Shown: one piece after another, positions 1 through 64,000 of the stretch
Position numbering within the stretch: position 1 is the first letter of the stretch
Layout of the letters: every line of letters starts with the position of its first letter
Virus record (IMG/VR): IMGVR_UViG_3300015610_000633
Location: 1 to 64,000 of that record
DNA: 64,000 nt
Strand: one strand, 5' to 3'
Origin: a virus
Taxonomy: Duplodnaviria > Caudoviricetes
The notes under the pieces: model-generated
The model's input: only the letters and a program-made list of their open reading frames with translations
Databases searched by the model: none
What the model was told of the DNA's origin: nothing
Position numbers and translations under genes: made by a program

Positions 1-12
1 TGAAATATCCCC

Positions 13-32
13 ACGTCTACCCGGTTAGACGT
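13..32. repeat. 20-bp palindrome copy 1
   Basis: ACGTCTACCCGGTTAGACGT on +; abuts the lysin stop codon. Confidence 0.97.
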
Positions 33-808
33 CAACCATCGCTTGCGCGACGTTTTGCGTCCAGTCGGTTGCGCATATCCTCAAGCGTTTGATCGGCCAT
101 GCGATCAAGGCTTTCGGTTATCCACATCTGAACCATATCATTCGCGATCACTCGCGATGTCTTAGGACCTTCGATCGTGATGCCCTCGGGTGATAGTACG
201 CCTTGTTCTATTTCGTCCGGTGTGCCCGCTAGCCAAACAAAATCACTATCCCGACCGTCAGGCAACCTTTCGCCACCATCACCGTCATATTGCCACATGA
301 GCCACCCTGTTGATTGCCACGGCTTCGGTATCAACGGCACCTTCACGCCATAGTGCGCCACCCAAAGATCCAACGTGGTCAACATCGATGTTGACGGGTT
401 GCCTAGCTTCGAGTGCCAAAAATCATAACACGTGTATAGGATCGGCTTGTAGCCTGCTGAGTTGAGCGCAACCAAAAACTTTTCAGCGCTCTTCACCGCT
501 TCGACAGGTCCACAACCTTCGAGTGTTTCGAAGTCAATGACCGGCCTTAGTCGTGTCTTTTTTATGCACTCGATAAACATATCAGCTTGCGTGTATGGGC
601 TATGATCGGCTTCAAAGAACCAATAACAACCCGTCAACAAGCTTGCGCTCTTTGCACCTTCGTTGTGATCGTTGAACGTACCGTCAAACTTTTCACCATG
701 ACCGCCCCTAGCGATCACGAAGTTCACATCATGACGTGCGACGTTAGCCCAATCAATGCCCCGCCCTTGCGCATAGCTGACGTCTATACCGCGCGTTAGC
801 TTGCTCAT
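32..808 (-). CDS. GH25 muramidase endolysin
   Basis: N-terminal GIDVSYAQG, IARGGHG, GCYWF, PVIDFE (DxE catalytic), LWVAHY and WQY..G motifs typical of glycoside hydrolase family 25. Confidence 0.88.
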   Translation of the reverse strand: MSKLTRGIDVSYAQGRGIDWANVARHDVNFVIARGGHGEKFDGTFNDHNEGAKSASLLTGCYWFFEADHSPYTQADMFIECIKKTRLRPVIDFETLEGCGPVEAVKSAEKFLVALNSAGYKPILYTCYDFWHSKLGNPSTSMLTTLDLWVAHYGVKVPLIPKPWQSTGWLMWQYDGDGGERLPDGRDSDFVWLAGTPDEIEQGVLSPEGITIEGPKTSRVIANDMVQMWITESLDRMADQTLEDMRNRLDAKRRASDG

Positions 809-2184
809 GGTGTTACCTCGGTCTTCTCGGTGATCGTCTGTTTACCGCGTCTTACAGTCCAATCGTCGGGATCGGTATCAAGTGCGATCGGCCATTCTCT
901 AAACCGATGTTTGAACACCTTACCGAGTTCGATCACGTTATGCCGTAGGGTCGGGTGAACTGTTTTGCCACTTCTCAGTTCCAGCATGTATACAAACGCA
1001 TCGGCTGGCATGCGTGTGATGTACTGAACCATGAAACCCATCGGGATCATGTACTGAAGTTCAACGCGCATATTGCCCCCTTCATTGCTTTCAACGCGCA
1101 TGTATTGATCCCATGTGTTTTGAACATCTGAAATCAACTTTCTGCCCTCGTCTTCAACGTGTTGCGGTAGTTCTTTCAAGTACCACGCGTGAAACCGTTT
1201 AGGAGTCAACAGGGGCATGGTGGGGGGCGTGTTTCGGTGCCGTTGAATGTCTCGGAACGAACCGAAATCAATCGGTATTGTCATTGTTATCGAAATCGTC
1301 TTACCCAACCAATGCGGGATGCGCGCCCTCGGTGGACGTTTCGACATCAAGTCATAAACACAACTAGCGTGTTTGATTTCTAGAAACTCTGAAGTCGAAG
1401 TAATGAACATATCCAACGGCTTCAACTCAAAATCTTCGTACTTGTACGCGTTCACCGTTTCAAACCACTTGAACTCTTCAACGTGCCGCTTCAAGTCATG
1501 CTCGAAACTTTCGGGAAACTTCTTCGCTAGCAACTCAAATGCATTTTGAGCAAGGTTGCGCACTTCAAGCAACGGGTGAAACGCGAGTTGAGACAGGTGA
1601 TCCCATGCAACGCGCAGTGATGTGTGCCAACTAAGATTCGTTGTAACACCCGCTGGCAACCATGCCCGCATGATGTCGAACGCCCTAGCCTTCACCGCTC
1701 GTTTATAGTCTTCAACATTCTCATCAACATTGATCGGGTGCTTCGCTGCTACCGAAGCTTCGACGATTTCAAGATGCTTTTCGTAGAACGATTTGCACCG
1801 GTTTTGCACACGGATAGCTTCACTATCTTCAACCCCTTCAAACACATACACCATCGGTTGTTCAACCATGTTGATGTAACGCGTTGATGTTTCTTGACCA
1901 TTGTACAGCGGGTGATCTTGTATGGCTTTCGCCGCTAGCATCGATACACCTTCAAAAAACAGTGTAACGGTGCCACAATCCGCAATTGATGGGTGACCAT
2001 AGCCCACATAATACTTGGCCATAAATCGGCCTGAACCGACACGCTGTACCTTTTTGTAATGCTCTTCTACACTCGCCGTTGAACGACTGTACAACGCTTG
2101 CAACATCGCGTTGTCTTGTTCGTTGATGCCTGTACCCAAAAACACCTTTGTTCGTTCGCTTACTACCTTCTTCGCTAGTTCCAT
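805..2184 (-). CDS. thyX: Flavin-dependent thymidylate synthase (long, duplicated-domain ThyX/Thy1 type)
   Basis: YYVGYGHPSIADC, GQETSTRY, FRDIQRHR and YMLELRS motifs; 459 aa is the long two-domain form; GGAGG RBS upstream. Confidence 0.8.
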   Translation of the reverse strand: MELAKKVVSERTKVFLGTGINEQDNAMLQALYSRSTASVEEHYKKVQRVGSGRFMAKYYVGYGHPSIADCGTVTLFFEGVSMLAAKAIQDHPLYNGQETSTRYINMVEQPMVYVFEGVEDSEAIRVQNRCKSFYEKHLEIVEASVAAKHPINVDENVEDYKRAVKARAFDIMRAWLPAGVTTNLSWHTSLRVAWDHLSQLAFHPLLEVRNLAQNAFELLAKKFPESFEHDLKRHVEEFKWFETVNAYKYEDFELKPLDMFITSTSEFLEIKHASCVYDLMSKRPPRARIPHWLGKTISITMTIPIDFGSFRDIQRHRNTPPTMPLLTPKRFHAWYLKELPQHVEDEGRKLISDVQNTWDQYMRVESNEGGNMRVELQYMIPMGFMVQYITRMPADAFVYMLELRSGKTVHPTLRHNVIELGKVFKHRFREWPIALDTDPDDWTVRRGKQTITEKTEVTP

Positions 2185-2207
2185 GGTGGTCTTACCTCCG
2201 ACTCACC

Positions 2208-2217
2208 ATAATGCAGC
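2208..2217 (-). promoter_or_regulatory. GCTGCATWAT promoter motif (thyX)
   Basis: GCTGCATTAT on the coding strand upstream of thyX. Confidence 0.65.
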
Positions 2218-2218
2218 T

Positions 2219-2638
2219 TCAACCCCTAGCGGTGATCGGCTTCCATTGCTGAACCAACTGTTTATATTGTTCAGCTAGCCAACGCCTTATTGCAGGTTCT
2301 TCGGCTTGGGTTGCCTGTATGTCGAAATAAATAACCCGCCCTAGTTTGAGTTGAACAACGATCAACTGAAGTTTGTTATTAGGTAGCCATTGATAACGAA
2401 CCACTAGGTTCAGTTCAGTTTCATGCAATGACTTAGACCAAAGTGATCGGCCGAAATCATCCCATGACTTGAACGAAATAAGAGCGCTTTCGTTGTCGGT
2501 GTTTTCGCAACGAAACGGGAACTCGACCTTGAGTTGATATAGGGGAACTTTGACCACGATCCCCACTATACACGTTTCACATCTTAGAGCCAGGCTTACC
2601 CATCGGTTCAGCGAACGGATCACGGTGCAAGTGAGCAA
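2219..2638 (-). CDS. Hypothetical protein (start uncertain)
   Basis: Open frame on the coding strand filling the gap upstream of thyX; no clear ATG. Confidence 0.45.
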   Translation of the reverse strand: MLTCTVIRSLNRWVSLALRCETCIVGIVVKVPLYQLKVEFPFRCENTDNESALISFKSWDDFGRSLWSKSLHETELNLVVRYQWLPNNKLQLIVVQLKLGRVIYFDIQATQAEEPAIRRWLAEQYKQLVQQWKPITARG

Positions 2639-2849
2639 GCGCGAACTTGTTGATCCATGATCTCACGTTCCCGGTTGTGCATGTGGTTTGCCATTCTGTG
2701 TTGCACTTATCACACACAGCGAAGATCTTTTGTGGTGCAGGCGCGCCTATAGAATCGGCTTCGCGAGCTTCCCACCCCCCTCGAACATGTAGCGCGAAGT
2801 TTGGCGTATACGTTCCAACTACTGAGTCAGGAAGTTTCAAAAATCCCAT
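2577..2849 (-). CDS. Small hypothetical protein, possible Zn-binding (CDKC ... HLH)
   Basis: ATG start, tight packing with neighbours, CxxC plus HxH. Confidence 0.55.
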   Translation of the reverse strand: MGFLKLPDSVVGTYTPNFALHVRGGWEAREADSIGAPAPQKIFAVCDKCNTEWQTTCTTGNVRSWINKFALAHLHRDPFAEPMGKPGSKM

Positions 2850-3409
2850 GCGAGTTGCCGTTTCTCAATCTTCGTTGAAACCACCGGTTGTTGAACGTCT
2901 ACCCGGTTAGACGTGGGTTCACTATCAACCCAATCAAGTTCACAAACGCGCGCATACAAGCCTTGTGCGACTCGTTCACGCATCGGTACAGCCAACCATG
3001 CATCATCGATTGCAGGGCCATGGTGTGGTGCTTGGTAAAGCCTCGCCATAGCGATCGCGGGTACTTCAACTTCTGCCATACGAACCACCGATCTCGACCG
3101 ATGATCGTAGAACATCAAGTCAACGATCGAAGTGACTACCGTGTTGATGTTGATCGTCTTCTCACCATTGACGATCCTAGCTTCTATCGGGCTTGAGTTG
3201 CGATGAATCTTTGTGACCACCACCGGGCTCGTAGCGTCACGACTAGGCACCAACACAATGCAAGTCGGTGGTGTCAAGCTCGGGTTCCATTGCCACGATC
3301 GCAAGTTCTTACGTCGGGTTTCACTCTCGGTATACGCTCGAACGTGTGGCAGTTTCCAAAGTCGTTCAGCGGGTGCTTCGTTAGACTTTGGGTGCAGTGG
3401 CCTTCGCAT
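2837..3409 (-). CDS. Hypothetical protein containing an in-frame copy of the 20-bp palindrome (TSNRVDV)
   Basis: 190-aa ORF on the coding strand overlapping its neighbours. Confidence 0.6.
   Translation of the reverse strand: MRRPLHPKSNEAPAERLWKLPHVRAYTESETRRKNLRSWQWNPSLTPPTCIVLVPSRDATSPVVVTKIHRNSSPIEARIVNGEKTININTVVTSIVDLMFYDHRSRSVVRMAEVEVPAIAMARLYQAPHHGPAIDDAWLAVPMRERVAQGLYARVCELDWVDSEPTSNRVDVQQPVVSTKIEKRQLAWDF
2895..2914. repeat. 20-bp palindrome copy 2 (intragenic)
   Basis: Exact match; read as TSNRVDV. Confidence 0.97.
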
Positions 3410-3698
3410 GATTCAACTCATTCTCTAGTTGTTCGATTCGTACACGCGCTTCATCGTACGCTTTAGACAGTTCACGGTGTTGGGTATCCAACTTTTTGAT
3501 CGCCTTGTCTTTACCCTCGATAGCCTTGTTTTGTTCTTCGATCGCTGCGCGTTGCGCTTTGGTGATCTGTACAAGTTCTTTGATTCGTTGGCTGTATTCA
3601 GAAGCTACCGATCGCGCCGCTCGCACAATCAACGTATGTGCATCGATCAACGATTCACCTGCCAATGGTTGTTCAAAGTCTTCAAGCGTTTTCATCAT
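3381..3698 (-). CDS. Coiled-coil hypothetical protein
   Basis: Heptad-rich helical sequence; 4-bp overlap with the upstream ORF. Confidence 0.6.
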   Translation of the reverse strand: MMKTLEDFEQPLAGESLIDAHTLIVRAARSVASEYSQRIKELVQITKAQRAAIEEQNKAIEGKDKAIKKLDTQHRELSKAYDEARVRIEQLENELNHAKATAPKV

Positions 3699-3937
3699 GG
3701 CTTCAACTCAACCTTCGCAATAGTTTCGTTGATGTTTGCAAGAAACCGAAGCAACTGCTTCACGTTGTATTCACCCGATGTACTTAGAATGATCTTATCG
3801 GGCAAATGTTCGAGGGCCATTTTCAAGGTCGGAAAAAACCCGCTACCTTTCCAAGTACCCTTTTCATTGATGATTTCGATCTCGTAACACAAACCTTCGG
3901 CCTGTATTCTAACACCTTCCATGATGTGAATGATCAT
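3695..3937 (-). CDS. Hypothetical protein
   Basis: 4-bp stop/start overlaps on both sides. Confidence 0.6.
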   Translation of the reverse strand: MIIHIMEGVRIQAEGLCYEIEIINEKGTWKGSGFFPTLKMALEHLPDKIILSTSGEYNVKQLLRFLANINETIAKVELKP

Positions 3938-4344
3938 CGTTCAAGTACCCTTGCGCTCTCACGAAGTATCTTCGCGGTAAGGTAGATCGATCGCTCTTCG
4001 GTTGTGCGGGTAGTTGCTGCAAGTATGCCGAGTTCTTTCAAGGTGATGTGTATTGCACCTAGCGCATTATCAACGAAGATCTTTTCACTAGGTGTCAACA
4101 CATCAAACACTTCGTTGATCTTTGCTTCGCTCACTTCAGAAGGTGACAACATGAACTTGTGACCTTCGCGAAACTGCACAACGAAAACATCACTTGGCGT
4201 AGGTAGTTCGGGATTTGCATTAGGCGGGCATTCACCCGGTGCGAACACTTCAACCGGTTCACCAAAAACACCTGTTCGTTTGTGTATCACCAACTTACCG
4301 AGAAGGGCCGACACCAACACGGTTTTCAAAGTATTGTCGCTCAT
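3934..4344 (-). CDS. Hypothetical protein
   Basis: ATG start downstream of a GCTGCATAAT promoter motif; translationally coupled to the next gene. Confidence 0.6.
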   Translation of the reverse strand: MSDNTLKTVLVSALLGKLVIHKRTGVFGEPVEVFAPGECPPNANPELPTPSDVFVVQFREGHKFMLSPSEVSEAKINEVFDVLTPSEKIFVDNALGAIHITLKELGILAATTRTTEERSIYLTAKILRESARVLER

Positions 4345-4717
4345 TGCTCAAGATCTCCATTACGTTCGGGTCAACCGGTGCTTCGGTTGTCACCTGTTCA
4401 TTGACATTATGCAGCCTTACGGGCTCGCTAGCGCGCCAGTTGTTCAACAATGCGTCGGCAATACGATCGGGGTCGTGTTCGGGCTTTATATCAAGTTCTC
4501 GTTCACTCCATTCATACCCACGAAGCCACCCACTTTTGTAACTAGCTTCGGCAAGTTGAGTGCAAAACAATATCCATTCAATGCGGGTTGCTTTCGGGTT
4601 CATTTCAGCGAACACCGCAACGGCATCACCGAGGCGTTTAGGTGGGTTAGGCCCTTCGTAGAAGATGCCCTTGACCTTCTCATACAGTCGACGCAACCAA
4701 CGCGTGAACAAGGTCAT
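4295..4717 (-). CDS. Hypothetical protein at the end of the ParB/PAPS-reductase cassette
   Basis: 4-bp overlap with the upstream ParB-like gene. Confidence 0.6.
   Translation of the reverse strand: MTLFTRWLRRLYEKVKGIFYEGPNPPKRLGDAVAVFAEMNPKATRIEWILFCTQLAEASYKSGWLRGYEWSERELDIKPEHDPDRIADALLNNWRASEPVRLHNVNEQVTTEAPVDPNVMEILSNERQYFENRVGVGPSR
4406..4415 (-). promoter_or_regulatory. GCTGCATWAT promoter motif
   Basis: GCTGCATAAT about 60 nt upstream of ORF 3934..4344. Confidence 0.55.
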
Positions 4718-5346
4718 CTTAGAAGCTCCAAGAGTATCGATCCGCTCTTCTTGTTTTCGATCTTCGCTCGTTCAATCAACAACCGTTTTGCACGATCGCG
4801 TTGATCAACCGAATCGAACTCAATCGACAAGGTAACCGATTTCGCGAACTCGGTGATGTCACTACCGTCGGGTTCAATATCGGGCGGGCTCGCAACATCA
4901 ATGAACCGTTGTTTTTCATCAACGGTGAAACCCATATTTCTAACCTCGTCATCCAACAACCTCGATTCGTTATCCAGTTCAAGCAACAACTCACCTAGCT
5001 TGCGACTGTCGAACTCACCCACAACACGGTTCAACGCTACGTTCAACTTCTTCGCAGTGCGTTCATTCACATCAAGAATAATGCAAGGCACCTTACCCGG
5101 CTTCGTACCTTTCTCTTGATTGATTTCAAGGTATGCACGAAGGCGTTGGTGACCGCCTATCACGATCATGCCTTCGCGTTGAACTATTAGATTCTCAACC
5201 CAACCATGCGTACGAAGCGAAGTCTTCAACGCTTCAAGCATTACTTTCGCGATCTTGCGCGGGTTGTATGGTGCAGGGTTCAAAGAACCCGCGTCTACCA
5301 TCGTGATCTTGTGCGATTTGATCTCGTTCATTGTGTTGTAACCCAT
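4714..5346 (-). CDS. ParB/Srx-like domain protein
   Basis: LNPAPYNPRKI, IGGHQRLRA, LNVALNRVVGEFD; short C-terminal beta-helix-helix (RHH-like) segment. Confidence 0.82.
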   Translation of the reverse strand: MGYNTMNEIKSHKITMVDAGSLNPAPYNPRKIAKVMLEALKTSLRTHGWVENLIVQREGMIVIGGHQRLRAYLEINQEKGTKPGKVPCIILDVNERTAKKLNVALNRVVGEFDSRKLGELLLELDNESRLLDDEVRNMGFTVDEKQRFIDVASPPDIEPDGSDITEFAKSVTLSIEFDSVDQRDRAKRLLIERAKIENKKSGSILLELLR

Positions 5347-5846
5347 CCCTTGCCGTATGACTCTTTACCCATTGATTGAGGCCCCGGTGTTGTGTCGAGC
5401 ATGCGTTTCAACTCTTCGCGATCCATACCAAGAAACCGTTGGATCTGCTTATCATCCAACCCCGATTCACGAAGCGCTTGCGTGATGCTTGCCATCTTCA
5501 AAATGCCATGCTGACCCCTTGCCCTATTGTGCCGAACTGTTGAAGCCATGAGTTGCGCCTCGCTCTTATTTCGAAGCACAACAACAGGTACAAGGTTGTT
5601 TGAAACTTTGGCCACTTGTTGATCTGTTGTGGCCAACGTCCAGCGGTGAAACCCGTCTACTATTTCACCACTTTCACGAACAACGATCGGTTGTGTCCAA
5701 CCATCTTCAAGCAAGCTAGTCTTCAACAACTGAAGTTCAGGACCAAATACATGGTTGGGGTTGTAGTTGTTCGCGTGTAGCGTCTTCGGATCAACCCATT
5801 GCACACTTGCAATCGGGTGAATGTTCTCTTGTTTCTTCTTAGCCAT
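5328..5846 (-). CDS. ibrB: IbrB/YbdM-like ParB-domain protein
   Basis: ANNYNPNHV, GWTQPIVV, IVDGFHRW, STVRHNRARGQH; adjacent to an IbrA-like gene. Confidence 0.85.
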   Translation of the reverse strand: MAKKKQENIHPIASVQWVDPKTLHANNYNPNHVFGPELQLLKTSLLEDGWTQPIVVRESGEIVDGFHRWTLATTDQQVAKVSNNLVPVVVLRNKSEAQLMASTVRHNRARGQHGILKMASITQALRESGLDDKQIQRFLGMDREELKRMLDTTPGPQSMGKESYGKGWVTTQ

Positions 5847-5861
5847 GTTTTCGCGCTCCGT

Positions 5862-7040
5862 TCACTTCTTCACAATACGGTTGCCAGCGGGGCCAACATC
5901 ACCACGATGAAATAGACTGACGTCATACTGCGTTGATAGTCGAGCTTTGAAATCACCGGTTGTAACAATACGGTAGATCGATTGCCACGTTAGCCCCTTA
6001 CCGGTTTCGGGTACGTCTGCATTGTTCGTTGCTCGATTGTGCTTTGCGATCTCTCGCCTTATTCGTTGAGCTATGTGCTTGCGCTCTTCTATCGGCCATG
6101 TTTTCAGCTTCAACATAACCGCTTCTTGCCACGTAAGATCGGCGGGCTTGTCTGCACCTTGGCTTGACAAGTACAACGGGCTTCGACTGTATCGCGCCGC
6201 ACAAGCCACACCCGGTACGCGCTTCAACATCTTTTCAAAAAGTTCAGGCCAGCCTTGCGCATACATCCAAAGCATTTTCATCGGTTCTTGCCCGAACGGT
6301 GGTGCAACACGTTGTGTTGAAGGTGACATGCCTAGTTTGCTCATAACGTCATAAGCATGGTTATAGTCCCAACCTTCGAGATCGGCTGCTGTCCAAACAT
6401 CGAACGCACTCCAATCATAGATCGGTTTGCAATACATGATGTTTTTACCACTAGGCGCGGTATGAATCCAGTTATCTTCGAGCTTGCCCGATACAAGCCA
6501 CTTACGACGCCATGACTCAGCAGCGCGTATACCAAGAATCATGGCAACCCGGCCCCATGATTTCGGTATTACATAGGGGTTCATTTCGGGTATAGGCAAG
6601 CGCTCACTCGGTGCACCTTCGATCGTATGTATGCCTTCTGCGGGCATGACGTTACACCACAACTCGCGATCTTCGGGTGCCCATGGTGACCACCATGCCT
6701 GTTCAGTTGAACACCCGTTACGATGAAGCACGGGGTAACAATACCATCGCAAGTTGATATCAGGTGATTGTGCAACCCTTCGCACATAGTCGATTGTTTC
6801 GGGTACGATCGCTTCTTCATCCCAAAAAATCACATCAAGCGGCAACTGCTTACGCTCACGCGCTACCTTCAACGCGATGTTCAAACATGTTGTTGAATCT
6901 TTGCCACCACTGAACGAAACCACAACACGATCATAACAGTCGTATACGATATTCATTCGCTCAATCGCGAGTTGCATCACATCTTCTTCGACCGTTTTTT
7001 TCTTGTAATACGCTGCTGTTTTTTCTTTGAACAATGTCAT
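5862..7040 (-). CDS. ibrA: PAPS-reductase-family (PP-loop) protein, IbrA/YbdN (DUF3440) type
   Basis: VVVSFSGGKDS PP-loop, FWDEE, LGIRAAES..R, PIYDW..DVW, YNHAYD, QRVAPPF. Confidence 0.85.
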   Translation of the reverse strand: MTLFKEKTAAYYKKKTVEEDVMQLAIERMNIVYDCYDRVVVSFSGGKDSTTCLNIALKVARERKQLPLDVIFWDEEAIVPETIDYVRRVAQSPDINLRWYCYPVLHRNGCSTEQAWWSPWAPEDRELWCNVMPAEGIHTIEGAPSERLPIPEMNPYVIPKSWGRVAMILGIRAAESWRRKWLVSGKLEDNWIHTAPSGKNIMYCKPIYDWSAFDVWTAADLEGWDYNHAYDVMSKLGMSPSTQRVAPPFGQEPMKMLWMYAQGWPELFEKMLKRVPGVACAARYSRSPLYLSSQGADKPADLTWQEAVMLKLKTWPIEERKHIAQRIRREIAKHNRATNNADVPETGKGLTWQSIYRIVTTGDFKARLSTQYDVSLFHRGDVGPAGNRIVKK

Positions 7041-7060
7041 GGTTTCGCTCTCCGTTACTC

Positions 7061-7080
7061 ACGTCTAACCGGGTAGACGT
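7061..7080. repeat. 20-bp palindrome copy 3
   Basis: ACGTCTAACCGGGTAGACGT on +; between the cupin and ibrA-like genes. Confidence 0.97.
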
Positions 7081-7826
7081 CATGCACCGCGTGCACTTGG
7101 CAGCGTGCCGATATAGGTACGGTTCAACATCGGGTGATTTTGATCCGTTGGCCCCCAATCGCTATCAGGGTGAAACGCGATCACATCCATGGTTGAAGGT
7201 GGATCGCTTGTCGGTTCACCATCAGAACAATACCCAAGAACTCGTTCATCGGTTCTAAACGAATGGATCTCTTGTTCGTCCAGCAAGAACACATGGCCCT
7301 TGTTCAAAGGTCGCATCCAACCGACGTTGTTACCCGTAGCGGCTCGCCATACTTGACCACGCCCACCCGAAACAACACCCATACGGATCGATGGGTGGGT
7401 GTGCTGCGTTTGAACGATATCTTCGGGGAAGTGAAGATGGTTCAACACCGGATCACCCTGTCTTGCAGGCTGAACCAACATTGAATCACTACAACCGTCA
7501 ATGTACGAAAGTCGACCCTTCTTCTCAACCTTGCCGATGTTGCACATCGCGCGGTAACCGTAGCGGGTAAACAGTACGAGCAACCCCGATTCAATGCGTA
7601 TGTGAACCTGACCGGGTAGAGCGAAGTAACCCCCTTCGCGCAACATCGCTGTGATGTCATCACGTTCAGAACGAACCGAGCAAGTACCTTCAAGTACATA
7701 CCCGTATTGTGATTGATGCTCGACACCCAACACGTAGAAACCCGGCCCAAACACTTCGAGGGTTGACGGGTACATGGTATGTGATGCTTCGAACTTTACA
7801 CCCGGTTTCGCTATTTCGATCTTCAT
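7080..7826 (-). CDS. Cupin-fold protein with metal-binding His motifs
   Basis: HLHFP...QHTHPSIRMGVVSGGRG and LLDEQEIHSFRT match cupin motifs 1 and 2; the N-terminal half resembles a second beta-barrel. Confidence 0.65.
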   Translation of the reverse strand: MKIEIAKPGVKFEASHTMYPSTLEVFGPGFYVLGVEHQSQYGYVLEGTCSVRSERDDITAMLREGGYFALPGQVHIRIESGLLVLFTRYGYRAMCNIGKVEKKGRLSYIDGCSDSMLVQPARQGDPVLNHLHFPEDIVQTQHTHPSIRMGVVSGGRGQVWRAATGNNVGWMRPLNKGHVFLLDEQEIHSFRTDERVLGYCSDGEPTSDPPSTMDVIAFHPDSDWGPTDQNHPMLNRTYIGTLPSARGA

Positions 7827-8521
7827 GGTTTTCGCTCCGTTGATTGTTCAAGTGCCCAAAGTATGGCTTCCGGGGTTGTACTAACACCCGCTTGTTTTTT
7901 CGCATTCTTCAACGCATCGTAGAACCGTTTTTTCAACGTAGGTTCTAGAAAAAACGTTATTGTTTCACCTTCTTTGAAGCGTGATGTTGGTGCAGGTTTA
8001 GGCTTCGGTTCAGTCGATGATGGTTCGTTCAAAACGTCATCGAGAAACCCCGCAGAATCATACTTCAAAGCATCAACTTCTGCACCGCTAAACCCGGTCA
8101 CATCGGCCACCCATGACACACTTGAACCTTCACCTTGCAAGATATCGGTGATGTATTTTTCAAGCTCGTCTTTAGTCCAGTCAGCGCTTATTCGATTCAA
8201 AGAAAGTGCAAGCGCTTTAGCCTTGGTTTCGTCAGGTACTTCAACGATTGTCACGGGTACCGTTTTCTCACCTAGCTTACGCATAACTTCAACTCGGTGA
8301 TGTCCGTTCAATATCTCGATTTTGTCACCCATACGGCGCCCAACAATAGGTTCAACAAATCCAAGTTCTTTGATCGAAGACTCCAATATTTCACCCATGC
8401 GTTGACGCATTCGGCGCGGGTTACCATATTGAAACGCCGTAATGTTTTCGATGTTTGCATGAACAAGCTCTACCACTCGCGACACCGTTACCGGTGCCTC
8501 ATTCTTCGGTTTTCGCGCCAT
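7823..8521 (-). CDS. ParB/Srx-like domain protein
   Basis: GNPRRM, LGFVEPIV, ILNGHHRV, LSLNRISADW, TGFS..EV; same architecture as 4714..5346. Confidence 0.8.
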   Translation of the reverse strand: MARKPKNEAPVTVSRVVELVHANIENITAFQYGNPRRMRQRMGEILESSIKELGFVEPIVGRRMGDKIEILNGHHRVEVMRKLGEKTVPVTIVEVPDETKAKALALSLNRISADWTKDELEKYITDILQGEGSSVSWVADVTGFSGAEVDALKYDSAGFLDDVLNEPSSTEPKPKPAPTSRFKEGETITFFLEPTLKKRFYDALKNAKKQAGVSTTPEAILWALEQSTERKP

Positions 8522-8552
8522 GCTGGCACGTTATCACGTTGTGTAATGTTGG

Positions 8553-9080
8553 CTACGTCAACAAGCAATCGGTCGGTTGAACCAACTCGAAAAACTTCAC
8601 CGCATCATAAACGATCGGATACCAGTCGTTTGCTTGAAGATGCTTGCTTACATCGAAGAACTCACACACCAACGCCGAAGTAAGATCCACGTTCAATACT
8701 GCCAAGTTTGTTTGAGATATCATCAACCACCACGGTTTGCGATTGCGCCGAAACAACATCATCGGGGTCACGTTCATTTCATGCGCTTGTGTACATGCTT
8801 GATGCCACCATGCCCACACCGGCGACTTGCGACCGTTCATGAAGTTCGACTCGCTCCAACCTTCACGCCGTTTCACTTCAACACTAAACGGGAACGATTG
8901 CGCGGTGGTCATCACATCACCCGAAGCCTTGAACGCGCTTCGTACATTCGCAGTTGACCACCCACCACTGGCCGGGGTTTTCACAAACTGACAATCTTCG
9001 TATTGTGACCACCAACTTTGAAGCATCTTAGACACTTCACGTTCAGCCACACCGCCCTTCACTTTGCCGTTGATTGCCAT
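8553..9080 (-). CDS. Holliday junction resolvase-like PD-(D/E)XK nuclease
   Basis: KGGVAERE, GD...SVEVKRRE, WWHQA, PMMLFRRNRKPW. Confidence 0.72.
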   Translation of the reverse strand: MAINGKVKGGVAEREVSKMLQSWWSQYEDCQFVKTPASGGWSTANVRSAFKASGDVMTTAQSFPFSVEVKRREGWSESNFMNGRKSPVWAWWHQACTQAHEMNVTPMMLFRRNRKPWWLMISQTNLAVLNVDLTSALVCEFFDVSKHLQANDWYPIVYDAVKFFELVQPTDCLLT

Positions 9081-9082
9081 GG

Positions 9083-11029
9083 TTACCTAGCCGTGATCTT
9101 GTTACCAGTTGATTGCGCTTCAATGAATATTTCACCGGGGTATCGTTCGAGTATTGCGCGATCGTGCGCAACAACGAACGCTTGCTCAAAACCATACGTG
9201 CTCTTCAGCATGGTTTCGATATGAGTAGCGAACAACTTTTTATTTGCATGGTCGAGTTGCCCGAAAGGTTCATCAAGCATTGCAAGCCCCCATTGCGTGC
9301 CACGTTGCGTTCTAAGCCACGAACTAGCGGCCAACTGGTAAGCAGCACCCGCCAAGTCTTCGGCGGCCCCTGAACGGTCACTGAGTGTCACTGTTAGCTG
9401 ATACTTTCGTGATTGAGTTCGAGGGCTTGAACACTTGGTACATACCTTGACCCTTTGACCCGGCCCGAATGTTTGTCCGCACTCTTCACAGTTCGTCGCT
9501 AGCTTTTTGCCCTCGGTGTACCATGAGATCTTTGTTTCGAGATCTATGCCGATGCCTTCAAGTAGCGCATTCGCGTTAGTTTCGATCTCTGCCAACGCTT
9601 GTTCACCTGCTTTGCGTTGCGCACCACTAGGCCCCAAAGCAACCGCCATAAGTTGCCACATATCGCGAAGTTCTTCGAACTTGCGAACGGTGCGCTTCAA
9701 CTCATCGCGCTTCGGGATCAACTCGTTCACCGATGTCTTCATTCGTTCAACCGTGGTTCGTATGGTGCGAAGGTTCACAAGACGATCCACATCATCACCG
9801 CTCACTTGTTGCGGCTTCGGGTTGTCACGTATCCAAGCAATGGCATCTTTCGCCGCTTCGTATTGCCTCCTGAACTCTTCAATCCGAGCTTCATCACGAA
9901 GCGTTTGTGTTAGCTGCTTTTCAAGTGAATCGACTATATCGATCAACTTGTTTTTTTCTTGTACAGCAACATCGGCTTCTTGCTTCTTCGTTCGGGCTTC
10001 TTCGGTTTGACTAGACAACTCAGCCTGTACCTGTTCGGGTGTATGACAACCCTTGCAAGTCACAGGACACACACCATCAAACCCGCGCTCAACCTGCTTC
10101 AAATAGTAATCGGCCGTTTGTGTCTTGCGTGCCGCTTCTGTTGTGAGCTTGTAAAGCTCCGTTCGCTTCTCGCTCAACCGTTGCGATATGGGTTCGCTTG
10201 ATGCACCCAACCGTTGTTTGAACTCGCGAGCGTTCGTGATGATTTCATCAACACTATCGGCCCTTTCTTTCATGGTCTGCCACTTCGCGAGCCTCTCTTG
10301 AACTCGCTCATATGTAGCAACCCGACCTTGTGCGATCTCAATCTCAGCATCCAACGCCGCGATCGCTTCATCGACTCGTGACATGTTCGATTCTGTCACT
10401 TCGATGTTTAGGATCTTAGACAATGATTCGATCGCCCTCGTGATCGTCGCTTCAACAGTCAGCAGTGAACCCATATTCAAGCTAACGGTTGTGGTGGTTG
10501 TCTTCTCTTTCTCTTTGGCTACTTCAACCGCCTTATCGAGCTTACTAAGGTCAAGCCATGCCTTGACCATGTCTAGCCGTTCACTCGGTGATGACAGAAT
10601 GAATCGGGCCATTTGCCGTTGCTCGAAATAACAGGTGTTGAAGAAATCACGTTGCGACATGCCGAACATACGCAACACCCGATCGCTAGCTACTTGATCA
10701 ACGAACTCGCCTTCATTGTCTTTCAAATAAAGTTTGGTTGCACCACCATCGCGAAACCGTTTGATCGTTGTGCCGTTACTCATCACCAACGTAACCGAAC
10801 CCGAACGTTCACCACGGGTGATCCATGCTTCTTCGCGATCAAACCGGTGATATCCGAACAATGCGAACGGTATCGACTCCAAGAACGTCGACTTGCCTAC
10901 CCAGTTCGATCGTTCGTGGTTGTGTTGTTGTCGAGCAACAACGGCGTACACCTTCGGTTCAAGATCAAGTTGTTGAAGGCCACGATATCGACACCAGTTT
11001 TCAAGAATAATTTGCTTCACATACATCAC
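9083..11029 (-). CDS. sbcC: SbcC/Rad50-like SMC ATPase
   Basis: Walker A variant NWVGKST, Q-loop YFEQ, coiled coils with CPVTC Zn hook, signature-like SGAAE, Walker B LAMLDEPFGQLD, His switch VVAHD. Confidence 0.88.
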   Translation of the reverse strand: MMYVKQIILENWCRYRGLQQLDLEPKVYAVVARQQHNHERSNWVGKSTFLESIPFALFGYHRFDREEAWITRGERSGSVTLVMSNGTTIKRFRDGGATKLYLKDNEGEFVDQVASDRVLRMFGMSQRDFFNTCYFEQRQMARFILSSPSERLDMVKAWLDLSKLDKAVEVAKEKEKTTTTTVSLNMGSLLTVEATITRAIESLSKILNIEVTESNMSRVDEAIAALDAEIEIAQGRVATYERVQERLAKWQTMKERADSVDEIITNAREFKQRLGASSEPISQRLSEKRTELYKLTTEAARKTQTADYYLKQVERGFDGVCPVTCKGCHTPEQVQAELSSQTEEARTKKQEADVAVQEKNKLIDIVDSLEKQLTQTLRDEARIEEFRRQYEAAKDAIAWIRDNPKPQQVSGDDVDRLVNLRTIRTTVERMKTSVNELIPKRDELKRTVRKFEELRDMWQLMAVALGPSGAQRKAGEQALAEIETNANALLEGIGIDLETKISWYTEGKKLATNCEECGQTFGPGQRVKVCTKCSSPRTQSRKYQLTVTLSDRSGAAEDLAGAAYQLAASSWLRTQRGTQWGLAMLDEPFGQLDHANKKLFATHIETMLKSTYGFEQAFVVAHDRAILERYPGEIFIEAQSTGNKITAR

Positions 11030-11439
11030 ACACCTGCTCTTTCGAACACTTCGATCTTCGCTCTCTCGAACGCTTGCTTCAATGGGTGTTCTTGCCCGTA
11101 CACGCGGTTGAAAACGTCGGTGATGTGACGATCGGCAATACTACGCAATGTTACACCGTTCGTTGATTGTACGGGCAATGCAGGCGCCTTGGTTCGGTAT
11201 CTTGGCATCAACCGAACCGAACAACCCTTACCCGTCAACCATTCAACCGCCTTGTTCACATGACGAGCTTCGGCATGTTCGGGCACATACAACCGAACGA
11301 AGAACCCACCTTCAAACGTTGGTTCAGGTTCTTCATCGGTAAAGAATGCCCACAACGGATCATCAACTCGAACAGTCAACAACTTACGAGCCGAAGCATC
11401 AACAACGAAACTTTCACGCGGTTTGATCGTTCGTCTCAT
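11026..11439 (-). CDS. Small protein between sbcD and sbcC, possibly a separated SbcD C-terminal domain
   Basis: 4-bp overlaps with both neighbours; alpha/beta pattern. Confidence 0.55.
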   Translation of the reverse strand: MRRTIKPRESFVVDASARKLLTVRVDDPLWAFFTDEEPEPTFEGGFFVRLYVPEHAEARHVNKAVEWLTGKGCSVRLMPRYRTKAPALPVQSTNGVTLRSIADRHITDVFNRVYGQEHPLKQAFERAKIEVFERAGV

Positions 11440-12191
11440 AGCTTCACCATCATGTAACCGGGGTTGTGATCTTCCTCATCGAAGTGCAACCTTGCCAGTG
11501 AACCAACAACCACCACTTCAACGCCTTCACGCTGAACGGTTTGGTGTCGGTGATAATGGCCTTGGTACACCCGAACATTAGGAAGCAAGCGAAGCCGATC
11601 AAATGGCAACTCATGATCCAAACCGCGCGCCATGTCACCCGATTCTGAACCGGGTACCATCCCTTTGATTTGCATGTGGCTAATCACTATCGTCGGTGCA
11701 CTGGCATTGCACAACGATGCAAACTTCATCACGTCATTCGCAACACACAGATCATTGTTGTAAGTCGCTAGCGAAGGGTAAGGCAACGCAACCAAGTTGA
11801 AGGGTTGACCTTCGGTGATGTCGCGAGGCTTACACGTTGGGCGATTGTAGAAGTACGGCTTGACCTTCAACGCTTCCGATACGGTGCGAACAATCGAAAG
11901 TGTTGAGTGCTCACTCAACGCCTTCACCACGTCATGGTTGCCTTGCAACCAATGTGAACGAATGCCCGCTTGCGACAACTTCACCACAACACGGACAAGA
12001 AGATCTTGGTATTTGTACCATTCACAAGCGTCAGGTTCTTGGTAGTCACCCAAGAACATAAAGTGTTCAACCTTGTTGTTGATCGCTTCTTCAACAAGCC
12101 ATTCGATGCGCTCGCTCAACTCAGAGAACCGATTCACACCCGCGGTTGATGCGTCTACGTGCCAATCACTAGACAGCATTATCGAGATCAT
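11436..12191 (-). CDS. sbcD: SbcD/Mre11-like metallophosphoesterase nuclease
   Basis: SDWH, LGD, GNHD, SH and GHYH motifs; adjacent to sbcC. Confidence 0.88.
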   Translation of the reverse strand: MISIMLSSDWHVDASTAGVNRFSELSERIEWLVEEAINNKVEHFMFLGDYQEPDACEWYKYQDLLVRVVVKLSQAGIRSHWLQGNHDVVKALSEHSTLSIVRTVSEALKVKPYFYNRPTCKPRDITEGQPFNLVALPYPSLATYNNDLCVANDVMKFASLCNASAPTIVISHMQIKGMVPGSESGDMARGLDHELPFDRLRLLPNVRVYQGHYHRHQTVQREGVEVVVVGSLARLHFDEEDHNPGYMMVKL

Positions 12192-13378
12192 AACTCGCCC
12201 CCCTTATCGGGTTCGCGTTCAGCCATTTCAAGGCGTACGCATTGCGTAAGTTCACAGTTCAACTTTATATCATCGCGCAACGCATGAAGTAGTTGACGTT
12301 CACCGTGCCACTTGCGATCGCCATATGCCAACCAAGAACCCGACGCTTGAACTATGCCGAACTTCTTAGCCATGAATAGGAGATCGCTTGCTTCATCGAA
12401 GCCTTCGGGTGAATCAACCCCGTTGCTCGTATGAAACCAAGCAAGAGTATTTTTGCCTTCTTTACCACCAACTTTAGTTTTTCGAATGGTCAACCTATGA
12501 CGTTCACCGATCACTTCAGCGTCTTCACCGGTGCCGTTTTTCATCCATGCGTCGCGCTCGACTCGAATGATCAACGATGAGTCGAACTCAAGCGCGTTAC
12601 CCCCTGTCATTTTCCAGTCAGTTGCAAACATATCGGTTGACGTGTTTTGCGACTCTCGGGTGATCGCTATCATTGTCGCGCCTGCTTCTGCCAACATAGG
12701 GATCAACTCGTCAAGCCACGCCGCGTTCATGGCTGCTTTGATCATACCAGCGCGACCCTTGAAACCATCGATCCCATTGTCTAGCTTTTCTTTCTTCAGT
12801 TCCGCGGTCATCTTCGCAAGTATGCTTTCGGGCACAAGCTTGCGAATCGAGTCAACACAGATCAACGCTCGGGTACTCGGATCAATCTTACCCGACTTTT
12901 TGCCCTCGATTATGTTGTGCAAAAACTTACGAGTATTGAGCGCGGTTTGCTCAAACGACTTAGGACGTGAAGCGACGAACAACGGCGAGTTTGACACTTC
13001 ACCCATCAAGCCACGAAGCCAACCGATCGGTGTTGTATATTCGGCATCTATGAACCAATAGAAATGTTGACGTTGTAGGAACGAAGAGCCGATACCATGA
13101 CAAAACGAAGTCTTGCCATGTGATGAAGGCCCATGAACCACAACAAACCTTTCGGTAGGCATTCCCCCAACTCGTGTAGCCCAATCAAACGAAATGAACC
13201 GAGTAGGTACAGCCACAACTTCATTCAATACTTTCGCGGCGGGTTCAATACCATCGATCCCCGCGTATATCGATGAGATCGCCTTTTCATTCGGCGCGAT
13301 CGGTTTGGGCGTGTAGACGCTATCAGGGTCAAAGAAGTCTTCATCAAGTGGCGATTGTTTGATCGGTTTGCGTGGCAT
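12188..13378 (-). CDS. recA: RecA/UvsX-like recombinase
   Basis: GPSSHGKT Walker A, IDAEY, VDSIRKL, TGGNALEFDSSLIIRV, KTKVG; start placed at MPRK after the GGAG RBS. Confidence 0.9.
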   Translation of the reverse strand: MPRKPIKQSPLDEDFFDPDSVYTPKPIAPNEKAISSIYAGIDGIEPAAKVLNEVVAVPTRFISFDWATRVGGMPTERFVVVHGPSSHGKTSFCHGIGSSFLQRQHFYWFIDAEYTTPIGWLRGLMGEVSNSPLFVASRPKSFEQTALNTRKFLHNIIEGKKSGKIDPSTRALICVDSIRKLVPESILAKMTAELKKEKLDNGIDGFKGRAGMIKAAMNAAWLDELIPMLAEAGATMIAITRESQNTSTDMFATDWKMTGGNALEFDSSLIIRVERDAWMKNGTGEDAEVIGERHRLTIRKTKVGGKEGKNTLAWFHTSNGVDSPEGFDEASDLLFMAKKFGIVQASGSWLAYGDRKWHGERQLLHALRDDIKLNCELTQCVRLEMAEREPDKGGEL

Positions 13379-13391
13379 GATTGTGATCTCC

Positions 13392-13401
13392 ATTATGCAG
13401 C
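13392..13401 (-). promoter_or_regulatory. GCTGCATWAT promoter motif (recA)
   Basis: Immediately after a terminator and before the recA RBS. Confidence 0.65.
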
Positions 13402-13402
13402 C

Positions 13403-13433
13403 AAAAAAGAAAGCCCCCGATGAACGAGGGCTT
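13403..13433 (-). terminator. Rho-independent terminator
   Basis: Minus strand AAGCCCTCG-TTCAT-CGGGGGCTTT followed by a U-rich tail, just after the SSB-like gene. Confidence 0.75.
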
Positions 13434-13456
13434 ATGTTGAAGCTAAGACAGTCAGA

Positions 13457-14728
13457 TCAAAACGGGAAGTCATCACCATCGGCAAGCGTGGTGTTAGGTT
13501 CATCATTGCGCACTGTAGGCAACTGCGCTTGATGTGATTGTGCCTTCATTTCACTGCGCTTGCGTATCGGTTGCGGTGGTGGGGGTGGTGGTGGCGCGGC
13601 TTGCTCGTATACATACCCGCAATGCGGGCACACAGCAGCGGTTTCTGGCATCGCTTGCCCGCATGAGTCACACGCTACCAGTTCAACCGATTGCGCTTGT
13701 TGTGGTGGCTTCTGCGCCGGTTTGGCTGGCACGTCTACCCGGTTAGACGTTTGTTGTTCACCACCGAACTCGTCAACGGCTTTCTTGTTGAAGGTAGGTT
13801 TTTCAGCCTTGACCTTGAAGATACGATCAAGATCAAACATCGCTTGCACTTGCTTCGGCATGTACGCTTCAACGTATGAACGAAGGTGAGCGACATTATA
13901 CGGCGTTACCTCGTCACGATCGTCAGGTGGTTCAGAAAAGATCAACTCTTTGATATCGTCACGCAATGGAACCACACCCGAGCCAATGGGGATCGCGTCG
14001 TATTTTTCCATTGGCATCTTGTCTTTGTAATACTTCCAACGAAACGCATAAGGCGTGACTAGTGGGTTAGCCAATGCAGCGCCGAAGCTTTCACGGGCGT
14101 GATGAATGGCCCCCTTGACCTTATCACCGAGAAGTGATGTTTCGACCGCCAGTTGAACACCATCAGCCGGTTTAGCGTCGTTCACCACTGCGAACACGTA
14201 GAACAGTTTTGCGTTGCTGCTTTCTTGCCATGCTCGCGACATCAACAACCCGTGTGCACTTGCAGCGGTTTGAATGAAGTCAGGGATCTTGTTGCCTTGT
14301 AGAAGCCCACAAATGCCCGCTGCTGTTAGATTAGTTGTTGTGCCCGCGCCGTCGGTGACTGACCACACAGTAGTCATCGGGTGCAAACGTCGACTCATTA
14401 CAGCCTGATAGATCTCTTCAAGCAATACACCGAAAGGGTCGTTCGGTGGTACTTCGCGCTGACCCGCTTGATTGCGTGCATACATTGATTTATGCACGGT
14501 TTCGGGATCATGAGTCACAAAGTATTTCGTCCAAACTTCAGTCTTTTCAACTTTGGTTTTGTCGGTGTACGTAAACGGGATCGGGAGCTTGTAACGATAG
14601 ATCGGTTTCGGTGGGTATTTAGTATGCAGCCAAACAGTGATTGAGCCATCTTTCGTCCACCCACGAAGCACCTTAGAGTGTTTCGCTTTACCCGTGTCAT
14701 GATTCAAGAAGTCATTGATGTCGGACAT
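13457..14728 (-). CDS. Putative single-stranded DNA-binding protein with a C-terminal Zn ribbon
   Basis: Located next to recA; acidic-aromatic tail DGDDFPF; CDSC..CPHC in a disordered tail; start placed at MSDIN. Confidence 0.55.
   Translation of the reverse strand: MSDINDFLNHDTGKAKHSKVLRGWTKDGSITVWLHTKYPPKPIYRYKLPIPFTYTDKTKVEKTEVWTKYFVTHDPETVHKSMYARNQAGQREVPPNDPFGVLLEEIYQAVMSRRLHPMTTVWSVTDGAGTTTNLTAAGICGLLQGNKIPDFIQTAASAHGLLMSRAWQESSNAKLFYVFAVVNDAKPADGVQLAVETSLLGDKVKGAIHHARESFGAALANPLVTPYAFRWKYYKDKMPMEKYDAIPIGSGVVPLRDDIKELIFSEPPDDRDEVTPYNVAHLRSYVEAYMPKQVQAMFDLDRIFKVKAEKPTFNKKAVDEFGGEQQTSNRVDVPAKPAQKPPQQAQSVELVACDSCGQAMPETAAVCPHCGYVYEQAAPPPPPPPQPIRKRSEMKAQSHQAQLPTVRNDEPNTTLADGDDFPF
13731..13750. 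repeat. 20-bp palindrome copy 4 (intragenic)
   Basis: Exact match; TSNRVDV in the SSB-like linker. Confidence 0.97.
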
Positions 14729-14788
14729 TTTCGGAACCTTTGAACGTTGGTTGTTGATGCGAACTGTTTTTGAGTTCGCGACAATCAA

Positions 14789-14798
14789 ATAATGCAGC
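14789..14798 (-). promoter_or_regulatory. GCTGCATWAT promoter motif (SSB-like gene)
   Basis: GCTGCATTAT in the intergenic space. Confidence 0.65.
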
Positions 14799-14823
14799 CA
14801 TATCAAACCCCCCGCTACTTTTT

Positions 14824-15603
14824 TTATCTCACTAGGTCAGACAACTTCCGGGTACTTTGGCACCGACTAATCCAAAGCTGCACAAGGTGTTCTAGATGCT
14901 TCACGGTTTGGTCGTACTTCCGAAGCCTGGCCTGTTGTTCCTGCCACTCATCAGGGTACATTTCAGCGGCCTTGTAGCGTACGTCGGCATCGGTGATCTG
15001 CTTCGTTCTCAACCCGTCTTTTTTCTCTTTCTCAAGAACTTCCTGCGCTGACTTCCACATCGCGCCTATGATCGGATCATGTTGCGCTTCATAGCGCTCT
15101 TTCATGAGCTTTGCGGTCACATACAGCCGATGTGCTTCGCGCGCATTATCTTCAGCTTCATCAATGTTTTTTTGCAACGTGCCACGATCGGCGCGACCCT
15201 CGCCGACCTTCAACTCACGCTTCAAGCGTTCGTATACGCGATCGATGTCACAATCAAAAATCGTGGTCACTATGCGATCAAGTGGTGCCATATCCAACGC
15301 CGCGTTCATTGACTTGTTTGACGGCAAACTATGTGCACCAAACACCGCGTGAACCGGGTTGTCTGAAGTCTTAGCCTTCGGTTCTTCATGTGGTGTTGCT
15401 GGCACCTTATCGGGCGATTTGACGGGTGCAGTAACGGGCATCGGTAGAGTCTCAACACCACCACCACATTGTTCACACAACACACCACTAGGCGTACTAA
15501 ACACCGGCCCGAAACATCGCTCACATACTTGCCCTTCAATCAATACGGGCGGAGGTGGTTGTTGTGGTTCAGGTGTTCGAACAACTTCACTTCGTTTTCG
15601 CAT
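14824..15603 (-). CDS. Zn-ribbon plus helical protein, UvsY-like recombination mediator candidate
   Basis: CERC/CEQC, then a long helical region (QITDADV...LEHLVQLWISRCQS) resembling the UvsY pattern; sits in the recombination cluster. Confidence 0.4.
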   Translation of the reverse strand: MRKRSEVVRTPEPQQPPPPVLIEGQVCERCFGPVFSTPSGVLCEQCGGGVETLPMPVTAPVKSPDKVPATPHEEPKAKTSDNPVHAVFGAHSLPSNKSMNAALDMAPLDRIVTTIFDCDIDRVYERLKRELKVGEGRADRGTLQKNIDEAEDNAREAHRLYVTAKLMKERYEAQHDPIIGAMWKSAQEVLEKEKKDGLRTKQITDADVRYKAAEMYPDEWQEQQARLRKYDQTVKHLEHLVQLWISRCQSTRKLSDLVR

Positions 15604-18202
15604 GGTTCACTCCGTTCAATATTTCGTCAATCGTTAGCTTCAATGCAGGTGTAACGGCTACCGTGATCGGTAGATCCATCACAACCAACGCGCTCTTCAA
15701 CTTGCATTCGAGTACAACCGGCCTTGAACCGGGATGACTCTTCAACGCCTCACGTATTCTACCCATCACTTTGGTGTGATGTTCTTCAAGCTGCAATACG
15801 AATGGTTTATTCTTTGAGCTTTGCGGTGGTGCCAATAGGACACCCGAAAGATCTATTGTCGCAGGTCTATTACACGATGTGATTTCGGGAAACATCGACA
15901 CCTGACCTTGTTGCTCCAATGACACCCGTTTTGATTCACCCCTGGTTTTTTTCGGCCTGACCTTTTTATATTTATCAAGATCTACTTCGTGATTAGGGAA
16001 TATCGCCGCTAGTAGCCTATAGGTCGGCGGATATACTAGCGACTCCCATAGGTAGAACCGATCGCATTCACCCACCCAATCATCAGCGGGTATTACTTTC
16101 ATGGGTGATGTTGACGCATCGGTAACAATGTATTGCACTTTGGTACCTTTGCCGATTTGCTCACCGCGTTCGAGCAATAGTTTTGCAATACGAATATGTG
16201 GCAATGATTCACTTGGATATTCATTCAATGGTTTTGATATTCCCTTTGACACCTTCACTTCATCAACGGGCAACTGTTCATTCAATACCCGATATGCGCA
16301 ACGCTCAACCAACTTCAAATACATAGTCAGGTCATCACACTTACCGCAGAACAGTTTGATTACATCTTCTTGAAGTCTACGTGCCATCAATAGGGTATCA
16401 CCGCGCTTATACTCAAGCCCTTTCACTTCGGGTTTTGAATCAATGGTTGCGGCCTTGCCCTTATAATGTAGGTATGTGCCAACATATCGCTTTGCGGCTG
16501 TAAACACTAGCCAATCAAACTGTTTTTCATATGCCAGTTTCACATGGTTTCGAGTACACCCGCACTCTTTCAATATTCGTGGATAAAATGTTTCATTGCA
16601 CCATCGTGTGAAATCCTCGAACTCGCCCTTGGTGCACCCTGTCAAAAATACTGAGTCAGTGTCACCATATACCGCGCGCCACCCACGTTTCACTGCTTCT
16701 TCGATTGTCTTCTTGATCAACCATTGCCCGTTCTGTGTTACCGATTCGGCTATTTGACGATCGTAATATCGGCTAAACGTTGACCCTACCACACCATAAA
16801 AACTATTTGCCGCTACCTTATAGGCTGTAGATCTTCGGTCCGCGTCATACCATTCGGGTGTACCAGGCGCGGCATTAGATTTTCGTTCATTCCATTCTTT
16901 GCGAAGTCTAATCAGTTCACTTAGAGCCGTTGGCAATATTGCCCCTTCGATATTATCAAACCTCACACCTGTACTCGGTGACTTGCAGTATGATTGCCCG
17001 TTCAATACTTCTTTGGTTTCAGGGCTCATATTCCACGTCAAAATAATAGACGGGTACAGGCTAGCGAAGTCGCACACATGCACATTTTTGAGAATGCCCG
17101 CCTTCACATCGGGATGCATGACATATGCGCCAGCATATGGATCGTCATCTTCTTTTTTATTATCATCATCAAATAGCTTAGTCGGAAAGTGAAGGCCACG
17201 CTGTGCACCTAGTTTCAACATATAACCATCGAGTTGTTTAGTAGGATTCAAAAACCAAGTATCGCAAAACCCGTGACACACTTCGCATAGTGTCTGAAAT
17301 AGTTTGATGTAGCCTGTTTTTCGTTCAAGGCGTGCCAACAATAGAGTGTCTTTTTTATTATACCGCAACAATCGAGCGCGCTCTTCACCGCCCTTTGACC
17401 ATGCCTCAAATGTCTTCTTTGAATCAAACTCGTCTTTAGCTTCACCGAGTATTGCTTGTGCAATATCATTCAACTTGAACGATTGTTTTTCTTCACCGCT
17501 CTCGCTAGCGGTATTCATACGCCTGAACAATACAAGTTGATCAAGGTACAACCATCGCCTGAACTTCACTTGAAGCCCTACAATGTTCGCGCGTTCCTGC
17601 AACATAGGGAAGTCAAAGCTTTGCGCATTCCAACCCACTAGTTGATCATATTTTTCGGCGGCCTTCCAAAATGCATCAAGTAGCTTTTTTTCAGCTTCAT
17701 CATTGTCATATTCAAGCATGCCAGTTTCTACCACCGATTCATCTTCATTGATCAAGGTCCAACACAATATTCGACATTCGATTTTTCGATCGAATGAAAA
17801 GCGTGCATCGGTTTCAATGTCTACATACCCGCGTGAAGGGGTTGCAATAGGTACTTCATGTTCACTCATATATCGTCTAAGTGCACTAACATCACCTTCA
17901 AATGTAGGGATACCCCTTTGCATAAATGGCCCCCCACCCTGCACCGCTGCTTTTCGATCGTTATTAGTACGCCAATCAATGCGTGTAAATCTACCTTGAT
18001 CGATTATTCTTCGAATAGGCATACCCGGCCCACATGCCCGAAATAGTGCCGATCGTGTACCGGGGTCAACGCGTTCGGTTTCGACAAATGCAGTATATGG
18101 TGCTTCTACCGATCGCTTGCGCAACGAACCATCTTCTGAACGGTAGAGAAAAACCAACAACCCATTGTCGTAATCTTCGAACGCGTTGACAAACCCGGTC
18201 AT
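15587..18202 (-). CDS. polB: Family B DNA polymerase with proofreading exonuclease
   Basis: DIETD exoI, GWN..SFD exoII, YNKKD exoIII, DFASLYPS, K...NSFYG, YGDTDS, KRY. Confidence 0.95.
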   Translation of the reverse strand: MTGFVNAFEDYDNGLLVFLYRSEDGSLRKRSVEAPYTAFVETERVDPGTRSALFRACGPGMPIRRIIDQGRFTRIDWRTNNDRKAAVQGGGPFMQRGIPTFEGDVSALRRYMSEHEVPIATPSRGYVDIETDARFSFDRKIECRILCWTLINEDESVVETGMLEYDNDEAEKKLLDAFWKAAEKYDQLVGWNAQSFDFPMLQERANIVGLQVKFRRWLYLDQLVLFRRMNTASESGEEKQSFKLNDIAQAILGEAKDEFDSKKTFEAWSKGGEERARLLRYNKKDTLLLARLERKTGYIKLFQTLCEVCHGFCDTWFLNPTKQLDGYMLKLGAQRGLHFPTKLFDDDNKKEDDDPYAGAYVMHPDVKAGILKNVHVCDFASLYPSIILTWNMSPETKEVLNGQSYCKSPSTGVRFDNIEGAILPTALSELIRLRKEWNERKSNAAPGTPEWYDADRRSTAYKVAANSFYGVVGSTFSRYYDRQIAESVTQNGQWLIKKTIEEAVKRGWRAVYGDTDSVFLTGCTKGEFEDFTRWCNETFYPRILKECGCTRNHVKLAYEKQFDWLVFTAAKRYVGTYLHYKGKAATIDSKPEVKGLEYKRGDTLLMARRLQEDVIKLFCGKCDDLTMYLKLVERCAYRVLNEQLPVDEVKVSKGISKPLNEYPSESLPHIRIAKLLLERGEQIGKGTKVQYIVTDASTSPMKVIPADDWVGECDRFYLWESLVYPPTYRLLAAIFPNHEVDLDKYKKVRPKKTRGESKRVSLEQQGQVSMFPEITSCNRPATIDLSGVLLAPPQSSKNKPFVLQLEEHHTKVMGRIREALKSHPGSRPVVLECKLKSALVVMDLPITVAVTPALKLTIDEILNGVNHAKTK

Positions 18203-19359
18203 GACACACCTAACTTTTCAATACGTCGGGTTGAGATTTGAAGCGTCAAGTGACCACCCGCGTTAGGCTTTAGCTTGAAAAACATTTCAACATTGTTTTC
18301 AAGCTCCAATCGGCCCCATGGTTCATCAGCAAGCTTCTTCGCTTCTTTGGGTGTGTCACCTTTCTTTGCAGGTGTAGCGAATAGCTTCACGGTCTTATTG
18401 CCAGTGATAGACGCGATCGTGATTACGTCTTTCTTTGATGTGCCAGTTGTAGCGGGTGCACCTTTGCCCGCTGCGCCGCTCTTCGCGGTAGCCTTTGAAA
18501 CATCTTTCTTTCGGCCTTCTTTGACCGGTGCCGCTTTGCCTTCTTTCTTGTTCTTCTCTTTGGTGGCGTCTACCTGTTTTTGAAGTTGACGCTTAGAAGC
18601 AGTTTCGGCGATCGCGAGAAGTTGCGCTTGATCCTCGGGTGGTACCTGCAACAGCAACCCAAGCTTCGAAGGTCCAAACTTCATCACCTGTTCTTCATTG
18701 AATGCCCTCGCGATATCCATCAGGTTGTAGGCATGTGCAGGGCTAATCTTCAGTTCGTTTTCACAGAACGCGTTGAAGCTGCTGTACAGTGATTTACCTT
18801 CGGCGTCTGTTCGTAGTTTCCACAACGCCTTCGTGTGGTTCTCTGCGATCAACTTGCCGATAGTCCAATGCGACTTTGCAGCGTTACCTTTCGCTTCTTG
18901 TATGGCTGCGACCGATTGATCAAGATCTGCGATGGTACCTTGGGGGATGATTTCGGCGTCGTGAATGGCCCCCCCTTTCTTCGGTTTGCTCATTGTGGCC
19001 GGTGATACCTTCGCGAGTGCTGTCGTCGTTTCTGGTGTAACTGGCGCCTTCTTCTTGCCCTTCGGTTTAGCTTCGGGCTTGTCTTGTTTGGGTTCGGGTG
19101 TTTTCACGGTTACGCCTTCGGGTGGTTGATCGGACATTCCACAATAAGGGCACTCATCGAATGAGATACTTGAAACGCCTTCGCAACCATCGCACTTCAC
19201 AAGTTCATCGGAAGGCTTAGTAGCGAAATAATCACTAAGGTTTTTGATGTTTTGCGCCAAGTCAGCGGTCACTTCAATACCGACCTTTTCAAGCGCTTGA
19301 TTGATTAGTTCGGGCTTCACCTTGCTTAGTTGAACACCTGCTACCGTTTTGCTTGCCAT
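18199..19359 (-). CDS. Basic Lys/Ala-rich DNA-binding protein (Zn ribbon plus DUF3102-like helical domain)
   Basis: CDGC..CPYC; HWTIGKLI...SFNAFCENELKISPAHAYNLMDIA; many K/A-rich stretches. Confidence 0.55.
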   Translation of the reverse strand: MASKTVAGVQLSKVKPELINQALEKVGIEVTADLAQNIKNLSDYFATKPSDELVKCDGCEGVSSISFDECPYCGMSDQPPEGVTVKTPEPKQDKPEAKPKGKKKAPVTPETTTALAKVSPATMSKPKKGGAIHDAEIIPQGTIADLDQSVAAIQEAKGNAAKSHWTIGKLIAENHTKALWKLRTDAEGKSLYSSFNAFCENELKISPAHAYNLMDIARAFNEEQVMKFGPSKLGLLLQVPPEDQAQLLAIAETASKRQLQKQVDATKEKNKKEGKAAPVKEGRKKDVSKATAKSGAAGKGAPATTGTSKKDVITIASITGNKTVKLFATPAKKGDTPKEAKKLADEPWGRLELENNVEMFFKLKPNAGGHLTLQISTRRIEKLGVS

Positions 19360-19380
19360 TGGTTTTTGCTCCTGACTCCG

Positions 19381-19390
19381 ATTATGCAGC
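19381..19390 (-). promoter_or_regulatory. GCTGCATWAT promoter motif
   Basis: Overlaps the Ala-Ala-stop of the sigma gene. Confidence 0.65.
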
Positions 19391-20008
19391 GAACGATATC
19401 GCCGCTTGTTGTTTCATGACTCCGAAGATCGCCCTCGTAAGTCTTCGCGCGTCTGCAAGTGTGTTGAGCCGAAACTTTGCGCGAAGTTCAGCCGTTAGAA
19501 ACACACTCTCGCTTGTTGCTTCAAGATCACCTTGTGAGTCGATGATCGCCACTGCTACCAGTTGCCCGCCCGCTGTCGGCATGCGTTGCGCTAGTCTTCG
19601 CAATGCAACGCGGTCTTCTTGTGTCGGTGCATACACCTGCGATGAACACCACTTCGTTGTGGTAGGGTCGCAAGACACGGCAACACGTGAAGCATTGCTA
19701 TCAGCGAACCGATGTTGATTCGCTTCACGATAACAGTGGATTCGCTTCTTTGCCTTGTCTGTTGCGTTGTAGATCAAGAAATCACCGAGTGTTACACCGC
19801 GCGTTGCATCAAACAACGGAACGAACTGAACGACGGCACAACAGAGATCTTGAACTACATCTTCAACTTCGACCGGTGCGCGCCACCTTCGAAGCAATGA
19901 CTTAGCGATATTTGACCAATCGTGCAACGTCGCACGTATGAACTGCTCAACCGTGATCTCTTTGGCCTGAAGTTTTGCCGCTTCTTTTTTGATTTTCATG
20001 TCAATCAC
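19382..20008 (-). CDS. Phage sigma-70-family (ECF-like) RNA polymerase sigma factor
   Basis: VEDVVQDLCCAVVQFVPLFDATRGVTLGDFLIYNA resembles sigma region 2. Confidence 0.7.
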   Translation of the reverse strand: MIDMKIKKEAAKLQAKEITVEQFIRATLHDWSNIAKSLLRRWRAPVEVEDVVQDLCCAVVQFVPLFDATRGVTLGDFLIYNATDKAKKRIHCYREANQHRFADSNASRVAVSCDPTTTKWCSSQVYAPTQEDRVALRRLAQRMPTAGGQLVAVAIIDSQGDLEATSESVFLTAELRAKFRLNTLADARRLTRAIFGVMKQQAAISFAA

Positions 20009-20016
20009 CCTTTGCG

Positions 20017-20036
20017 ACGTCTAACCGGGTAGACGT
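20017..20036. repeat. 20-bp palindrome copy 5
   Basis: Exact match; upstream of the sigma factor gene. Confidence 0.97.
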
Positions 20037-20083
20037 CAAAGAACCCAACCACTACCCCGCAAACTACGCTATGTCAAACGAAC

Positions 20084-22108
20084 TCAGTACACTTCACCAT
20101 CCACCGATGAACCCGACATCAACCCACTATCGATCAAGAACTGCGAAGGCGGTAGCTCTCGAATAGCGGCACCTTGAACCACGGTGCGAACGTATGAGCA
20201 GCGCAGGTTGTCTCTTGCTCGGGTCATGGCCACATACGCAAGCCTTCGCTCTTCTTCAAGATCTCCACGTGCATGCGGCAAGATGCCTTCGTTCATGCCG
20301 ACAACCCAAACGTTAGGCCATTCCAGGCCCTTCGATCGGTGCACCGACATCAACAACACCCGGTTACCACCCGCTTGCGCATCACGGCGTTGCTTCTTTG
20401 ATTCGTCAATGTTCTTGTCAATATATTTCAAGAACTCACCGACCGAACTGAACCTTGAAGCAACACGAATCAACTCGCGAACATTGCTTACCGGGTTGTT
20501 GTGCAAGCCTTCTGAACCTTCTTCTTTCTCAAGCCATTCTTGGTATCCCGTGACTTGAAGTATGTGCTTCAACACTTGCTCGGGTAGGTGTGGCGCACAT
20601 GGATCGTCTGACTCAGTAGGGGGATTGTTGATGAGTTCACGCAAGTAACCCATTAGTTCAGACCATTGCACCGCTGAACTTCGTTGACGTTGTTGAATGC
20701 CCGCTTGTTCGGCTACACGAAACACCAACGTGGGCCAATCAATCGCTTTGTTACCCGCTGCTAGTATTTGCAAGCGGTCAACAAACTTTGCACCGAGGTA
20801 TCGAAACGGTGCGTTGATACAGCGTCGAACGTTTTCACCCGTCTCGTCACGACCCGAAGCAACTCGAAGATATCCGAGCAAGTCTCTCACTTCTTTGCGC
20901 TCGTAGAAACTTGAACCACCAACTACCACGTAAGGCACCTTTGCAGACAACAACGCTTCTTCAACAGCTCGTGATTGTGCGTTGGTGCGAAATAGACATG
21001 TGTAATCACTGTACTGATTAGAACCGGTTTCTACACCTTCAATAACCCATGCCGTGAACTTGCGCGCTTCATCATCAAGATCTTCGGCAAACACCGCATG
21101 TGAAGTACCTTCAACACCGCGCATCGGTTGCATGTCGGTTTCGAGTCGCGTTACTGCTTTACGTATGACGTTGTTTGCAGCGCGTACAACCGAATCGGTT
21201 GATCGATAGTTCTTGTTCATCACCACGCGTTCAGCCTGCCATTCTTCAACGAATGCCATTATGTGATCGGGTGATGAACCTCGAAACCCATAGATCGATT
21301 GCGCAGGATCACCGACGATCAAATAGTTACGGTGATCTTGTGCCAACAACTTAGCGATCGTGATCTGCGCCTCGTTAGCGTCTTGCGCCTCGTCTTGAAG
21401 CAAGAAATCCCATCGTGAAGCCCAACGTGAACGCGCGTCTTCATTGCGCGAAAGATGACGCCACACCACCACTAGAAAATCATCAAACGTCAACAACTGC
21501 TCTGACTGCATAGCGCGTTCATAAAGCTCGTATGCAGTGGCGGCAAGCCTGCCATGACGAGTACCAAACCAGTCGTTAGCCAGTGCTTTAGCTTCGGCGG
21601 TGTTGGCTTCAATGAGTTCAGCTTTAGCCCACGAAACGAACGACATGAGTTCGTTCAAGTCGGCGTCATGCCAGTTCATCGCCTTGTACCCGATCACGCC
21701 CTTCATGACGTATTTAGCTTTATTAGACTCGTCAATCGTCCAACGTGATTCGGGTAGTTGATCTTCTTTGATTATTTGAAGGCACAACGAATGCCATGTA
21801 CCGATGCGAGCATCAACACCGAGCTGTGCGGCCCGGTCGCTCATTTCGTCGGCTGCTTTTTTGCTGAACGTAACAGCAAGAATCTTGTCGGGTGTTGTTT
21901 CACCCGTTTCAATCAACCGAACAAGGCGATGAACGAGAGCACGGGTTTTGCCGCTACCGGCTTGCGCTAGGACCGCGATCGGCCCCCTCGTGTGTTCAAT
22001 AGCCTGAACCTGTTCGGCGTTCATATTACGAAGCCATACGGGCGTTGAATCGATGTTGGCGTTGATGCTTCGGTTGAGTCGTGTTCGCATTGTCGTTAGT
22101 CCCGCCAT
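20084..22108 (-). CDS. uvrD: UvrD/PcrA superfamily 1 helicase
   Basis: AQAGSGKT, TFSKKAA, DEAQD, VGDPAQSIYGFRG, NYRS, RTNAQ, HRSKGLEW, EERRLAYVAMTRA. Confidence 0.95.
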   Translation of the reverse strand: MAGLTTMRTRLNRSINANIDSTPVWLRNMNAEQVQAIEHTRGPIAVLAQAGSGKTRALVHRLVRLIETGETTPDKILAVTFSKKAADEMSDRAAQLGVDARIGTWHSLCLQIIKEDQLPESRWTIDESNKAKYVMKGVIGYKAMNWHDADLNELMSFVSWAKAELIEANTAEAKALANDWFGTRHGRLAATAYELYERAMQSEQLLTFDDFLVVVWRHLSRNEDARSRWASRWDFLLQDEAQDANEAQITIAKLLAQDHRNYLIVGDPAQSIYGFRGSSPDHIMAFVEEWQAERVVMNKNYRSTDSVVRAANNVIRKAVTRLETDMQPMRGVEGTSHAVFAEDLDDEARKFTAWVIEGVETGSNQYSDYTCLFRTNAQSRAVEEALLSAKVPYVVVGGSSFYERKEVRDLLGYLRVASGRDETGENVRRCINAPFRYLGAKFVDRLQILAAGNKAIDWPTLVFRVAEQAGIQQRQRSSAVQWSELMGYLRELINNPPTESDDPCAPHLPEQVLKHILQVTGYQEWLEKEEGSEGLHNNPVSNVRELIRVASRFSSVGEFLKYIDKNIDESKKQRRDAQAGGNRVLLMSVHRSKGLEWPNVWVVGMNEGILPHARGDLEEERRLAYVAMTRARDNLRCSYVRTVVQGAAIRELPPSQFLIDSGLMSGSSVDGEVY

Positions 22109-22113
22109 CAGGT

Positions 22114-22145
22114 GAAAGTGAAACCCGCCCCCTAAGCGGGGCGGG
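22114..22145 (-). terminator. Rho-independent terminator
   Basis: 8-bp GC stem CCCGCCCC/GGGGCGGG with a 6-nt loop, followed by TTTCACTTTC on the minus strand. Confidence 0.7.
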
Positions 22146-22156
22146 CTAAAGAATGA

Positions 22157-22402
22157 TCAAACAACTCGCCAGTATTGTTCATTGAACTCAGCCGTTCTTA
22201 CACACTGGCGCTTTACAAGTTCGGCGAGTTCTGCGATCTTCTCGCGCTCTTCAGTCTTATAGGAGTGATCAAGCTTCAAATAAAAAGCACCGCTTGAAAT
22301 CGTAGCGCGTACCCAAAAAATAGGGGTTGCGCCGTTCACTGTGTGAACCGTCATCATTTCAACGCTTGTTGTTACTTCGAAGTTCTCTGAGAATGCGATC
22401 AT
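22157..22402 (-). CDS. Small hypothetical protein in its own transcription unit
   Basis: Lies between a sigma70-type promoter and a terminator. Confidence 0.6.
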   Translation of the reverse strand: MIAFSENFEVTTSVEMMTVHTVNGATPIFWVRATISSGAFYLKLDHSYKTEEREKIAELAELVKRQCVRTAEFNEQYWRVV

Positions 22403-22456
22403 TTGCTTGTCTTTCTACCGGGCCATCCCGGTGTTGAGTTCGTTGTTACGAGTAGG

Positions 22457-22485
22457 GTTATGCAGTCAAAACGACTTACCGTCAA
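22457..22485 (-). promoter_or_regulatory. Sigma70-type promoter TTGACG-N17-CATAAC with upstream A-tracts (UP-element-like)
   Basis: -35 at 22480..22485, -10 at 22457..22462, exact 17-bp spacer; A-runs near 22490-22517. Confidence 0.7.
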
Positions 22486-22516
22486 GATCTTTTTTTGAGG
22501 CTATGTCGTTTTTTTT

Positions 22517-22876
22517 TCAACCGCTGGTTTTCACGTCTACCCGGTTAGACGTATCACCGAAACGGCGGTGATACTCTTCGACCGAAAGAAACCCGTGTTG
22601 TTTCACCGGGTGATCTTTACGGTGCACTTCGGCGTAACGTTGTCTGCACTTGGCTAGGTTCTTCAGTGTATGCGGGTGAGTTCCGAACTCGAAACAACCG
22701 ATCCCGAACTTCTTACGCTCTTTGAACCACTTGTTGCGACATACCCCCAACGCTTTAGCCTGCTGTCTACCGTTCGGATATTTCTCGATGAACTCGTTCA
22801 TCGCTTGCTTGTCTTGCAACAACTTCGCTAGCAACTCGCATTCATCAAGCGGCGTATGTTTTCGCTTAGTAGCCAT
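22517..22876 (-). CDS. Small basic protein with an HTH-like segment
   Basis: GRQQAKALGVCRNKWFKERKKFG resembles a helix-turn-helix; contains a palindrome copy near its 3' end. Confidence 0.5.
   Translation of the reverse strand: MATKRKHTPLDECELLAKLLQDKQAMNEFIEKYPNGRQQAKALGVCRNKWFKERKKFGIGCFEFGTHPHTLKNLAKCRQRYAEVHRKDHPVKQHGFLSVEEYHRRFGDTSNRVDVKTSG
22533..22552. repeat. 20-bp palindrome copy 6 (intragenic)
   Basis: Exact match; TSNRVDV at the C-terminus of the HTH-like ORF. Confidence 0.97.
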
Positions 22877-23805
22877 GCCATCCCATCACGATCACCCATC
22901 AAGTACGCGTTCCAATCTTCGAAACCCGATGGTGGTGTTAGTCTTACCAAGTTCATCGATCGCGCAAGTGATCCCTGCAACTTTTCAGCAGCTAGATCAC
23001 CCGCATAGTCAGGATCGGTAAGTATCAAACCCGTGTGAAAGTTGTTCGTGATCTTCATGATGTGAATCGGTGTAACATCTGAACCCATTAGCGAAGCTAT
23101 GGGAAGTGTCGGCAACACTTCGCGAACTGACAACCCGTTCAATGCACCTTCTGTGATCGCTACAATACCGCGTATGCGCTCGGGTTCATTCCAAAGATGT
23201 TCACCGAAAATCGCGTTCTTGTCTGCCCGTTCGTCTTCTTTGGGTTCAAGGTATCGCTTTTCGTGGTTCACATATGAACGCGCCGTATACGATACAAGCG
23301 CACCATTCGCGTTATACACGGGGATCACTACTCTACCATCACATCGGCCCGATACAGCGTAACCGAGTCGATAGCGGTCAACCTGCGAAGCTATACACCT
23401 GTTCATCAGGTAGCGCTTCGGTGGTGATATCCACTCAGCAAACGGAACTTGAACAACACCTGCGGGTAGCTTGAACTTCGATTGCTTCGGGGCGTTCACT
23501 TGCCATTGAACACTAACAACCGGGGTTGCGTGCTCTGATAGGTTCTCAACCCAATGTCTAGCCGAAGCATAGCTCAACCCGACAACCGCTTGAACAAGCT
23601 CAATAGGACCACCGCCCCAATGACACCCGAAGCAGGTATGAAGCCCGTGCTTATCCGAACCGGGTTGATCTTTGATTGACCACGAAGGCGAGCGATCAAC
23701 GTGGTTGCCTGATGGGCAAATAGCCCACCATTCACCCCGATGATTTACCTTTGCTTCAATGTACAACGATCGAAGCAATGCAGGTACATCAACCCGTTTC
23801 TTCAT
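22828..23805 (-). CDS. dnaG: DNA primase (Zn finger plus TOPRIM)
   Basis: CPSGNH.D..PS...CFGC Zn finger; ITEGALNG, DPDYAG TOPRIM; GRVVIP-like motif. Confidence 0.88.
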   Translation of the reverse strand: MKKRVDVPALLRSLYIEAKVNHRGEWWAICPSGNHVDRSPSWSIKDQPGSDKHGLHTCFGCHWGGGPIELVQAVVGLSYASARHWVENLSEHATPVVSVQWQVNAPKQSKFKLPAGVVQVPFAEWISPPKRYLMNRCIASQVDRYRLGYAVSGRCDGRVVIPVYNANGALVSYTARSYVNHEKRYLEPKEDERADKNAIFGEHLWNEPERIRGIVAITEGALNGLSVREVLPTLPIASLMGSDVTPIHIMKITNNFHTGLILTDPDYAGDLAAEKLQGSLARSMNLVRLTPPSGFEDWNAYLMGDRDGMAWLLSENIRRLMNASC

Positions 23806-24007
23806 GCTGTCGATGTTGTTCGACCCTTGCGATTTCATCGTAACGATCTTTCACTTTTTGCGGGCAGCATTCACGATGCCAACCCAAGATCCGATTCGAC
23901 TCAGCAACACCACAATAAAGCTCTGATTCACACAAGTACACTGAACCTTCACCGAGTGACTTACGGCAAACTGAACAATGAGTTGCAATCCACACTTGCA
24001 TAGTCAC
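23789..24007 (-). CDS. Small Zn-finger protein
   Basis: CSVC...C..HREC; overlaps the helicase stop and the primase start. Confidence 0.5.
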   Translation of the reverse strand: MTMQVWIATHCSVCRKSLGEGSVYLCESELYCGVAESNRILGWHRECCPQKVKDRYDEIARVEQHRQHEETG

Positions 24008-25521
24008 CTCTTACCACGTGGACGCCGATCCATGTTCGGGTTGCGCTGCTTCATCGCATCACGTTTAGAACCCAAAAAATCATCAACCGGTGCATCATGT
24101 TCACTAGACTCTTCAAGCAACGCTCGATTGTACTCGATTGATCGCCCGTTCGATATCACCCCAATATCGGGTTCACTGTCGAACTCAACAGCTAGCGGCC
24201 ATTTACCCCAACGCTGCTTCAACACCAGTATTTGAAGCGTCGTATCTGGTACAGGTGCCCACAATGCAGGTCTATGAACTCCAAGTATTGTATCAGCGAT
24301 CTCAGTCCACGCCGAAGAGCCTTTCATACCTTCACGGGTCGGTCGCTTGTCTGCCCGCTGCTCAACATCTTTCAACCTTATTTGATGGCAAACGATCGCA
24401 TGGCAATGTGTTTGTTGCATGATCGCCTGAAACCTAAACAATGCGGTTTCTTCTTGCTCCGGATCTTTCTGAACGAATGCACGTTGAAGCAAGTCAGCAA
24501 CAAATATATCAGCGCCGGTGTCTTCAATGTATTGATGAATCTTGTCAAGGTTATCATCGTTCGTTTGACGGCGTTCACCCCTTACACGTTGAAAGGGGTT
24601 TTGCATAAACTTCACGTATTCACTTATTGCCAGTTGTCGCGCTCTCAACTGTTCGATCTCTTCATCGGTTACGTTACCCAACGAAACCTTGGTTCTATTC
24701 AATCGAAGCGACATACTAGCCATGAGTTCGAGCATAGGCCCCGATTGTGTTTCCCATGCTCCAAACAACACGCGCTTACGTTGTTTCGTTTCAAGAAAAT
24801 GTTTGTGATAATCGCGAGCAATACCAAGAATCATTTGAGCTAGAAATGTAGTTTTTCCCGACCCGCTTAGACCTGTGATGATCGTAACCTGTTCAGGTTT
24901 CGCACCGGGTACCATACGCGCCGAACCATCTTCGTATTTGTCTAGCGATGGTATGCCGTACGTATAGACAGCAAACCCCGCTCTACGGCTTTTCAAATCT
25001 TCTATTTGCTCGTGAACGAGTGCTTCACTATCCCGAAGAAACGATCGCCCTTCATACCCGTCAAATGTACCACCGATCGCCTTCGCTAGTGCCTTCACGC
25101 GTTCGGGTGACTCTTTGGGGTTCTTGATCGCATCAAGAAACAACGCTACCGGTCCGGTGATACTCGAAGCCCTCGCCTTATCCCATAGCAACGTCTTCAC
25201 GTGGTGATCTAGGTTCACTGGCACATCAGGGCGAGCTTCGTGCAACTGCGACAAATAACCAACGTCTAGCCCCGGTGTTAGCGTCTGCAGTGTTGCGAAA
25301 TCAAACCCTAGTTGTTTGCGTTCGAGTTCTTGAAACGTTGACCATGCTTGTTGATGTGAGGCAGTTTGAAACACATCGATCGGCATGCGTACCAATCGCC
25401 TGCGAACCTCGTCATCGGCCATTGCAGCGGCGATCACAACCTGTTCATTGGCTACGTCATGTTGAATAACCAGTTCAACCGCTTTGGTTTTCGACTCAGT
25501 GTTTGTAAACGGCGTTCTCAC
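24004..25521 (-). CDS. dnaB: DnaB-like (SF4) replicative helicase
   Basis: NEQVVIAA N-terminal domain, GLSGSGKT, FVADLLQ, CHQI, MKGSSAWTEIAD, KQRWG. Confidence 0.85.
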   Translation of the reverse strand: MRTPFTNTESKTKAVELVIQHDVANEQVVIAAAMADDEVRRRLVRMPIDVFQTASHQQAWSTFQELERKQLGFDFATLQTLTPGLDVGYLSQLHEARPDVPVNLDHHVKTLLWDKARASSITGPVALFLDAIKNPKESPERVKALAKAIGGTFDGYEGRSFLRDSEALVHEQIEDLKSRRAGFAVYTYGIPSLDKYEDGSARMVPGAKPEQVTIITGLSGSGKTTFLAQMILGIARDYHKHFLETKQRKRVLFGAWETQSGPMLELMASMSLRLNRTKVSLGNVTDEEIEQLRARQLAISEYVKFMQNPFQRVRGERRQTNDDNLDKIHQYIEDTGADIFVADLLQRAFVQKDPEQEETALFRFQAIMQQTHCHAIVCHQIRLKDVEQRADKRPTREGMKGSSAWTEIADTILGVHRPALWAPVPDTTLQILVLKQRWGKWPLAVEFDSEPDIGVISNGRSIEYNRALLEESSEHDAPVDDFLGSKRDAMKQRNPNMDRRPRGKR

Positions 25522-25743
25522 TTGCGATCCCTTTCAACTCACCACACACAACAACCCAGTATTCAACGAACTCACCGACATCAACGAAAGCTACTCGAAG
25601 CTTTGAAGGCCATTGCTTCACACACCAACACCACCACACAAACTGAACCCATCGCCACACCTGCCACCATTGCGCATCACATACCCTCACTAGTTGGTTG
25701 TAATGACCCGAACCAATGATCGCACCGTGAAGGGTAGGACGGT

Positions 25744-26160
25744 TCACAACTTTTCAGCCTCACGCACAATACTCAACTTGTAATCAGTAACGGCCCTTCG
25801 GCTGAACACTGAACGCCAGTCAGCACGAAAGGTACTTGGTGAACCTGTATCCCTTCGGTACTTCTCACGCGACTTTTCACGCGACCAAAACCACCGTATG
25901 AACACGATAAACTTGCTCATATCTTCGGCGAACTCTTCGCGTAGTATGCGCTTCGCTTGAACCCTTGCGATCGTGAAGTCTTTACCCGACTCTTCGGGAG
26001 TCGAAACACCATAAACGCGCTCATGACAAATGCAGTGAAGGATCATCACATGGTCAGGCGTTGCGGGTTGCCAGTTATCCGCCCGAAGCATGTCATTCAC
26101 TTCACTCTTCAAACGTTCAACTTTGGTTTGTGGTTTGGGTGGGTTTAGTGGGTGTCTCAT
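25744..26160 (-). CDS. Hypothetical protein upstream of the helicase (possible loader/initiator)
   Basis: Preceded by a promoter motif plus a palindrome; position only. Confidence 0.55.
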   Translation of the reverse strand: MRHPLNPPKPQTKVERLKSEVNDMLRADNWQPATPDHVMILHCICHERVYGVSTPEESGKDFTIARVQAKRILREEFAEDMSKFIVFIRWFWSREKSREKYRRDTGSPSTFRADWRSVFSRRAVTDYKLSIVREAEKL

Positions 26161-26175
26161 GCCTTGTCTCTTGTC

Positions 26176-26195
26176 ACGTCTAACCGGGTAGACGT
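26176..26195. repeat. 20-bp palindrome copy 7
   Basis: Exact match; 5 nt downstream of a promoter motif. Confidence 0.97.
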
Positions 26196-26200
26196 GAACC

Positions 26201-26210
26201 ATTATGCAGC
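26201..26210 (-). promoter_or_regulatory. GCTGCATWAT promoter motif
   Basis: Followed by palindrome copy 7. Confidence 0.65.
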
Positions 26211-26211
26211 G

Positions 26212-27657
26212 TCAAAGAGTGTCAAAAAAAGTAGGCTTGCGAGGTATGCGGTATTCATCGGGGTTCATAAGTCTACCATCAACCAACACCTTCACACGAT
26301 CACCGTACTTGTCGACAATACCTTTCAACACATACCGACCATATACGTGTTGATCCCAAAGATAATAAATCGTTGCGTGTGTCTTACCCGGTGACCCCCT
26401 GCATATTCTACCCCGCACTTGATTGAATAGTCGAAGGTTAGTACCAATAGGATCGGCAACAATCGCAACTTCAACCGTTGGTATATCGATCCCCGTTCCT
26501 ATTGATTCAACAGTGCCAACCCCGATTTCAATAGAACCATCGGTTAGCCCATCAATAGCCCTTTCACGTTCTACCTTGTTCTTGGCTTGCCCAATGGTCA
26601 ACCCCGTACGATACCCCCTCATTATCAACGAACGTTCAACCGATTTACAATGTTCAATACGTGAGAAGAACAACAACACTTGTTTACCCTTCACTGATTC
26701 AATCAATGAATAAACAACTTCATTGCGTTCATGATCGGTTACCATGGCAAGCGTTCGATTATATGATTCTTTCGCATCACAGGTGAACGCAGTAGGAACC
26801 ACAACCACGTTCACGGGTACAGTGCGCCCCGTTTGATCAACCGCTTCTTGTGATATCTCATAGCTAACCGATCCGAACTGGTCATAAATCAAACATTCAA
26901 GTTCATCGGGTCGGGTTTCATCGGCTGATAGCCCTATGCGATACTTTGCAGGAAACTTACTAACAACTTCGCGAAACGAACGAGCGGCAAACCGTTGAAC
27001 CTCGTCACATATCAACACACCATACTTGGCAACCATCCATTCGGGCACACCACTACGCGCAAGCGTTTGATCCATCGCGATCAATATGTCGGCTTCTTCT
27101 TTCTTACCACCACCATAAATACCAACTTGATCTTCATCCAAACCAAGTTCAGCGCGAAGGCGCCCCTTCCATTGGTCTTTCAAGCCATCAGTCCAAACCA
27201 ATACGAGCGAAGGTCGCTTGATGCGGCTTATCATGGCGATCGCTGCTGTCGTCTTACCTGACCCCGTAGGAGCACGAACAAGACAGTTCTGCGAACGCAT
27301 AGCCAACTGAACCGCTTCTTCTTGGAACCAATCCAACGATCTACCGGTATCGGGTATCCATTCTCGAAGCTCACCTTCAACCCTTCGATCGTCTATTTCA
27401 AAATCATTCACACCATGAGATCTGAGTATATTGCGAACCTTGCGAAACCCACCACGCGGCAAAGTCATAAAATCACCGTCATAACCATAGGTTGATATTG
27501 TAGCCGGTTCTTTTTGCGCGGCGTAGAACTTCTTCAAACGTATCAACTGCGTATGGTTTTGGTTCTTATAGGTAAACGCATATTCGATCTCACCGCGCGC
27601 CACTAGGGGTATGGCATTCACGGCGATCCTGACTTGACTGTCTAGAACTATTCGCAT
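26212..27657 (-). CDS. Superfamily 2 (DExD/H, UvsW/A18-like) helicase
   Basis: APTGSGKT, DEVQ, GLSAD, GTGIDIP, QVRGRICR; start placed at MRIVL. Confidence 0.88.
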   Translation of the reverse strand: MRIVLDSQVRIAVNAIPLVARGEIEYAFTYKNQNHTQLIRLKKFYAAQKEPATISTYGYDGDFMTLPRGGFRKVRNILRSHGVNDFEIDDRRVEGELREWIPDTGRSLDWFQEEAVQLAMRSQNCLVRAPTGSGKTTAAIAMISRIKRPSLVLVWTDGLKDQWKGRLRAELGLDEDQVGIYGGGKKEEADILIAMDQTLARSGVPEWMVAKYGVLICDEVQRFAARSFREVVSKFPAKYRIGLSADETRPDELECLIYDQFGSVSYEISQEAVDQTGRTVPVNVVVVPTAFTCDAKESYNRTLAMVTDHERNEVVYSLIESVKGKQVLLFFSRIEHCKSVERSLIMRGYRTGLTIGQAKNKVERERAIDGLTDGSIEIGVGTVESIGTGIDIPTVEVAIVADPIGTNLRLFNQVRGRICRGSPGKTHATIYYLWDQHVYGRYVLKGIVDKYGDRVKVLVDGRLMNPDEYRIPRKPTFFDTL

Positions 27658-27663
27658 GCCTGC

Positions 27664-27673
27664 ATTATGCAGC
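27664..27673 (-). promoter_or_regulatory. GCTGCATWAT promoter motif (leaderless spacing)
   Basis: Overlaps the Ala-Ala-stop of the MTase-helicase; ATG 6 nt downstream. Confidence 0.65.
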
Positions 27674-30600
27674 GCTATCCCGTTGCAATAGCTCGAACAA
27701 CATCTTGCCAATATTATCGAAGCCAATGTTCAATACATCTTCACTCGAAGCACCCGCGGCTTCAAGGGCTGACTCACCACTAAGCCCGTCAGTCTGCAAA
27801 CTGACCGCTACCTTAGCCATGAGCAACGATTGAAGCTGTTCTTGCAATGACCCGGTGTATATGGGTATTAGCATTCGAGTAGGTTGGGTTTGTCCTATTC
27901 GATCAATACGACCGTTAGCTTGTCGCATTATTTCGGGGTTGCATGCTGGATTCTCAAACCAAATAGCCGTACTAAACGAAACCAGGTTGTTGATGCCTGT
28001 CTTGACCCCAACCGGGTTCAACACCAACACACGCTTACCCGGCTTCAATACGTTCGTTTCAATCCAGCTTTCACGCTCATGCGGCGGCACCTTACGCGAC
28101 TCAAGCAATGCAACGGGTTCACCAATATTTTCTTCAATGACCCGCTTCAATCTTGGCAATAGTTCAACATGATACCCGTACACAATGACTTTGCGACCTT
28201 CACATAGTTCGGCTTTCACCCTTTCAATCAACCATTGCTCTTTGGGCAACAACGATCGATTCATCGGTGGTTCACTTGCGACAATATCACCGCCCATATT
28301 TTCGGGATATCTAATCACGTATTCACCACCCGTTGTATTGCCGGCATCGGGAACACATCGATCCAAGAATGAAGGTAGTTCTGACATTTGACCCCATAGC
28401 TTGCCGTTGCGTTCGGTAAACATGTCAGAAGATATTTGAGCCTTCAACGCCGTCAACAATCTTTCATATGCTTCACGTTGCTCGGGTAGCATTGCAACAC
28501 GAATGGTTTCTTGTGTGCTAGGCGGTAGGTCAAGTTGAAGATCTTCTTTGTGCAATGTGACCGCGATCGGTAGAAGATGTTTGATTACTAGCAGCGGCAA
28601 TACTCCCGGTGCGACCCCCACCTTTCGCGCGCTAGTAACTACCCGATCGGATTGAATCCCATATTCTACCGATTTTTTCTTACCATCACCTAGTTCAACC
28701 ACCTGTTTTCGATAACCATATCGATCAACAAATCGTTCAACATCTTCGCGCTCGAACTCACTCCTGAACCGTTGCGACATGTACCAAAGGTTGGCAAACA
28801 ATGAATGAGCGTAACCGTTCATGATTGAACCTGTCATCAATAGAGTAGGCTTACCAAGTTGAACAAGTCGGTGTGCTGCTTTCTCTTGTGCACTACCATC
28901 GGCCGAATATTCATGACCCTCGTCTAGAATCAAAAAATCAAAACAATGTTTTGCATGTTTCGCAATATAGGTACTAAGAGCAATACGCCTCGGTTTGGGT
29001 GTCGAATAATACAACGGTTCACCGCATTCTTTCACCCGCGTTAGTCCGCAAAAACTAACCAAGAACTTCAACACATCAAGCAATGCTTCACTTGAACGTT
29101 GACGCCTGTAAACAAAAATATTGTTATTCAATGTCAATGAACATTCGGGTTCAATACTCTTCAAATGTTCGGGAACAACCACACCCTTCAACTCACACGC
29201 CTTATTGCATAGGTCAACAATACTAAACACCCATTGTTTGGATTCATATTTATTCATTGCTTTCTCGATTCTATTGACCCGATTCAACACATCAACGAAA
29301 TCATCACACACGGCTGCTATTAGTTTCAATGTATTTACAATGAATAGTTCGCGAATATCATTGTTCACCTGTTGTATTGATTCAATCATTTGAACCATCA
29401 ACCGTTCGAGTGCAGGCAAACCCCGAACATGATTTTCAATCATAGTTTTGTTTTCATCAACCGTATATTTATCAACGCTTGACCGCTTACGATATACCCC
29501 TTGAGGCAATAGCATTTTGATCGTTTCGTCGTTTGAATACGCCGCATTCAAACACCGAGCAAGCTTCACAACACTATCGGCCCACGGATGCGGGTCGCTA
29601 CCCACTTGCGACAACATGACAGTGTTTGAACACTTCTCACGCTTGCGTGCATAATCTTTGCGCTCAATCGGCAAACCACATGATGGGCATATATTCGAAA
29701 CCGAACCCTTTTCATGATCTAGTTTTGCCGCCTCTCTCGACAATATACCGAGTGCAAAACCATTCATTGAACTGAACTCTTCAATGTCCTGTATTGATTG
29801 CAATACTTTGGTGTTATTACGACCAAACACCTCTGTGTATTGATTCTGCCATGATTGCAACAAGTGGGGCGGACACATGACAATCACTCGTTCAGCCTTC
29901 AACATCTTAGCAACAACCAATGATACGGTTGACTTACCACAACCGATCTCACCTAGTAGGATTGCACTGGTCGCTTTAGTCTCTTTGCTTTGATCTGAAA
30001 ACAACTTTACCAATGCTCGAACAGTATGTGATTGCGCGGTGTACAATCGTCTTCGTGTTCTTGGCAGTATGTATTGACTCGCATCGGCAGGGGTATAGTT
30101 CACAGGGCATTGTTCGAGCATTACGCGCAACATGTCTCGACTGTAATAATACAATAGATCCGCCACTGTCATTTCACTTACCGATGACAGTTTTTCGTTC
30201 ACAATCACACCTTGCGGTAGCTGTCGCAATACTTTGTTTTCAAGATCAAATACTGTCACGGTTAGCTTCGGTTGTTGTACCTGAACCAATGATGTGACAG
30301 TACCCGATTTGTCTGCATTCTCTTTGATTGTCCTGAACTCTTTGTCAAACACGCCCTTCACTAGCAATGGTGGCAACCCTTTTGTGTTCGGCATTATTCG
30401 TGCCCCATTGAAGACACCCGCTGCAACTGCAGTCGCTACATGCGCAGGCTTAGGGCTTGCCGCTAGTGGGTAAGATTGCTGCAACAATGAATCAATATTT
30501 TTTTGCGGGTATGTATTACGACCAGCGATCGCTGAACCTTTCTTACCTGTGAAATGAAAGGGTACATGTTGCAGCATAACATCGGCTTCATTTATTTTTC

Positions 30601-31375
30601 GTATATCAAAGTTCGTGATCCATTCGTTATTATTATCAACCTGATATTCGATTACTTCCATTGATTCAATGTTGGGTATTGTATCGGGTTCGGTTGCCCA
30701 CCTTTCAACATTTCGAGAAATGAACCAATCGGGTATCACTCGGGTCATTGTTCGACGCGCTACAACGATCACCTGTTTGAATAGATCATATTCAGGGTTC
30801 GGGAACTTATAGCATTGCACCGATTCATAATGCATTGCGAGGGTTCTAACACTGGCAATCAATGCATAATAAGGCACAACGAAAAACAACAATGAATACG
30901 GGTTCAACCATCGTGTGACATGTCGAAGAAACGCTTCTTCTGTTCTTCGGTACAATCGATCATGATCATAAGGGGGGTTCAACCAACATATGCCCAACCC
31001 CTTAGACCGATGCGAAGATATACTGCACAACAATGCATTAGCGTTCACCACAACACTCGTATCATACATTTTTCGTTCTTTGCTTAGTTCAACACCGAAT
31101 AGTTCGGCGCATTGTTTAGCTCTATCACCTTCAAGTTCGATTGCTCGGGTGAATACCCAGCCCTTACAGTTTTCGCTTATTTGATTTTCAACATGGGCTT
31201 GCAATGACTTGATCGCATGACCTTCACCCGCGCAAGGGTCGATTATTGTAACGGCGGGATATGACCATCGACTACCGGTGAATGATTCGGGCTTTAGCTT
31301 ACTCGCCACCATATCAACCACTCGTGAAGGTGTTGCGAAGTATCCCGAAACCGCTTGTGATTCAAGTCGTGCCAT
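27665..31375 (-). CDS. N6-adenine DNA methyltransferase-like domain fused to a SNF2-type helicase (DarB/DUF6094-like)
   Basis: DPCAGEG SAM-binding and LNPPY catalytic motifs in the N-terminal 250 aa; GEIGCGKS, DEGH, MTGS, GINNL, QANGRIDRIGQ helicase motifs. Confidence 0.82.
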   Translation of the reverse strand: MARLESQAVSGYFATPSRVVDMVASKLKPESFTGSRWSYPAVTIIDPCAGEGHAIKSLQAHVENQISENCKGWVFTRAIELEGDRAKQCAELFGVELSKERKMYDTSVVVNANALLCSISSHRSKGLGICWLNPPYDHDRLYRRTEEAFLRHVTRWLNPYSLLFFVVPYYALIASVRTLAMHYESVQCYKFPNPEYDLFKQVIVVARRTMTRVIPDWFISRNVERWATEPDTIPNIESMEVIEYQVDNNNEWITNFDIRKINEADVMLQHVPFHFTGKKGSAIAGRNTYPQKNIDSLLQQSYPLAASPKPAHVATAVAAGVFNGARIMPNTKGLPPLLVKGVFDKEFRTIKENADKSGTVTSLVQVQQPKLTVTVFDLENKVLRQLPQGVIVNEKLSSVSEMTVADLLYYYSRDMLRVMLEQCPVNYTPADASQYILPRTRRRLYTAQSHTVRALVKLFSDQSKETKATSAILLGEIGCGKSTVSLVVAKMLKAERVIVMCPPHLLQSWQNQYTEVFGRNNTKVLQSIQDIEEFSSMNGFALGILSREAAKLDHEKGSVSNICPSCGLPIERKDYARKREKCSNTVMLSQVGSDPHPWADSVVKLARCLNAAYSNDETIKMLLPQGVYRKRSSVDKYTVDENKTMIENHVRGLPALERLMVQMIESIQQVNNDIRELFIVNTLKLIAAVCDDFVDVLNRVNRIEKAMNKYESKQWVFSIVDLCNKACELKGVVVPEHLKSIEPECSLTLNNNIFVYRRQRSSEALLDVLKFLVSFCGLTRVKECGEPLYYSTPKPRRIALSTYIAKHAKHCFDFLILDEGHEYSADGSAQEKAAHRLVQLGKPTLLMTGSIMNGYAHSLFANLWYMSQRFRSEFEREDVERFVDRYGYRKQVVELGDGKKKSVEYGIQSDRVVTSARKVGVAPGVLPLLVIKHLLPIAVTLHKEDLQLDLPPSTQETIRVAMLPEQREAYERLLTALKAQISSDMFTERNGKLWGQMSELPSFLDRCVPDAGNTTGGEYVIRYPENMGGDIVASEPPMNRSLLPKEQWLIERVKAELCEGRKVIVYGYHVELLPRLKRVIEENIGEPVALLESRKVPPHERESWIETNVLKPGKRVLVLNPVGVKTGINNLVSFSTAIWFENPACNPEIMRQANGRIDRIGQTQPTRMLIPIYTGSLQEQLQSLLMAKVAVSLQTDGLSGESALEAAGASSEDVLNIGFDNIGKMLFELLQRDSAA

Positions 31376-31393
31376 GTTGTGTTCTTGTCTTTC

Positions 31394-31413
31394 ACGTCTA
31401 ACCGGGTAGACGT
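31394..31413. repeat. 20-bp palindrome copy 8
   Basis: Exact match; 5 nt downstream of a promoter motif, upstream of the MTase-helicase. Confidence 0.97.
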
Positions 31414-31418
31414 CAACC

Positions 31419-31428
31419 ATTATGCAGC
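31419..31428 (-). promoter_or_regulatory. GCTGCATWAT promoter motif
   Basis: Followed by palindrome copy 8. Confidence 0.65.
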
Positions 31429-31443
31429 GCAGTCCGCAACTTT

Positions 31444-32064
31444 CTAACGCTTCGCTACCATGTTGATTGAAGAAAGAACCTTAGCGGCTGCAAGATGCAA
31501 TGAACCAATGGTTGAATCATTCACTATGATGTAATCACCTTTGATTCGAACCATCTCGGTTTCGCTTTGGTGTGTGTCGTTACTGACTAGCGAAGGGCGG
31601 GTTACTTGAACAATGTAACCACCCGACTCGCGTATAGCTTGCGCCTCATTCAAGAACCTACAATCACCGATTACAACGCCTTCAACCGGGTACATTTCTG
31701 AACCCATAGTTGACCGCCCCGTTATTCGATTATATTTCAGGTTTCGGGACAATATTTCGTTTGCGTAATCAACCGTATAGTTAGCCCATAGGTTTTTGTT
31801 GAACTGATTACGCATGCCTTCGGTACCAAGTTTTTGCAACACTTCGCGTATCGTCGCGTTGAAGTAAGGTACTTTCAAGTTACGGTTCTCACTATCACCC
31901 CACAACGTTTCTTCACAGAACACACCGGGGAACCCCCACAACAACATTCTTTTCAAAGGGTCAGCGAAGTTCATTACTTCGCAGTTCATTTGTTTGAAGG
32001 CTTGGCACAATGTTGATTTACCCGAACCCGCTTTACCTGTTACACCGATGATTGCACGCTTCAT
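31444..32064 (-). CDS. Deoxynucleoside monophosphate kinase
   Basis: GKAGSGKST, FADPLK, REVLQKLGTE..R, DCRFLNEA, HQSE. Confidence 0.88.
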   Translation of the reverse strand: MKRAIIGVTGKAGSGKSTLCQAFKQMNCEVMNFADPLKRMLLWGFPGVFCEETLWGDSENRNLKVPYFNATIREVLQKLGTEGMRNQFNKNLWANYTVDYANEILSRNLKYNRITGRSTMGSEMYPVEGVVIGDCRFLNEAQAIRESGGYIVQVTRPSLVSNDTHQSETEMVRIKGDYIIVNDSTIGSLHLAAAKVLSSINMVAKR

Positions 32065-32903
32065 TTTGAGATCTCCGTTTGATTTACTACCCGAGCAACT
32101 ACTGCTTCGAATGCTTCCTGATTACTGCGACATTGCAGACATTCAACAAAACCCAATGCTTCGTTGTCACTTGTAAACACCGGGCCATTTTCGCCGAATG
32201 TCTCGCGTTGATATTTATTAGCCGACGAATATCTAACAATGCCAGCTTTCAAACATTCCAAGAACAACCGAACTTGAAACCGAAGTGAAGGCAATATTGG
32301 AACACGCGACCGACGATCGGCATATAGGCAAAATGTGGTTGCACAATACACCAATGAGTTGGCTCGCTCATGCCATTTACGTTCATTGTAATCGGCGTTT
32401 TGCCAATATGTTTCCAATATCGTTTTGCACCATTCGCCAATATACGGATCAACTTTAGCTATTATTTCATTTTGATTATCACACCAATGCCTAACCACGG
32501 GTGCAACGAACTTGATTTCATCGGGGTCAATCAAACCGGGATCTTGTTCAATCAAATCATTGTTGAATATTTGCACTGTTGAGCCTTCGGGCATGTGTTG
32601 CCAATAAAAAGACCACTTAGTTTTCTTGGTAAGTTCAAGCGTCGGATAAGGGTTAGTATGTGCCCTTCGATTGATCGGACGATCAATCAACCAAAGTTTT
32701 CGGCCTGTCTTCATATTTGCCACAATAGCCCGAAGTGATGATTCGTCGCCGAGCAATACAGCGTATGTCGGGTTCATTATCTTGTCATCGCTCTTATAGC
32801 CTTCAAGCATTGACGAAACAACCGAGCCAACAAGGCGGGCTTCGAAAGCCCGACCCTTTGAACCCGCTCGCTCAACTCTAACCCGTTCACTCATGCCCAC
32901 CAT
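32061..32903 (-). CDS. Hypothetical protein, first gene left of the origin-like region
   Basis: 280-aa ORF directly after a GCTGCATTAT motif; probable start at 32894. Confidence 0.65.
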   Translation of the reverse strand: MVGMSERVRVERAGSKGRAFEARLVGSVVSSMLEGYKSDDKIMNPTYAVLLGDESSLRAIVANMKTGRKLWLIDRPINRRAHTNPYPTLELTKKTKWSFYWQHMPEGSTVQIFNNDLIEQDPGLIDPDEIKFVAPVVRHWCDNQNEIIAKVDPYIGEWCKTILETYWQNADYNERKWHERANSLVYCATTFCLYADRRSRVPILPSLRFQVRLFLECLKAGIVRYSSANKYQRETFGENGPVFTSDNEALGFVECLQCRSNQEAFEAVVARVVNQTEISK

Positions 32904-32911
32904 AATGCAGC
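32902..32911 (-). promoter_or_regulatory. GCTGCATWAT promoter motif (leftward from the origin-like region)
   Basis: ATG at 32894, 7 nt downstream. Confidence 0.65.
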
Positions 32912-32914
32912 ATA

Positions 32915-33265
32915 CTTCGAAACCGTAACAAGAAATCGGATCAAAAAATCACGTCTACCCGGTTAGACGTCGGGGCGGGGGGTTGGGGGGTTGGGGCACC
33001 CTGCTTCGGCGTTCCGCCGTTGTTGGCCATGGTTGATTCACGAAAACATCGGGGTTCGTTTTTCCCTTCTCCCCCTGCACCCCCTTATCCCTTTTCAAGA
33101 TTTCACTTCGTGAAATCTTAAGTTTTTGATCTCTTTGATCTTTTTTGATCTTCGGATCTATATGGATCTTAGATCTTATTATTAAGATCAAAAGACTAAC
33201 CGCGCGCATACATACACGCGTGCGCGTACACATACGCGAGAGAAACACAGCGACATATTTTTGAA
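32915..33265. other. Candidate replication origin / divergent control region
   Basis: Largest gene-free stretch; lies between divergent promoters; contains a palindrome copy, two G4 motifs, seven GATC sites in 62 bp and a 38-bp alternating RY tract. Confidence 0.5.
32951..32970. repeat. 20-bp palindrome copy 9
   Basis: Exact match; in the origin-like region next to a G4 motif. Confidence 0.97.
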
Positions 33266-33269
33266 CTAC

Positions 33270-33279
33270 GCCGCATAAT
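33270..33279 (+). promoter_or_regulatory. GCCGCATAAT promoter variant (rightward)
   Basis: Flips strand together with the only plus-strand gene; second ATG 6 nt downstream. Confidence 0.6.
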
Positions 33280-33960
33280 ATGAATATGTTCGCTCACGAG
33301 ATCTCACCCGACTTCAACTCAAAACGGTTCACAATCAAAGACTACTTGACGGTTACGGCTGACAAAAAGCTAGGATATGCCCTAATCTTGGGCAGCAAAG
33401 ATCCTAACACTGAGCTAGGCCGGTTTGAAAAGATAGCCGTTGATCAACGTCGCCCCCCTGCAATGGAGTTGCAGCCATGGCGAGACAAAAGCAATCGTTC
33501 ACGGTGGTCAATACGAATGGCTCAATATAGGCAATATGCGCTTGAGAGCGGAACCGTGAAGGTTGGGTTGATAGCTCCTGATCTCAAGTGGGTAGACTCA
33601 GATAATGATCAACTTCTTGTGCGAATCAACACACACATGAAGGGCAACCCTTCGGAACTGGCAAGGGAAGGAACGATCGACATTCTAACCCCTTCACTTG
33701 CCATTAGAGTCGCCGATCCCGCATGGCATCAGTTCGGTGCCCATAAAGCACAAGATTGGCTTCTACGTCTCAAGCCAGGGGCCATAGTTTCTATTCATTG
33801 CGATCACGTCGGTATTAGACCTGTGTACGTGGTCTATATCGATGATGAACTAAAGTTGAACCCCCACATGTTGCCCGAACCATCACCACCCCCTTCACGC
33901 ATTCATTGGTTAGATACTAACCCGATCAATGCCACATGCACCACCTTCGCAGGTTTCTAG
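33280..33960 (+). CDS. Hypothetical protein, the only credible plus-strand gene
   Basis: 226-aa ORF directly after a GCCGCATAAT motif on the plus strand; no long minus-strand ORF occupies this space. Confidence 0.65.
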   Translation: MNMFAHEISPDFNSKRFTIKDYLTVTADKKLGYALILGSKDPNTELGRFEKIAVDQRRPPAMELQPWRDKSNRSRWSIRMAQYRQYALESGTVKVGLIAPDLKWVDSDNDQLLVRINTHMKGNPSELAREGTIDILTPSLAIRVADPAWHQFGAHKAQDWLLRLKPGAIVSIHCDHVGIRPVYVVYIDDELKLNPHMLPEPSPPPSRIHWLDTNPINATCTTFAGF

Positions 33961-35853
33961 TTCAAGTTCAGTATGGTGTTCGTCTAGCGCTCGATTCTCA
34001 TCGATCTTCGATGCCATTTGCAAATATGTATCAGAATCAATCACTTCAAGCGGCGCCTGCTGATACATGTTTTCTTTGCGCAAGAACGAACACGACTTCA
34101 TTTCACGAACATGTTTCTTCAACATATTCGCTAGTTGTTCTTCTTCACCGTCCCCATATTCCACGGTTATGCTTGTTGCATTATCCACCCAAGATCTTTG
34201 TACCGCTAGTTGACGGTTTATTTGATCTTCAACGGTTTCGAGCGATGACACTTTAGCGTGACTAGCTATGCGGCAACGAATCGGGAACGAGAACACAACC
34301 CGACCATTAGGTGAATACACATCGGGTTCACAATGAACACCCGCGCTCTTCAACACTTCAATCATGGGATCACCCACATTGAACCGAATGCGCCGAATGA
34401 TGTATTCACCTTTGGGTGAATGAATACCAGGGTTTGAACCGGTTAGCAGACTGATAGAACCCGAAGGCTTGACGGTTGTAACGGTGATCGGGTGTGCAAC
34501 ACCGAGTTCATCGGCATATGAATCGGCTTCTTCTCTCGCTGCGCGGTAGTAACTTCGAAGAAGCTGTTCATTCCATTCAAAGTCACACAAGCCACCCATA
34601 CCCAAACCGACACGCATATTCATTCGGCGGGTTTCGTCTGAAGTCTTATCGGGCAAAGGTGCCAATCGTTGACGCAAGCAATAACGAATCATCAACCTAA
34701 TCACTTCAGTACCAACCACAATATCACGCCAGTTACCGGGGAACACTTCGGCAAGGTTGCAAGCTTCACGATGGTGAAGCAGTTGTTCACCGCATGGGTT
34801 TACTGCAACCACACCGGGATCGTTTTGACGCCCTCGCCAAAGGTTCAGAAAACCAGGATCGCCAAAATCTCGATTGTCTTCAACCAGACTAAGCCAATCA
34901 AAATCATCAAACTGGTTTTCATCGGTGAACATAATCGAGTTATTCGACGCCCAACGATGCGACTCAACAGCAGCGCGATCTTGTTTGGCTTTTCTGAAAT
35001 AACTGTCATTAGGATCACCGAGTACAATGATCGCGGAACGTCGCACATTGCCCGATTGAACACATACGCCGATCCAATCAATAACATCAGTCCACTCGAC
35101 CGATCGAAGTTGTCGACCCCTTGCGCCTCTAACAATGTTCCAAACGTTCACCAACAACTGGCACAATGACACAGGCCCCGAAGCAATACCCCCAAACGTT
35201 TTCAACGTTGCGCCGAATGGTCGAACTTTGGAAACATCAACGATGATTGAACTACCCAAGAACGCGCTCATTACAACTTCGCGAAAGCATTCAACCCAAC
35301 CTTCGCGTGAATCTTTGACTTGAATGACCCGACACTCAGAACGAGCGCCGCCAAGTTCGTTCAAACCCGATCCATATTTCATAACCTTAGAATAATCGGC
35401 ATGATTAGGATCACATGTGATCGTAAGGTTACAAGGTGTCATTCTAACCGCGTTGATCTTATCAATCGGAGCAAGGGAAACACCAACACCGCCCCCAAGC
35501 ATAAGTTGAGTCATAGCCCAACAAAGATCATCAACCGAACGCAGTTCACACGCCCAACAGTTGTAACGCGCACCGACTGGCATATTAGGAACGCCACCCG
35601 TCCACAACCCGCGACCCGGTGGTAGCGCGTAACCTTTCCACATTACATCAAACAACTTTTCAGCTTCTTGAAGGGAAACACCACCGCACTCGTTTACATT
35701 CCCTTCAACCGTACGCTTGATGGTATCAGTCCACGATTCACCATCGCGGCTGTAATGACCTTTGAAGACTATTCGAGACAACAAACCGGGGAAGTTGTCT
35801 TTCTTTGCGTAATAGGGGGCCAAGAACTGTTTTGACAGAGCGATCGCAGTCAT
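33910..35853 (-). CDS. nrdJ: Class II (B12-dependent) ribonucleotide reductase
   Basis: PPGRGLW, NPCGE, CNLAE, GLGMGG, TTVKPSGSISLL and C-terminal CEGGAC; no NrdB or activase nearby. Confidence 0.88.
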   Translation of the reverse strand: MTAIALSKQFLAPYYAKKDNFPGLLSRIVFKGHYSRDGESWTDTIKRTVEGNVNECGGVSLQEAEKLFDVMWKGYALPPGRGLWTGGVPNMPVGARYNCWACELRSVDDLCWAMTQLMLGGGVGVSLAPIDKINAVRMTPCNLTITCDPNHADYSKVMKYGSGLNELGGARSECRVIQVKDSREGWVECFREVVMSAFLGSSIIVDVSKVRPFGATLKTFGGIASGPVSLCQLLVNVWNIVRGARGRQLRSVEWTDVIDWIGVCVQSGNVRRSAIIVLGDPNDSYFRKAKQDRAAVESHRWASNNSIMFTDENQFDDFDWLSLVEDNRDFGDPGFLNLWRGRQNDPGVVAVNPCGEQLLHHREACNLAEVFPGNWRDIVVGTEVIRLMIRYCLRQRLAPLPDKTSDETRRMNMRVGLGMGGLCDFEWNEQLLRSYYRAAREEADSYADELGVAHPITVTTVKPSGSISLLTGSNPGIHSPKGEYIIRRIRFNVGDPMIEVLKSAGVHCEPDVYSPNGRVVFSFPIRCRIASHAKVSSLETVEDQINRQLAVQRSWVDNATSITVEYGDGEEEQLANMLKKHVREMKSCSFLRKENMYQQAPLEVIDSDTYLQMASKIDENRALDEHHTELELETCEGGACGIDRVSI

Positions 35854-35889
35854 GATTTTTCTCCTGAACACACGGTGTGAACCGCTGCA

Positions 35890-35899
35890 ATAATGCAGC
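35890..35899 (-). promoter_or_regulatory. GCTGCATWAT promoter motif (nrdJ)
   Basis: GCTGCATTAT inside the inverted repeat CGCTGCA-ataa-TGCAGCG. Confidence 0.6.
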
Positions 35900-35908
35900 G
35901 AACTACAC

Positions 35909-35928
35909 ACGTCTAACCGGGTAGACGT
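35909..35928. repeat. 20-bp palindrome copy 10
   Basis: Exact match; upstream of nrdJ. Confidence 0.97.
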
Positions 35929-35933
35929 CACTG

Positions 35934-36668
35934 TTAGGGCATCAAAATATATGGTTCGGGGTTCGTAGTATCTTCAACACCTTCATTGAAATCATCGGGT
36001 ACTATAGCGCTAGTTTCAAGGTCAACATCGGCAAGGGAAACATAACCCACAACGTGCTTGTTTCCTATCATGAGCCGGTTACCTTCCATGTGAACCGTTC
36101 TGTGTTTCCTAATACCTTGCGCTTGTCCCTTCGCGCTCACTTGCCCGTAATCATAGGAAGTCAGTTCCCCTTTATTGAAATCAATGTCTTCAAATATAGC
36201 AACATGTGGATCACAACACGTCATAAACGGATCACCAACATCAAACCACGAACCCCCTTCGTACACCGAGCGACTATCAAACACATGCCAAGACTTGTGT
36301 TGTTGTGGTCTAAGAATGTTCTGTTGTGGTTCCCATGGGTGCACCCCGCCATCCATGTTCCTATTGATTAGGTGTTCATCGCGAACACCGAGAAAAACCA
36401 GCACAGTGTGAACCAAGTCACCACACGAAAAATAAGGGAACTTCACCTTCCCTTGCGCATACAACTTGTTGTGTGAAGACTGCCTCCCCTCCGTTACGTA
36501 TTCAAAAATCGGATCACCCACAACCCAACCTTGATCACCATTGCAGAAATAGGAAGCGATCGCGATCGATGCCCTCCTAACCATTGCAAGATCTCTTTGT
36601 CCGTTTGAGTCTACAAGGTGAACGCGCTTCATTCTGACAAGGTTTGTCCCTTGTCTGTTTTCAGTCAA
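35934..36668 (-). CDS. Putative NlpC/P60/CHAP-like cysteine hydrolase
   Basis: YFSCGDLV (Cys) ... GDPF...HVAIF (His) spacing of a papain-like fold; last gene of the structural block. Confidence 0.45.
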   Translation of the reverse strand: MTENRQGTNLVRMKRVHLVDSNGQRDLAMVRRASIAIASYFCNGDQGWVVGDPIFEYVTEGRQSSHNKLYAQGKVKFPYFSCGDLVHTVLVFLGVRDEHLINRNMDGGVHPWEPQQNILRPQQHKSWHVFDSRSVYEGGSWFDVGDPFMTCCDPHVAIFEDIDFNKGELTSYDYGQVSAKGQAQGIRKHRTVHMEGNRLMIGNKHVVGYVSLADVDLETSAIVPDDFNEGVEDTTNPEPYILMP

Positions 36669-36671
36669 CTT

Positions 36672-38264
36672 TCACTCAATCGACCAATCAACAAGGTATG
36701 CGATCGCGGTGTTAGGTGTGGGTGCGACTGAAGTACCAAAGATTGTGTCAACCTCAAGATCACAATAACCGGGAACTTCGATCGTAGTCCATACCAACAA
36801 CGTGTACCCTGTACCACTCTTCAAAAATGTTGAATCGGCACTAAAGTGAAGATTCTCTTGAATCGCGGTTGTTGTGGTTGGGTACAATGCCATCGCGTTA
36901 TTCACCTTGTTCATCAATGGTACTTCATCATCTGAACCCGGTGTGTATGTGTAGCTTAGAGCTACTCGAATGCGTGCCTTCTTGGCATTGGGGGGAATGA
37001 TCTGCCTAGTAGGGAATCGCGCAAGGGAAGCGGTATGTGTACCCGCTGAAACGTTGGGATTGCTTGCCGATTGAGGGGATATCCAAAACTTCCCTTTGCT
37101 TCCCAAAGTACCCCGAACAGTACCACCCGCATCAACCCAACCCGCGGTGACACAGAAAAGTTCAGTAGTTTGAACAGTCCCTACCAAACCCGAAGCGGTA
37201 GGGAGTGACATGGTGTAAGTAGTAGTTCCAAACGTTCCGCTAATCTTGTTCGTGATAATAGGAATCCCTTCACGTTGCGGTTTACGAGGGGAAGTGGTTG
37301 CATCGGAGTATTTAGCCCATCGAGGAAGGCCAAAGGGAAACGCAAGGTACATAAACCAGAACTGGCTTGCCGATGGTGTCCACGTCGGATCATAGTTCGC
37401 TGTGTCCTGAACATCGATCATCAATGGGGAACTTGCGACCGCTGTACCATCCCCCCAACGTACCCTTTGAGTACGATAACTCACATCAATGATCGGTTTG
37501 ATCTTGTGTTGATCCGTTAGGTCATAAGCAAGATAAACTTCGTGGTACTTGGGTGTGTTTTCGCTGACTTCTGTTATGTCGTTAGCCCTTGCACCCACCA
37601 ACGGCCTAACGTCGAAAATGTCAACGCCGTCAAAATCCGTTGTACCATCGGGAACCACCAACACAGCGATCGGCATCCACCCATCAACAAGGCCAGGCCA
37701 GGCTGAAGAAGCTGAACCGGTGCGAATGCGGTATTCAAGCTTCTTACCGGTAACTTTGACAAGGGAAGCGACAGTGAACAACCCCGTTCCAGGATCATAC
37801 ACATCACGGGAACTTGTTTCGTAATCGTAGTTGATCACCTTACATTCAACAATGTCAACCCGACCTGTACCCGATGAGTTAGGGGTTAGGGTAAGAGTAC
37901 CCGTTGATTGTACCCCTTCATCATCAACCATAACGACGTTGTAATCGTCCGCCCCCACATCGGCGGTTAGTTGTACCTGCAACACCTGACCGGCTGTAAT
38001 AAGGGCATCGGTGGTGCCGTTGATTGGGTAGAAGTGAAGACCATGAAGAACAACCCCGCGAATCGGCCGATCTGATTCTAGCGGATCGGGGTATGATTCA
38101 TTCATTGAATAATAGGGTGTACCCGTGCTTGGGTAGTAAGACAGCAACAACGAACGAGCGAACATAGCAAGCTCATGGCTTGAGAACGCTTGACCCCTGT
38201 TGAAGTCGGTTGAAAGTGCCCGCTCTCGGGTGTTGAACTTCAGTGATTTCGTTGTACTTGACAT
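36672..38264 (-). CDS. Baseplate-associated / tail fibre protein
   Basis: Follows the baseplate wedge genes; T/S/G-rich and beta-rich. Confidence 0.55.
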   Translation of the reverse strand: MSSTTKSLKFNTRERALSTDFNRGQAFSSHELAMFARSLLLSYYPSTGTPYYSMNESYPDPLESDRPIRGVVLHGLHFYPINGTTDALITAGQVLQVQLTADVGADDYNVVMVDDEGVQSTGTLTLTPNSSGTGRVDIVECKVINYDYETSSRDVYDPGTGLFTVASLVKVTGKKLEYRIRTGSASSAWPGLVDGWMPIAVLVVPDGTTDFDGVDIFDVRPLVGARANDITEVSENTPKYHEVYLAYDLTDQHKIKPIIDVSYRTQRVRWGDGTAVASSPLMIDVQDTANYDPTWTPSASQFWFMYLAFPFGLPRWAKYSDATTSPRKPQREGIPIITNKISGTFGTTTYTMSLPTASGLVGTVQTTELFCVTAGWVDAGGTVRGTLGSKGKFWISPQSASNPNVSAGTHTASLARFPTRQIIPPNAKKARIRVALSYTYTPGSDDEVPLMNKVNNAMALYPTTTTAIQENLHFSADSTFLKSGTGYTLLVWTTIEVPGYCDLEVDTIFGTSVAPTPNTAIAYLVDWSIE

Positions 38265-38281
38265 TGTTCAGTTCTCACTAA

Positions 38282-39874
38282 TCAGAAGAAACCATCAGGG
38301 GGGGTTCGATACAGTATAAAGCCAACACCACCGGCCCTACGTGTATCGACAGCAGCGTGAAGACGTTTGTAAATCGTTGTTTCGGTTACAGGGTAACCGT
38401 CAAGCGCTATTGTATCCAAGTCAAGCGCGTTGTCGGGGTAGTCATCGAACGAGAACCCAAAATCACCCCAACCGAGTTGGGGAACATGAACGACAATGAA
38501 AGCCCTGAACTCGGTGAAATCAAACAACCACTTGAATCGATCGTTTTCTACAACAGTCGGATCATAATCAAACGCGTCAACGTCGAGATAAAAACCAGGT
38601 AGTTCTTCAAAACCGGGTGGTTCTCTAACCGTGACTTCAAAGTTGTATGGTGACACAACCGAGTTCACGCCTCGCTTGATCGCGTTAGGGGTTATCACAT
38701 CACCGACCCGAGCAATACGGCGCCTATATTGTGAGTCAGTTTCACCACTAACGCGGCTAATGTTTCGCTCTTTACCGAGTTGATCAAGAATGGCCGCTTT
38801 ACCGCCGTTAGGTCGCTCTTCATTGGTAACTGTAACGGCCCAATCATTAGACCATGAACGCATTCGCCACGAAGCCGTATTTACTTCTTCAACGAACACG
38901 GTTTCATAAATCACCGCTATTTCGGGATCTAGTACATTGTCACAATCGATCACAGCGGTTGACGTATCGCATGTGATCGATAGTCCTGAACCAAGTGCAA
39001 ACGAACCGGTCTTTATACCGATTGTTATGCAACTCTTTGTACCCGGCCCTTGCGAAACACGGTGAACAATACCAACGGCGTTGGTTGTGGTCTGCCTACA
39101 TGTTTCGCCTTCTTGAATATCCCCGGTGATTGTCGATTCAATCACCCACAAACGTTCTAGTTCTATTGTGCCACCGATGGGTGGGTTAGCCGTTAGGTCA
39201 GGCCCCGTGTAGCTAATAACCCGAGCAATCAACCCAAGATTAGAACCATCAATGAACTCGATTGTTTGTCCTACGTGTTCAGGTATAGGTACATCAGATT
39301 CATTAGCGGCAACGAGGTAAACGCTACCCGTAGCAGGTACGATCTTGATCGTGCCGTGTTCATTTTCGAAATCGCTACCAGGTTGCGTTATAACGTTCAA
39401 GGTGTGCGGGTGGGGGTAGTTGTACCCGTACCCGATAAGTTCAGCCTCACATTCAACGTATAGAGGCCCGTGTTCACCGGGGTTGAACACTACCGGGGTC
39501 AAGAAAAGGTACTTACGCCCCGTGTTGATTCGTTGTGTGCCCGTTTTGCTGTAATCAATCGCGCGTTCTTCAATGGTTGTATTAGTTCCCATTATGAGCG
39601 GCAAAAACACATCATTAGAACGCTCGACTGTAATCATAACCCGCGCCTTGCTACCACCCGAAGCAGGTTCAGCAGTTTGCCCACTGTAAGGCAAAATAAA
39701 CGCGGCTTCGGTTGAAGTTTCGATTGCTCTCGAAACCATTTCAAGTTGTGCCAACCCTTGGTTGTAAGCTTCAAGCCCACCACCGTCACCCGCCGTAATA
39801 TACGGATCATGGTAACTAGGATCGGTTGCAGCCTTCCAAACGTTGAGCAACTCTTCGCGGGTGTAGAAGGTCAT
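38282..39874 (-). CDS. Baseplate wedge protein (gpI-like C-terminus)
   Basis: LDQLGKERNISRVSGETDSQYRRRI motif; directly downstream of the gpJ-like gene. Confidence 0.65.
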   Translation of the reverse strand: MTFYTREELLNVWKAATDPSYHDPYITAGDGGGLEAYNQGLAQLEMVSRAIETSTEAAFILPYSGQTAEPASGGSKARVMITVERSNDVFLPLIMGTNTTIEERAIDYSKTGTQRINTGRKYLFLTPVVFNPGEHGPLYVECEAELIGYGYNYPHPHTLNVITQPGSDFENEHGTIKIVPATGSVYLVAANESDVPIPEHVGQTIEFIDGSNLGLIARVISYTGPDLTANPPIGGTIELERLWVIESTITGDIQEGETCRQTTTNAVGIVHRVSQGPGTKSCITIGIKTGSFALGSGLSITCDTSTAVIDCDNVLDPEIAVIYETVFVEEVNTASWRMRSWSNDWAVTVTNEERPNGGKAAILDQLGKERNISRVSGETDSQYRRRIARVGDVITPNAIKRGVNSVVSPYNFEVTVREPPGFEELPGFYLDVDAFDYDPTVVENDRFKWLFDFTEFRAFIVVHVPQLGWGDFGFSFDDYPDNALDLDTIALDGYPVTETTIYKRLHAAVDTRRAGGVGFILYRTPPDGFF

Positions 39875-40983
39875 AAGTTCACCAACTGTATGTTTGCGGG
39901 TGTTGTACGAATGGCAACACCGAGATCGGGCACCACATCAGCTACGGGTTCAACGATCGTGTTTTCATCGGGGATCAAGCCTGCTGTCTTATACCCTTCG
40001 AGAATCGAGTACAATCCACCGATCGTCAACTTGCCGTTTACTGGTAGGTTGTTGACGTATGTTTGAACCGCGCCCCTAATGCTTCGCGCTAGTGTATCAG
40101 TATCAACGTTAGCCTTGAACACTAGCTTCAACTTGATCGTGATGATGTACGGGATCGAAGTATCAACCACAACACCGATCCCGGCTGCTCGCCAATCATC
40201 CAAGTTGATTCGTGTCTGATAGGCTAGAGCTTTCGATGCGATGCCCGAACCGTCGGCTATGTACAACTTCACTATACGCGCGGGTTCGGCGCCACTTGTA
40301 AGAACTTCTTCGGCTTTAGCACTCACTACACCCGGTGTTTGAATCCCGCCTTGTTCAATGGCTGCTAGTGTGCCGCGCCTTGCAGTTATGAAGAAGTTGC
40401 GAAGCCTAGTTTTGAAAGTGTCATCGTCTTCGACATCTTCACCACCCGCGCTAGCTTCTTCATTGTTTACTTGAAGCGTTTGATCGAAAAGCAAACCGGG
40501 TTCCATGAACTGTCTAAGCGTATTCTTACCCGTTTGAGTATTCTTACCGGCTTGAACTGCTTTGACCTTGCATGAACTAACGAGATCACTAGCTCCAAAC
40601 ACCGCGATCGTTGTGGTGATGTATTCAATACCCGTTAGGGTTGCGATCTTAGTTCCAACGGGCACTTCACCTGCACCCGCATCAAATGTTGATCGGGTGA
40701 TCTGTACCGTAGTCACGGCATTCGATGCACCCTTTCTAACTTCTTGGTATCGATCCCATGCGTAACGGTCGAGTAGTTCGTCGAAACAACTGTCTAGAAA
40801 CAATCCCGCTAGCTTGTAAGCCAGTTGAAGCACCAACTGAAAAGCTACGGCGGCCATTGAACCCACGAAGATGTTCACATCTGAACCTTCGGTATCGACT
40901 TGATTAGGGTCGATTCTCGGGTTGTGATCGATCACATAGGACCGGCCCGTTTGTTGAAGATCAAGTCTGCTAGGTAGATCCAT
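39871..40983 (-). CDS. Baseplate J-like (gp47) wedge protein
   Basis: LDRYAWDR...RKGA, GGEDVEDDDTFKTR, RRGTLAAI, PGVVSA, YIADGSG. Confidence 0.85.
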   Translation of the reverse strand: MDLPSRLDLQQTGRSYVIDHNPRIDPNQVDTEGSDVNIFVGSMAAVAFQLVLQLAYKLAGLFLDSCFDELLDRYAWDRYQEVRKGASNAVTTVQITRSTFDAGAGEVPVGTKIATLTGIEYITTTIAVFGASDLVSSCKVKAVQAGKNTQTGKNTLRQFMEPGLLFDQTLQVNNEEASAGGEDVEDDDTFKTRLRNFFITARRGTLAAIEQGGIQTPGVVSAKAEEVLTSGAEPARIVKLYIADGSGIASKALAYQTRINLDDWRAAGIGVVVDTSIPYIITIKLKLVFKANVDTDTLARSIRGAVQTYVNNLPVNGKLTIGGLYSILEGYKTAGLIPDENTIVEPVADVVPDLGVAIRTTPANIQLVNL

Positions 40984-41864
40984 AATCCAACCTCGAAACC
41001 CTTTTCAATGGTGAACTTCAACCCGATCTTTGTCTTCACTTGTATCGATAGTTTGACAAGGTTCGGGTACAACTTGTTTGGTGTGAATGTTACCGAGACG
41101 TTAGACACTTCGGGTTCACGTCGAAGTTGTAGTTCAAGATCCGACGCTAGTTTTTGCCGTTCAGTAGCTCGTGAAAGTTTCTTGGTATATTTTTCGATGC
41201 CTATGCCATAACCGGGCATGTGAGTGAACCCGTTCTTGTTGGTGACAATGCGCCGAAGTATGCGCTTACGAAGAGCAGTTTCACCTTCATCAAACCCATA
41301 ATCACCGTTATCGTCTACATTGAAAACACCCAAGTATTGATCAAGTGCAAACGGTAGGGGGTCAGCAAACGCTTGTTTAGTTTGCGGTGATGCAATATCG
41401 CGTTGTGGCACTTGCAGATCAAAAACATTTTTTTGAAGTACTTTGAATGAACCATAAAAACCATATTGAGCATAACAAGGGTCAATCGTGGTTACCTTGT
41501 CAACGGTCCAAATATTCGAACATGTAAGCTTGTATCTTGCAGGGTACGGGGTCATTGCTCGGTCAAGCCATATGAGAACCGAAGAAGGGTTTATTAGCTC
41601 CGTTTTCACGGCTGTAACCGTTCGACAATGCAACCCGTTGTTACCTATACTTTCGATAGCTTCGAATGCATAACTATCAGGGTTTGAACCGTCTTTCACA
41701 TCAAGAAGCAGGCTGTAATAAATAGGTTCAGAGAAGTCGACTTGAACCGCGTTTTCACGAACGGCTACGGCTTGTTCAATACCAAACGAACCGGTTGATT
41801 CTGGGCTACCGTAAGGCGTAACGCCCCAACCCGTACCGTAAAACTTTTCGTCACAAGTGGTCAT
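40932..41864 (-). CDS. Baseplate protein with a C-terminal gp25/gpW-like domain
   Basis: GETALRKRILRRIVTNKNGFTHMPGYGIG...LRREPEV. Confidence 0.7.
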   Translation of the reverse strand: MTTCDEKFYGTGWGVTPYGSPESTGSFGIEQAVAVRENAVQVDFSEPIYYSLLLDVKDGSNPDSYAFEAIESIGNNGLHCRTVTAVKTELINPSSVLIWLDRAMTPYPARYKLTCSNIWTVDKVTTIDPCYAQYGFYGSFKVLQKNVFDLQVPQRDIASPQTKQAFADPLPFALDQYLGVFNVDDNGDYGFDEGETALRKRILRRIVTNKNGFTHMPGYGIGIEKYTKKLSRATERQKLASDLELQLRREPEVSNVSVTFTPNKLYPNLVKLSIQVKTKIGLKFTIEKGFEVGLWIYLADLIFNKRAGPM

Positions 41865-41876
41865 GTGTTTGGTGTC

Positions 41877-41896
41877 ACGTCTAACCGGGTAGACGT
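41877..41896. repeat. 20-bp palindrome copy 11
   Basis: Exact match; 12 nt before the ATG of the gp25-like gene. Confidence 0.97.
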
Positions 41897-42216
41897 CAAG
41901 GGCGAAGTGTTGGGGTGTTGTCGCTCGATGGTTCTTTGGCTTCCGATGTGATGATGTCTGTCACACCTTCGATCACGTTACCTTTTCTGATTTTGTCCAG
42001 ACCAGCCAAGATCACATCGCTACGAATCATCAAGCCTTCGATGAAGTCGCAAAACCCATCAAGTCGGGTACCATCTTCGGGTTTGATCTTCTTGCGAATG
42101 ACTAGGACAATGATTCGAAGAATGCCTATCACAAGCGGGTACAACGCCAGTATCAATAGCCAATGGGCATCAACCCATCGCGTAACCGCTTCAACCAAGT
42201 TCGTCAGTTGTTCCAT
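41896..42216 (-). CDS. Small membrane protein (holin candidate)
   Basis: One hydrophobic segment WLLILALYPLVIGILRIIVLVI followed by RKK. Confidence 0.4.
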   Translation of the reverse strand: MEQLTNLVEAVTRWVDAHWLLILALYPLVIGILRIIVLVIRKKIKPEDGTRLDGFCDFIEGLMIRSDVILAGLDKIRKGNVIEGVTDIITSEAKEPSSDNTPTLRP

Positions 42217-42557
42217 GATTGGGGTTTATCACGAAACACGAACGAGTCAGTTTGCGAGCGTAACCCGCGAACTAGGTAGTGTATGAACTGCGCTATAAAG
42301 CCCCCAATCATACCGAAGACAGAATACTTACCCACTGCTACTAGTGCGCGTTTAGAGTCTTTCTTAGCGCCTTCGCTCGCTCGTGTTGCGGCTAGTATGT
42401 TAGCCTCCATTGTAGTCAACTTGTTCATCAATGTCGTTTGATACTCTTGATCTTTCTGTTTATGGGCTACCAGTGCAGCCCCGAACTTTTCAACCGAAGA
42501 GCAAACAGCATCAACTTTCGTTGACAATGTTTCAACCTGTTTAGTGAGTTCGTTCAT
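42204..42557 (-). CDS. Coiled-coil protein with a C-terminal hydrophobic segment (lysis-associated candidate)
   Basis: Heptad N-terminus plus YSVFGMIGGFIAQFIHYLV. Confidence 0.4.
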   Translation of the reverse strand: MNELTKQVETLSTKVDAVCSSVEKFGAALVAHKQKDQEYQTTLMNKLTTMEANILAATRASEGAKKDSKRALVAVGKYSVFGMIGGFIAQFIHYLVRGLRSQTDSFVFRDKPQSWNN

Positions 42558-42641
42558 CGCGCGTGGTCCTACACGTTGGGTATGATCTAGGATCTAGCGC
42601 TTTGAAAAATCAAACTCAAACCCCCGACATACGAGCGATGT

Positions 42642-43256
42642 TCACTTAGGAAGTGAATCGGTTTTGCTGATTTTTGCGTCTTCGGTTTCGGTATTAGCTC
42701 CCGAAATAACCCGCAAGATCGGCGTGTACCATCGCAACAACTCTTGGTTCATGACCTTAGTCGGATCAATGAACGCACTAGGTTCATGACACACTTCGAT
42801 CGCGGCCCTAAGAAGCTTCACTTCATGCGGTGAAAGATCAAACAACGCACCTTCAAGGTTAGCTTCCATGAGCTTGCGATGTTTTTCATTGTCTTCTTTG
42901 AATGCGATCGCGAACTCGATAGGTACAGGTTCAGAAGAACCAACAAATGGGTATTGTTCCCTAAGCTCGGTTTCTGCTTTGGTTACAACTTCCCATTGCT
43001 TATCATGCTTGGCTTGTTGAGCTTTGATCTTGCGTTCAATGTCATATGCGACTTGACCTTTTTGAAACCCGGCAAATGCATTAGAACACAACAATCGAAG
43101 TATGCAATCGGCGGTTGCGTGAACAATCGGGTAAGCACGATCAAGTGGCCACACTCCGCGGTAACGGATCTTGATCGGTTCGGGCATTACTTCCGATGAC
43201 TTTGGCTTTAGCTTTTCTTTCATTTCGCGCCTGCTCTTCTTGAAGTCGACTTTCAA
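42642..43256 (-). CDS. Hypothetical protein (start uncertain)
   Basis: Long ORF on the coding strand. Confidence 0.55.
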   Translation of the reverse strand: MKVDFKKSRREMKEKLKPKSSEVMPEPIKIRYRGVWPLDRAYPIVHATADCILRLLCSNAFAGFQKGQVAYDIERKIKAQQAKHDKQWEVVTKAETELREQYPFVGSSEPVPIEFAIAFKEDNEKHRKLMEANLEGALFDLSPHEVKLLRAAIEVCHEPSAFIDPTKVMNQELLRWYTPILRVISGANTETEDAKISKTDSLPK

Positions 43257-43512
43257 TCAACTTCACTTTATTAGCCAACTCATTGTGCAAAGCTCGTTCT
43301 TTTTGTGCAAGCTCATCCTTCAATGATTGTTCAGAAGCGATCAACATACCCTTTTCTTCTCGTAGTTGGTTCGCAAGTTCAGACTCAGCAACAAACTGTG
43401 AATGCAATGATTGAAGCTTAGCTTCGAGTTCTGCGATCTTAGCCTTACATTCGGCGGTTTCTTGTTGTGACTTTACCAAGTCTGACAACGGCACAAGTTC
43501 TTCAGTGGTCAT
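43141..43512 (-). CDS. Coiled-coil hypothetical protein
   Basis: ATG 26 nt after a palindrome copy; heptad repeats. Confidence 0.55.
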   Translation of the reverse strand: MTTEELVPLSDLVKSQQETAECKAKIAELEAKLQSLHSQFVAESELANQLREEKGMLIASEQSLKDELAQKERALHNELANKVKLIESRLQEEQARNERKAKAKVIGSNARTDQDPLPRSVAT

Positions 43513-43538
43513 GCGTTAGCTATAGCACGAAAGAACCC

Positions 43539-43558
43539 ACGTCTAACCGGGTAGACGT
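43539..43558. repeat. 20-bp palindrome copy 12
   Basis: Exact match; intergenic. Confidence 0.97.
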
Positions 43559-44253
43559 TATGGCGTGTAGAATGGTGGTATCTTTGCAACTGTACCGATT
43601 ATGGTCGATTGATATAGTATGTTTGCAGCATGTATAAACAAGTAACCACCCGTGATCGTAGGTAGCGAAGTGACGATCAACCTACCCATAACGATCCCGC
43701 ATGGTTCAACATCGGCGGTATCAATACGAGACGCCGAACCCCCAACGATTGCCAACGTCGAAGAATCAACCCTTTGCTTGTATTGTGGCGTGGTTGTTAT
43801 ATCAACCGTGTTATATGCTATTTCAATCTGCTTTTCAGCATGAAACACGGCTTGATTATATGCTTTTGCGTATGTGTAATAATAGGTTGCTGTGAATGTT
43901 CCTGAAATATTGGTTCCGTTATGTGACCAGTGAAGATGCAAATCAAGCGTACTTTCACTAGCCACATCGCGAGGTAGGTTTGTTGTGATGTCTACAACGT
44001 CAGAAGCCGCAAATGACCATTCATAAGCGTTACCCCCTCGATATTGTCGCAATGTTGGTGTACCTGCACCCGACGTTTTCGGTTGAAAAACGCCGTTTGT
44101 TTCCATGAATGTTAGTGCGGGTGAAGCGGGGTTTGTGTATATGCCTGAACCTTTGCTTGGGTTCAATACAAGCCCGTTATCAGTCAATGAATGCGGCGAT
44201 GATGACCCGCTAGGGTAGTAGATCATTGCGCCGGGTGATTTTTTCCAAGCCAT
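43558..44253 (-). CDS. Probable virion/fibre-associated protein
   Basis: Directly downstream of the tail fibre gene; beta-rich. Confidence 0.5.
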   Translation of the reverse strand: MAWKKSPGAMIYYPSGSSSPHSLTDNGLVLNPSKGSGIYTNPASPALTFMETNGVFQPKTSGAGTPTLRQYRGGNAYEWSFAASDVVDITTNLPRDVASESTLDLHLHWSHNGTNISGTFTATYYYTYAKAYNQAVFHAEKQIEIAYNTVDITTTPQYKQRVDSSTLAIVGGSASRIDTADVEPCGIVMGRLIVTSLPTITGGYLFIHAANILYQSTIIGTVAKIPPFYTP

Positions 44254-44257
44254 TTGA

Positions 44258-46606
44258 TCACGCTTTCTGAACGTCTACGAGTTGAACCAATGCAGAACAC
44301 CGCAACGCGTTTGTACCTGCTGTTTTTGAAAATGTCAGTCGAAGATTTGTACCCGAACCACTAAGAGCCAAACCCCAATCAGTCGGTGTTGTGGTTGAAC
44401 CTTCAACGTCACCCGCGTCAATGACTGTCACAGTACCCGAATTGTTTTTGATCAATGCGTTGGTTAGTTTCAACCGGCCTACATTTGTGAATGAAGCAGA
44501 CGTTGCAACCATCCAGACATCAACAGAATAGATCCTATTTGATCGGGTTATTATTTCTTGATCGGCCGAAGGGCCAGCCATTAGATTGACGCTTGCACTA
44601 GCAGAAGCAGCGGTTACACCCGACACTTGAACACGGCTGTTTTGAGGGTTGCCCGAAGCGTTACCCGAAGCATGTGCAACCTCGCCATAACTGGCCGCAT
44701 ACGCATAATAACCCATTGCGATCGCGGTAACATTTGCAGCGGTGTTCAATATACCCACTGCAAACGCACTGTTACCCGAAGCAGTGTTTTGATTGCCGAA
44801 AGCCATAGCGGCAAACACGCTTGTAGTGTTGCTATACCCAACACAAACCGAATAATCGGCCGTTGCAATATTAAAACCGCCTATACATACCGAAACCGAA
44901 CCTGATGAACTATTGGAAGCACCGATCGCGATTGCATAATTATTTGAAGTCGTATTACTAACGCCTATGCATGTCGAGTCGTTACCCGAAGCCGTATTAG
45001 AACGACCCCACCAAATACCACCGTTACCCGAAGAGCCTGAACCTATTTGACCGCGCTGTGTTGACCCGTGGTAAAACTCAATATATCCCGATCGGGTTGT
45101 ACCAGTTCCCGAATAGAACTGGAGCTTGCCACCGATTGTAGTTGTACCGGTTGCGTTTTGAGCCTGTATCGCAAATGCGGCACCGGTTGCACTATTGGTT
45201 GTAATATCCTGTTGATAAAAACCAACTGTACCTGTTAGCGATGACACGAAGGTCAAATATTTACCCGTCGGTGATAGTTGCATTCGATCAACACCACCCG
45301 TTCTAAGATATATTGAACCGTTTGCAGTACCACCCGAACCTGAACCGAGAATAAGATCGCCACCCGTAGTTGCTGCATTTTGAGCCAGCAAATACATAGT
45401 CGCACCTTTAGCGGCTAGCGTTGCCGAAATATAATAAGTAACTGAAGTACACGTTGATGAAGCCAAAATATTCAAATCGGTTGTGTCGCCATACATGATG
45501 AGATTCAAGTTATCAGTATAAAAACCAAATGTGCCCACTTCGGGCATATACGCCATTACACGATTGTTGTTTACACCATCGCCCAGATAAACAGTAGTAT
45601 CAACCCAACTAAGTGTTTTGAACGGTGTACCCAAACCATCGGCATCACCGCCATATATTGCCGCACCGTCATTAGTTAGAAAATACAAACCCGAGTTAGT
45701 TATTTTCGCGACATCGCTTGCAGTATCAAACCGAAAATATGTTGAACCCGTTAGAGCCGCGTTGATAAACAATGAAGGTACATTTGACCCACCGAATGTA
45801 AGCGTGTCATCGGCTACTGACACCGCATTGTAATCAGTACCGCTATTACGAAACGCCGCGATCGTAGTGTTTGATTCGGTACGAATGCAACCCGTTGTTG
45901 CGGGTGTCGTTCCGAACTTCACGGCGGTCAACGTCGGTGTTGAAGAGTATACCGGTGAGCTACTTGTAACCCCGGCTAGTACGGTGCCCGTAGTGCCTTG
46001 GGGCAAATCGGAAAGTGAAAGGGTAGCGGCTGCAACAACCCCCGCAGTTGCCTTTAGGACGCCCGTCAACGTGCCGATCGTTAGTCCTGATACCGTAGGG
46101 GTAGAAGTGAAGTTAGAAGAAGCACCGGTGCCTGCTAGCACGGTGCCCGATGCCCCAACGGGAAGGGAACCCGCCAACAAGTCGGTGAAGATTGTTTCAA
46201 GGGCTTCGGCCCAACCCTTTACCGATAGGCCCGTAGCGTGTTCGGCCATTTCACCGAATGCGGGGAAACGCCAACCCCTGCGAACAGTTGCACCCGCGTT
46301 GTCTTTAGTGACTCCGATCAAACGCGTTTGTACATTGCCGCTAGTGCTTTGCCCGTTCGTGGTAAGTCGAACAAGGTACGTACCCGGTTGATCGGGTGTG
46401 AAAGTAGCAGTAGCCGATGTCGCGTTAGTTAGTGTCGCGCTGCTACCCGTTGGAATGTCTAGCAGTTCCCAAAGATAGGAAGTGTTACCCGCTAGGGTAG
46501 AAACCAGGTTGATCGCTTGTTGGTTCCACAAACCCGAACGCGCAAGGCCCGCCGTTCCCGTACCTGCACCGCTTGGTTGATCGATTCGTATCTTTGCGCC
46601 GGGCAT
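44258..46606 (-). CDS. Tail fibre / adhesin-like protein with YadA/Hep-Hag-type repeats
   Basis: PKD-like N-terminus (SYLWEL...ATATFTPDQPGTYLVRLT); repeated AIAIG/SVCIG/AFAVG 14-residue units. Confidence 0.75.
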   Translation of the reverse strand: MPGAKIRIDQPSGAGTGTAGLARSGLWNQQAINLVSTLAGNTSYLWELLDIPTGSSATLTNATSATATFTPDQPGTYLVRLTTNGQSTSGNVQTRLIGVTKDNAGATVRRGWRFPAFGEMAEHATGLSVKGWAEALETIFTDLLAGSLPVGASGTVLAGTGASSNFTSTPTVSGLTIGTLTGVLKATAGVVAAATLSLSDLPQGTTGTVLAGVTSSSPVYSSTPTLTAVKFGTTPATTGCIRTESNTTIAAFRNSGTDYNAVSVADDTLTFGGSNVPSLFINAALTGSTYFRFDTASDVAKITNSGLYFLTNDGAAIYGGDADGLGTPFKTLSWVDTTVYLGDGVNNNRVMAYMPEVGTFGFYTDNLNLIMYGDTTDLNILASSTCTSVTYYISATLAAKGATMYLLAQNAATTGGDLILGSGSGGTANGSIYLRTGGVDRMQLSPTGKYLTFVSSLTGTVGFYQQDITTNSATGAAFAIQAQNATGTTTIGGKLQFYSGTGTTRSGYIEFYHGSTQRGQIGSGSSGNGGIWWGRSNTASGNDSTCIGVSNTTSNNYAIAIGASNSSSGSVSVCIGGFNIATADYSVCVGYSNTTSVFAAMAFGNQNTASGNSAFAVGILNTAANVTAIAMGYYAYAASYGEVAHASGNASGNPQNSRVQVSGVTAASASASVNLMAGPSADQEIITRSNRIYSVDVWMVATSASFTNVGRLKLTNALIKNNSGTVTVIDAGDVEGSTTTPTDWGLALSGSGTNLRLTFSKTAGTNALRCSALVQLVDVQKA

Positions 46607-46622
46607 TGTGTGAACTTTCTTT

Positions 46623-46946
46623 TCAGGTTTTTTCGTATTGCTGGATTGCTACATCATCGGGATCGGGGTCGAACGATGCAACCCTACCACCGCCCCATTG
46701 CAACCCCCCAGAAATAGACAGCGGGTTGTTCAAGTCACAGTTCAGCGAAAGGCTAAACGAGAAGAAAGGAAGCGGCGGCGGAAAGGGAATGGCGGGCAAG
46801 TTCAGGTTGAAAAACAACCTGAACGAAGGGAGTGCAAACCCACACAAGCTAGCAGCGGGCGGACCAGCAACGAACCCCGCGCTAACCATCGATTGATCTT
46901 GTTGTTGTACCGGTGGTGCGTCGGGTGGTGGTGGTGAACCTGCCAT
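46623..46946 (-). CDS. Small Pro-rich baseplate-region protein
   Basis: Fills the gap between the spike and fibre genes; overlaps the spike 3' end. Confidence 0.45.
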   Translation of the reverse strand: MAGSPPPPDAPPVQQQDQSMVSAGFVAGPPAASLCGFALPSFRLFFNLNLPAIPFPPPLPFFSFSLSLNCDLNNPLSISGGLQWGGGRVASFDPDPDDVAIQQYEKT

Positions 46947-47968
46947 AAACCCACCGTGAACCCTACACACCCGAGACCGGGTGTAGTTGCGCCAGTTGCG
47001 GGATCTGGACTCTTAGGACCGAGCAACGCGGCGTTGATTGCAGACAACACCGCTTGACTCAACACACCAACGGGCGGGGTTGAAGCGGTGATCGCTGCTA
47101 GTATCAACGGCAAGTTAGCGGGGTCAACAAGCATTGCACCAAGCATTGTACCCGTTAGAGGCGTAGGCCCCAAAAGATTGAGCGCAACGCCAAGGGCGTT
47201 CAACACCTGCGACACGAAAAGAACCGTTGATTGTGCTGTTGTTATAGTGCCGAACGGTGGGTTGCCCGAAGTGGAGATCGAAAAGGTACCCGGTGTTGCG
47301 GCTTGTGCTTTGGTAGAACTCCAATCAAAGATCGCGCTACCGTCAACGGACATACGGATCAGCTTGTTGGTGTAATCAAGTTGAAGCAGCATTTCACCAT
47401 CGCCCGATTGCATTCCTATGAAGTCGGCACCCAAGTGAAAGAAGCCCCCTGATGAATCGCTAAACGTCATATTGCCGTTTGCTTCAATCCCGAAGTACGT
47501 ACCCGTTACGGCACTTCGTACAAGGTAGCTTGAAGCGGTTTCGATTACGTAGGGAACCCGCATCCTACGAAACGCAAAGTTGTTACCACTCACTTCGTTA
47601 CCTGCGACCATGGTAGGGAATGCATCGATCTCTTGATTCATTCTACCCACGATCACGGCGTTACCCGGTGAACCTTCGGGCATCACAACAAGAACTTCAT
47701 CCCCTTCAAGAAAGGGGAACCATTCACCTTCCCCATTGCCTGCGACTGTACCCGCTACACGCGCACGAACGGGGATACCCGCGGGTTGAAGAGTGACATT
47801 CACCAACGGACCATACTCGGGTGAAAATACGACGGCTTTACCGCCATCTTCTTCTGATTGATCCTTATCCACTAGGGCCATTGAAACCCATGCTCGCGTA
47901 TCAATACCCGGCCCCTTCAATAGCTCAACAAGTTCATTGACGGGGAATCGCCCGAATGTTCGAGACAT
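46802..47968 (-). CDS. Baseplate spike (gpV/gp5-like OB fold)
   Basis: RARVAG...GEWFPFLEGDEVLVVMPEGSPGNAVIVGRM typical of the spike OB-fold. Confidence 0.75.
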   Translation of the reverse strand: MSRTFGRFPVNELVELLKGPGIDTRAWVSMALVDKDQSEEDGGKAVVFSPEYGPLVNVTLQPAGIPVRARVAGTVAGNGEGEWFPFLEGDEVLVVMPEGSPGNAVIVGRMNQEIDAFPTMVAGNEVSGNNFAFRRMRVPYVIETASSYLVRSAVTGTYFGIEANGNMTFSDSSGGFFHLGADFIGMQSGDGEMLLQLDYTNKLIRMSVDGSAIFDWSSTKAQAATPGTFSISTSGNPPFGTITTAQSTVLFVSQVLNALGVALNLLGPTPLTGTMLGAMLVDPANLPLILAAITASTPPVGVLSQAVLSAINAALLGPKSPDPATGATTPGLGCVGFTVGLWQVHHHHPTHHRYNNKINRWLARGSLLVRPLLACVGLHSLRSGCFST

Positions 47969-49764
47969 AAGATCCATAACTGTTTACCCCCTGCGTTTGT
48001 TTGGGTGGTTGTCTTCTTCGGGGTTCCCGGTGGTGGTTTCACAGGTTCATCAGGCCCCAATGATTTATCAGCCCTGACTTCAAGGTAGTTTCTCCCTTGT
48101 ATTTCGATCTCTACACCCATGTCACAATCCCATCTAATGCCAACTTGTGCAGTTCTGAACGTGGTTTGAAAACCAACGTTTGAATACACTTCGGCGTAAG
48201 CTTTGGCGATTGCACCATCATACCCCAATGTTTCGAGGTATTCCCTAGCGCGTTGTTGAAGCAACAATATGTTTTCGATCGAAGTCATCGAGTTGTATTC
48301 AACGTTTTCACGGTTGACTTGTAGATCGAAAGTATCACCCGGTTGCATGTCGAGTATATCGGGATCAAGGTTGCCACCCCCGAAACTAGCCATGTTTTTC
48401 GTTTTCACCGAAACCGTGAACTCACCGCGGTTTAGTTGTTCATAAACCGATTGAGCGATGATTCTCAACTGCAACGGATCTTTGATGGGAAGGTTGACCC
48501 GATGAACGATCCATTTTTGATCGGCCACATCACCCGGCAATACAAGAACCCCAAACACACGATCACCCGGCAAGGGGAACCTAGCAACCATCACCTTTTT
48601 GCGTTGGGGGTTGTAACACCGAACTTCAACATTCTGCATTGCTGCAAATGTGAACTGCCTTGCAATCTTAGCCGATTCGATATTTCGACCATATATCAAG
48701 TGGCGATAAGTCAACAGCTTACCGCTTTGCACTTGTCTCGGTACATAGGGATCGTCATCCCGTACTGTGAAATCAGAACTAGTGATCGTGCGCACCCGTT
48801 GAATGATTATTCTATCGCCCAACATACGGCACATGTGCCCGATAGAGCCGCACACATCAGTCAAATAATCCCAAACCGAAAGATCTGAACCACCCCCCGG
48901 TGGTGGTCCTAGTTGCGGCCTGTAGGAAGTACCCGCGAGTGTTTCCGCAAGCTTAGGGGGAGTCGCGTTTTGTGGCACATATTCGACCGTTAGACCTGCG
49001 CACCGAGGGAAGTTGCAAAGGTATAGCGCTATGGCTCGATCAATCGGTTCTTTGGCGTTTATGAACAACTGCGGGGGAGCTTTTTGATCGATCAACAATA
49101 CCGTGTTGTCGCGACAATCAAGACGCACAAGCGGTTCACCTTCTTCACTTATTTCAGTTTCCCATTTATCAACCCAACCTTCAAAACGAAGGTTACTCCG
49201 TTGTTGCCCCCAACTGTCGATATACGTATCGGGTATTACATTCAACAACTCAGTACCCGCTTGATTGTACTGACCCGCGCTTACCGCTCGCGTTTCGCCA
49301 TTCATGCCGTGCCTGTATTCATCTTCAGTCAAACACCCAAGATAATATTGAACGCGACAAGCTCTAATCACACGAGGGTCAAAGGGAAGATCGATCCATT
49401 TGAAAGTCAGGTTCAAAACATCGGCTTGACGTATGCCGTTGATACCTAGCGCCGCTTCTTTAGGAATGATCGCCCCTAGTGGTTGGGTAAGATCATCGCG
49501 GCTATTTTTTCGATTCAAAGATGATTGCGGTGATTGTACTTCTTTCGGCTTCAAAAAATAACGTGTTGTACCCGGTGGTGCAGTCTCATCGGGTGTAGGG
49601 TATAGCGGTGCGATCCTTCCCTTAGCGCCCCTTAGAAGTTGTGGGGGAACCTTCGGCGCCAGTGCCATCACAAGATTGGTTTTTGACTTCATTTCATCGA
49701 AACGAAGAATCAACCGTACTTTAGCGGCCGGGTAGTAAGTTTGTTCGGGGAACTCTATTTCCAC
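47917..49764 (-). CDS. Baseplate hub (gpD/gp27-like)
   Basis: Position between the LysM-like protein and the spike; FEGWVD...LDCRDNT, WDYLTDVC, QPGDTF motifs. Confidence 0.68.
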   Translation of the reverse strand: MEIEFPEQTYYPAAKVRLILRFDEMKSKTNLVMALAPKVPPQLLRGAKGRIAPLYPTPDETAPPGTTRYFLKPKEVQSPQSSLNRKNSRDDLTQPLGAIIPKEAALGINGIRQADVLNLTFKWIDLPFDPRVIRACRVQYYLGCLTEDEYRHGMNGETRAVSAGQYNQAGTELLNVIPDTYIDSWGQQRSNLRFEGWVDKWETEISEEGEPLVRLDCRDNTVLLIDQKAPPQLFINAKEPIDRAIALYLCNFPRCAGLTVEYVPQNATPPKLAETLAGTSYRPQLGPPPGGGSDLSVWDYLTDVCGSIGHMCRMLGDRIIIQRVRTITSSDFTVRDDDPYVPRQVQSGKLLTYRHLIYGRNIESAKIARQFTFAAMQNVEVRCYNPQRKKVMVARFPLPGDRVFGVLVLPGDVADQKWIVHRVNLPIKDPLQLRIIAQSVYEQLNRGEFTVSVKTKNMASFGGGNLDPDILDMQPGDTFDLQVNRENVEYNSMTSIENILLLQQRAREYLETLGYDGAIAKAYAEVYSNVGFQTTFRTAQVGIRWDCDMGVEIEIQGRNYLEVRADKSLGPDEPVKPPPGTPKKTTTQTNAGGKQLWILCLEHSGDSPSMNLLSY

Positions 49765-49784
49765 TTAGCAGGTTATAGACTGCT

Positions 49785-51497
49785 TCAACCTGCAAGGGTA
49801 GGTATAACCAACACTTTACCAACGGGCAGTGCGGTCATAGTCCACGGCAAACTATTAGATTTCAGGATATCGATCGCGTGGTCTGCAGTGTTGTAGAACT
49901 GCAACGAAACTGAAGAAGCAGTGTCACCCGCCCGAACAATGTACAATGATTCAACCGTTGAAGGTGTGGTGTTCTTGGTACCTTGTGAAGTGGCTTGACC
50001 ACCACTTGAACCTGAACGGCTATACTGCTTCAAAAACTGCAACATGACACTGTTGACTTGTTTAGTAACACCATTGACAGAATCATGACTCTTACCGATC
50101 AAAGTGACGTTACGAAGTATGTCAGCCGCATTGGTTGTTTTGCTTTGTTTTTCTGCAGGTATAGCCGACACGGTTTGTGAATATTGTTTGGCTATTGTTG
50201 ACATATTATCCATGGCTTGCGTGACAGTGTTTTCAACCTGACCCGGTATTGATGCAACCTTGTTCACAAGGTCAGTGAAGTTTTGAAACTGCTTAGCCAT
50301 TTTTTGAAGATCTCGCGTTACTCCCTTCACAAGATTGTTAGGATAGTCCGCAAGATTCGACAGTTGATCAAACGTTAGATTAGGAACCCCTTGTCCCTTC
50401 TTCTTTTTTTGACCATCGGTGTTGATGACAATATCAGTATAAAAGTTGTCTACTAGTTGGTTCATATCAAGCACCAACTGAGAAGCTTCGGAAGCAGGAT
50501 CACCCGTTCGCAACGCAACAACTTTCTGTTGTGTAACGCCGCGACTCATCCAAGCCCATTCAATGCGCCACCCTATATCCGACTCGGTATCGTGGTTGAA
50601 AATAATCGAAGCAGCTCGCCCTTCACGAACCAATGAAAAGAACGCATCGATCTGCGCCGAACTAACCCATGTCACGCGCAAGCGCGCGCCTTGCCTGCAT
50701 ATTTGTTCCATGAGTTCTTTCAAAACCCATGGTGTGGTGATCTTGGTTTCGTTACCCCCTTCGCTATACAATGCGGGTGATTTACCCATCATCGTTCTAC
50801 GCCAAAAACCCTCAAACGTAGTTGGTGGTTCAATAGGGCCAAGAACCTGTTGTGTGGCTTCACTAGCGTTGCCACTATACCATGTAGTTGTGATCCTGTT
50901 CTGTGTGCCCCATGAAACACCCCTATGTGGCAAAGTAGGACCGCGCAGCGTGATCTTACGTTCAAGCCCCGACACTTCTTCGATCGTGATTTCACTAGTG
51001 AAGCTTGAAGGCTGAACAGTTTTGATCGCCATGGTGTGCTTGACGTCTAACCGGGTAGACGTGGTGAATAAATCAGCTTCGGGATTGAGCAGCGCTTGTG
51101 CCCAAACTGACAAGGGTACAAGTCGTTCAGAAAGATCTTCAAGTGTCTTGTCGGCTGCGTCTTTCGGATCTTCGGGAACGTCTGCACCTTCGGCGGCTTC
51201 TTGCGCGGCTGCAACGGCGGCTTCGGCGGCGGCTTGTGCTTCGGGATCTTCCGGGTCGGCTTCAGCTGCTTCAACTGCACCTTCGGCAGTTTCGATCTGG
51301 TCTTCTACTTGATCGATTTCGCTACCTTCGGCTTCACCATCAGCGGGTTCTTCATCACCCGATTCTTCATCATCCTCGGGTGGTGGCAAATCATCGCCTT
51401 CTTCGTTGTCTTCTGTTGGATCAAGAGACTCAAGATCCTCCTCTTCATCATCTTTGCCAAGTATGTTTTTGAGCGCCGAAACGATCTTGTTTGCCAT
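49785..51497 (-). CDS. Tail tube initiator with C-terminal LysM-like domain and an acidic N-terminal extension (possible second start at 51032)
   Basis: YIVRAGDTASSVSLQFY...ILKSN...LPVGKVLVIP; strong AAAGGTGA RBS before MANK. Confidence 0.65.
   Translation of the reverse strand: MANKIVSALKNILGKDDEEEDLESLDPTEDNEEGDDLPPPEDDEESGDEEPADGEAEGSEIDQVEDQIETAEGAVEAAEADPEDPEAQAAAEAAVAAAQEAAEGADVPEDPKDAADKTLEDLSERLVPLSVWAQALLNPEADLFTTSTRLDVKHTMAIKTVQPSSFTSEITIEEVSGLERKITLRGPTLPHRGVSWGTQNRITTTWYSGNASEATQQVLGPIEPPTTFEGFWRRTMMGKSPALYSEGGNETKITTPWVLKELMEQICRQGARLRVTWVSSAQIDAFFSLVREGRAASIIFNHDTESDIGWRIEWAWMSRGVTQQKVVALRTGDPASEASQLVLDMNQLVDNFYTDIVINTDGQKKKKGQGVPNLTFDQLSNLADYPNNLVKGVTRDLQKMAKQFQNFTDLVNKVASIPGQVENTVTQAMDNMSTIAKQYSQTVSAIPAEKQSKTTNAADILRNVTLIGKSHDSVNGVTKQVNSVMLQFLKQYSRSGSSGGQATSQGTKNTTPSTVESLYIVRAGDTASSVSLQFYNTADHAIDILKSNSLPWTMTALPVGKVLVIPTLAG
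51043..51062. repeat. 20-bp palindrome copy 13
   Basis: Exact match; 10 nt before the internal ATG at 51032. Confidence 0.97.
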
Positions 51498-51513
51498 GTT
51501 ATCACCTTTCTTA

Positions 51514-53598
51514 TCACGGCCCGAACACACCACCAACTTTAGCATTGCGTCGATTTTCAGCGGCGTTGATGATGTCGCGTTGAAAGATCATGGCAATACG
51601 ATCGGGATCTTGATCCCTGAAATCTTGCTTCAAGTTGAAGGTGTTGTTGTTGAACTCCACTTTGGGATTCTGCTTCATTGCGGGTGCTTCTGCCAAACCC
51701 ATGAGCTTCTTTTTGAAGTCTTCGGCACCATCACCGACCATTGAAGCCAATAGCTCGAACCCGCCTTGAACCTCGGTACCGGCCTTCAAGAACATTTGTT
51801 GAAGCGCTACGTTGCCTTCAAACATCTTGGCTATGGTCTGCATTTGCACCTTGTTACCGTTCACAACCGCGGTTGAATACGCATCAATGAACTGTTCAAG
51901 TTGCTTTACATCTTCCATATACGCTTCGTTGCTGTCTTGCTTCACGCCTTCTTTGGCCATGTCATGACGTGCGTTCATCGTGTCGCGCATCATGTCAGCG
52001 GCGTCTTGTGCTTTATTGATTACGGCTTGGTTTTTCTTACCTTCTTCGTATAGCCGATCCATTGCATCGGCCATTGATTTCAGTTCTTTCTGTGTGTAAC
52101 CAGCCGATTCGCCGAACTCGAACACCCGCTTACGCAACATGTCGTAGTCTTTGGCGGTAGCTTCACGCGTACCATTCGCCCAACCCGCGGCTGCATCCAT
52201 GGTAGCCAGCAAGTTGTCATTAGCTTCAACATGCCACGGTAGGACCGCCCCGAACTCTTTCATGTATTGCGTCGCTTGATACACAGCGGCACCGACACCC
52301 ACAACAGCAGCCCCGAACGCTGCAAGGCCCGTAGCAGTGGCACCCAGCGCCCCCGCTGCGCCTGCACCCATGCTACCCTTGGCAATGTGTGCCGCTCCGA
52401 CAGCCGACGCTGCTGTAGCGGCTTGAGTGCCCGCACTGGTCAACGTTCCTACGGCACCCGTAACCGCGGGTATTGCCGCTTTGGCACCAAACGCAACAGC
52501 TATCTCTTCTTTATGCGCCAAGATAAACTTGAACACCTTCTCAGCCATTTCGAAACCTTGCGAGATCGCATGTTTGATTTCGTCGGCATGAGTCACCACA
52601 TAATCGAAGCCCTTTTCTATAGCTTTCGCGGCTTCGCTAATATATTTCGTCACCTTCTCACTGAACATTCTAACGAAGCTCTCAATCACTCCCTTGTTCG
52701 CTTCAAGCTTCTCTTTGAACCTATCGAGAGCAGGCACAACCGCGGCTATGATTGGCTTACCGAAGCCTTCGAGAAACCGATCTTTCATCGTGCCTAGTTG
52801 CTGCATAACGGTTTGAAAGGTTGCGGGCACACCAACCATTTGCTTTGCCATCTTACCGATCGCGACTTGTGCAAACGACATAGCCGATGCATCGGTTAGA
52901 AGATTCAACTGTTGTGCAACCTGCTTCGCGTTCCCTTTGAGGGTACCCGTAGCGGCGATCATTTGAACGATCGGATCTGTAGCCTTCGCACCTTGCGCGC
53001 TGAAGTTGTTGAACGATTGTGCAAGCGCTTCGGGACCACCTGCGACCGCTCTACCCGCAGTGCCTATATTTCGCATAAGCTTAGCGATGTCTTCATCGCT
53101 TCGCTTGAAGGCTTTCTCCCATTGGTTCAGGGGCATATTGATCGATTGCCCCGAAGCCGTAATGAACGAACGCGAAGTGTTGAATGTATTTGCTAGGGTT
53201 GTGTAAAGCTCCGTTGCTGTATTCTTTGCAATACCGGTGCGCGCAGCAAACCGATCCATTTCAGAGTTGAAGACGTTTGCTTTCTTCGCGAGGGTATCCC
53301 AATCGGTGCCAGCCTTCGCGGTTAGCGACATTAGGCCGGTCATATGTTTTTGAGTATTTTCAAGGTCGAGCGCTTTGGTAAACGCTTCTTTACCCATTTC
53401 AAAAAGTTTACCCGTTGACATGGCCAACTGAAAACCAAGCGCGGTTGCGGCTGCTTCTTTGAAGAAACCCACAACCCCCGCTTGTGCCTTATCAGCAGCG
53501 TCGGAAAGGTTACCGAAGCCTGACTTGATCTTATCCATTGCGGCCTTGGATTGATCGTCAAGCTTGAAGACTGCTGAAACTTCAGTTTTTGCGGCCAT
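51514..53598 (-). CDS. Tape measure protein
   Basis: A/G-rich helical protein downstream of the tail chaperones, with hydrophobic AG-rich middle segments. Confidence 0.82.
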   Translation of the reverse strand: MAAKTEVSAVFKLDDQSKAAMDKIKSGFGNLSDAADKAQAGVVGFFKEAAATALGFQLAMSTGKLFEMGKEAFTKALDLENTQKHMTGLMSLTAKAGTDWDTLAKKANVFNSEMDRFAARTGIAKNTATELYTTLANTFNTSRSFITASGQSINMPLNQWEKAFKRSDEDIAKLMRNIGTAGRAVAGGPEALAQSFNNFSAQGAKATDPIVQMIAATGTLKGNAKQVAQQLNLLTDASAMSFAQVAIGKMAKQMVGVPATFQTVMQQLGTMKDRFLEGFGKPIIAAVVPALDRFKEKLEANKGVIESFVRMFSEKVTKYISEAAKAIEKGFDYVVTHADEIKHAISQGFEMAEKVFKFILAHKEEIAVAFGAKAAIPAVTGAVGTLTSAGTQAATAASAVGAAHIAKGSMGAGAAGALGATATGLAAFGAAVVGVGAAVYQATQYMKEFGAVLPWHVEANDNLLATMDAAAGWANGTREATAKDYDMLRKRVFEFGESAGYTQKELKSMADAMDRLYEEGKKNQAVINKAQDAADMMRDTMNARHDMAKEGVKQDSNEAYMEDVKQLEQFIDAYSTAVVNGNKVQMQTIAKMFEGNVALQQMFLKAGTEVQGGFELLASMVGDGAEDFKKKLMGLAEAPAMKQNPKVEFNNNTFNLKQDFRDQDPDRIAMIFQRDIINAAENRRNAKVGGVFGP

Positions 53599-53600
53599 GG

Positions 53601-53921
53601 TCAGGTTCTTTCGTTCAATGATGACATCGCATTTTCTTCACCGATAACTTTGCCCACGGCTTGAAGAAGTCGATGAAGCTCGCCAAGTGGTAGTTGCTTG
53701 ATTTCATCAAGTGAAATCCGACCATAACGAGACAAGTACACACGGCGTTTGATGATCTGTTTTCGACGTTCATCAGGATCAAGATCGATCCCGGCTTGCT
53801 TCGTACCCGCTAGGACCTCGTAATGGGGTAGCAAGTCTTCAAGCATGGCTTCCAACCAAGTCGGATGAGGGGGCAAGCCCTCATCGTTATCGGTAAAATC
53901 ACGGTCCTGGTAGCCATGCAA
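53601..53921 (-). CDS. Tail assembly chaperone GT extension (reached by -1 frameshift)
   Basis: In the -1 frame relative to the upstream chaperone ORF just after T TTT TTT; has only a TTG start of its own. Confidence 0.7.
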   Translation of the reverse strand: MHGYQDRDFTDNDEGLPPHPTWLEAMLEDLLPHYEVLAGTKQAGIDLDPDERRKQIIKRRVYLSRYGRISLDEIKQLPLGELHRLLQAVGKVIGEENAMSSLNERT

Positions 53922-54673
53922 GATCGAAAAAAATCGATCAAATCATCTTGATCAAGTCGATGTGTTTGAGTGTAAATCGTTTCAAGAAGCGCTCGACATT
54001 TCGCGCCTATGTCACGATAGAAAGATTGAATCGGGATCGATTCATTTTCGATGTTTCGCATACCTGGCCATGCGGGATACTTCCCATCGATAGCGCGAAT
54101 CATCGCCTTCGTACATTCGGGGATCACTCTGAACCCTTTGCCCCTGCACCGTTCAAGCGCCGCGTCTTCTTCGGCATCGGTGATCGGCCAAACGATGATT
54201 ACACGATCGCCTTTTTTCGGGGTATCGGTCCAACTCGCACGCAAGCGAATGAATGTTACTGTACGCCCCGCGGGTACTTTGAAGTTAGGGGGAAACACAA
54301 CCCACGGCGGCACCGGTTTGTCATCACCGGTTTCATCATCTTCTTCGACTGTATATTTCTCAACAGTCGGTTCTTCTTCATCAGGTGAAGACTCTTGTGA
54401 AGGTATCGAAGCTTCTTTAGGTTTTGCAAACTTCGCTTCACCGATCTCGAAAAGATCACCAGGTTCAGGTGAATCTTTCTCGGTCTTCACTGCGTTCATC
54501 TTTGCCAAAACTTCGGCTAGGTTTTTTGGTTTTTCAGTAGTCACGACCGCGCCTTTCAAAAAAGTGAGAACCTTCGCAACTAGTGGCGCGAACACGATCC
54601 GACGGAGTAGCGGAGTGTTGCGAAGGTTCTCGTAAGAACGGTTCAAGGCTCCAACCTTGAACCGCTGCGCCAC
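53810..54673 (-). CDS. Tail assembly chaperone G (start uncertain)
   Basis: Between the tube and tape measure genes; carries the slippery site. Confidence 0.7.
   Translation of the reverse strand: MAQRFKVGALNRSYENLRNTPLLRRIVFAPLVAKVLTFLKGAVVTTEKPKNLAEVLAKMNAVKTEKDSPEPGDLFEIGEAKFAKPKEASIPSQESSPDEEEPTVEKYTVEEDDETGDDKPVPPWVVFPPNFKVPAGRTVTFIRLRASWTDTPKKGDRVIIVWPITDAEEDAALERCRGKGFRVIPECTKAMIRAIDGKYPAWPGMRNIENESIPIQSFYRDIGAKCRALLETIYTQTHRLDQDDLIDFFRSCMATRTVILPITMRACPLIRLGWKPCLKTCYPITRS
53927..53933 (-). other. Programmed -1 ribosomal frameshift slippery heptamer T TTT TTT
   Basis: GAT TTT TTT CGA in the G frame; a -1 slip gives DFF-SILHGYQDRDF, continuing into ORF 53601..53921. Confidence 0.75.
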
Positions 54674-54694
54674 TATTTCGACCCCGTCTAATCT

Positions 54695-55132
54695 TCAGAG
54701 ATCTTGTAGTTGGAAGTCACCAACCGATCCGGACAACTTCACGTTGACGTACTCTTTACGGTCGGGAACACCGACCGGGATCGGACCAAACTTTGCGTCA
54801 GGTAGAACCCACGCTTGCGTTTCGAAGTTTGGATAAAAGAACGTTCCCGCAATATTTATTTCGAGATCGGGAAGTTCACGCTTTTGTCGACGTTGCAAAG
54901 CTACGACAAAGGTAGCCCATTGCGTATTGTGTACGTGCATTTCGAAGTCAAAGTCTACCGAGTCAAACACGTCATCAACGCGCGAACCCTTCTCGCCAAG
55001 ATAGCCTTGTTTCTTGACTTCAGAGTTGATTACGAAGTTGAAGTTTTTGATATCGGTAAAGCTTGCTTCAAGTACACCACCGCGCACAACCGTGATGGTG
55101 ACTTCTTGCCCTTTTATTCTCTGTTCAGCCAT
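54695..55132 (-). CDS. Tail tube protein
   Basis: 145 aa directly after the sheath gene; KKQGYLGE...DFDFEMH pattern. Confidence 0.75.
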   Translation of the reverse strand: MAEQRIKGQEVTITVVRGGVLEASFTDIKNFNFVINSEVKKQGYLGEKGSRVDDVFDSVDFDFEMHVHNTQWATFVVALQRRQKRELPDLEINIAGTFFYPNFETQAWVLPDAKFGPIPVGVPDRKEYVNVKLSGSVGDFQLQDL

Positions 55133-55146
55133 GGTTGTTTCTTTCC

Positions 55147-55166
55147 ACGTCTAACCGGGTAGACGT
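55147..55166. repeat. 20-bp palindrome copy 14
   Basis: Exact match; between the sheath and tube genes. Confidence 0.97.
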
Positions 55167-55170
55167 CCTT

Positions 55171-57366
55171 TCATGCGGCTTCTGCGACGGTTACTTGTTC
55201 ACCGATCTCGGTTGCGATTGTTATCGAGTCAAACGAAGACAAAGTTCTAACCTTCAACGTTAGGCGGTAGTGACCACGCCCTAGTGAAGTTGCCGTATTG
55301 CCTGACTTTACATCAAGTGAGTAAGAGTCGATTCGTTGTGGTGGTCCGTTCTTCAACGTATCCATCCACACGCGAACATCGGTTGTAAGCGCTACACGTC
55401 GCGCAACGGTCATCAACTGTTTGCCGTATGATTGCGCACGAATGGCGAGTGAATCTTGAATGTAATCGGCCATACGACGCCGTGCGATATTCACGCGACC
55501 GGGGTAGAGAGCCTTATCAACCGAGGTAACACCCGATTGAAAGAAAGCCTGACCATTATCGATCCGCAACGCCATGATACCCGCAGCTTTGAAGCGCTTG
55601 TAATCGTTGATATCGAGTAGTTGCGGGGTCGCAGCGGTTTCGATACCACGAACACCGTCAAGGTAGCTCGTTTGCTGACCGGGGTTTTCTTCGGGTGGTA
55701 GTTGCGACATCACCGAGCAAGCAAACGAATCGGCACCCGAGTCAATGATCCCATCGGCAGTGAACCCGGTACCACCACTAAGCCCAACCGCTGCGATCGT
55801 GGGTACGTAAGATCTCGATTGAGGATAACAGTACACAACGCGATCGGAGCGAGTCGCGGCAACACCCCACGGGGTAGTTGATACCGTTACATTGCTCTTA
55901 TTTGAGCCCATAGGCGCGCGAACTACGGCGGTGCGGCCATAGTGACCGGTTGAACTTGCCGTTAGTGCGTTGTCTCGTAGGGCGAAACGAACGCTATTCG
56001 ATTGACGCGCACACATGATCAAGTTGATCTCTTTGGTGACGTCATTCAACCCGAGTGTGTACGGCAATGCCGCAACATATGCCGCGTCAAGTTGGGTTTC
56101 GGTTAGGCATGCCGACAATGCTGCAAGGTTGATAACTTCGAACTCTCCGACGTCGGGAACATCAACCAACACGTTGACGGTACCCGAAGCCGTTGTTGTT
56201 CCCGTACCATCATCAACGGCGTGTCGAACTTTGATCGCGTAAGCCGTTTCTTGACCTGCAACGATCGTTGTCGTTTGCATGGTCACAAACACCTTGTTAC
56301 CCGACGTTTTCACACGAGTACCAGCGGGTAGTGAACCCTCGAAATCACTGGCGTTGATCACGTCGGTTGTACCAAACCCGAGCGCCGTTGCAGTTCCGCC
56401 CGTTACTTCAAGTGTACCCGTACCCGATGTGGCTACGTTCACGAGTCGCAATCTGCCTTGTGAATCAACACGAACCGCGGCGTTTGATGTTGAAGCCGCA
56501 TCAACGCGGGTGTGCACTTCGGCAGGTGTTACGGTGTTGATATTCGCAACGTTACCCGTACCCGCGGTTGTTGCGGCTGTAAGCCCTAGTCCAGCCAACA
56601 CGCCAGTTGAACCCGACACTACACGAACTTCACCCGCAGTACCCGGTACTCGACCGGTTAGCTTGATTTGACCGCTCGAAACTTCTGCAAACGTGAAACC
56701 AGCGAACTGATTTATACGTGCAACAACTTGTGCAACGGATTGATCCGTTGAGAGAAAAGTTACTTGAAAATCATCGGCATCATCGTAACCGAGTGTCAGG
56801 GTTTCACCACCTGTGAAGGTGGTTGGAAAGGTACCCGAAGCACCGGTAACAGTTGCAGCGACACCTGTGAAGGTAACCGTTACAGGCGTGCCGTCATATT
56901 CGAATGTTAGGGTTTGACCTGATGTAAGTTTGAACGTGAAAGCAGCGGCACCCGTCGCATATGCAAGCGGTGTAAAGTAGACTTCACCAACACTTGTATC
57001 GACACGGCAAAGCATCAACCGAGCAAACCGCTTGCCGTTTATCGCTACATGCCCGTTACCATTCCAATATTCGGGAGTAACCGATGCATCGGAGTAACGA
57101 ACGGTAGCTGAGGGATATTGCCCACGTTGCCCCGCGTAAGTGTAACCGAGACCACCGTATTTTTGAAGAACTTCGGCAACACTCGAAACTTCAACGGTCT
57201 TGTTGAACTCACCATCTTCAAACTCAGCAACAATGCACACGGCACCGGTGCCAGTGCCAGCGATCGCAGCTTCGGGATCAAGATCAAGAATGTTGATCGA
57301 TTCGATCTCAAGCAATACATCGAGACCGGGATCGAAAGTGAAACGACGAACGTAGCTAGATGCCAT
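55171..57366 (-). CDS. Contractile tail sheath protein
   Basis: About 730 aa; SDRVVYCYP, FFQSGVT, NIARRRMADYI C-terminal sheath motifs; start placed at MASSY. Confidence 0.85.
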   Translation of the reverse strand: MASSYVRRFTFDPGLDVLLEIESINILDLDPEAAIAGTGTGAVCIVAEFEDGEFNKTVEVSSVAEVLQKYGGLGYTYAGQRGQYPSATVRYSDASVTPEYWNGNGHVAINGKRFARLMLCRVDTSVGEVYFTPLAYATGAAAFTFKLTSGQTLTFEYDGTPVTVTFTGVAATVTGASGTFPTTFTGGETLTLGYDDADDFQVTFLSTDQSVAQVVARINQFAGFTFAEVSSGQIKLTGRVPGTAGEVRVVSGSTGVLAGLGLTAATTAGTGNVANINTVTPAEVHTRVDAASTSNAAVRVDSQGRLRLVNVATSGTGTLEVTGGTATALGFGTTDVINASDFEGSLPAGTRVKTSGNKVFVTMQTTTIVAGQETAYAIKVRHAVDDGTGTTTASGTVNVLVDVPDVGEFEVINLAALSACLTETQLDAAYVAALPYTLGLNDVTKEINLIMCARQSNSVRFALRDNALTASSTGHYGRTAVVRAPMGSNKSNVTVSTTPWGVAATRSDRVVYCYPQSRSYVPTIAAVGLSGGTGFTADGIIDSGADSFACSVMSQLPPEENPGQQTSYLDGVRGIETAATPQLLDINDYKRFKAAGIMALRIDNGQAFFQSGVTSVDKALYPGRVNIARRRMADYIQDSLAIRAQSYGKQLMTVARRVALTTDVRVWMDTLKNGPPQRIDSYSLDVKSGNTATSLGRGHYRLTLKVRTLSSFDSITIATEIGEQVTVAEAA

Positions 57367-57423
57367 GGTTTGCTCTTTCGGTTGTAGTTGTGTGGTAACA
57401 CTGCCCTGTAAACGCTCCAAAAA

Positions 57424-58077
57424 TCATTCATCAACAACCCCCACCATTGGAACCATATTGACCACGGGTACAAGTCGCACAATGGGTATATCAAGCGTCA
57501 AATGTATCAATGTGCGCCACCTATTTTTGAACCCATCTTCGTTCGCGCGCTCGATTCGTTCCAACGTGAAGCGGCAAGGTTGATGCCAATAGTTTTTCAG
57601 GATCAAACGAAGCCCGGTCATTTGTTGAACCGGTGAAAACAGTTGATCGGTAGCCGACAAGATAGCGCGGCGTTCTGACTTTGTAGCAGTCCAAACTTCA
57701 AGCGTGATTTCTTCGGTATGCTCACTCAACCTAACAAGCGCATAACCTCGCTTGAACACATTGAACGAAGATTCAATGAAGCTCGGTTGAATAGTAGCGA
57801 TCACAGTTTCGACTGTAGGCAATACAGCAACAGCAGGCATTGCAAACGTGTCTTCTGAGTCGATACCGTCAACGTGAAAGTTATCAACCGAGAGCTTGAA
57901 CGGGTTGTCAACACTTCGAAAAAAAGTGAATGAACACAACTCATCGCGAAGCGCTTCAAGTGCCACATGACGCGCATCTTTGAACACGTGGACTAGTTCA
58001 CCCGGTGCCTCATTCCATTGCACCGATGAATCAACGGGGATCGCGTTCAGTTTATCGGGTTGTAGCGTGTTGTTCAT
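57424..58077 (-). CDS. Tail terminator/completion protein
   Basis: Position just upstream of the sheath; ITLEVW..TKSERRAI. Confidence 0.55.
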   Translation of the reverse strand: MNNTLQPDKLNAIPVDSSVQWNEAPGELVHVFKDARHVALEALRDELCSFTFFRSVDNPFKLSVDNFHVDGIDSEDTFAMPAVAVLPTVETVIATIQPSFIESSFNVFKRGYALVRLSEHTEEITLEVWTATKSERRAILSATDQLFSPVQQMTGLRLILKNYWHQPCRFTLERIERANEDGFKNRWRTLIHLTLDIPIVRLVPVVNMVPMVGVVDE

Positions 58078-58640
58078 GGCACCTTTTCAAGTTCTCTTGT
58101 TACTTCGGCTTCAAGTATCTTCGGTGCAAACACCATAGTTCGCCGAAGTATCCCACGGCCCCCCAAAATGCCCTTGCCACCCGATCCGCCGTGTATGCCT
58201 GTCTTCTTCATGTTCGTAGCAATGGCCCATGCAATAGCCATCGCTTGTTGAACACCCGGCTTCGTGACAAGAACCGGCCCGCCTTGGGTGTTCTTGGTTG
58301 TTCCGCCTATGCCCTTTCGTCGCACCCATTCGGCTAGTGCTTCGATCATAGCTCGACCGATCTTCACCTTCTTCGGGTTCACCCCGTACTCGATAAACGC
58401 GGCCCATGGTACCCAGTTGCGCAAGCGCGCCCCATTGTCGATAAGGTCAACAGCCCAACCCGCCCGAAACAACCCGCGATCAACCGGTTGCGGTATCGTT
58501 CGGGGTATTGTCTCGGTTATGATTAGTTGTTGAATACGAAACGCAGCGGCACGAACACCACGCAAAGCAGCCTCACGGTTAGCTTGCGCTATTCGATCAA
58601 GTTCTTGATTTACTTTCTTGAGGGATACCGCGTGTTTCAT
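58074..58640 (-). CDS. HK97 gp10-like neck/tail completion protein
   Basis: PVDRGLFRAGW and WAAFIEYG motifs. Confidence 0.7.
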   Translation of the reverse strand: MKHAVSLKKVNQELDRIAQANREAALRGVRAAAFRIQQLIITETIPRTIPQPVDRGLFRAGWAVDLIDNGARLRNWVPWAAFIEYGVNPKKVKIGRAMIEALAEWVRRKGIGGTTKNTQGGPVLVTKPGVQQAMAIAWAIATNMKKTGIHGGSGGKGILGGRGILRRTMVFAPKILEAEVTRELEKVP

Positions 58641-59176
58641 TCATCGGGTGTTCTACCACTTCGATCGGGATCTTCCGAAACCCGTTCAAGTATTAGTTCC
58701 CATGAAATGGCACTTTCATTGCGCCACGGTTTAGCGGCAAGCCTAAACCGTTGACGTAGTGGCGCGCGATCTCCCCTGCCATCTTCTGCGATCTCGTAAT
58801 AAAAACGATATGGTTCAGGTACGCGTTCTTCATGTGGTTCGGGTATCCACAAGCCTTCGAGTTCGTCTGCTGTGAAAGACAAACTCACGTTCTGAACACG
58901 CTGCGAACCCACTGGCATTATGCCCCCGGTGACCGCTGCAAACGAGATCGCGTTCATCGGCCCAACCTTGGGCGTAGGTAGTATTTCTTTGCGTCTAATC
59001 TCAACCTCACGCCCTTCACCGCGTTCGCTTCCCGTGTATTTAGTCCAAACCAAAAACACCCGTTGAGAACGCAACCCAAAGTTGACCGGGATCTGACGAA
59101 CACGATCAACAGTTTTTTGCAACCTGTTCACAAGCGAGTGTTTCGCTTGATCGGGGGTTAGTGGTTTGATCTTCAT
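58637..59176 (-). CDS. Head closure/neck protein
   Basis: Synteny within the neck module. Confidence 0.5.
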   Translation of the reverse strand: MKIKPLTPDQAKHSLVNRLQKTVDRVRQIPVNFGLRSQRVFLVWTKYTGSERGEGREVEIRRKEILPTPKVGPMNAISFAAVTGGIMPVGSQRVQNVSLSFTADELEGLWIPEPHEERVPEPYRFYYEIAEDGRGDRAPLRQRFRLAAKPWRNESAISWELILERVSEDPDRSGRTPDE

Positions 59177-59382
59177 CGCTTAGCCCATTGTTCGGCAATG
59201 AGTTTATCGATGCTTCGATCAATGTCTTCGTGGTTCTCTTCTGAAATCAACGCGAGTGTGACCGCTTTACCTTCATCAGTCTTAGACCACCCAACAAGGG
59301 CTTTTTGAAACTCTTCTTCGAGATCGGGGAACTGTTCGATCAAGAAAGAAGCGAATGAAATGACGGCGGCTAGAGCGTTCAT
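59173..59382 (-). CDS. Small hypothetical protein
   Basis: 4-bp overlaps on both sides. Confidence 0.55.
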   Translation of the reverse strand: MNALAAVISFASFLIEQFPDLEEEFQKALVGWSKTDEGKAVTLALISEENHEDIDRSIDKLIAEQWAKR

Positions 59383-59828
59383 TTTTTGGTACCTTTCAAC
59401 GTCGAGAAGAGTTCAGCGGTTTCGCGTTGTGCTTGTGCAAACTGCTCAATCATCTTCAACGCTTTAGGAACTTCGGTGGCATTCAACGATTGATCAAGGG
59501 TCAACTTCAATACCTTGTTCAACTCGCGCAACTGGTCGAACTTCACCCATAGGGGAGCCCAACGATCGCGAACACGTTTCACCCTCGCCACAACTTCGGC
59601 TTCGGTGGTTTTCTCTTGAACAGCTTGAACGACAACCGCGCGTTGCTCTGCTTCATAAGCAACTTCTGCAGTTGATTGGAACACTTCAAGAACAGAGATC
59701 GCACGATTTGATTCGCGTACTATTTCTTCACGTGCGTATTCAGCTTTGGTCAAATACGAACAAGAAGCCGTTGATGTTATCAACATCAGACTGAAAACCA
59801 GTGTTGCTCTGAAACCGAACGTTTTCAT
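59379..59828 (-). CDS. Predicted lipoprotein (spanin-like candidate)
   Basis: Basic N-terminus, hydrophobic stretch and lipobox-like TAS-C, then helical/coiled-coil. Confidence 0.5.
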   Translation of the reverse strand: MKTFGFRATLVFSLMLITSTASCSYLTKAEYAREEIVRESNRAISVLEVFQSTAEVAYEAEQRAVVVQAVQEKTTEAEVVARVKRVRDRWAPLWVKFDQLRELNKVLKLTLDQSLNATEVPKALKMIEQFAQAQRETAELFSTLKGTKK

Positions 59829-60232
59829 GAATGCACCTTTGCGTTGAGTGATCGCCCGAAGGCTCGTTTGTCAAACGGGTTAGGGATCACACCTAGCAAG
59901 TTACCTAGTGATTGTCGCCACCAATCATATTGTGTTTGATATTCTGTCATCAACTTACGATTGACTTCGATGTCACCAACACGGTTGACACTAAGTAGAT
60001 CAAGGTTCTCAACCATTGCACAACGTATAGTGTTGAGAACTCCAAGGTGTTGACGAACGGTGGCCAAAGCTTCGGGCAAGATCTTATTCATTGCCCCTTC
60101 AATCAAAAAACTTTGCTCGACAGCAGCGGGTACACCGAGTTGATAGGTTAGAACGCTTGAAACGTTCATGAACCCCATGTGATCGCGTATTTGTGCGCGT
60201 TCTTCAAGCGTCAATGCAGCGGGATCGGACAT
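59825..60232 (-). CDS. Head-tail adaptor/connector
   Basis: LTLEERAQIRDHMG helical protein following the capsid module. Confidence 0.55.
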   Translation of the reverse strand: MSDPAALTLEERAQIRDHMGFMNVSSVLTYQLGVPAAVEQSFLIEGAMNKILPEALATVRQHLGVLNTIRCAMVENLDLLSVNRVGDIEVNRKLMTEYQTQYDWWRQSLGNLLGVIPNPFDKRAFGRSLNAKVHS

Positions 60233-60249
60233 ACAGCAAAGATTGACTC

Positions 60250-60639
60250 TTACTCGTCAGAAGTCGACTCTTCTTCACTCGACTCTTCTTCACTTGATGG
60301 TGGTTCTTCGGGTGGTGTTAGGTCCGTTAGTTGAATACCCTGCAACAACAGCTTGTCGATGTCGTAATCACACGAACGAATGATCTTACCCGGTCGAAGT
60401 GGTGTTCTAATGCCATCAATCACCACATACCCACCGACATCAACACGGTATCGTTTAGGTTGAACGACCGCTTCTTGTTTCGATCTCGCTACGGGTTTCG
60501 CTGACAAGATCGAAACATCATGTTGATCGGTGGGTGGTTCACCCGAAGTACCCCCCGCTGCTGATACCGCGGCGGCCTGGTTTTTCATGCCATCTTCAAG
60601 GTGTTGTTGTTGTTGCTGAACTGGTTTATTGCGCGCCAT
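60250..60639 (-). CDS. Small hypothetical virion-region protein
   Basis: GGAG RBS after a palindrome variant; acidic tail. Confidence 0.55.
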   Translation of the reverse strand: MARNKPVQQQQQHLEDGMKNQAAAVSAAGGTSGEPPTDQHDVSILSAKPVARSKQEAVVQPKRYRVDVGGYVVIDGIRTPLRPGKIIRSCDYDIDKLLLQGIQLTDLTPPEEPPSSEEESSEEESTSDE

Positions 60640-60658
60640 TTTTTCGTTCTCCGTTCTT

Positions 60659-60678
60659 ACGTCTAACCGGGTAAACGT
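60659..60678. repeat. 20-bp palindrome copy 15 (one mismatch)
   Basis: ACGTCTAACCGGGTAAACGT. Confidence 0.92.
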
Positions 60679-60962
60679 CAAAGAAGATCTTTGATTCTAC
60701 CTATCAACAAGCGGATCGCTAGCTCGTTATTATCGCCTTTCGATCTTCGTTTGATCACCGTTGCTAGTTCGTCCGTTAGTGATGAACCAATTGAAGCGTA
60801 GTTCATCACATAACTGTCACCATTGTAGTTATTCCAAATAGCATCGGCATGCTTTGAATCGGTCGAACTAACGATCGTATCACCCGGTTTGAACGTTTGA
60901 CTAGTGCCATCAAACACCGCTGTGAAGCCTACGAGAACAAGCATTTTTGCAGGTGCAGACAT
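60678..60962 (-). CDS. Small hypothetical protein
   Basis: Start placed at MSAP, downstream of the capsid terminator. Confidence 0.5.
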   Translation of the reverse strand: MSAPAKMLVLVGFTAVFDGTSQTFKPGDTIVSSTDSKHADAIWNNYNGDSYVMNYASIGSSLTDELATVIKRRSKGDNNELAIRLLIGRIKDLL

Positions 60963-60976
60963 GTTGTGTTTACTCC

Positions 60977-61002
60977 AAAAAGAAAGGCCCCCGAAGGGCC
61001 TT
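60977..61002 (-). terminator. Rho-independent terminator after the major capsid gene
   Basis: AAGGCCC-TTCG-GGGGCCTT (C-UUCG-G tetraloop) plus TCTTTTT. Confidence 0.82.
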
Positions 61003-61030
61003 GTTGTGGTTGTGGGTAACTGCGAACTAA

Positions 61031-62422
61031 TCAACCGATTGCGTGCTCAATCGCGATCGCTCGCTTGAAGCGTTGCGGACCACCCGCCCCGATATCCGAA
61101 GGCACCGGGAACGATGTTGAGATTGACCACGTTGTTGCAACGATATCTTGCAAACGGTTTTGTGGTGCGCGCATGATCAACCGAATGCGATCGGTACTGA
61201 CTTGAATGTTGTTGTTGATGATGTCGAACTCGCCTTGCTTGCCGTTCAACCCGGCTTCGCTCACGTAGTTCGTCGCTTCATCAAGCCCACGTTCATAAAT
61301 GCAGTGACGACCGGTGAGGATCATACGACCGATCAACGTACCATCTTCGTTGATGGTTTCTGCACCGATGTCGCGGCTGTACTGTGCATTGGTACCCGTT
61401 GAGACTGCAGTACCCGAGTTCACAGAATCGGGGGATTCTGTGTTCATGATGAACATGACGCCGCCAAGTGTACCGATGAAGCCCTCGCGATATATCGCAT
61501 GTTCAGGCAACGCAGTGTTCAAACGTTGGAACGCGGGATCTGCGAACACTTGCGCGTTAGCAAGTGGCGAAATGTGGCAGTGAAACAAACCGTCCGGATG
61601 CGGTTGAACGTTTGCTTGGCGTAGGTACGCCGTAGCGTTGATCGCGTCTTGCAATGAGAAGATATCGCCCGGCCCGATGGCATCGATCGAAGCACCACCA
61701 CCCGCGCGAAGAACGCGAGGCGCAGCGGATGAAGTAACGGCAACGCGAGCGGCAACACCCGAACCACCGAGAGCAGCCGACAAGAACAAGGTACCCGGCC
61801 CGCTTGGATCGGTAGGATCATCGGGCAAAGCACCGATCACATTACGGTTGCCGATACCCGCGATTTTGACCTGCAAGGGGTAAGCAGGGGATACGGGCAT
61901 AGCACGTGCCGATTGCAAAACGATCAACACATCGGTGAAGCCGTTGAGCGCTGCAACGTGAATGGTTGTTGCACCCGCACCGGCTGACTCAGTTGTTACT
62001 GTATGACCCGACAAATACGACTTGAAGAGTTGATTACGTGGCAAACGGTTGACCGATTGACCGGCCTGCAATCCGAGCGTTTGAATATTGCGCATAAACA
62101 GGTTAGCCGCAGCGGTTGCGCTTGTCGGCATCTGTGTATCCATGGTGTCAGCGTAACGGCCTAGTGTAGCCGTCCACTGCTCATACGTTGGGGTTTTCGG
62201 TGAAGGGTCAGTACCGGGTGTGATTGGGGTTGTGTTGGGTGGCAACAAACCCGCGCGAGACATCACGATTTCTTCACCGGTGTTAGCCCCCCACTCTTCG
62301 AAGGTTGCTTCTTGTCGATATGCGAGGGTTGGAAACAACGCATCATGAAAGCCGCGTTCGATCAACCCTTTTTGAACCATGTCGAGAATAACTGGGGGAA
62401 TGCCTACGACTACGCCTGCCAT
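61031..62422 (-). CDS. Major capsid protein
   Basis: 463 aa after the scaffold gene and before a strong terminator; HISP....Q..ADP.F, GFIGTLGGVMF pattern. Confidence 0.8.
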   Translation of the reverse strand: MAGVVVGIPPVILDMVQKGLIERGFHDALFPTLAYRQEATFEEWGANTGEEIVMSRAGLLPPNTTPITPGTDPSPKTPTYEQWTATLGRYADTMDTQMPTSATAAANLFMRNIQTLGLQAGQSVNRLPRNQLFKSYLSGHTVTTESAGAGATTIHVAALNGFTDVLIVLQSARAMPVSPAYPLQVKIAGIGNRNVIGALPDDPTDPSGPGTLFLSAALGGSGVAARVAVTSSAAPRVLRAGGGASIDAIGPGDIFSLQDAINATAYLRQANVQPHPDGLFHCHISPLANAQVFADPAFQRLNTALPEHAIYREGFIGTLGGVMFIMNTESPDSVNSGTAVSTGTNAQYSRDIGAETINEDGTLIGRMILTGRHCIYERGLDEATNYVSEAGLNGKQGEFDIINNNIQVSTDRIRLIMRAPQNRLQDIVATTWSISTSFPVPSDIGAGGPQRFKRAIAIEHAIG

Positions 62423-62549
62423 GTGTTTAGACCTTTCGTGTGAGATTGTCTCAGCCTTGAAGGGTCCGACTATTAGAAACCGGTCGTTCGGCGTAGGCTA
62501 GACTTAGTACCCTTGAACGACGCCCCCTAGCGCCGTCAAGTTCCAAACA

Positions 62550-63437
62550 TCAAACGTTGATACCCATCGACTTCTTGAGTTGTTCGAACTCTTGTTTGGT
62601 CATCGAGTTCGGCTTACCCGGTCGAACGTCTTTACCGTTGATCATCGTGGGTGCATTGGTTCCCGAAGGTTGCGGTGTTGGCCGCGCACCTTTCGGCCCC
62701 GTCGTTACCCCTACTTTCGGTTTAGCTTGCGGTTTAGGTGCAGGCTTAGGGTCAGCAGCGGGTACACTCGGTGCGACCGGTGAAGCGGCATACACGGGGT
62801 TTTTTTGAATGTACTTCTTGAACCATTGTTCAAGGTGTTTTTCGGTGAACTGTGACAACTGCTTTTCTGTGTAGTTACTGGTCAAGTCTTCGGCCAAGTC
62901 GCGCAACACATGCCTAGCGTAAGCCATGTTGATGTGTTTTGCGGCTATACCCTTGATCATACTACCGGCTTCGGCTGCCGTCGTTTGACGTTGAAGCTTG
63001 TTGTATTTTTGCTGCCACGTTTGAAGCTCTTTGCGCGCGTCTTCAGTAGCTTTTCGTTCGCGCTCGATTTCACTCATGCGCGCCTTCTCTGCTTCTTCGC
63101 GCTCTTTCTTCATCGACTCATACTCAGTCTTCATCTTCAAAACTTCTTGAACGTTATCCGTTCCAAAAAGTTTTTTCAGTTGCGACCTTTGAAGTCGATT
63201 CATGCGCTCGATGAACGCGTCATATGGCAGAGAAATCAAACCCTTCTCATCCATACGTTGCGTTACATCTTTCATATCATCGGGCAGAAGCCTCGCTACG
63301 TCATCGCGACTTAGCGAAGGCTTAGGCGATGGTTTATCAACAGGCTTAGTTTCGGGTTTTTCAGGCGATGATGGTGGCGCCACACCATCGCCCGCGGGTG
63401 CTTGTTGTTGCTGCTGTGTAGGGTTGGGTTCAGGCAT
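62550..63437 (-). CDS. Capsid scaffolding protein
   Basis: P/Q-rich N-terminus, central coiled coil, P/K-rich C-terminus; upstream of the capsid gene. Confidence 0.7.
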   Translation of the reverse strand: MPEPNPTQQQQQAPAGDGVAPPSSPEKPETKPVDKPSPKPSLSRDDVARLLPDDMKDVTQRMDEKGLISLPYDAFIERMNRLQRSQLKKLFGTDNVQEVLKMKTEYESMKKEREEAEKARMSEIERERKATEDARKELQTWQQKYNKLQRQTTAAEAGSMIKGIAAKHINMAYARHVLRDLAEDLTSNYTEKQLSQFTEKHLEQWFKKYIQKNPVYAASPVAPSVPAADPKPAPKPQAKPKVGVTTGPKGARPTPQPSGTNAPTMINGKDVRPGKPNSMTKQEFEQLKKSMGINV

Positions 63438-63457
63438 TTTTCAAAGCTCCGTTGTTC

Positions 63458-63477
63458 ACGTCTAACCGGGTAGACGT
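63458..63477. repeat. 20-bp palindrome copy 16
   Basis: Exact match; upstream of the scaffold gene. Confidence 0.97.
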
Positions 63478-63486
63478 GAAGGGATA

Positions 63487-64000
63487 TCAGATCAACGCTG
63501 ACTCTGCTAGCAGAGTCTCATGTGCATTCACGCTTGGATACATCAAGAACGACAACTTGCATGATGTAACCGCATCGGTGTTTTTGAAGTTCACCGTGTT
63601 CTTGTTGAGTGCAAGTGCGCACTCTTGAGAACTCAACGAGGCGCCTGGTTTATCAACATATTGTCGACCGGTAACGGTACCGGTGAGCGCTTCGGCTTTC
63701 ACGAGCATCAACACCTTGCCCTGATATCGTGTCGGGATCGTTGCTGCGTTTGAAGACACAGTAAGTTCAAGATCTTCAACAAGATCGCCATACACCGGGT
63801 GATAACACACATCAACCAATGTGTAAGCATCGGCGGCTGCTGTAACGATATCCCCATCGGGTGAAACTGCGATCTCACCCGCGCCGGGAATGGTACCCGA
63901 AGCAACAACGGTAAGCGGGCCACATGTACCCGTACCGGTTCGCGCGTATGCGCTCACGATGCTTGCAGCTTTGGCGTTGTTGGGTAGCGCGATTGTGTCG
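63487..64000 (-). CDS. Head-region protein, 5'-truncated by the window edge
   Basis: The frame of ORF 63487..63957 stays open to the window end (DTIALPNNAKAASIVSAY...). Confidence 0.55.
   Translation of the reverse strand, partial: DTIALPNNAKAASIVSAYARTGTGTCGPLTVVASGTIPGAGEIAVSPDGDIVTAAADAYTLVDVCYHPVYGDLVEDLELTVSSNAATIPTRYQGKVLMLVKAEALTGTVTGRQYVDKPGASLSSQECALALNKNTVNFKNTDAVTSCKLSFLMYPSVNAHETLLAESALI

What the first reader, a model, noticed from the sequence alone, without database searches (positions are those of the whole stretch)
1..64000. Extreme depletion of AATT and TTAA
Seen, by eye and so approximate: I found only about three AATT (1984, 11009, 44440) and three TTAA (33118, 33182, 44871), whereas base composition predicts roughly 250-300 of each. 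AT-rich stretches such as 29-31 kb lack them even though AAAT, ATTA, TAAT and TATA are common. Other 4-bp palindromes (GATC, CCGG, ACGT, CTAG, AGCT) are abundant. Two of the three TTAA sit in the origin-like region. Known: phages deplete sites of host restriction enzymes, and MseI-type (TTAA) and MluCI/Tsp509I-type (AATT) enzymes exist. Inference: there is strong long-term selection against these two sites, from a host defence or from a phage-encoded nuclease that cuts host DNA but spares its own. An A/T-only target would also escape any C- or G-directed base modification.
Basis: partly seen in the sequence, partly recalled or inferred. Interest (0 to 1): 0.75.

Follow-up and report, generated by a model that had tools for sequence, protein, structure and literature searches.

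The report
Phage genome purged of AATT and TTAA
An uncultured wastewater phage has removed about 98% of the expected AATT and TTAA sites by silent codon changes, most likely to escape two four-base restriction enzymes of its unknown host; this is a very clean case of a known strategy.

Summary
The 64-kb window has 5 AATT and 3 TTAA; the 73.7-kb record has 6 and 3. Base composition predicts about 280-310 of each, a maximal-order Markov model 189 and 111, and synonymous-codon shuffles 273 and 197. O/E is 0.02-0.03, while the next-lowest tetramer is 0.54. All three codon phases and the DNA outside my gene calls are purged. Codon choice switches with context: GAA is 75% of Glu codons but 0 of 70 before TTx.

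Contigs from an independent wastewater study reproduce the sequence, so it is not an assembly or base-calling artefact. Relatives from IMG/VR (major capsid 51-64% identical) are not depleted in AATT (pooled O/E 1.04). One distant relative has lost TTAA alone (2 vs 68), and others have lost GATC or GGCC. This phage also lacks CCCGGG, ATTACC, CTGATC and CCACAG, among others.

This pattern fits host-specific avoidance of Type II restriction sites. I could not identify the host or its enzymes.

This scan earlier noted AATT depletion in cyanophages that carry their own EcoRI-like nuclease. I found no such gene in the 81% of this genome on record, so that rival is weakened, not excluded.

Verdict: a new, extreme member of a known kind, of moderate interest, mainly as a host-finding signature.

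The parts
1..64000 (.). Window-wide purge of AATT and TTAA: 5 and 3 sites, O/E about 0.02-0.03. It continues to the end of the 73.7-kb record.
1984..1987 (.). Surviving AATT, inside the ThyX-like gene 805-2184.
11009..11012 (.). Surviving AATT, near the 5' end of the SbcC-like gene 9083-11029.
33118..33185 (.). Two surviving TTAA (33118, 33182) bracketing eight GATC in about 70 bp. They lie in the 376-bp gap between divergent genes. The gap is origin- or regulatory-like; the ORF 32955-33248 called there is probably spurious.
44258..46606 (-). Tail-fibre-like gene (782 aa; weak PKD and YadA-head-like repeats). Its C-terminal third holds 3 of the 9 surviving sites (AATT 44440, TTAA 44871, AATT 44938) plus several other words that are otherwise nearly absent. 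It is probably recently recombined DNA.
60789..60792 (.). Surviving AATT, in small ORF 60678-61034.
8553..9080 (-). It is not a site-specific restriction enzyme.
   Evidence: phrog_244, E 3.6e-22.
33280..33960 (+). It has no family and one homologue, and the model was unusable. It carries four words that are otherwise rare in this genome.
27665..31420 (-). 1251-aa fusion of a DUF6094 methyltransferase-like domain with a ResIII/SNF2 helicase. It is lineage-specific and is the only methyltransferase-like protein found. It is not a stand-alone Type II methylase.
32061..32903 (-). First gene leftward of the origin-like gap (280 aa), lineage-specific. I tested it as a possible hidden nuclease. The model is confident, but no nuclease or any other known fold matched.

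Best explanation
The phage has eliminated AATT and TTAA because they are cleavage sites of two separate Type II restriction-modification systems common in its still unknown wastewater host population. One system would have Tsp509I/MluCI-type specificity (AATT) and the other MseI-type specificity (TTAA). Unmethylated incoming phage DNA is cut at every such site, so each site lowers the chance of a successful infection. Mutations that remove a site are favoured and mutations that create one are purged.

Every AATT or TTAA in a coding frame can be removed by a synonymous change, so about 470 sites could be lost at no cost to proteins. The few survivors sit where sequence is constrained (the GATC-rich origin-like gap) or probably newly imported (the C-terminal part of the tail fibre).

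Shown: the purge, its independence from codon usage, how it is achieved at the codon level, its lineage specificity, and the separability of the two words. Inferred: that the selecting agents are host restriction enzymes.
For: 1. Both words are 4-bp palindromes with O/E 0.02-0.03 under Markov and codon-preserving nulls. No other tetramer falls below 0.54.
2. All three codon phases are purged equally: AATT 2/89, 1/77, 3/110; TTAA 1/68, 2/137, 0/80. The 6.8 kb outside my gene calls has 0 AATT and 2 TTAA against about 30 expected of each.
3. Codon choice flips only where a site would form. Before TTx: GAA 0 of 70, AAA 0 of 73, CAA 1 of 47. AAT before T: 2 of 93. ATT after A: 3 of 189. Before AAx: GTT 0 of 40, ATT 0 of 103, TTT 1 of 88.
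4. The phage uses site loss generally. Against maximal-order Markov expectations: CCCGGG 0/21.6, ATTACC 0/24.6, CTGATC 2/25.9, CCACAG 0/12.5, GGATCC 0/10.5.
5. The purge is lineage-specific. Pooled over 59 related loci of at least 12 kb, AATT O/E is 1.04 and TTAA 0.68.
6. The two words are separable. Relative G001 (85.6 kb, GC 62%) has TTAA 2 vs 68 but AATT 128 vs 102.
7. Other relatives purged other Type II palindromes: L061 GATC 0 vs 75, L034 GGCC 9 vs 82, G005 CCCGGG 0 vs 43.
8. Contigs from a second study reproduce the sequence almost exactly: 23 differing letters over about 17 kb of long pieces. Their loose ends carry Illumina-adapter and random-amplification primer sequence, as I read them, so a methylation-driven long-read base-calling artefact is unlikely.
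9. Rusinov et al. 2018 (PMC6286503) report site elimination (compositional bias below 0.1) for orthodox Type II sites, especially in non-temperate phages. Staphylococcus phage K lacks GATC in about 140 kb (PMC6532042).
Against: The host is unknown, so no cognate restriction or methylase gene, or AATT/TTAA methylation, could be shown. Nine sites survive, and they would still be cut by the proposed enzymes. The genome also has a broad, unexplained depletion of GGA/TCC (O/E 0.34) and AAGGA (7 vs 153) that no known restriction specificity explains, so some other DNA-level force acts on this genome too. The record is only 81% complete. About 20 lineage-specific ORFs have no assigned function, so a phage-borne nuclease cannot be excluded.
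Confidence: 0.65

Rival explanations
1. The phage encodes its own AATT- and/or TTAA-cutting endonuclease without a matching methylase. It uses the enzyme to degrade host or rival-phage DNA and spares itself by having no sites. This is the reader's second option, and earlier notes of this scan proposed the same mechanism for AATT-poor cyanophages with a small EcoRI-like enzyme.
For: The purge is near-total, as self-protection without a methylase would require. The lineage has also gained a nucleotide-salvage set that its four sequenced relatives lack: dNMP kinase, a ThyX-like protein, dCMP deaminase and ribonucleotide reductase. That would suit recycling of degraded host DNA. About 20 lineage-specific ORFs are unannotated, and about 13 kb of the genome is missing: CheckV rates the record 81% complete, and clusters containing its proteins reach contigs of about 87 kb.
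Against: A six-frame search of the record with Pfam EcoRI (PF02963) and MunI (PF11407) found nothing even at E<=10. No GNAxER-type motif lies in any real ORF. No restriction-enzyme family appeared in Pfam, PHROGs, NCBIfam or PADLOC scans of about 50 ORFs. No gene is shared only with the TTAA-purged relative G001. Nine surviving sites would be self-inflicted cuts. The rival also needs two nucleases, or one with dual specificity. The many other purged sites, and the different purges in relatives, already show that this family evolves under host restriction.
Confidence: 0.15
2. Another sequence-specific host factor, not a classical Type II enzyme, selects against the two words. Candidates are a non-R-M defence system with short A/T motifs, a minor-groove-binding xenogeneic silencer, TTAA-targeting transposable elements, or PAM/TAM avoidance.
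For: Selection on the DNA words is shown, but the agent is not. The same genome carries unexplained short-word depletions (GGA/TCC, AAGGA) that do not look like classical restriction sites.
Against: Silencers and A/T-binding proteins should also penalise ATAT, TATA, AATA and TATT, yet these are normal or enriched: ATAT O/E 1.0 under the synonymous shuffle, AATA 1.61 and TATT 1.57 under the Markov model. Both words are perfect palindromes that match specificities I know from memory to exist as commercial Type II enzymes. Relatives purge GATC, GGCC and CCCGGG, all classical Type II sites. To my knowledge, PAM or transposon-target avoidance of this completeness has not been reported.
Confidence: 0.1
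3. The depletion is a by-product of composition, codon or dinucleotide bias or mutational history, or an assembly or base-calling artefact.
For: TpA is generally low (O/E 0.66). TTAA is moderately low in several relatives under the codon shuffle (0.11-0.31). In-frame TTA is almost unused in this phage.
Against: Maximal-order Markov, synonymous-shuffle and codon-order-shuffle nulls all leave a 30- to 60-fold deficit. AATT contains no TpA. Sister words sharing three letters are common. Contigs from a second study reproduce the sequence.
Confidence: 0.02

Closest known systems
Restriction-site elimination in virulent phages, e.g. loss of all GATC (Sau3A) sites in the ~140-kb Staphylococcus phage K (reviewed in PMC6532042)
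   Same: A 4-bp palindromic Type II site is removed almost completely from a large, replication-autonomous phage genome by selection rather than by base modification.
   Different: Here two A/T-only words are purged at once, together with several 6-mers. The host and its enzymes are unknown, so the link to an actual enzyme is inferred and not demonstrated.
'Eliminated sites' (compositional bias < 0.1) of orthodox Type II R-M systems in non-temperate dsDNA phages (Rusinov et al. 2018, PMC6286503)
   Same: The same statistic and the same class of site. Values of 0.02-0.03 fall well inside that paper's 'eliminated' class.
   Different: That survey pairs phages with hosts whose R-M sites are known. 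It does not mention AATT or TTAA. This case is an uncultured phage with no host assignment.
Tsp509I/MluCI/TasI (AATT) and MseI/Tru9I (TTAA) Type IIP restriction enzymes (specificities recalled from my own knowledge, not checked against REBASE here)
   Same: Their recognition sequences are exactly the two purged words.
   Different: No gene for such an enzyme or its methylase was found or could be sought, because no host genome is known. The source organisms I recall (Thermus, Micrococcus) are not obvious hosts for a 49% GC wastewater phage.
AATT-poor cyanophages carrying a small EcoRI-like nuclease
   Same: AATT is depleted by silent codon changes in a lytic-type phage.
   Different: Those notes report about 80% depletion of AATT only, tied to a phage-borne EcoRI-fold gene. 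Here depletion is 98%, includes TTAA, and no EcoRI or MunI family gene or GNAxER motif is present in the record.

Membership tests
Restriction-site avoidance by a phage (anti-restriction by site loss) | The word is strongly under-represented relative to models that keep composition, lower-order words and codon usage. | tested here: met
   O/E is 0.03 under the maximal-order Markov model and 0.02 under the synonymous and codon-order shuffles.
Restriction-site avoidance by a phage (anti-restriction by site loss) | Depletion acts on DNA, not on translation: it is independent of codon phase and also present outside genes. | tested here: met
   All three phases are at 0.00-0.03. There are 0 AATT and 2 TTAA against about 30 expected of each outside my gene calls.
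Restriction-site avoidance by a phage (anti-restriction by site loss) | The word equals the recognition sequence of a known class of restriction enzyme (a short palindrome). | not testable with these tools
   Both words are 4-bp palindromes. That AATT and TTAA cutters exist (Tsp509I/MluCI, MseI) is my own knowledge; no REBASE copy was available.
Restriction-site avoidance by a phage (anti-restriction by site loss) | Depletion is specific to the lineage or host and is not a property of the whole phage family. | tested here: met
   Pooled relatives have AATT O/E 1.04 and TTAA 0.68. Individual relatives purge TTAA only, GATC, GGCC or CCCGGG.
Restriction-site avoidance by a phage (anti-restriction by site loss) | The host encodes the cognate R-M systems. 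| not testable with these tools
   The host is unknown. The record comes from a wastewater metagenome, has no tRNA genes and no cultured relative above 30% capsid identity, and MAG bins holding relatives are taxonomically inconsistent.
Phage-encoded restriction endonuclease with self-avoidance (EcoRI-like, as in the scan's cyanophage notes) | The phage genome carries an EcoRI/MunI-family nuclease gene. | tested here: not met
   PF02963 and PF11407 six-frame searches of the 73.7-kb record gave no match at E<=10, and there is no GNAxER motif. Caveat: the record is 81% complete.
Phage-encoded restriction endonuclease with self-avoidance (EcoRI-like, as in the scan's cyanophage notes) | Presence of the gene co-varies with the depletion among relatives. 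| tested here: not met
   No ORF is shared only between this phage and the TTAA-purged relative G001.
Phage-encoded restriction endonuclease with self-avoidance (EcoRI-like, as in the scan's cyanophage notes) | Some unannotated ORF has a nuclease fold. | tested here: inconclusive
   ORF 32061-32903 gave a confident model with no nuclease match. ORF 33280-33960 could not be modelled. The other small ORFs were not folded.

The most novel reading that the evidence does not exclude
The purge is self-protection. The phage, perhaps on the unseen ~13 kb or among its fold-orphan lineage-specific ORFs, would encode a new kind of nuclease that cuts AATT and TTAA in host DNA. This nuclease would feed the lineage-specific dNMP-kinase, ThyX, dCMP-deaminase and RNR salvage set. 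The phage would then be using restriction-like enzymes as a weapon, with site loss instead of methylation as immunity.
Probability: 0.12. Interest if true: 0.75.

Novelty: new member of a known kind. Interest (0 to 1): 0.4.

Why it matters
Site elimination is a well-known anti-restriction strategy, so the principle is not new. This case has three uses.

1. It is unusually complete and clean. About 470 expected sites are reduced to 9 without any forced protein change, and the codon-level mechanism is directly visible. That makes it a good teaching and benchmarking example.

2. It gives a concrete, testable host signature for a large, entirely uncultured phage family (more than 130 IMG/VR relatives, none cultured). 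The host should carry, or methylate, AATT and TTAA, and probably CCCGGG and several asymmetric 6-mers. Long-read methylomes of MAGs from the same plants could be screened for exactly these motifs.

3. Family members have each purged a different 4-bp palindrome (AATT+TTAA, TTAA, GATC, GGCC). The family is therefore a natural system for studying how quickly restriction avoidance tracks host switches.

Tried and rejected
I could not fetch DNA of the closest relatives: capsid proteins at 83, 81 and 73% identity, and the 24.5-kb NCBI contig carrying P0122 and P0124. I could not fetch the ~87-kb full-length version either.

**Searches that found nothing.**
- A megablast of 8 kb against the phage collection gave no match.
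- A single-protein capsid scan of IMG/VR found nothing; an alignment-based scan worked.
- An exact-word scan of JGI metagenome contigs for the record's end found nothing, so I could not extend the contig.

**Host assignment failed.**
- The window has no tRNA genes.
- MAG bins that hold relatives are inconsistent: Armatimonadetes, Rickettsiales, Methylocystis, Bifidobacteriaceae.
- The nearest Atlas clusters for the GH25 endolysin are viral.
- The genome search does not draw relatives for a virus record.

**First host guess abandoned.** CGATCG and GCGATCGC enrichment made me think of a cyanophage. I dropped this once relatives proved to be 54-71% GC and showed the same GATC/CGATCG enrichment family-wide.

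**Population test, uninformative.** None of the 40 listed strain differences in 30-50 kb creates a site, but only 1.6 were expected (P=0.21).

**ORF 33280-33960 as a nuclease.** It has no Pfam, PHROG, PADLOC or NCBIfam hit and only one homologue. The AlphaFold model had pLDDT 34, and the Atlas gave no usable hit.

**ORF 32061-32903 as a nuclease.** It belongs to a family of 305 representatives, and the model has pLDDT 93. There is no Pfam match, no PDB sequence match, Foldseek E>=0.06, and best VIA-align Z of 4.7.

**Small lineage-specific ORFs.** PDB sequence searches of four further lineage-specific ORFs (136-190 aa), besides ORF 32061-32903, gave only chance-level hits.

**Literature.** A search for AATT/TTAA avoidance in phages found no specific precedent.

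**Rejected search.** I fetched the records and counted locally instead.


Full report
**1. The observation**

An exact count gives 5 AATT (1984, 11009, 44440, 44938, 60789) and 3 TTAA (33118, 33182, 44871) in the 64-kb window.

The window is the first 64 kb of a single 73,699-bp viral record. The whole record holds 6 AATT and 3 TTAA.

| Null model | Expected AATT | Expected TTAA |
|---|---|---|
| Base composition, window | 278 | 278 |
| Maximal-order Markov, window | 172 | 95 |
| Maximal-order Markov, whole record | 189 | 111 |
| Synonymous-codon shuffle, coding DNA | 273+/-12 | 197+/-10 |
| Codon-order shuffle within genes | 297 | 189 |

- Under the Markov model both words have O/E 0.03. The next-lowest of all 256 tetramers is 0.54.
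- The synonymous shuffle keeps every protein sequence and the exact codon usage. Observed coding counts are 6 and 3.
- In the same shuffles ATAT is at 1.00, and TATA, AAAT, ATTT, TAAT and ATTA are at 0.65-0.78. The effect therefore belongs to these two words, not to A/T-rich tetramers in general.
- Poisson tails are about 1e-72 and 1e-43.

**2. How the purge is built**

The three codon phases are equally empty:

| Word | Phase 0 | Phase 1 | Phase 2 |
|---|---|---|---|
| AATT | 2/89 | 1/77 | 3/110 |
| TTAA | 1/68 | 2/137 | 0/80 |

Codon choice flips only where a site would otherwise form.

| Codon | Context | Times used there |
|---|---|---|
| GAA (75% of all Glu codons) | before TTx | 0 of 70 |
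| AAA | before TTx | 0 of 73 |
| CAA | before TTx | 1 of 47 |
| AAT | before T | 2 of 93 |
| ATT | after A | 3 of 189 |
| GTT (the commonest Val codon) | before AAx | 0 of 40 |
| ATT | before AAx | 0 of 103 |
| TTT | before AAx | 1 of 88 |

- Every in-frame AATT or TTAA has a synonymous escape, so the purge need not have cost any amino-acid change.
- The 6.8 kb outside my crude gene calls has 0 AATT and 2 TTAA against about 30 expected of each. That set includes two real genes that my greedy caller dropped.
- Taken together, this is selection on the DNA words, not on translation.

**3. Not an artefact**

- The sequence is present in wastewater metagenome runs from two studies.
- Contigs from the independent study lie on 30-50 kb of the window with very few differences: 23 differing letters over about 17 kb of long pieces.
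- Their loose ends carry what I recognise as Illumina-adapter and random-amplification primer sequence. A methylation-driven long-read base-calling error is therefore unlikely.

**4. What the genome is**

- Nearly all genes are on the minus strand.
- It is a tailed phage with its own replication and recombination genes: family-B DNA polymerase, primase, DnaB-like and other helicases, RecA-like protein, SbcCD-like proteins and a RusA resolvase.
- It has a nucleotide-metabolism set: ribonucleotide reductase, a ThyX-like protein, a dNMP kinase and a dCMP deaminase.
- It also encodes a GH25 lysozyme and myovirus-type baseplate proteins.
- I found no integrase among the ORFs scanned and no tRNA genes in the window.
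- There is no near match among 50,697 deposited phage records. The best cultured capsid relative is only 30% identical.
- CheckV rates the record 81% complete. Protein clusters containing its genes reach contigs of about 87 kb.

**5. Relatives**

An alignment of capsid homologues recovered 134 IMG/VR loci, of which 80 were kept. They are 51-64% identical in the capsid and have GC 54-71%.

- Pooled over the 59 loci of at least 12 kb, AATT O/E (Markov) is 1.04 and TTAA is 0.68. The double purge is therefore specific to this lineage.
- I assembled four whole relatives from fetched pieces.
- G001 (85.6 kb, GC 62%) has TTAA 2 against 68 (Markov) or 1 against 71 (synonymous shuffle, coding DNA only). 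Its AATT is normal at 128 against 102, and it uses TTA as an ordinary codon 135 times.
- The two words are therefore purged independently, which argues for two selecting agents.

Other relatives have lost other classical Type II palindromes.

| Relative | Word | Observed vs expected |
|---|---|---|
| L061 | GATC | 0 vs 75 |
| L029 | GATC | 14 vs 58 |
| L034 | GGCC | 9 vs 82 |
| L073 | GGCC | 6 vs 39 |
| G005 | CCCGGG | 0 vs 43 |

The L061 result is notable because GATC is otherwise 2-3-fold enriched in this family.

**6. This phage avoids more than two words**

Several hexamers are missing against maximal-order Markov expectations.

| Word | Observed | Expected |
|---|---|---|
| ATTACC | 0 | 24.6 |
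| CCCGGG | 0 | 21.6 |
| CTGATC | 2 | 25.9 |
| GACCCA | 1 | 16.4 |
| CCACAG | 0 | 12.5 |
| GGATCC | 0 | 10.5 |
| CTCGAG | 0 | 9.5 |

Site loss therefore looks like this phage's general anti-restriction strategy. That makes host R-M systems the economical explanation for AATT and TTAA as well. The literature describes exactly this class:
- 'Eliminated' orthodox Type II sites occur particularly in non-temperate phages (PMC6286503).
- Phage K lacks GATC (PMC6532042).

**7. The survivors**

- Two TTAA bracket eight GATC within about 70 bp, in the only divergent intergenic gap (32904-33279). It is plausibly an origin or regulatory element with constrained sequence.
- Three of the nine survivors (44440, 44871, 44938) lie in the C-terminal third of the tail-fibre-like gene. 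That part also holds other words that are otherwise nearly absent from the genome. Receptor-binding ends of tail fibres are often exchanged between phages, so this may be recently imported DNA that has not yet been purged. That reading is inference.

**8. The rival: a phage-borne nuclease**

Earlier notes of this scan attribute AATT depletion in cyanophages to a small EcoRI-like nuclease carried by the phage. I treated that as a lead and tested it here.

- Six-frame searches of the record with Pfam EcoRI and MunI models found nothing at E<=10.
- No GNAxER-like motif lies in any real ORF.
- Family scans of about 50 ORFs found no restriction enzyme and no stand-alone methylase.
- No ORF is shared only with the TTAA-purged relative.
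33280-33960 has no family, one homologue and an unusable model with pLDDT 34.
- I also tested 32061-32903, the first gene leftward of the origin-like gap and next to the dNMP kinase. It belongs to a family of 305 representatives and folds confidently (pLDDT 93), but it matches no nuclease or any other solved fold.

The rival keeps some weight. About 13 kb is unseen, about 20 lineage-specific ORFs are unannotated, and the lineage-specific salvage genes would suit host-DNA recycling. However, it needs two nucleases and must tolerate nine self-cuts. It also does not explain the other purged sites or the family-wide pattern.

**9. Limits**

- The host could not be identified. The last link, cognate host enzymes, is therefore inferred.
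- The genome also carries a strong depletion of GGA/TCC and AAGGA that I cannot explain. It warns that restriction may not be the only DNA-level force acting here.

**10. Verdict**

- This is a new, extreme member of a known kind. Interest is moderate (0.4), mainly as a clean example and as a host-finding signature for an uncultured phage family.

Noticed in passing
whole window and record; e.g. codons GGA (94 of 1597 Gly) and TCC (49 of 1446 Ser): The trinucleotide GGA/TCC is at O/E 0.34 on both strands and in all three codon phases. AAGGA/TCCTT occurs 7 times against 153 expected. Most relatives are near 0.9. Shine-Dalgarno-like motifs upstream of genes read ACGGAG and never AAGGAG. No known restriction specificity explains a 3-mer purge.
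   Followed up: partly
whole window; cluster at 33126-33190: GATC is 2.3-fold and CGATCG about 6-fold over-represented (GCGATCGC 15 vs 1). The enrichment is family-wide among relatives of GC 54-71%, yet one relative (L061) has no GATC at all. Eight GATC lie within about 70 bp in the divergent intergenic gap.
   Followed up: partly
whole record: Further words are absent or nearly so against maximal-order Markov expectation: ATTACC 0/24.6, CCCGGG 0/21.6, CTGATC 2/25.9, ATTCAG 3/25, GACCCA 1/16.4, CCACAG 0/12.5, GGATCC 0/10.5 and CTCGAG 0/9.5. They probably reflect further host restriction specificities.
   Followed up: partly
all genes, e.g. ORF ends at 12188, 39871, 40932, 47917: In-frame TTA occurs only 21 times in about 22,500 codons. 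Most lie within a few codons of an ORF's end or start, while out-of-frame TTA is common (438). This agrees with another note of this scan that TTA may act as a stop or unassigned codon. Relative G001 uses TTA 135 times as a normal codon.
   Followed up: partly
window 32061-32903 (-): This 280-aa protein belongs to a family of 305 representatives. The AlphaFold model has pLDDT 93 and pTM 0.90. It has no Pfam family and no convincing match to any solved or viral predicted structure (best VIA-align Z 4.7), so it may be an uncharacterised fold.
   Followed up: yes
window 805-2184, 27665-31420, 31444-32064, 33910-35931; record 70042-70836: Several genes are absent from four sequenced relatives: a long ThyX-like protein (459 aa), a 1251-aa DUF6094-methyltransferase/SNF2-helicase fusion, a dNMP kinase, a ribonucleotide reductase and a dCMP deaminase. 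This dTMP-directed set coincides with the lineage's drop to 49% GC.
   Followed up: partly
window 4714-8521: A cassette of three ParB-N proteins, a cupin-like protein and a PAPS-reductase/DUF3440 protein with weak DndC/BrxP/SspD similarity. It may be a DNA-modification or DNA-binding module.
   Followed up: partly
window about 31392-31430 and 32950: Contigs from two studies break away from this sequence at these points and continue with unrelated sequence. One contig joins 30950 to 32949. The cassette holding the dNMP kinase and ORF 32061-32903 therefore seems to be replaced or absent in co-occurring strains.
   Followed up: no
related records G001 (locus L035), L061, L034, L073, G005 (locus L049): Relatives show their own purges: TTAA only (G001, 2 vs 68), GATC (L061, 0 vs 75), GGCC (L034, 9 vs 82; L073, 6 vs 39) and CCCGGG (G005, 0 vs 43).
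   Followed up: yes

Follow-up and report, generated by a model that had tools for sequence, protein, structure and literature searches.

Dispersed 20-bp repeats in the phage genome

The window (the whole 64,000-nucleotide stretch analysed) is part of a 73,699-bp IMG/VR viral contig from an uncultured wastewater phage, which CheckV rates as 81% complete. Nearly all genes of the phage lie on the minus strand, and both the replication and the structural modules carry copies of the same 20-bp palindromic repeat, ACGTCTACCCGGTTAGACGT. In the window, 15 exact copies and one copy with a single mismatch were found (n = 16), where dinucleotide-preserving shuffles give an expectation of 0. The repeat was present at each of the 16 positions listed in the initial annotation (Table 1), and the scan of the full genome proposed there revealed two additional exact copies past the window, at 71092 and 72918, so that the record contains 18 copies, 17 of them exact. 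Read on the plus strand, five of the window copies are forward (13, 2895, 13731, 22533 and 32951) and 11 are reverse; the orientation split of all 18 is 11 to 7.

The arms of the 20-mer are perfect 7-bp inverted repeats, and its centre, CCCGGT, includes one position pair (8/13) that breaks the full palindrome identically every time, as had been described. The lone variant copy, at 60659, has a C5→T change on the gene-sense strand. Comparison of the flanks showed that they are unlike between copies, and hence the copies are not duplicated segments, in agreement with the earlier description. The dispersed set observed in the window is real. Its distribution over both modules, together with the even spacing considered below, supports the earlier proposal of one putative high-specificity reader.

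The 20-mer was not found in IMG/VR other than in this genome, in JGI metagenome contigs, or in 185,579 species genomes. Isolated phages gave no nucleotide match to this genome, and the capsid protein is 27–30% identical to its best matches among isolates, which come from Streptomyces, Komagataeibacter and Ralstonia phages.

Table 1. Copies of the 20-bp repeat in the window and the gene of the candidate reader.
Feature	Position	Strand	Context
Copy 1, exact	13..32	+	Overlaps final stop-codon base of GH25 lysozyme gene (32-808, minus)
Copy 2, exact	2895..2914	+	In 3′ end of ORF 2837-3409; start of gene 2577-2849 is 45 nt downstream
Copy 3, exact	7061..7080	-	Adjoins stop of cupin-like gene 7080-7826; 20 nt upstream of ATG of PAPS-reductase-like gene 5862-7040
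Copy 4, exact	13731..13750	+	Inside 449-aa zinc-ribbon ORF 13457-14806, in frame
Copy 5, exact	20017..20036	-	Between helicase gene 20084-22108 and sigma-like gene 19382-20008, 8-17 nt ahead of start of the latter
Copy 6, exact	22533..22552	+	Within final codons of Fis-like HTH gene 22517-22876
Copy 7, exact	26176..26195	-	16 nt past helicase gene 26212-27726; 15 nt ahead of ATG 26160; -10-like TGCATAATG 4 nt upstream
Copy 8, exact	31394..31413	-	18 nt ahead of methyltransferase-SNF2 gene ATG 31375; -10-like TGCATAATG 4 nt upstream
Copy 9, exact	32951..32970	+	Sole divergent intergenic region, 32061-32903 (minus) / 33280-33960 (plus)
Copy 10, exact	35909..35928	-	5 nt past gene 35934-36668; upstream of ribonucleotide reductase gene
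Copy 11, exact	41877..41896	-	12 nt ahead of baseplate gene ATG 41864
Copy 12, exact	43539..43558	-	Adjoins stop of 43558-44253; followed by TATAGC, 6 nt, ATG
Copy 13, exact	51043..51062	-	10 nt ahead of ATG 51032, the start agreeing with 394-417 aa homologues
Copy 14, exact	55147..55166	-	4 nt past 749-aa gene 55171-57420; 14 nt ahead of ATG 55132
Copy 15, one mismatch	60659..60678	-	Adjoins stop of 60678-61034; 19 nt ahead of ATG 60639
Copy 16, exact	63458..63477	-	9 nt past gene 63487-64161; 20 nt ahead of ATG 63437
Candidate reader, 119-aa Fis/NtrC-type helix-turn-helix protein	22517..22876	-	Directly downstream of primase gene, as in relatives

Related genomes and their palindromes

The genome was compared with 16 near-complete relatives, whose core proteins are ~40–46% identical, and with a wider set of 80 related loci. 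The feature is not missing from relatives, as one part of the refuting condition in the initial annotation would have had it: 15 of the 16 carry a dominant palindrome of their own, partly at the same junctions; these palindromes are 14–30 bp long and occur in 8–31 mostly exact copies (26/26 exact in one genome and 31/31 in another). A dominant palindrome was also present in ~35 of the 80 related loci. The exception among the near-complete genomes is G006, in which no palindrome set was found. Imperfect copies show single uncompensated changes, mainly at the outer edge.

The palindrome sequence changes step by step with the core-protein tree, and cores are shared between sister genomes, which fits a vertically inherited reader. 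Many junctions have gained or lost a site. Some are occupied in as many as about half of the genomes, though the palindrome sequences differ; that of copy 13 holds a palindrome in 7 of 13 genomes. Copies also lie in frame inside long genes, including those for PolB and SbcC, and the same C-terminal linker of PolB contains in-frame copies in five lineages. As judged from these comparisons, the palindrome network is a family-wide trait with a sequence particular to each lineage.

Symmetry of the centre

The initial annotation had taken the non-pairing position to give the site a polarity. However, 13 of the 15 tabulated genomes have a palindromic central hexamer, and that of the nearest clade is CCCGGG. 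In this genome CCCGGG does not occur outside the sites (0 versus 17.6 expected). CACGTG is avoided in another lineage (3 versus 23.5 expected), whose centre is changed in one half. On these counts the apparent polarity is restriction-site avoidance, strict avoidance of CCCGGG being sufficient to explain the asymmetry, and a functional polarity was not supported. A self-complementary centre is expected for a dimer on double-stranded DNA and is needless for an RNA loop; thus, the centres of the relatives favour a dimeric dsDNA binder over an RNA hairpin.

Position of the repeats relative to genes and promoters

In this phage the sites are mostly intergenic, and 13 of the 18 are followed by a start codon within 30 nt. 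When the genomes are taken together, sites most often lie −3 to +3 nt from the preceding stop codon and 10–40 nt from the next start codon. Strand-specific −10-like motifs were found ≤45 nt from the palindrome in 7/20, 7/15 and 2/6 cases, as compared with a null of 0.1–0.5. Of eight strict sigma-70-type promoters after palindromes, seven have a −35 element beginning 4–8 nt past the palindrome, and these run into leaderless ATGs. The arrangement following copy 12 likewise looks like a leaderless promoter. The position of the site relative to the promoter is not constant, its centre being near −51, near −28 or downstream of the −10-like motif, and no single activation geometry fits. In this genome, a recognisable promoter is missing beside most sites. 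Among the neighbouring genes, the one upstream of copy 14, which has no family match, is a putative sheath gene, as judged by its position only.

An RNA hairpin signal had also been proposed. In polycistronic transcripts a hairpin could terminate or attenuate transcription, direct RNA processing, stabilise a 5′ or 3′ end, or be recognised by an RNA-binding protein. The 20-mer does fold into a 7-bp stem with a 6-nt loop, and 11 of the 18 copies have the same orientation with respect to the genes, most of them just 5′ of ribosome-binding regions; the variant copy still pairs, via a U-G wobble in the sense RNA, and one other lineage shows an orientation bias of 24 to 7. However, the fold is weak (~−8 kcal/mol) and not exceptional in stability against shuffles at three of four sites, compensatory changes are absent from variant copies, and structure alone demands no sequence identity within a genome. 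In addition, in-frame copies in the essential PolB gene would cause termination or cleavage of the PolB mRNA. With nearly all palindromes of the relatives having a self-complementary centre, which a loop does not need, the RNA reading is disfavoured and we consider it improbable. Its intrinsic (rho-independent) terminator form is ruled out by the low stability of the stem-loop and by the lack of a T run (U tract in the RNA) 3′ of any copy.

Spacing of the repeats

Gaps between copies in the window range from 1557 to 7504 bp, with a mean of ~4.2 kb. Gene junctions picked at random give a coefficient of variation of 0.93, against 0.47 for the observed gaps (p = 0.001), and would be expected to leave a larger maximum gap (p = 0.007). 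Most relatives behave likewise; across genomes the mean coefficient of variation is 0.54 versus 0.90 for random choice, with p ≤ 0.003 in 10 of 15 and short maximum gaps. The early impression of even spacing thus withstood the comparison with random placement that had been recommended for it.

Spacing far more regular than that of random junctions would suit a reader of the same kind with an architectural or DNA-metabolic role, for which the sites would be docking or bending points of a Fis-like nucleoid-associated protein. Such a protein might give order to the replicating genome or condense it, label it as self, or provide regularly placed starting points for replication or recombination. 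The in-frame copies lie in permissive linkers of long genes, as if a site were needed there whatever the gene boundaries, and the candidate reader (see below) is encoded in the replication module. Low-depth contigs from the source metagenome also join sequence flanking one copy to that flanking another, with the breakpoint exactly at the palindrome, but these chimeras may be library artefacts. On the other side, the sites are tightly tied to stop and start codons and to promoter-like motifs, operon sizes alone could give regular spacing, and we know of no phage system of such a type that requires 20 invariant base pairs. An architectural role is unlikely on balance.

The copies might also be selfish or passively homogenised repeats that do little by themselves, either mobile palindromes of the REP kind or the outcome of gene conversion; their regular, unclumped spacing counts against this. 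Near-identical copies within each genome and different ones between lineages, an identical asymmetric centre in all copies, gain and loss of sites at many junctions, and reads or contigs that join different copies would all be in keeping with such repeats, and the in-frame insertions in genes resemble Rickettsia palindromic elements. However, the unit is just 20 bp with no flanking tag common to the lineages, and no RAYT/HUH transposase was found among the proteins scanned. Lineages whose palindromes differ in sequence have reused the same favoured junctions and the PolB linker, selection can account for the uniform asymmetry, and the palindromes evolve gradually with the core tree. This origin appears very improbable.

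Candidate reader of the palindrome

Five candidate binders were named initially. Support was gained by one, the protein encoded at 22517–22876, and by none of the other four. In nearly all genomes a small helix-turn-helix (HTH) protein is encoded at a syntenic position following the primase gene, in the replication module, where the primase and helicase genes are its neighbours. Of 11 aligned members of its family, 7 matched Pfam HTH_8 (PF02954; best E 1.4e-6). When the family profile was compared with solved structures, Fis chains were the best match (E 1e-4); the window's own protein matched HTH_50 only, at E 0.007, below the cut-off. Members of the Fis/NtrC-type HTH_8 group bind as dimers to dyad-symmetric sites of 15–17 bp with flanking contacts. 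The protein is thus a candidate for the reader, as suggested by its family and gene order.

The distribution of the protein does not match that of the palindromes in full. It was undetected in palindrome-bearing G005, and a weak syntenic copy occurs in G006, so that its presence fails to separate this palindrome-less genome from the rest. Because many genomes have two paralogues, covariation of recognition helix and site was judged by eye and post hoc.

Loading sites for ParB-like proteins were another early suggestion. Three ParB_N proteins are encoded at 4714–8521, in a cassette that includes one palindrome, and sites a few kb apart would be convenient for sliding clamps (ParB, KorB). However, the ParB_N clades do not track the palindromes: G001, with 23 sites, lacks ParB_N, G006 has ParB_N but no sites, and about half of the genomes with palindromes are without the clade of the proteins 4714–5346 and 7823–8521. 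A host regulator as binder is opposed by the absence of the exact 20-mer from all the species genomes searched and by a site that differs in each related phage and follows phage phylogeny, for which a phage factor fits better. Loading of phage ParB/KorB-like CTPase clamps or binding by a host regulator is highly improbable.

Direct terminal repeats were found in four relatives, and no integrase or repressor was identified among the proteins scanned. Phages of this family look virulent on this evidence, and hence the analogy with lysogenic repressors would not apply.

Proposed function

The reading that we prefer, tentatively and at slightly less than even chance, is that the 20-mers are dsDNA sites of one phage-encoded dimeric reader, whose specificity has drifted together with its sites and whose action is most likely transcriptional. 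A single two-fold symmetric, sequence-specific protein, possibly the Fis-like HTH protein 22517–22876, would bind all the 20-mers with high affinity, and its specificity would change along with the whole site set across the phage family. The sites lie at gene boundaries, right after stop codons, 10–30 nt before starts and beside or over promoter elements, with fairly regular intervals of ~4 kb between them. Bound protein would occlude or help nearby promoters and stop read-through, in an operator- or stoperator-like manner, and the near-unidirectionally transcribed genome would be split into ~20–30 units.

All 20 positions, including the centre, are invariant, which is stricter than in most operator sets and counts against this explanation. 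So do the even spacing and the in-frame PolB and SbcC copies, which are unnecessary for promoter control and which a DNA-level role fits at least equally. The variable promoter geometry and the lack of a recognisable promoter beside the majority of sites also weigh against it.

A further and rather unlikely possibility is that the sites form a private, fast co-evolving address code, repeated every ~3–6 kb even in essential genes, by which a Fis-like protein organises the replicating chromosome. Looping, insulation, self-marking or recombination seeding would then amount to phage chromatin organisation and not to promoter operators, and the code would be visibly reshaped by host restriction pressure.

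The mechanism is constrained by the regular spacing, by the in-frame sites in the same PolB linker and by a centre visibly altered to avoid a restriction site. Because the palindrome differs in each of dozens of related genomes, the family provides a natural experiment for swaps of site and protein specificity. If the reader is the small Fis-like protein, the family would offer a simple orthogonal set of protein/20-bp-site pairs and a handle on how virulent phages partition long unidirectionally transcribed genomes.

Comparison with known systems

The stoperators of mycobacteriophage L5 (Cluster A) and the C1 operators of P1 are 20–30 dispersed sites for one phage protein that often occupy short gaps between genes or coincide with stop and start codons; their specificity co-evolves with the binder between subclusters. 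They are asymmetric, 13–17 bp long and orientation-dependent, and serve lysogenic repressors of temperate phages. In contrast, the sites described here are palindromic and belong to virulent-looking phages in which no repressor/integrase module was found. An asymmetric, oriented site of the L5/P1 type does not agree with palindromic centres in 13 of 15 genomes, the 11 to 7 split in this phage and the avoidance of CCCGGG.

The CIRs of Streptomyces phage phiC31, also temperate, are conserved repressor-bound palindromes placed intergenically beside promoters throughout the genome, but their sequences and phage family are unrelated to those studied here. KorB-OB of RK2 and other ParB/parS systems have a dozen or more identical dispersed palindromic sites, some at promoters and some distant; the ParB_N proteins of this phage family, however, do not co-occur with the palindromes. 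Fis binds degenerate sites, whereas the sites here are invariant, and the assignment of the phage protein to HTH_8 is based on weak profile scores.

PeSL cassettes of T4-type phages are degenerate composites of ~100 bp that combine a host sigma-70 early promoter with a stem-loop, are concentrated in hyperplastic regions and serve as recombination points between copies (PMC2839356, PMC4122927). The present repeats are similar in being repeated intergenic elements with a stem-loop beside promoters. They are not PeSLs, their conservation being limited to the 20-mer and the copies being spread evenly over all modules, including the core. REP/RAYT elements are described as pairing an HUH (Y1) transposase with a conserved tag, GTAG or CGTC, on one side (PMC3733652). 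The element of this phage begins A-CGTC; the palindromes of relatives have unrelated ends, and the proteins scanned gave no transposase-like match.

A few phage groups are known to have dispersed dyad repeats, and their reader and purpose have so far been obscure. Cluster O mycobacteriophages (Corndog and relatives) contain >30 genome-wide copies of a 17-bp dyad repeat with invariant arms, a variable central 3 bp and no meaningful orientation; many copies are intergenic or near gene starts, some are within genes, and the reader and function are unknown (PMC4351075). The initial designation of an undescribed system was therefore too strong. As in Cluster O, one inverted repeat occurs in many near-identical copies genome-wide, 18 in this phage (17 exact) and 8–31 in relatives. 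Kinship of the phages or homology of the repeats is opposed by the different sequence and by the 27–30% identity of the capsid protein to its best matches among isolates. Unlike in Cluster O, all 20 positions are fixed in this phage, regular spacing was demonstrated, the asymmetry was attributed to restriction-site avoidance, and the trait was traced over a deep uncultured family with a sequence that differs in each lineage. The best reading is a co-evolving operator or organiser network, akin to the Cluster O dyad repeats and to stoperator-type systems.

Palindrome copies in the window's phage

A scan of the window found the 20-bp palindrome at all 16 positions reported in the initial annotation, with 15 exact copies and one that carries a single mismatch; the expectation from shuffled sequence is 0. 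The window covers the first 64 kb of the record, and two further exact copies lie beyond it in the full IMG/VR viral contig, which comprises 73,699 bp and is 81% complete according to CheckV. The flanking sequence differs from copy to copy, as had been noted. Searches of IMG/VR, JGI metagenome contigs and GTDB species genomes gave no exact copy of the 20-mer.

The genes are almost all on the minus strand, and gene boundaries hold 16 of the 18 copies. Thirteen copies are located ≤30 nt upstream of a start codon, and the first base of several palindromes is shared with the upstream stop codon. Three or four copies lie in frame within ORFs. G runs directly adjoin two palindromes.

Features of the window and of the full record, with their coordinates
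Coordinates	Strand	Feature	Observation
71092; 72918 (record)		Palindrome	Exact copies outside the window
2895; 13731; 22533		Palindrome	In frame within ORFs
51043		Palindrome	In frame in the longest ORF only; true start by homologues is the ATG 10 nt past the site
32971-33000; 72890-72917 (record)		G runs	GGGG repeats, up to 10 G
4405; 13391; 19381; 26200; 27663; 31418	minus	(GC)TGCATAATG motif	Always on the coding strand
4714-8521		IbrA/IbrB-like cassette	Three ParB_N proteins, cupin-like protein, PAPS-reductase-like protein
8553-9080	minus	PDDEXK endonuclease gene	Strong match to phage family PF24608 (E 5.5e-30); between the ParB cassette and the SbcC-like gene
19382-20008	minus	208-aa protein	Weak match to sigma-70 region 2 (E 1e-4)
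22517-22876		Fis-like HTH protein, candidate reader	Palindrome in its last codons
25744-26160		Family F8 protein	Often preceded by a site
33280-33960		Protein	Uninformative as a candidate; Atlas model pLDDT 0.27
43559; 51040; 51064; 60685; 63456; 63478		Contig ends at palindrome ends	Partner flanks 41877, 13731 inverted, 71092, 20017

Palindromes in related genomes

Eighty related IMG/VR loci were fetched, and about 35 of them include a repeated palindrome of their own. One dominant palindrome of 14–30 bp, in 8–31 mostly exact copies, is present in 15 of the 16 near-complete relatives; the spacing, junction and centre-symmetry counts leave out G011, a member of these 15 whose palindrome is imperfect. 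The remaining genome, G006 (97% complete), has no palindrome network. A repeated motif in G006 was rejected as a substitute network, as it represents unrelated promoter/terminator cassettes clustered at 26.5–38 kb. These cassettes (loci L119; six copies of ~70 nt) consist of a hairpin with a T run, a TTGACT-type -35 and a TATGGT-type -10, and resemble PeSL promoter/terminator cassettes.

The core proteins of the relatives are only 40–46% identical to those of the window, hence the palindrome trait is old. Palindrome cores are common to sister genomes and farther genomes share only centres or arms; the palindrome sequence drifts along with the phage lineage. Occupancy of junctions is partly conserved, reaching about half of the genomes at some of them, and many sites are lineage-specific. 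Thus, the sites turn over. A selfish repeat as the source of these copies is very improbable. Family members have GC contents between 49% and 71%, and the hosts are therefore probably diverse.

Recognition as DNA or RNA

The central hexamer is palindromic in 13 of the 15 tabulated genomes. Variant copies show single changes without compensation, chiefly at the outermost positions, and in the lineage whose end positions vary, one end changes independently of the other. A self-complementary centre has no reason in a hairpin loop and is expected for a dimer on duplex DNA. Together, the symmetric centres, the uncompensated changes and the independent ends favour recognition of double-stranded DNA. 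Action of the palindrome as an RNA hairpin is improbable given the same centres and changes, a predicted stability of only about -8 kcal/mol, and the lack of a T tract 3′ of the palindrome at any copy.

The initial annotation further ascribed polarity to the asymmetric CCCGGT centre. A functional polarity was not borne out: outside the palindromes CCCGGG occurs 0 times versus 17.6 expected, and ACCGGT is not avoided (48 versus 56). In the clade nearest the window's phage, the centres are CCCGGG and this hexamer is not avoided. The simplest reading of these hexamer counts is that the site once had a CCCGGG centre and that one half of each copy would have been altered to evade a host restriction enzyme, with as much of the site as possible preserved. 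The 11-to-7 split in palindrome orientation relative to the genes agrees with the edited half having been chosen at random. In G002, the second lineage with an asymmetric centre, that centre is one change from CACGTG, which is avoided in that genome (3 versus 23.5 expected); the orientation bias of 24 to 7 there has no account under half-editing.

In the whole window AATT occurs 6 times versus 189 expected and TTAA 3 times versus 111, and CCCGGG, GGATCC, CTCGAG, GGGCCC, CCTAGG, GAGCTC and AGGCCT are absent. The scarcity of these tetranucleotides and the absence of these 6-bp palindromes point to heavy restriction avoidance.

Promoter-like signals

A strand-specific -10-like motif (TGCATAATG, with GGCATAA-type motifs in relatives) is found ≤45 nt from the palindrome far above chance. 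Eight strict sigma-70-like promoters were found after palindromes, and in seven of them the -35 starts 4–8 nt past the site and the promoter runs into a leaderless start codon. The position of the site relative to the promoter varies: its centre may fall near -51 or near -28, or it may lie downstream of the -10-like motif. The palindrome as the promoter itself was rejected, since there is no conserved -35 upstream and a -10 at a fitting distance for the right arm as -35 was found in 2 of 18 cases.

The second repeated motif, (GC)TGCATAATG, resembles a -10-type promoter element specific to the phage and in many cases overlaps a TAATG stop/start junction. GGCATAA-type motifs have 15–20 occurrences in relatives G002 and G003. 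In G003 (loci L103–L107), G007 and G010, many genes start 6–7 nt past a TAnnnT -10 box, so that their messages are leaderless, as is typical for Actinobacteria and other high-GC hosts.

We tentatively favour, at somewhat less than an even chance, a co-evolving network of double-stranded DNA sites for a phage dimeric binder acting on transcription-unit boundaries and promoters, where the putative binder would occupy the sites.

Spacing and copies inside genes

Even spacing, proposed in the initial annotation, holds: in the window's phage the coefficient of variation (CV) of the gaps is 0.47 versus 0.93 for random choice of gene junctions (p=0.001). Over 15 genomes the mean gap CV is 0.54 versus 0.90 at random, with p≤0.003 in ten, and the largest gaps are short as well. 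In five genomes, the lineage's own palindrome lies in frame in the same C-terminal linker of PolB, and the SbcC coiled coil includes an in-frame palindrome in five genomes. These copies in long genes would fit a requirement that each stretch contain a site. The regular gaps and the copies within genes make an architectural or DNA-metabolic role of the same sites the main rival to the binder network, although this role is rather unlikely.

Gene content and candidate readers

No nucleotide match to isolated phages was found by megablast, and the capsid protein is only 27–30% identical to their capsids. It has >600 metagenomic homologues, the closest being 83%, 73% and 65% identical. A scan of IMG/VR with PolB as a single protein query gave no match. 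The runs holding the phage are wastewater metagenomes.

Among the encoded proteins are a DNA polymerase of family B, helicases of DnaB-like and other types, a primase, and RecA-like and SbcCD-like proteins; a ribonucleotide reductase, a thymidylate-synthase-like protein, a dNMP kinase and a dCMP deaminase; a methyltransferase-SNF2 fusion; and baseplate proteins, the major capsid protein and a GH25 lysozyme. Tail sheath and tube were assigned by gene order only. Pfam and PHROG scans of ~60 proteins identified no repressor, integrase, RNA polymerase or transposase. The 208-aa protein has homologues in 13 of the 16 near-complete relatives and could be a phage sigma factor comparable to T4 gp55; in the window a palindrome lies 8–17 nt before its start.

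Loading or reading by ParB, suggested initially, did not hold up, as the ParB_N proteins fail the phyletic test; reading by ParB or a host factor is the least probable of the explanations considered. The ParB_N family forms several clades that are patchy across the relatives. A phyletic-profile search, using BLAST families and then HMMs, for families shared by every palindrome-bearing genome but lacking in G006 gave no clean candidate. The best profile match, fam47 (~200 aa, HTH-like N-terminus), was rejected as it is missing from the window's phage and G002; it is possibly a small terminase subunit. Family F8 was also rejected, being well conserved, present in G006 and devoid of a DNA-binding signature.

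A small HTH protein is encoded directly after the primase gene and is syntenic in nearly all genomes. Seven of 11 members match Pfam HTH_8, and the best solved relatives of the family profile are Fis and NtrC-type domains. Known HTH_8 family members bind dyad sites as dimers, and the window's member is therefore a reasonable candidate reader. Against this candidate, G006 keeps a weak copy of the gene, none was detected in G005, and paralogues blur any covariation between recognition helix and site; fragmentary relatives added three Fis-like records, a number too small for a covariation test. A pairing of Arg at the position equivalent to Fis R85 with G at about -7 was picked out post hoc and carries no weight as evidence.

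Junctions between copies and comparison with known systems

Low-depth contigs of the probable source metagenome switch, precisely at the palindrome, from one copy's flank to that of a different copy. Of six loose ends listed at palindrome boundaries for the source run, four map to other copies; two continue with flanks that the contig lacks and that may come from the 19% of the genome not included in it. The joined flanks may be real recombinants, like those between repeated PeSL cassettes of T4-type phages (PMC2839356, PMC4122927), or library chimeras at a 20-bp repeat.

The case is chiefly valuable as a test bed in which the palindrome's reader could be identified. The kind of network is already known, as stoperators, phiC31 CIRs, KorB sites and the Cluster O repeat are all dispersed site networks. 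The last of these is a dispersed 17-bp repeat (PMC4351075).

What the first reader, a model, noticed from the sequence alone, without database searches (positions are those of the whole stretch)
4295..8521. Three-ParB + cupin + PAPS-reductase (IbrA/IbrB-like) cassette, a candidate DNA-modification or DNA-binding system
Seen: a coupled run of ParB-like (7823..8521), cupin (7080..7826), palindrome copy 3, PP-loop IbrA-like (5862..7040), IbrB-like ParB (5328..5846), ParB-like (4714..5346) and an unknown ORF. The two outer ParB proteins share a ParB-N domain, a linker and a short RHH-like C-terminus. Known: PAPS-reductase-fold ATP pyrophosphatases include DndC/SspD of phosphorothioation systems. 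ParB/Srx domains accompany phage base-modification genes, and IbrAB biochemistry is unresolved. Inference: the cassette may adenylate and then modify DNA, with the cupin acting as a metal-dependent accessory. The outer ParB proteins might load at the 20-bp palindromes to spread the modification. No cysteine desulfurase is visible, so a sulfur donor would have to come from the host.
Basis: partly seen in the sequence, partly recalled or inferred. Interest (0 to 1): 0.78.

Follow-up and report, generated by a model that had tools for sequence, protein, structure and literature searches.

The report
Phage ParB-bicupin-IbrA-IbrB enzyme module
An uncultured phage carries a mobile four-gene enzyme set (two ParB-like proteins, a metal-binding bicupin and an ATP-using PP-loop enzyme) found in many other uncultured phages; it probably modifies DNA chemically, but its chemistry has never been tested.

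Summary
All six ORFs and their domain calls are confirmed. The "three-ParB cassette" is not one unit.

- **Mobile module:** ParB1 – bicupin – IbrA (PAPS_reduct + DUF3440, intact SGGKDS PP-loop) – IbrB. It keeps this order in 22 of 36 non-redundant viral loci.
- **Resident pair:** ParB3 – orf140. Syntenic sister phages keep this pair after the same PDDEXK gene but lack the module. One sister has a different cassette (TAGT + radical SAM) in that slot.

A ParB of the same family sits beside a TET/JBP gene in one phage and beside a C5-methylase gene in another.

The bicupin nearly always adjoins an adenylate-forming enzyme: IbrA, an unnamed PP-loop family, asparagine synthase or AMP-binding enzymes.

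IbrA scores far below the DndC, SspD and BrxP thresholds. The 73.7-kb record (estimated 81% complete) has no cysteine desulfurase hit. Phosphorothioation is therefore unsupported.

The 20-bp palindrome does not travel with the module, so ParB loading there is untested speculation.

My best reading (about 0.45) is ATP-dependent, ParB-assisted modification of DNA. A small-molecule or nucleotide role is the main rival.

The scan has already met this cassette type in at least 12 other genomes. I found no publication describing it.

The parts
7823..8521 (-). ParB1: a ParB/Srx-fold protein (N-domain 16-108, helical region 117-165, acidic linker, two C-terminal helices). It is the first gene of the mobile four-gene module.
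   Evidence: Family hits: Pfam ParB_N E 2.2e-8, phrog_620 and phrog_723. The AF2 model has pLDDT 85.5. Foldseek matches ParB, Noc and KorB over 135-158 columns. N34, G73 and R76 are invariant in the family alignment A2. Its closest relatives are the ParBs directly upstream of the cupin in L062, L015 and L007.
7080..7826 (-). Bicupin enzyme. The C-terminal barrel is highly conserved and carries a probable His-rich metal site.
   Evidence: The AF2 model has pLDDT 84.9. The best structural matches are DR1152 (1sfn), YlbA (1rc6) and ureidoglycine aminohydrolase (4e2q), at Z 17.6-18.5. H132, H142, H144, H188, H219, H231, C112, D110, D114 and E186 are invariant in 25 sequences. The family has 621 representative clusters. 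It lies next to a PP-loop enzyme in 30 of 36 non-redundant viral loci.
7061..7080 (.). One copy of the genome-wide 20-bp quasi-palindrome ACGTCTAACCGGGTAGACGT. It lies between the cupin stop and the IbrA ribosome-binding site.
   Evidence: The window has 16 copies. This copy overlaps the cupin stop by 1 nt and lies 20 nt before the IbrA ATG. It folds into a 7-bp hairpin with no U-tail. The motif is not shared by other phages that carry the module.
5862..7040 (-). IbrA-like PP-loop ATP pyrophosphatase (PAPS_reduct + DUF3440).
   Evidence: Pfam gives 54.6 and 42 bits, both above their cut-offs; phrog_2302 E 3e-79. Across 48 homologues the motifs FSGGKDST, DEEA, HRNgCS (C100, C110) and GiR..ES..R are conserved. 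It scores below the DndC, SspD, BrxP, CysH and CysD cut-offs. It has no sequence relative in the PDB.
5328..5846 (-). IbrB-like ParB/Srx protein, the partner of IbrA.
   Evidence: phrog_2159 E 1.3e-62; ParB_N 29.6 bits. Across 44 homologues the motifs YNPN, GWTQP, IVDGfHRW and HNRARG are conserved. It follows IbrA in nearly all loci.
4714..5346 (-). ParB3: a backbone ParB of the same broad family as ParB1. It is not part of the mobile module.
   Evidence: It is 58% and 56% identical to the single ParB that follows PDDEXK_15 in syntenic sister phages lacking cupin, IbrA and IbrB. It is only about 30% identical to ParB1, over the N-domain. Homologues sit next to Tet_JBP (L140), a C5 DNA methylase (P0161) and a radical-SAM/TAGT cassette (P0135).
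4295..4717 (-). orf140: a lineage-specific protein of unknown fold, translationally coupled to ParB3.
   Evidence: It has no Pfam, PHROG, NCBIfam or PADLOC hit. Only three relatives turned up among 5.8 billion proteins. One follows the ParB3 orthologue in a sister phage. Another ends a ParB - Tet_JBP - 248-aa cluster in L140.
8553..9080 (-). PDDEXK_15 nuclease gene. It is the conserved upstream flank of the variable slot and is given as context, not as part of the module.
   Evidence: Pfam PDDEXK_15 E 5.5e-30. The same gene precedes the ParB3 orthologue in three sister phages.

Best explanation
The region holds two things side by side.

(1) An accessory four-gene module: ParB1 - bicupin - IbrA - IbrB. 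It moves among very different phages as a unit.

(2) A backbone pair, ParB3 - orf140. In this phage lineage the pair marks a variable slot downstream of the SbcCD and PDDEXK recombination genes.

The module most likely modifies the phage's own DNA after replication. All steps below are inferred.
- IbrA uses ATP to adenylate an oxygen function on a base, or on a group already attached to DNA, releasing pyrophosphate.
- A nucleophile (nitrogen or sulfur) then replaces the AMP.
- The bicupin is a metal enzyme that prepares or finishes the same substrate.
- IbrB and ParB1 are NTP-binding ParB-fold subunits. They bring or hold their enzyme partners on double-stranded DNA, as ParB does for phage thymine dioxygenases and DpdB does for DpdA.

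What is shown: the gene set, its conservation, its mobility, the intact motifs and the folds. What is inferred: the substrate and the chemistry.
For: **Module conservation.** The order ParB - cupin - IbrA - IbrB holds in 22 of 36 non-redundant IMG/VR loci with enough flank, from 30% to 72% GC, usually with overlapping stops and starts. It also appears in Tara, Logan and ENA contigs in different genomic neighbourhoods.

**Composite origin.** Sister phages have SbcD - SbcC - PDDEXK_15 - ParB (56-58% identical to ParB3) - orf140-like ... ThyX - lysozyme, with no module. Another sister fills the same slot with a TAGT/radical-SAM cassette.

**Links to DNA.**
- A ParB of the A2 family (hhalign probability 99) directly precedes Tet_JBP in L140, and that cluster ends with an orf140 homologue.
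- A ParB3 homologue abuts a C5 DNA methylase.
- All three ParBs match the ParB domain of ParB-methyltransferase fusions, phrog_498 (E 6e-23, 3e-27 and 2e-17).

**Intact catalytic features.** The IbrA PP-loop and a conserved Cys pair are present; the G-x-x-R P-motif is invariant in the ParBs; His, Asp and Cys residues are invariant in the bicupin.

**Published precedents.**
- ParB activates a phage 5mYOX on dsDNA (PMC13229309).
- The asparagine-synthetase homologue CmoY ligates glycine to 5-carboxymethylcytosine in DNA, with ParBc genes in many contigs (PMC12783734).
- Enzymes recruited from small-molecule metabolism sculpt groups appended to DNA (PMC8989533).

**Cupin partnership.** The cupin sits next to IbrA, to an unnamed SGG[IL]DS PP-loop family, to asparagine synthase or to AMP-binding enzymes.
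Against: - No modified base, DNA binding or enzyme activity has been shown for any IbrA/IbrB protein. I found no biochemical paper on them.
- The bicupin's nearest folds are small-molecule enzymes (ureidoglycine aminohydrolase, BacB, quercetinase). TET, JBP and AlkB did not appear among the listed matches.
- Cellular homologues stand alone or are fused to class-I SAM methyltransferases. They sit in what look like small-molecule biosynthetic clusters.
- Phages that carry the module still show complete avoidance of some 4-bp palindromes, such as GATC, ACGT and CATG. This phage nearly lacks AATT and TTAA. A blanket protective modification is therefore unlikely.
- No enzyme that would create a handle on DNA was found in the 73.7-kb record: there is no TET/JBP hit, and Pfam named no methyltransferase among the genes I scanned.
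- ParB/Srx folds also include small-molecule and protein kinases (SerK, sulfiredoxin), which appear among the Foldseek hits.
Confidence: 0.45

Rival explanations
1. Small-molecule or nucleotide-level pathway. The bicupin and IbrA make, alter or destroy a metabolite or a free nucleotide. This could be a precursor, a modified dNTP or a host signalling or defence molecule. The ParB/Srx proteins would act as NTP-dependent kinases or regulators rather than DNA clamps.
For: - The bicupin fold is closest to small-molecule bicupins, at Z 17-18.5.
- Cellular homologues lie near asparagine synthase, AMP-binding, MBOAT, saccharopine-dehydrogenase-like and B12/radical-SAM genes.
- Some are fused to class-I SAM methyltransferases.
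- The ParB fold includes serine kinase SerK and sulfiredoxin.
- Phages with the module still avoid restriction sites.
Against: - Two separate ParB-fold genes are retained in the module across very divergent phages.
- The same ParB family neighbours TET/JBP and a C5 methylase.
- The slot also holds a different cassette (TAGT + radical SAM), possibly DNA-modifying, in a sister phage.
- The module sits inside the replication and recombination operon.
Confidence: 0.25
2. Gene-expression control. IbrA/IbrB act as co-activators of phage (late) genes, as first reported genetically for the E. coli ibrAB island and prophage eib genes. The ParB-fold proteins would work as KorB/VirB-like DNA-binding switches.
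For: - The only phenotype in the papers I retrieved is activation of eib expression by ibrAB (Sandt et al. 2002, as cited in PMC7649339).
- In several phages the cassette lies just upstream of the terminase genes.
- Earlier scan notes report the same position.
- This phage has a dispersed 20-bp palindrome at gene junctions that some DNA- or RNA-binding factor must read.
Against: - IbrA keeps a full catalytic PP-loop, and the bicupin keeps an invariant metal-site-like cluster. Both point to enzymes rather than regulators.
- Here the module sits in the early replication operon, not before the packaging genes.
- The palindrome does not co-occur with the module elsewhere.
- A modification could itself cause the expression phenotype.
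Confidence: 0.12
3. Dnd/Ssp-like phosphorothioation of the DNA backbone, with sulfur supplied by the host.
For: - IbrA shares the PAPS-reductase PP-loop fold with DndC, SspD and BrxP, and gives weak hits to them (E 1e-8 to 3e-5).
- It has a conserved Cys pair, C100 and C110.
- DndB is a ParB-fold protein (PMC10853773).
Against: - The DndC equivalog scores 23.7 bits against a cut-off of 290.4.
- No cysteine desulfurase is found in the record.
- Nothing resembling DndD/DndE or SspB/SspC lies in the module.
- Known Dnd and Ssp systems have no cupin.
- IbrA belongs to a distinct family, phrog_2302, with DUF3440.
Confidence: 0.05
4. RNA or tRNA modification. IbrA acts, like many PP-loop enzymes (TilS, MnmA, TtcA), on an RNA base.
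For: - Many PP-loop enzymes act on tRNA (general knowledge).
- IbrA gives weak NCBIfam hits to TtcA, LarE and QueC.
- This phage shows an odd absence of in-frame TTA codons.
Against: - Other phages with the module use TTA normally, for example 6 of 82 and 7 of 82 Leu codons at 50-58% GC.
- The ParB-fold partners and the neighbouring genes point to DNA.
Confidence: 0.08

Closest known systems
IbrA/IbrB pair (E. coli ECOR-9 ibrAB island; K-12 YbdN/YbdM; phage genes in PHROG 2302 + 2159)
   Same: It has PAPS_reduct + DUF3440 with an intact PP-loop, followed by a ParB/Srx protein carrying DGxHR. It matches both PHROG families strongly. About 30% identity links it to the annotated IbrA of Escherichia phage PhiR5_2.
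   Different: Here the pair is preceded by a second ParB and a bicupin, forming a fixed four-gene unit. The bicupin has no match in 50,697 deposited phage genomes. The biochemistry of the reference pair is itself unknown.
ParB-dependent phage thymine dioxygenases (5mYOX + ParB; PMC13229309)
   Same: A short ParB has a nucleotide-binding N-domain and a C-terminal domain but no clear DNA-binding domain. It is encoded directly upstream of, and coupled to, a jelly-roll-type metal enzyme. A ParB of the same family precedes Tet_JBP in L140.
   Different: The partner here is a bicupin of the ureidoglycine-aminohydrolase-like kind. It is not a 2-oxoglutarate TET/JBP enzyme, and the genome has no Tet_JBP.
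CmoX/CmoY 5-carboxymethylcytosine pathway (PMC12783734)
   Same: An ATP-dependent PP-loop-class AMP-forming enzyme acts on DNA after replication, and ParBc genes are common in the neighbourhood.
   Different: CmoY is an asparagine-synthetase homologue and needs the CmoX-made carboxyl handle. IbrA is a PAPS-reductase-type PP-loop enzyme, and no CmoA or CmoX equivalent was seen here.
DndABCDE / SspABCD phosphorothioation and BREX type 4 BrxP
   Same: A PAPS-reductase-fold PP-loop enzyme is paired, in Dnd, with a ParB-fold protein (DndB).
   Different: Scores are far below the family thresholds. There is no desulfurase, no DndD/E or SspB/C, an extra bicupin, and the system is phage-borne rather than a host defence.
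Dpd 7-deazaguanine system (DpdA + ParB-like ATPase DpdB)
   Same: A ParB-fold NTPase assists a DNA-modifying enzyme (as summarised in PMC12839542).
   Different: No TGT/DpdA homologue is present. The QueC-like signal in IbrA is limited to the PP-loop.

Membership tests
IbrA/IbrB-type pair | PAPS_reduct domain with a PP-loop SGGxDS motif | tested here: met
   PF01507 scores 54.6 bits against a cut-off of 22.5. The motif FSGGKDST is present and conserved in 48 homologues.
IbrA/IbrB-type pair | C-terminal DUF3440 domain on the PP-loop protein | tested here: met
   PF11922 scores 42 bits against a cut-off of 25, over residues 237-331.
IbrA/IbrB-type pair | Adjacent ParB/Srx-fold partner of the IbrB type | tested here: met
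   phrog_2159 E 1.3e-62. The DGFHRW and HNRARG motifs are conserved. The gene starts 15 nt after the IbrA stop.
IbrA/IbrB-type pair | Activation of prophage gene expression (the original phenotype) | not testable with these tools
   This phenotype is known only genetically, for E. coli ECOR-9 (cited in PMC7649339).
Dnd/Ssp DNA phosphorothioation | DndC or SspD equivalog | tested here: not met
   TIGR03183 scores 23.7 bits against a cut-off of 290.4. The padloc hits to DndC and SspD are weak (E 1e-8 and 2.8e-5) and partial.
Dnd/Ssp DNA phosphorothioation | Cysteine desulfurase (DndA, SspA or IscS-like) in the system | tested here: not met
   PF00266 has no match in the 73.7-kb record at E <= 1, whereas the controls hit in 14 of 14 genomes. 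The record is estimated to be 81% complete.
Dnd/Ssp DNA phosphorothioation | DndD/DndE or SspB/SspC partners | not tested
   None of the module's genes matched such models in padloc. The rest of the genome was not scanned with them.
Canonical ParABS partition ParB | Full-length ParB (TIGR00180) with an HTH DNA-binding domain | tested here: not met
   TIGR00180 scores 33.6 bits (ParB1) and 27.4 bits (IbrB) against a cut-off of 58.45, and gives no hit for ParB3. Structural alignment to ParB and Noc covers only 135-158 columns.
Canonical ParABS partition ParB | parS-type palindromes bound by the ParB | not testable with these tools
   A 20-bp palindrome exists in 16 copies, but binding cannot be tested here. 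It does not co-occur with the module in other phages.
ParB-dependent 5mYOX (TET/JBP) systems | TET/JBP dioxygenase partner | tested here: not met
   PF12851 has no match in the genome. TET, JBP and AlkB are not among the bicupin's listed structural matches.
ParB-dependent 5mYOX (TET/JBP) systems | Short ParB with NBD + CTD, encoded next to the enzyme | tested here: met
   See the AF2 model of ParB1 and alignment A2. The ParB that precedes Tet_JBP in L140 aligns to A2 with probability 99.
BREX type 4 (BrxP) | BrxP-type PAPS reductase with its accessory domains | tested here: not met
   The padloc BrxP hit is E 9.2e-8 at 28.7 bits and covers only the PP-loop core, positions 111-289 of 779.

The most novel reading that the evidence does not exclude
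The ParB - bicupin - IbrA - IbrB module installs a so far undescribed post-replicative DNA modification. Examples would be ATP-dependent replacement of a base oxygen by nitrogen or sulfur, or amide formation on an appended group. Two dedicated ParB-fold clamps would serve as the DNA-targeting subunits. This would finally give IbrA/IbrB (and E. coli YbdN/YbdM) a biochemical function.
Probability: 0.3. Interest if true: 0.85.

Novelty: new variant of a known kind. Interest (0 to 1): 0.6.

Why it matters
IbrA/IbrB-type pairs are common in phages, prophages and enterobacterial chromosomes, yet I found no biochemical study of them. The only reported phenotype (2002) is genetic.

The four-gene form is abundant in uncultured phages. 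I counted 327 IMG/VR relatives of its bicupin and 621 clusters at 50% identity. It has no cultured representative.

Three results here narrow the question and give a short list of cheap tests:
- the module is mobile;
- it shares a genomic slot with a different cassette, possibly also DNA-modifying;
- its ParBs belong to the family now known to activate DNA dioxygenases.

If it does modify DNA, it would add a new enzyme class (PAPS-reductase-type PP-loop plus bicupin) to phage DNA chemistry. It would also add a second case of ParB proteins acting as enzyme activators.

Tried and rejected
- **Close relatives.** Nucleotide search of the cassette and protein search of the bicupin against 50,697 GenBank phages found nothing. 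A single-protein scan of IMG/VR with IbrA also found nothing.
- **AATT/TTAA depletion and the module.** Rejected. Other phages with the module have normal AATT and TTAA counts and avoid other sites instead.
- **Missing in-frame TTA codons and the module.** Rejected. Other carriers use TTA.
- **Palindrome as a partner of the module.** Most of the loci scanned have no 12-mer in three or more dispersed copies, while the same test finds four copies in the first 14.5 kb of the window.
- **Palindrome as an intrinsic terminator or sigma-70 promoter.** It has no U-tail, and promoter- and terminator-like sites in 3500-9500 are no more frequent than in shuffles.
- **RHH assignment for the ParB C-termini.** No Pfam match even at E <= 10.
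- **A scan with the TET/JBP of L140.** It gave one marginal locus.
- **Meaning of Pfam 'TAGT' (PF20691).** I could not verify it from the paper library.
- **Literature searches.** I searched for IbrA/IbrB biochemistry, DUF3440, and the combination cupin + PAPS reductase + ParB. None gave a functional study.
- **Pfam on other unknown genes of the replication region.** No methyltransferase or other handle-making enzyme was found.

Full report
**Setting**

The window is the first 64 kb of a 73.7-kb IMG/VR virus record, estimated 81% complete. Nearly all genes lie on the minus strand.

The finding sits inside a replication and recombination block. That block holds DNA polymerase, primase, DnaB-like helicase, a UvsX/RecA-like recombinase, SbcC- and SbcD-like proteins, a PDDEXK_15 nuclease, ribonucleotide reductase, dNMP kinase and a long ThyX-like protein.

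**Observation**

The domain calls hold.
- ParB1, IbrB and ParB3 all hit ParB_N and several PHROG ParB families.
- IbrA hits PAPS_reduct and DUF3440 above their cut-offs, and phrog_2302 at E 3e-79.
- IbrB hits phrog_2159 at E 1.3e-62.
- IbrA carries the PP-loop FSGGKDST.
- The 'cupin' is a bicupin. Its AF2 model has pLDDT 84.9. Its best structural matches are DR1152, YlbA and (S)-ureidoglycine aminohydrolase at Z 17.6-18.5, followed by BacB and the quercetinases. TET, JBP and AlkB enzymes are not among the listed matches.

The genes are tightly coupled. The palindrome copy at 7061-7080 fills the only real gap, between the cupin stop and the IbrA ribosome-binding site.

**The module is real and widespread**

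The bicupin has more than 600 relatives at about 50% identity in a 5.8-billion-protein set. In a library clustered at 50% identity it matches 621 representative clusters. Most are from viruses.

A scan of IMG/VR with a 25-sequence alignment gave 327 relatives, and I examined 80 loci. I searched their ORFs with the window's proteins. I then removed near-duplicates and loci with short flanks. The 36 remaining loci break down as follows.

| Arrangement around the bicupin | Loci (of 36) |
|---|---|
| ParB - bicupin - IbrA - IbrB | 22 |
| IbrA + IbrB, no upstream ParB detected | 1 |
| An unrelated 354-404-aa protein with an SGG[IL]DS PP-loop motif and no Pfam hit | 7 |
| Neither | 6 |

The unnamed PP-loop family is documented.

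Contigs from Tara, Logan and ENA show the same four genes in different genomic neighbourhoods: next to terminase, next to primase, and after SbcCD. The bicupin is absent from 50,697 deposited phage genomes.

**The 'three ParBs' are a composite**

orf140 has only three relatives anywhere. One lies in a 32-kb contig that is syntenic with the window, gene for gene, from the polymerase to ThyX and the lysozyme. There, PDDEXK_15 is followed by a single ParB and the orf140 homologue. It has no bicupin, IbrA or IbrB.

That ParB (P0127) is 58% identical to ParB3 over 96% of its length. ParB1 and ParB3 share only about 30% identity, over the N-domain. A second sister lineage, represented by 14 contigs, shows the same arrangement.

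A third sister has a different insert between PDDEXK_15 and its ParB3 homologue: two genes hitting Pfam 'TAGT', a radical-SAM gene and two unknowns.

So ParB3 - orf140 is backbone, and ParB1 - bicupin - IbrA - IbrB is an accessory insert in a variable slot. ParB1's nearest relatives are the ParBs upstream of the bicupin in other phages, which suggests it arrived with the module.

**Evidence bearing on the substrate**

*For DNA*
- In locus L140, a ParB that aligns to the ParB1/ParB3 family profile (probability 99) directly precedes a Tet_JBP gene. A 248-aa protein with a DDD motif and an orf140 homologue follow.
- Another ParB3 homologue abuts a C5 DNA methylase.
- All three ParBs match the ParB part of ParB-methyltransferase fusions (phrog_498).
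- A 2026 PNAS paper shows that a short phage ParB, with a nucleotide-binding domain and a C-terminal domain but no obvious DNA-binding domain, is needed for a thymine dioxygenase to act on dsDNA (PMC13229309). ParB1's AF2 model has this architecture.
- A 2025 paper shows that an asparagine-synthetase homologue ligates glycine onto 5-carboxymethylcytosine in DNA. ParBc genes are common in those contigs (PMC12783734).

*For a small-molecule substrate*
- The bicupin's nearest folds are small-molecule enzymes.
- Bacterial homologues are mostly stand-alone. They occur in Myxococcota, Methylococcales, Bdellovibrionota and cyanobacteria.
- Their neighbours include asparagine synthase, AMP-binding enzymes, MBOAT and a B12/radical-SAM enzyme.
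- Some are fused to class-I SAM methyltransferases.

*What the two sets share.* The bicupin accompanies an adenylate-forming enzyme in most of the settings examined. The two lines of evidence fit together if an enzyme pair from small-molecule metabolism was recruited to work on DNA or on a DNA-appended group. This has been documented for thymidine hypermodification (PMC8989533). I did not demonstrate that it happened here.

**What it is not**

IbrA is not a DndC, SspD or BrxP orthologue, and the record has no cysteine desulfurase. IbrA does keep two conserved cysteines, C100 and C110. Sulfur chemistry on an adenylated oxygen, using host persulfide, therefore remains possible, although the Dnd-type backbone reaction is not supported.

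Phages that carry the module show complete or near-complete loss of particular 4-bp palindromes (GATC, ACGT, CATG, TCGA, CCGG, AGCT, in different phages). This phage nearly lacks AATT and TTAA: 5 observed against 172 expected, and 3 against 95. Such avoidance argues that the module does not shield DNA wholesale from type II enzymes. A sparse or sequence-specific mark is still compatible.

**The palindrome**

Sixteen copies of ACGTCTA-N6-TAGACGT lie in the window. Copies in the orientation of the one in the cassette mostly sit right after a stop codon, which often abuts as TGA, and 5-20 nt before the next gene's ribosome-binding site. Copies in the other orientation lie inside genes.

The motif forms a 7-bp hairpin with no U-tail. 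There is no excess of promoter-like or terminator-like sites in the region.

Most of the module-bearing loci I scanned have no dispersed 12-mer at all, whereas the same test recovers the motif in the window. The palindrome is thus a feature of this phage lineage and does not belong to the module.

Whether ParB1 or ParB3 binds it cannot be decided here. Their C-terminal strand-helix-helix pattern is conserved but matches no RHH model.

**Verdict**

The region combines a known kind of phage module (IbrA/IbrB) in a four-gene form not described in the papers I could search with a resident ParB pair.

Earlier follow-ups in this scan described the same or sister cassettes in at least 12 other genomes. 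It is therefore a recurrent finding of the scan and not unique to this window.

New in this analysis:
- the composite structure;
- the variable-slot argument;
- the family link between the module's ParBs and the ParBs associated with TET/JBP and C5 methylase;
- the link between the bicupin and adenylating enzymes;
- the negative results on palindrome, codon and site-avoidance links.

Noticed in passing
window:1-64000: AATT and TTAA are almost absent: 5 observed against 172 expected, and 3 against 95 (second-order Markov expectation). No other tetramer falls below O/E 0.54. Other phages with the same module do not share this; they avoid other 4-bp palindromes instead.
   Followed up: partly
window:3934-11029: None of the nine consecutive genes examined has an in-frame TTA codon, out of roughly 200 Leu codons. 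An earlier scan note proposes TTA as a stop codon in this phage. Module-bearing phages of similar GC use TTA normally, so the module is not the cause.
   Followed up: partly
window:13-63477 (16 copies, e.g. 7061-7080, 20017-20036, 31394-31413): The 20-bp quasi-palindrome sits mostly at cistron junctions, with a stop codon abutting and the next ribosome-binding site 5-20 nt away. It is found in the reverse orientation inside coding regions. It forms a hairpin without a U-tail. Its function is unknown.
   Followed up: partly
L061:5763-6977, L070:5889-6968, L081:5859-6980, L083:5835-6971, L086:5823-7010: This is a phage protein family of 354-404 aa with an SGG[IL]DS PP-loop motif and no Pfam hit. 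It always lies directly upstream of a bicupin of the same family as the window's. It is a second, unnamed PP-loop partner for this bicupin.
   Followed up: partly
L140:350-3087: The cluster reads ParB (234 aa) - Tet_JBP (288 aa) - a 248-aa protein with a DDD motif (possibly a glycosyltransferase) - an orf140 homologue. dCMP deaminase lies further downstream. It looks like a ParB-dependent 5mYOX hypermodification cluster.
   Followed up: partly
P0293, P0299, P0303 (proteins); L108:7725-9896; L121:4494-6236: Cellular relatives of the bicupin are fused to class-I SAM methyltransferases, or lie next to AMP-binding/methyltransferase proteins and asparagine synthase. This suggests an uncharacterised small-molecule pathway in Myxococcota, Acidobacteriota and Methylococcales.
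   Followed up: no
window:805-2184: This ThyX-like protein is 459 aa long. The Thy1 domain covers only residues 37-225, leaving a C-terminal extension of about 230 aa with no family hit. The long form (444-479 aa) is conserved in sister phages.
   Followed up: no
window:19382-20008: This 208-aa protein gives a weak Sigma70_r2 hit (E 1e-4, just under the cut-off). It may be a phage-encoded sigma factor, which could relate to phage-specific transcription signals.
   Followed up: no
window:4714-5346: The public gene call for ParB3 is 175 aa (P0125) and starts 35 codons late. Homologues of 206-240 aa align from residue 1 of the 210-aa ORF, so the longer start looks right.
   Followed up: partly
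L007:10520-15271: This 82-kb phage carries the module and has its own dispersed word, AAGTAAAACCGGT, in three copies within about 5 kb. The word is unrelated in sequence to the window's palindrome.
   Followed up: no
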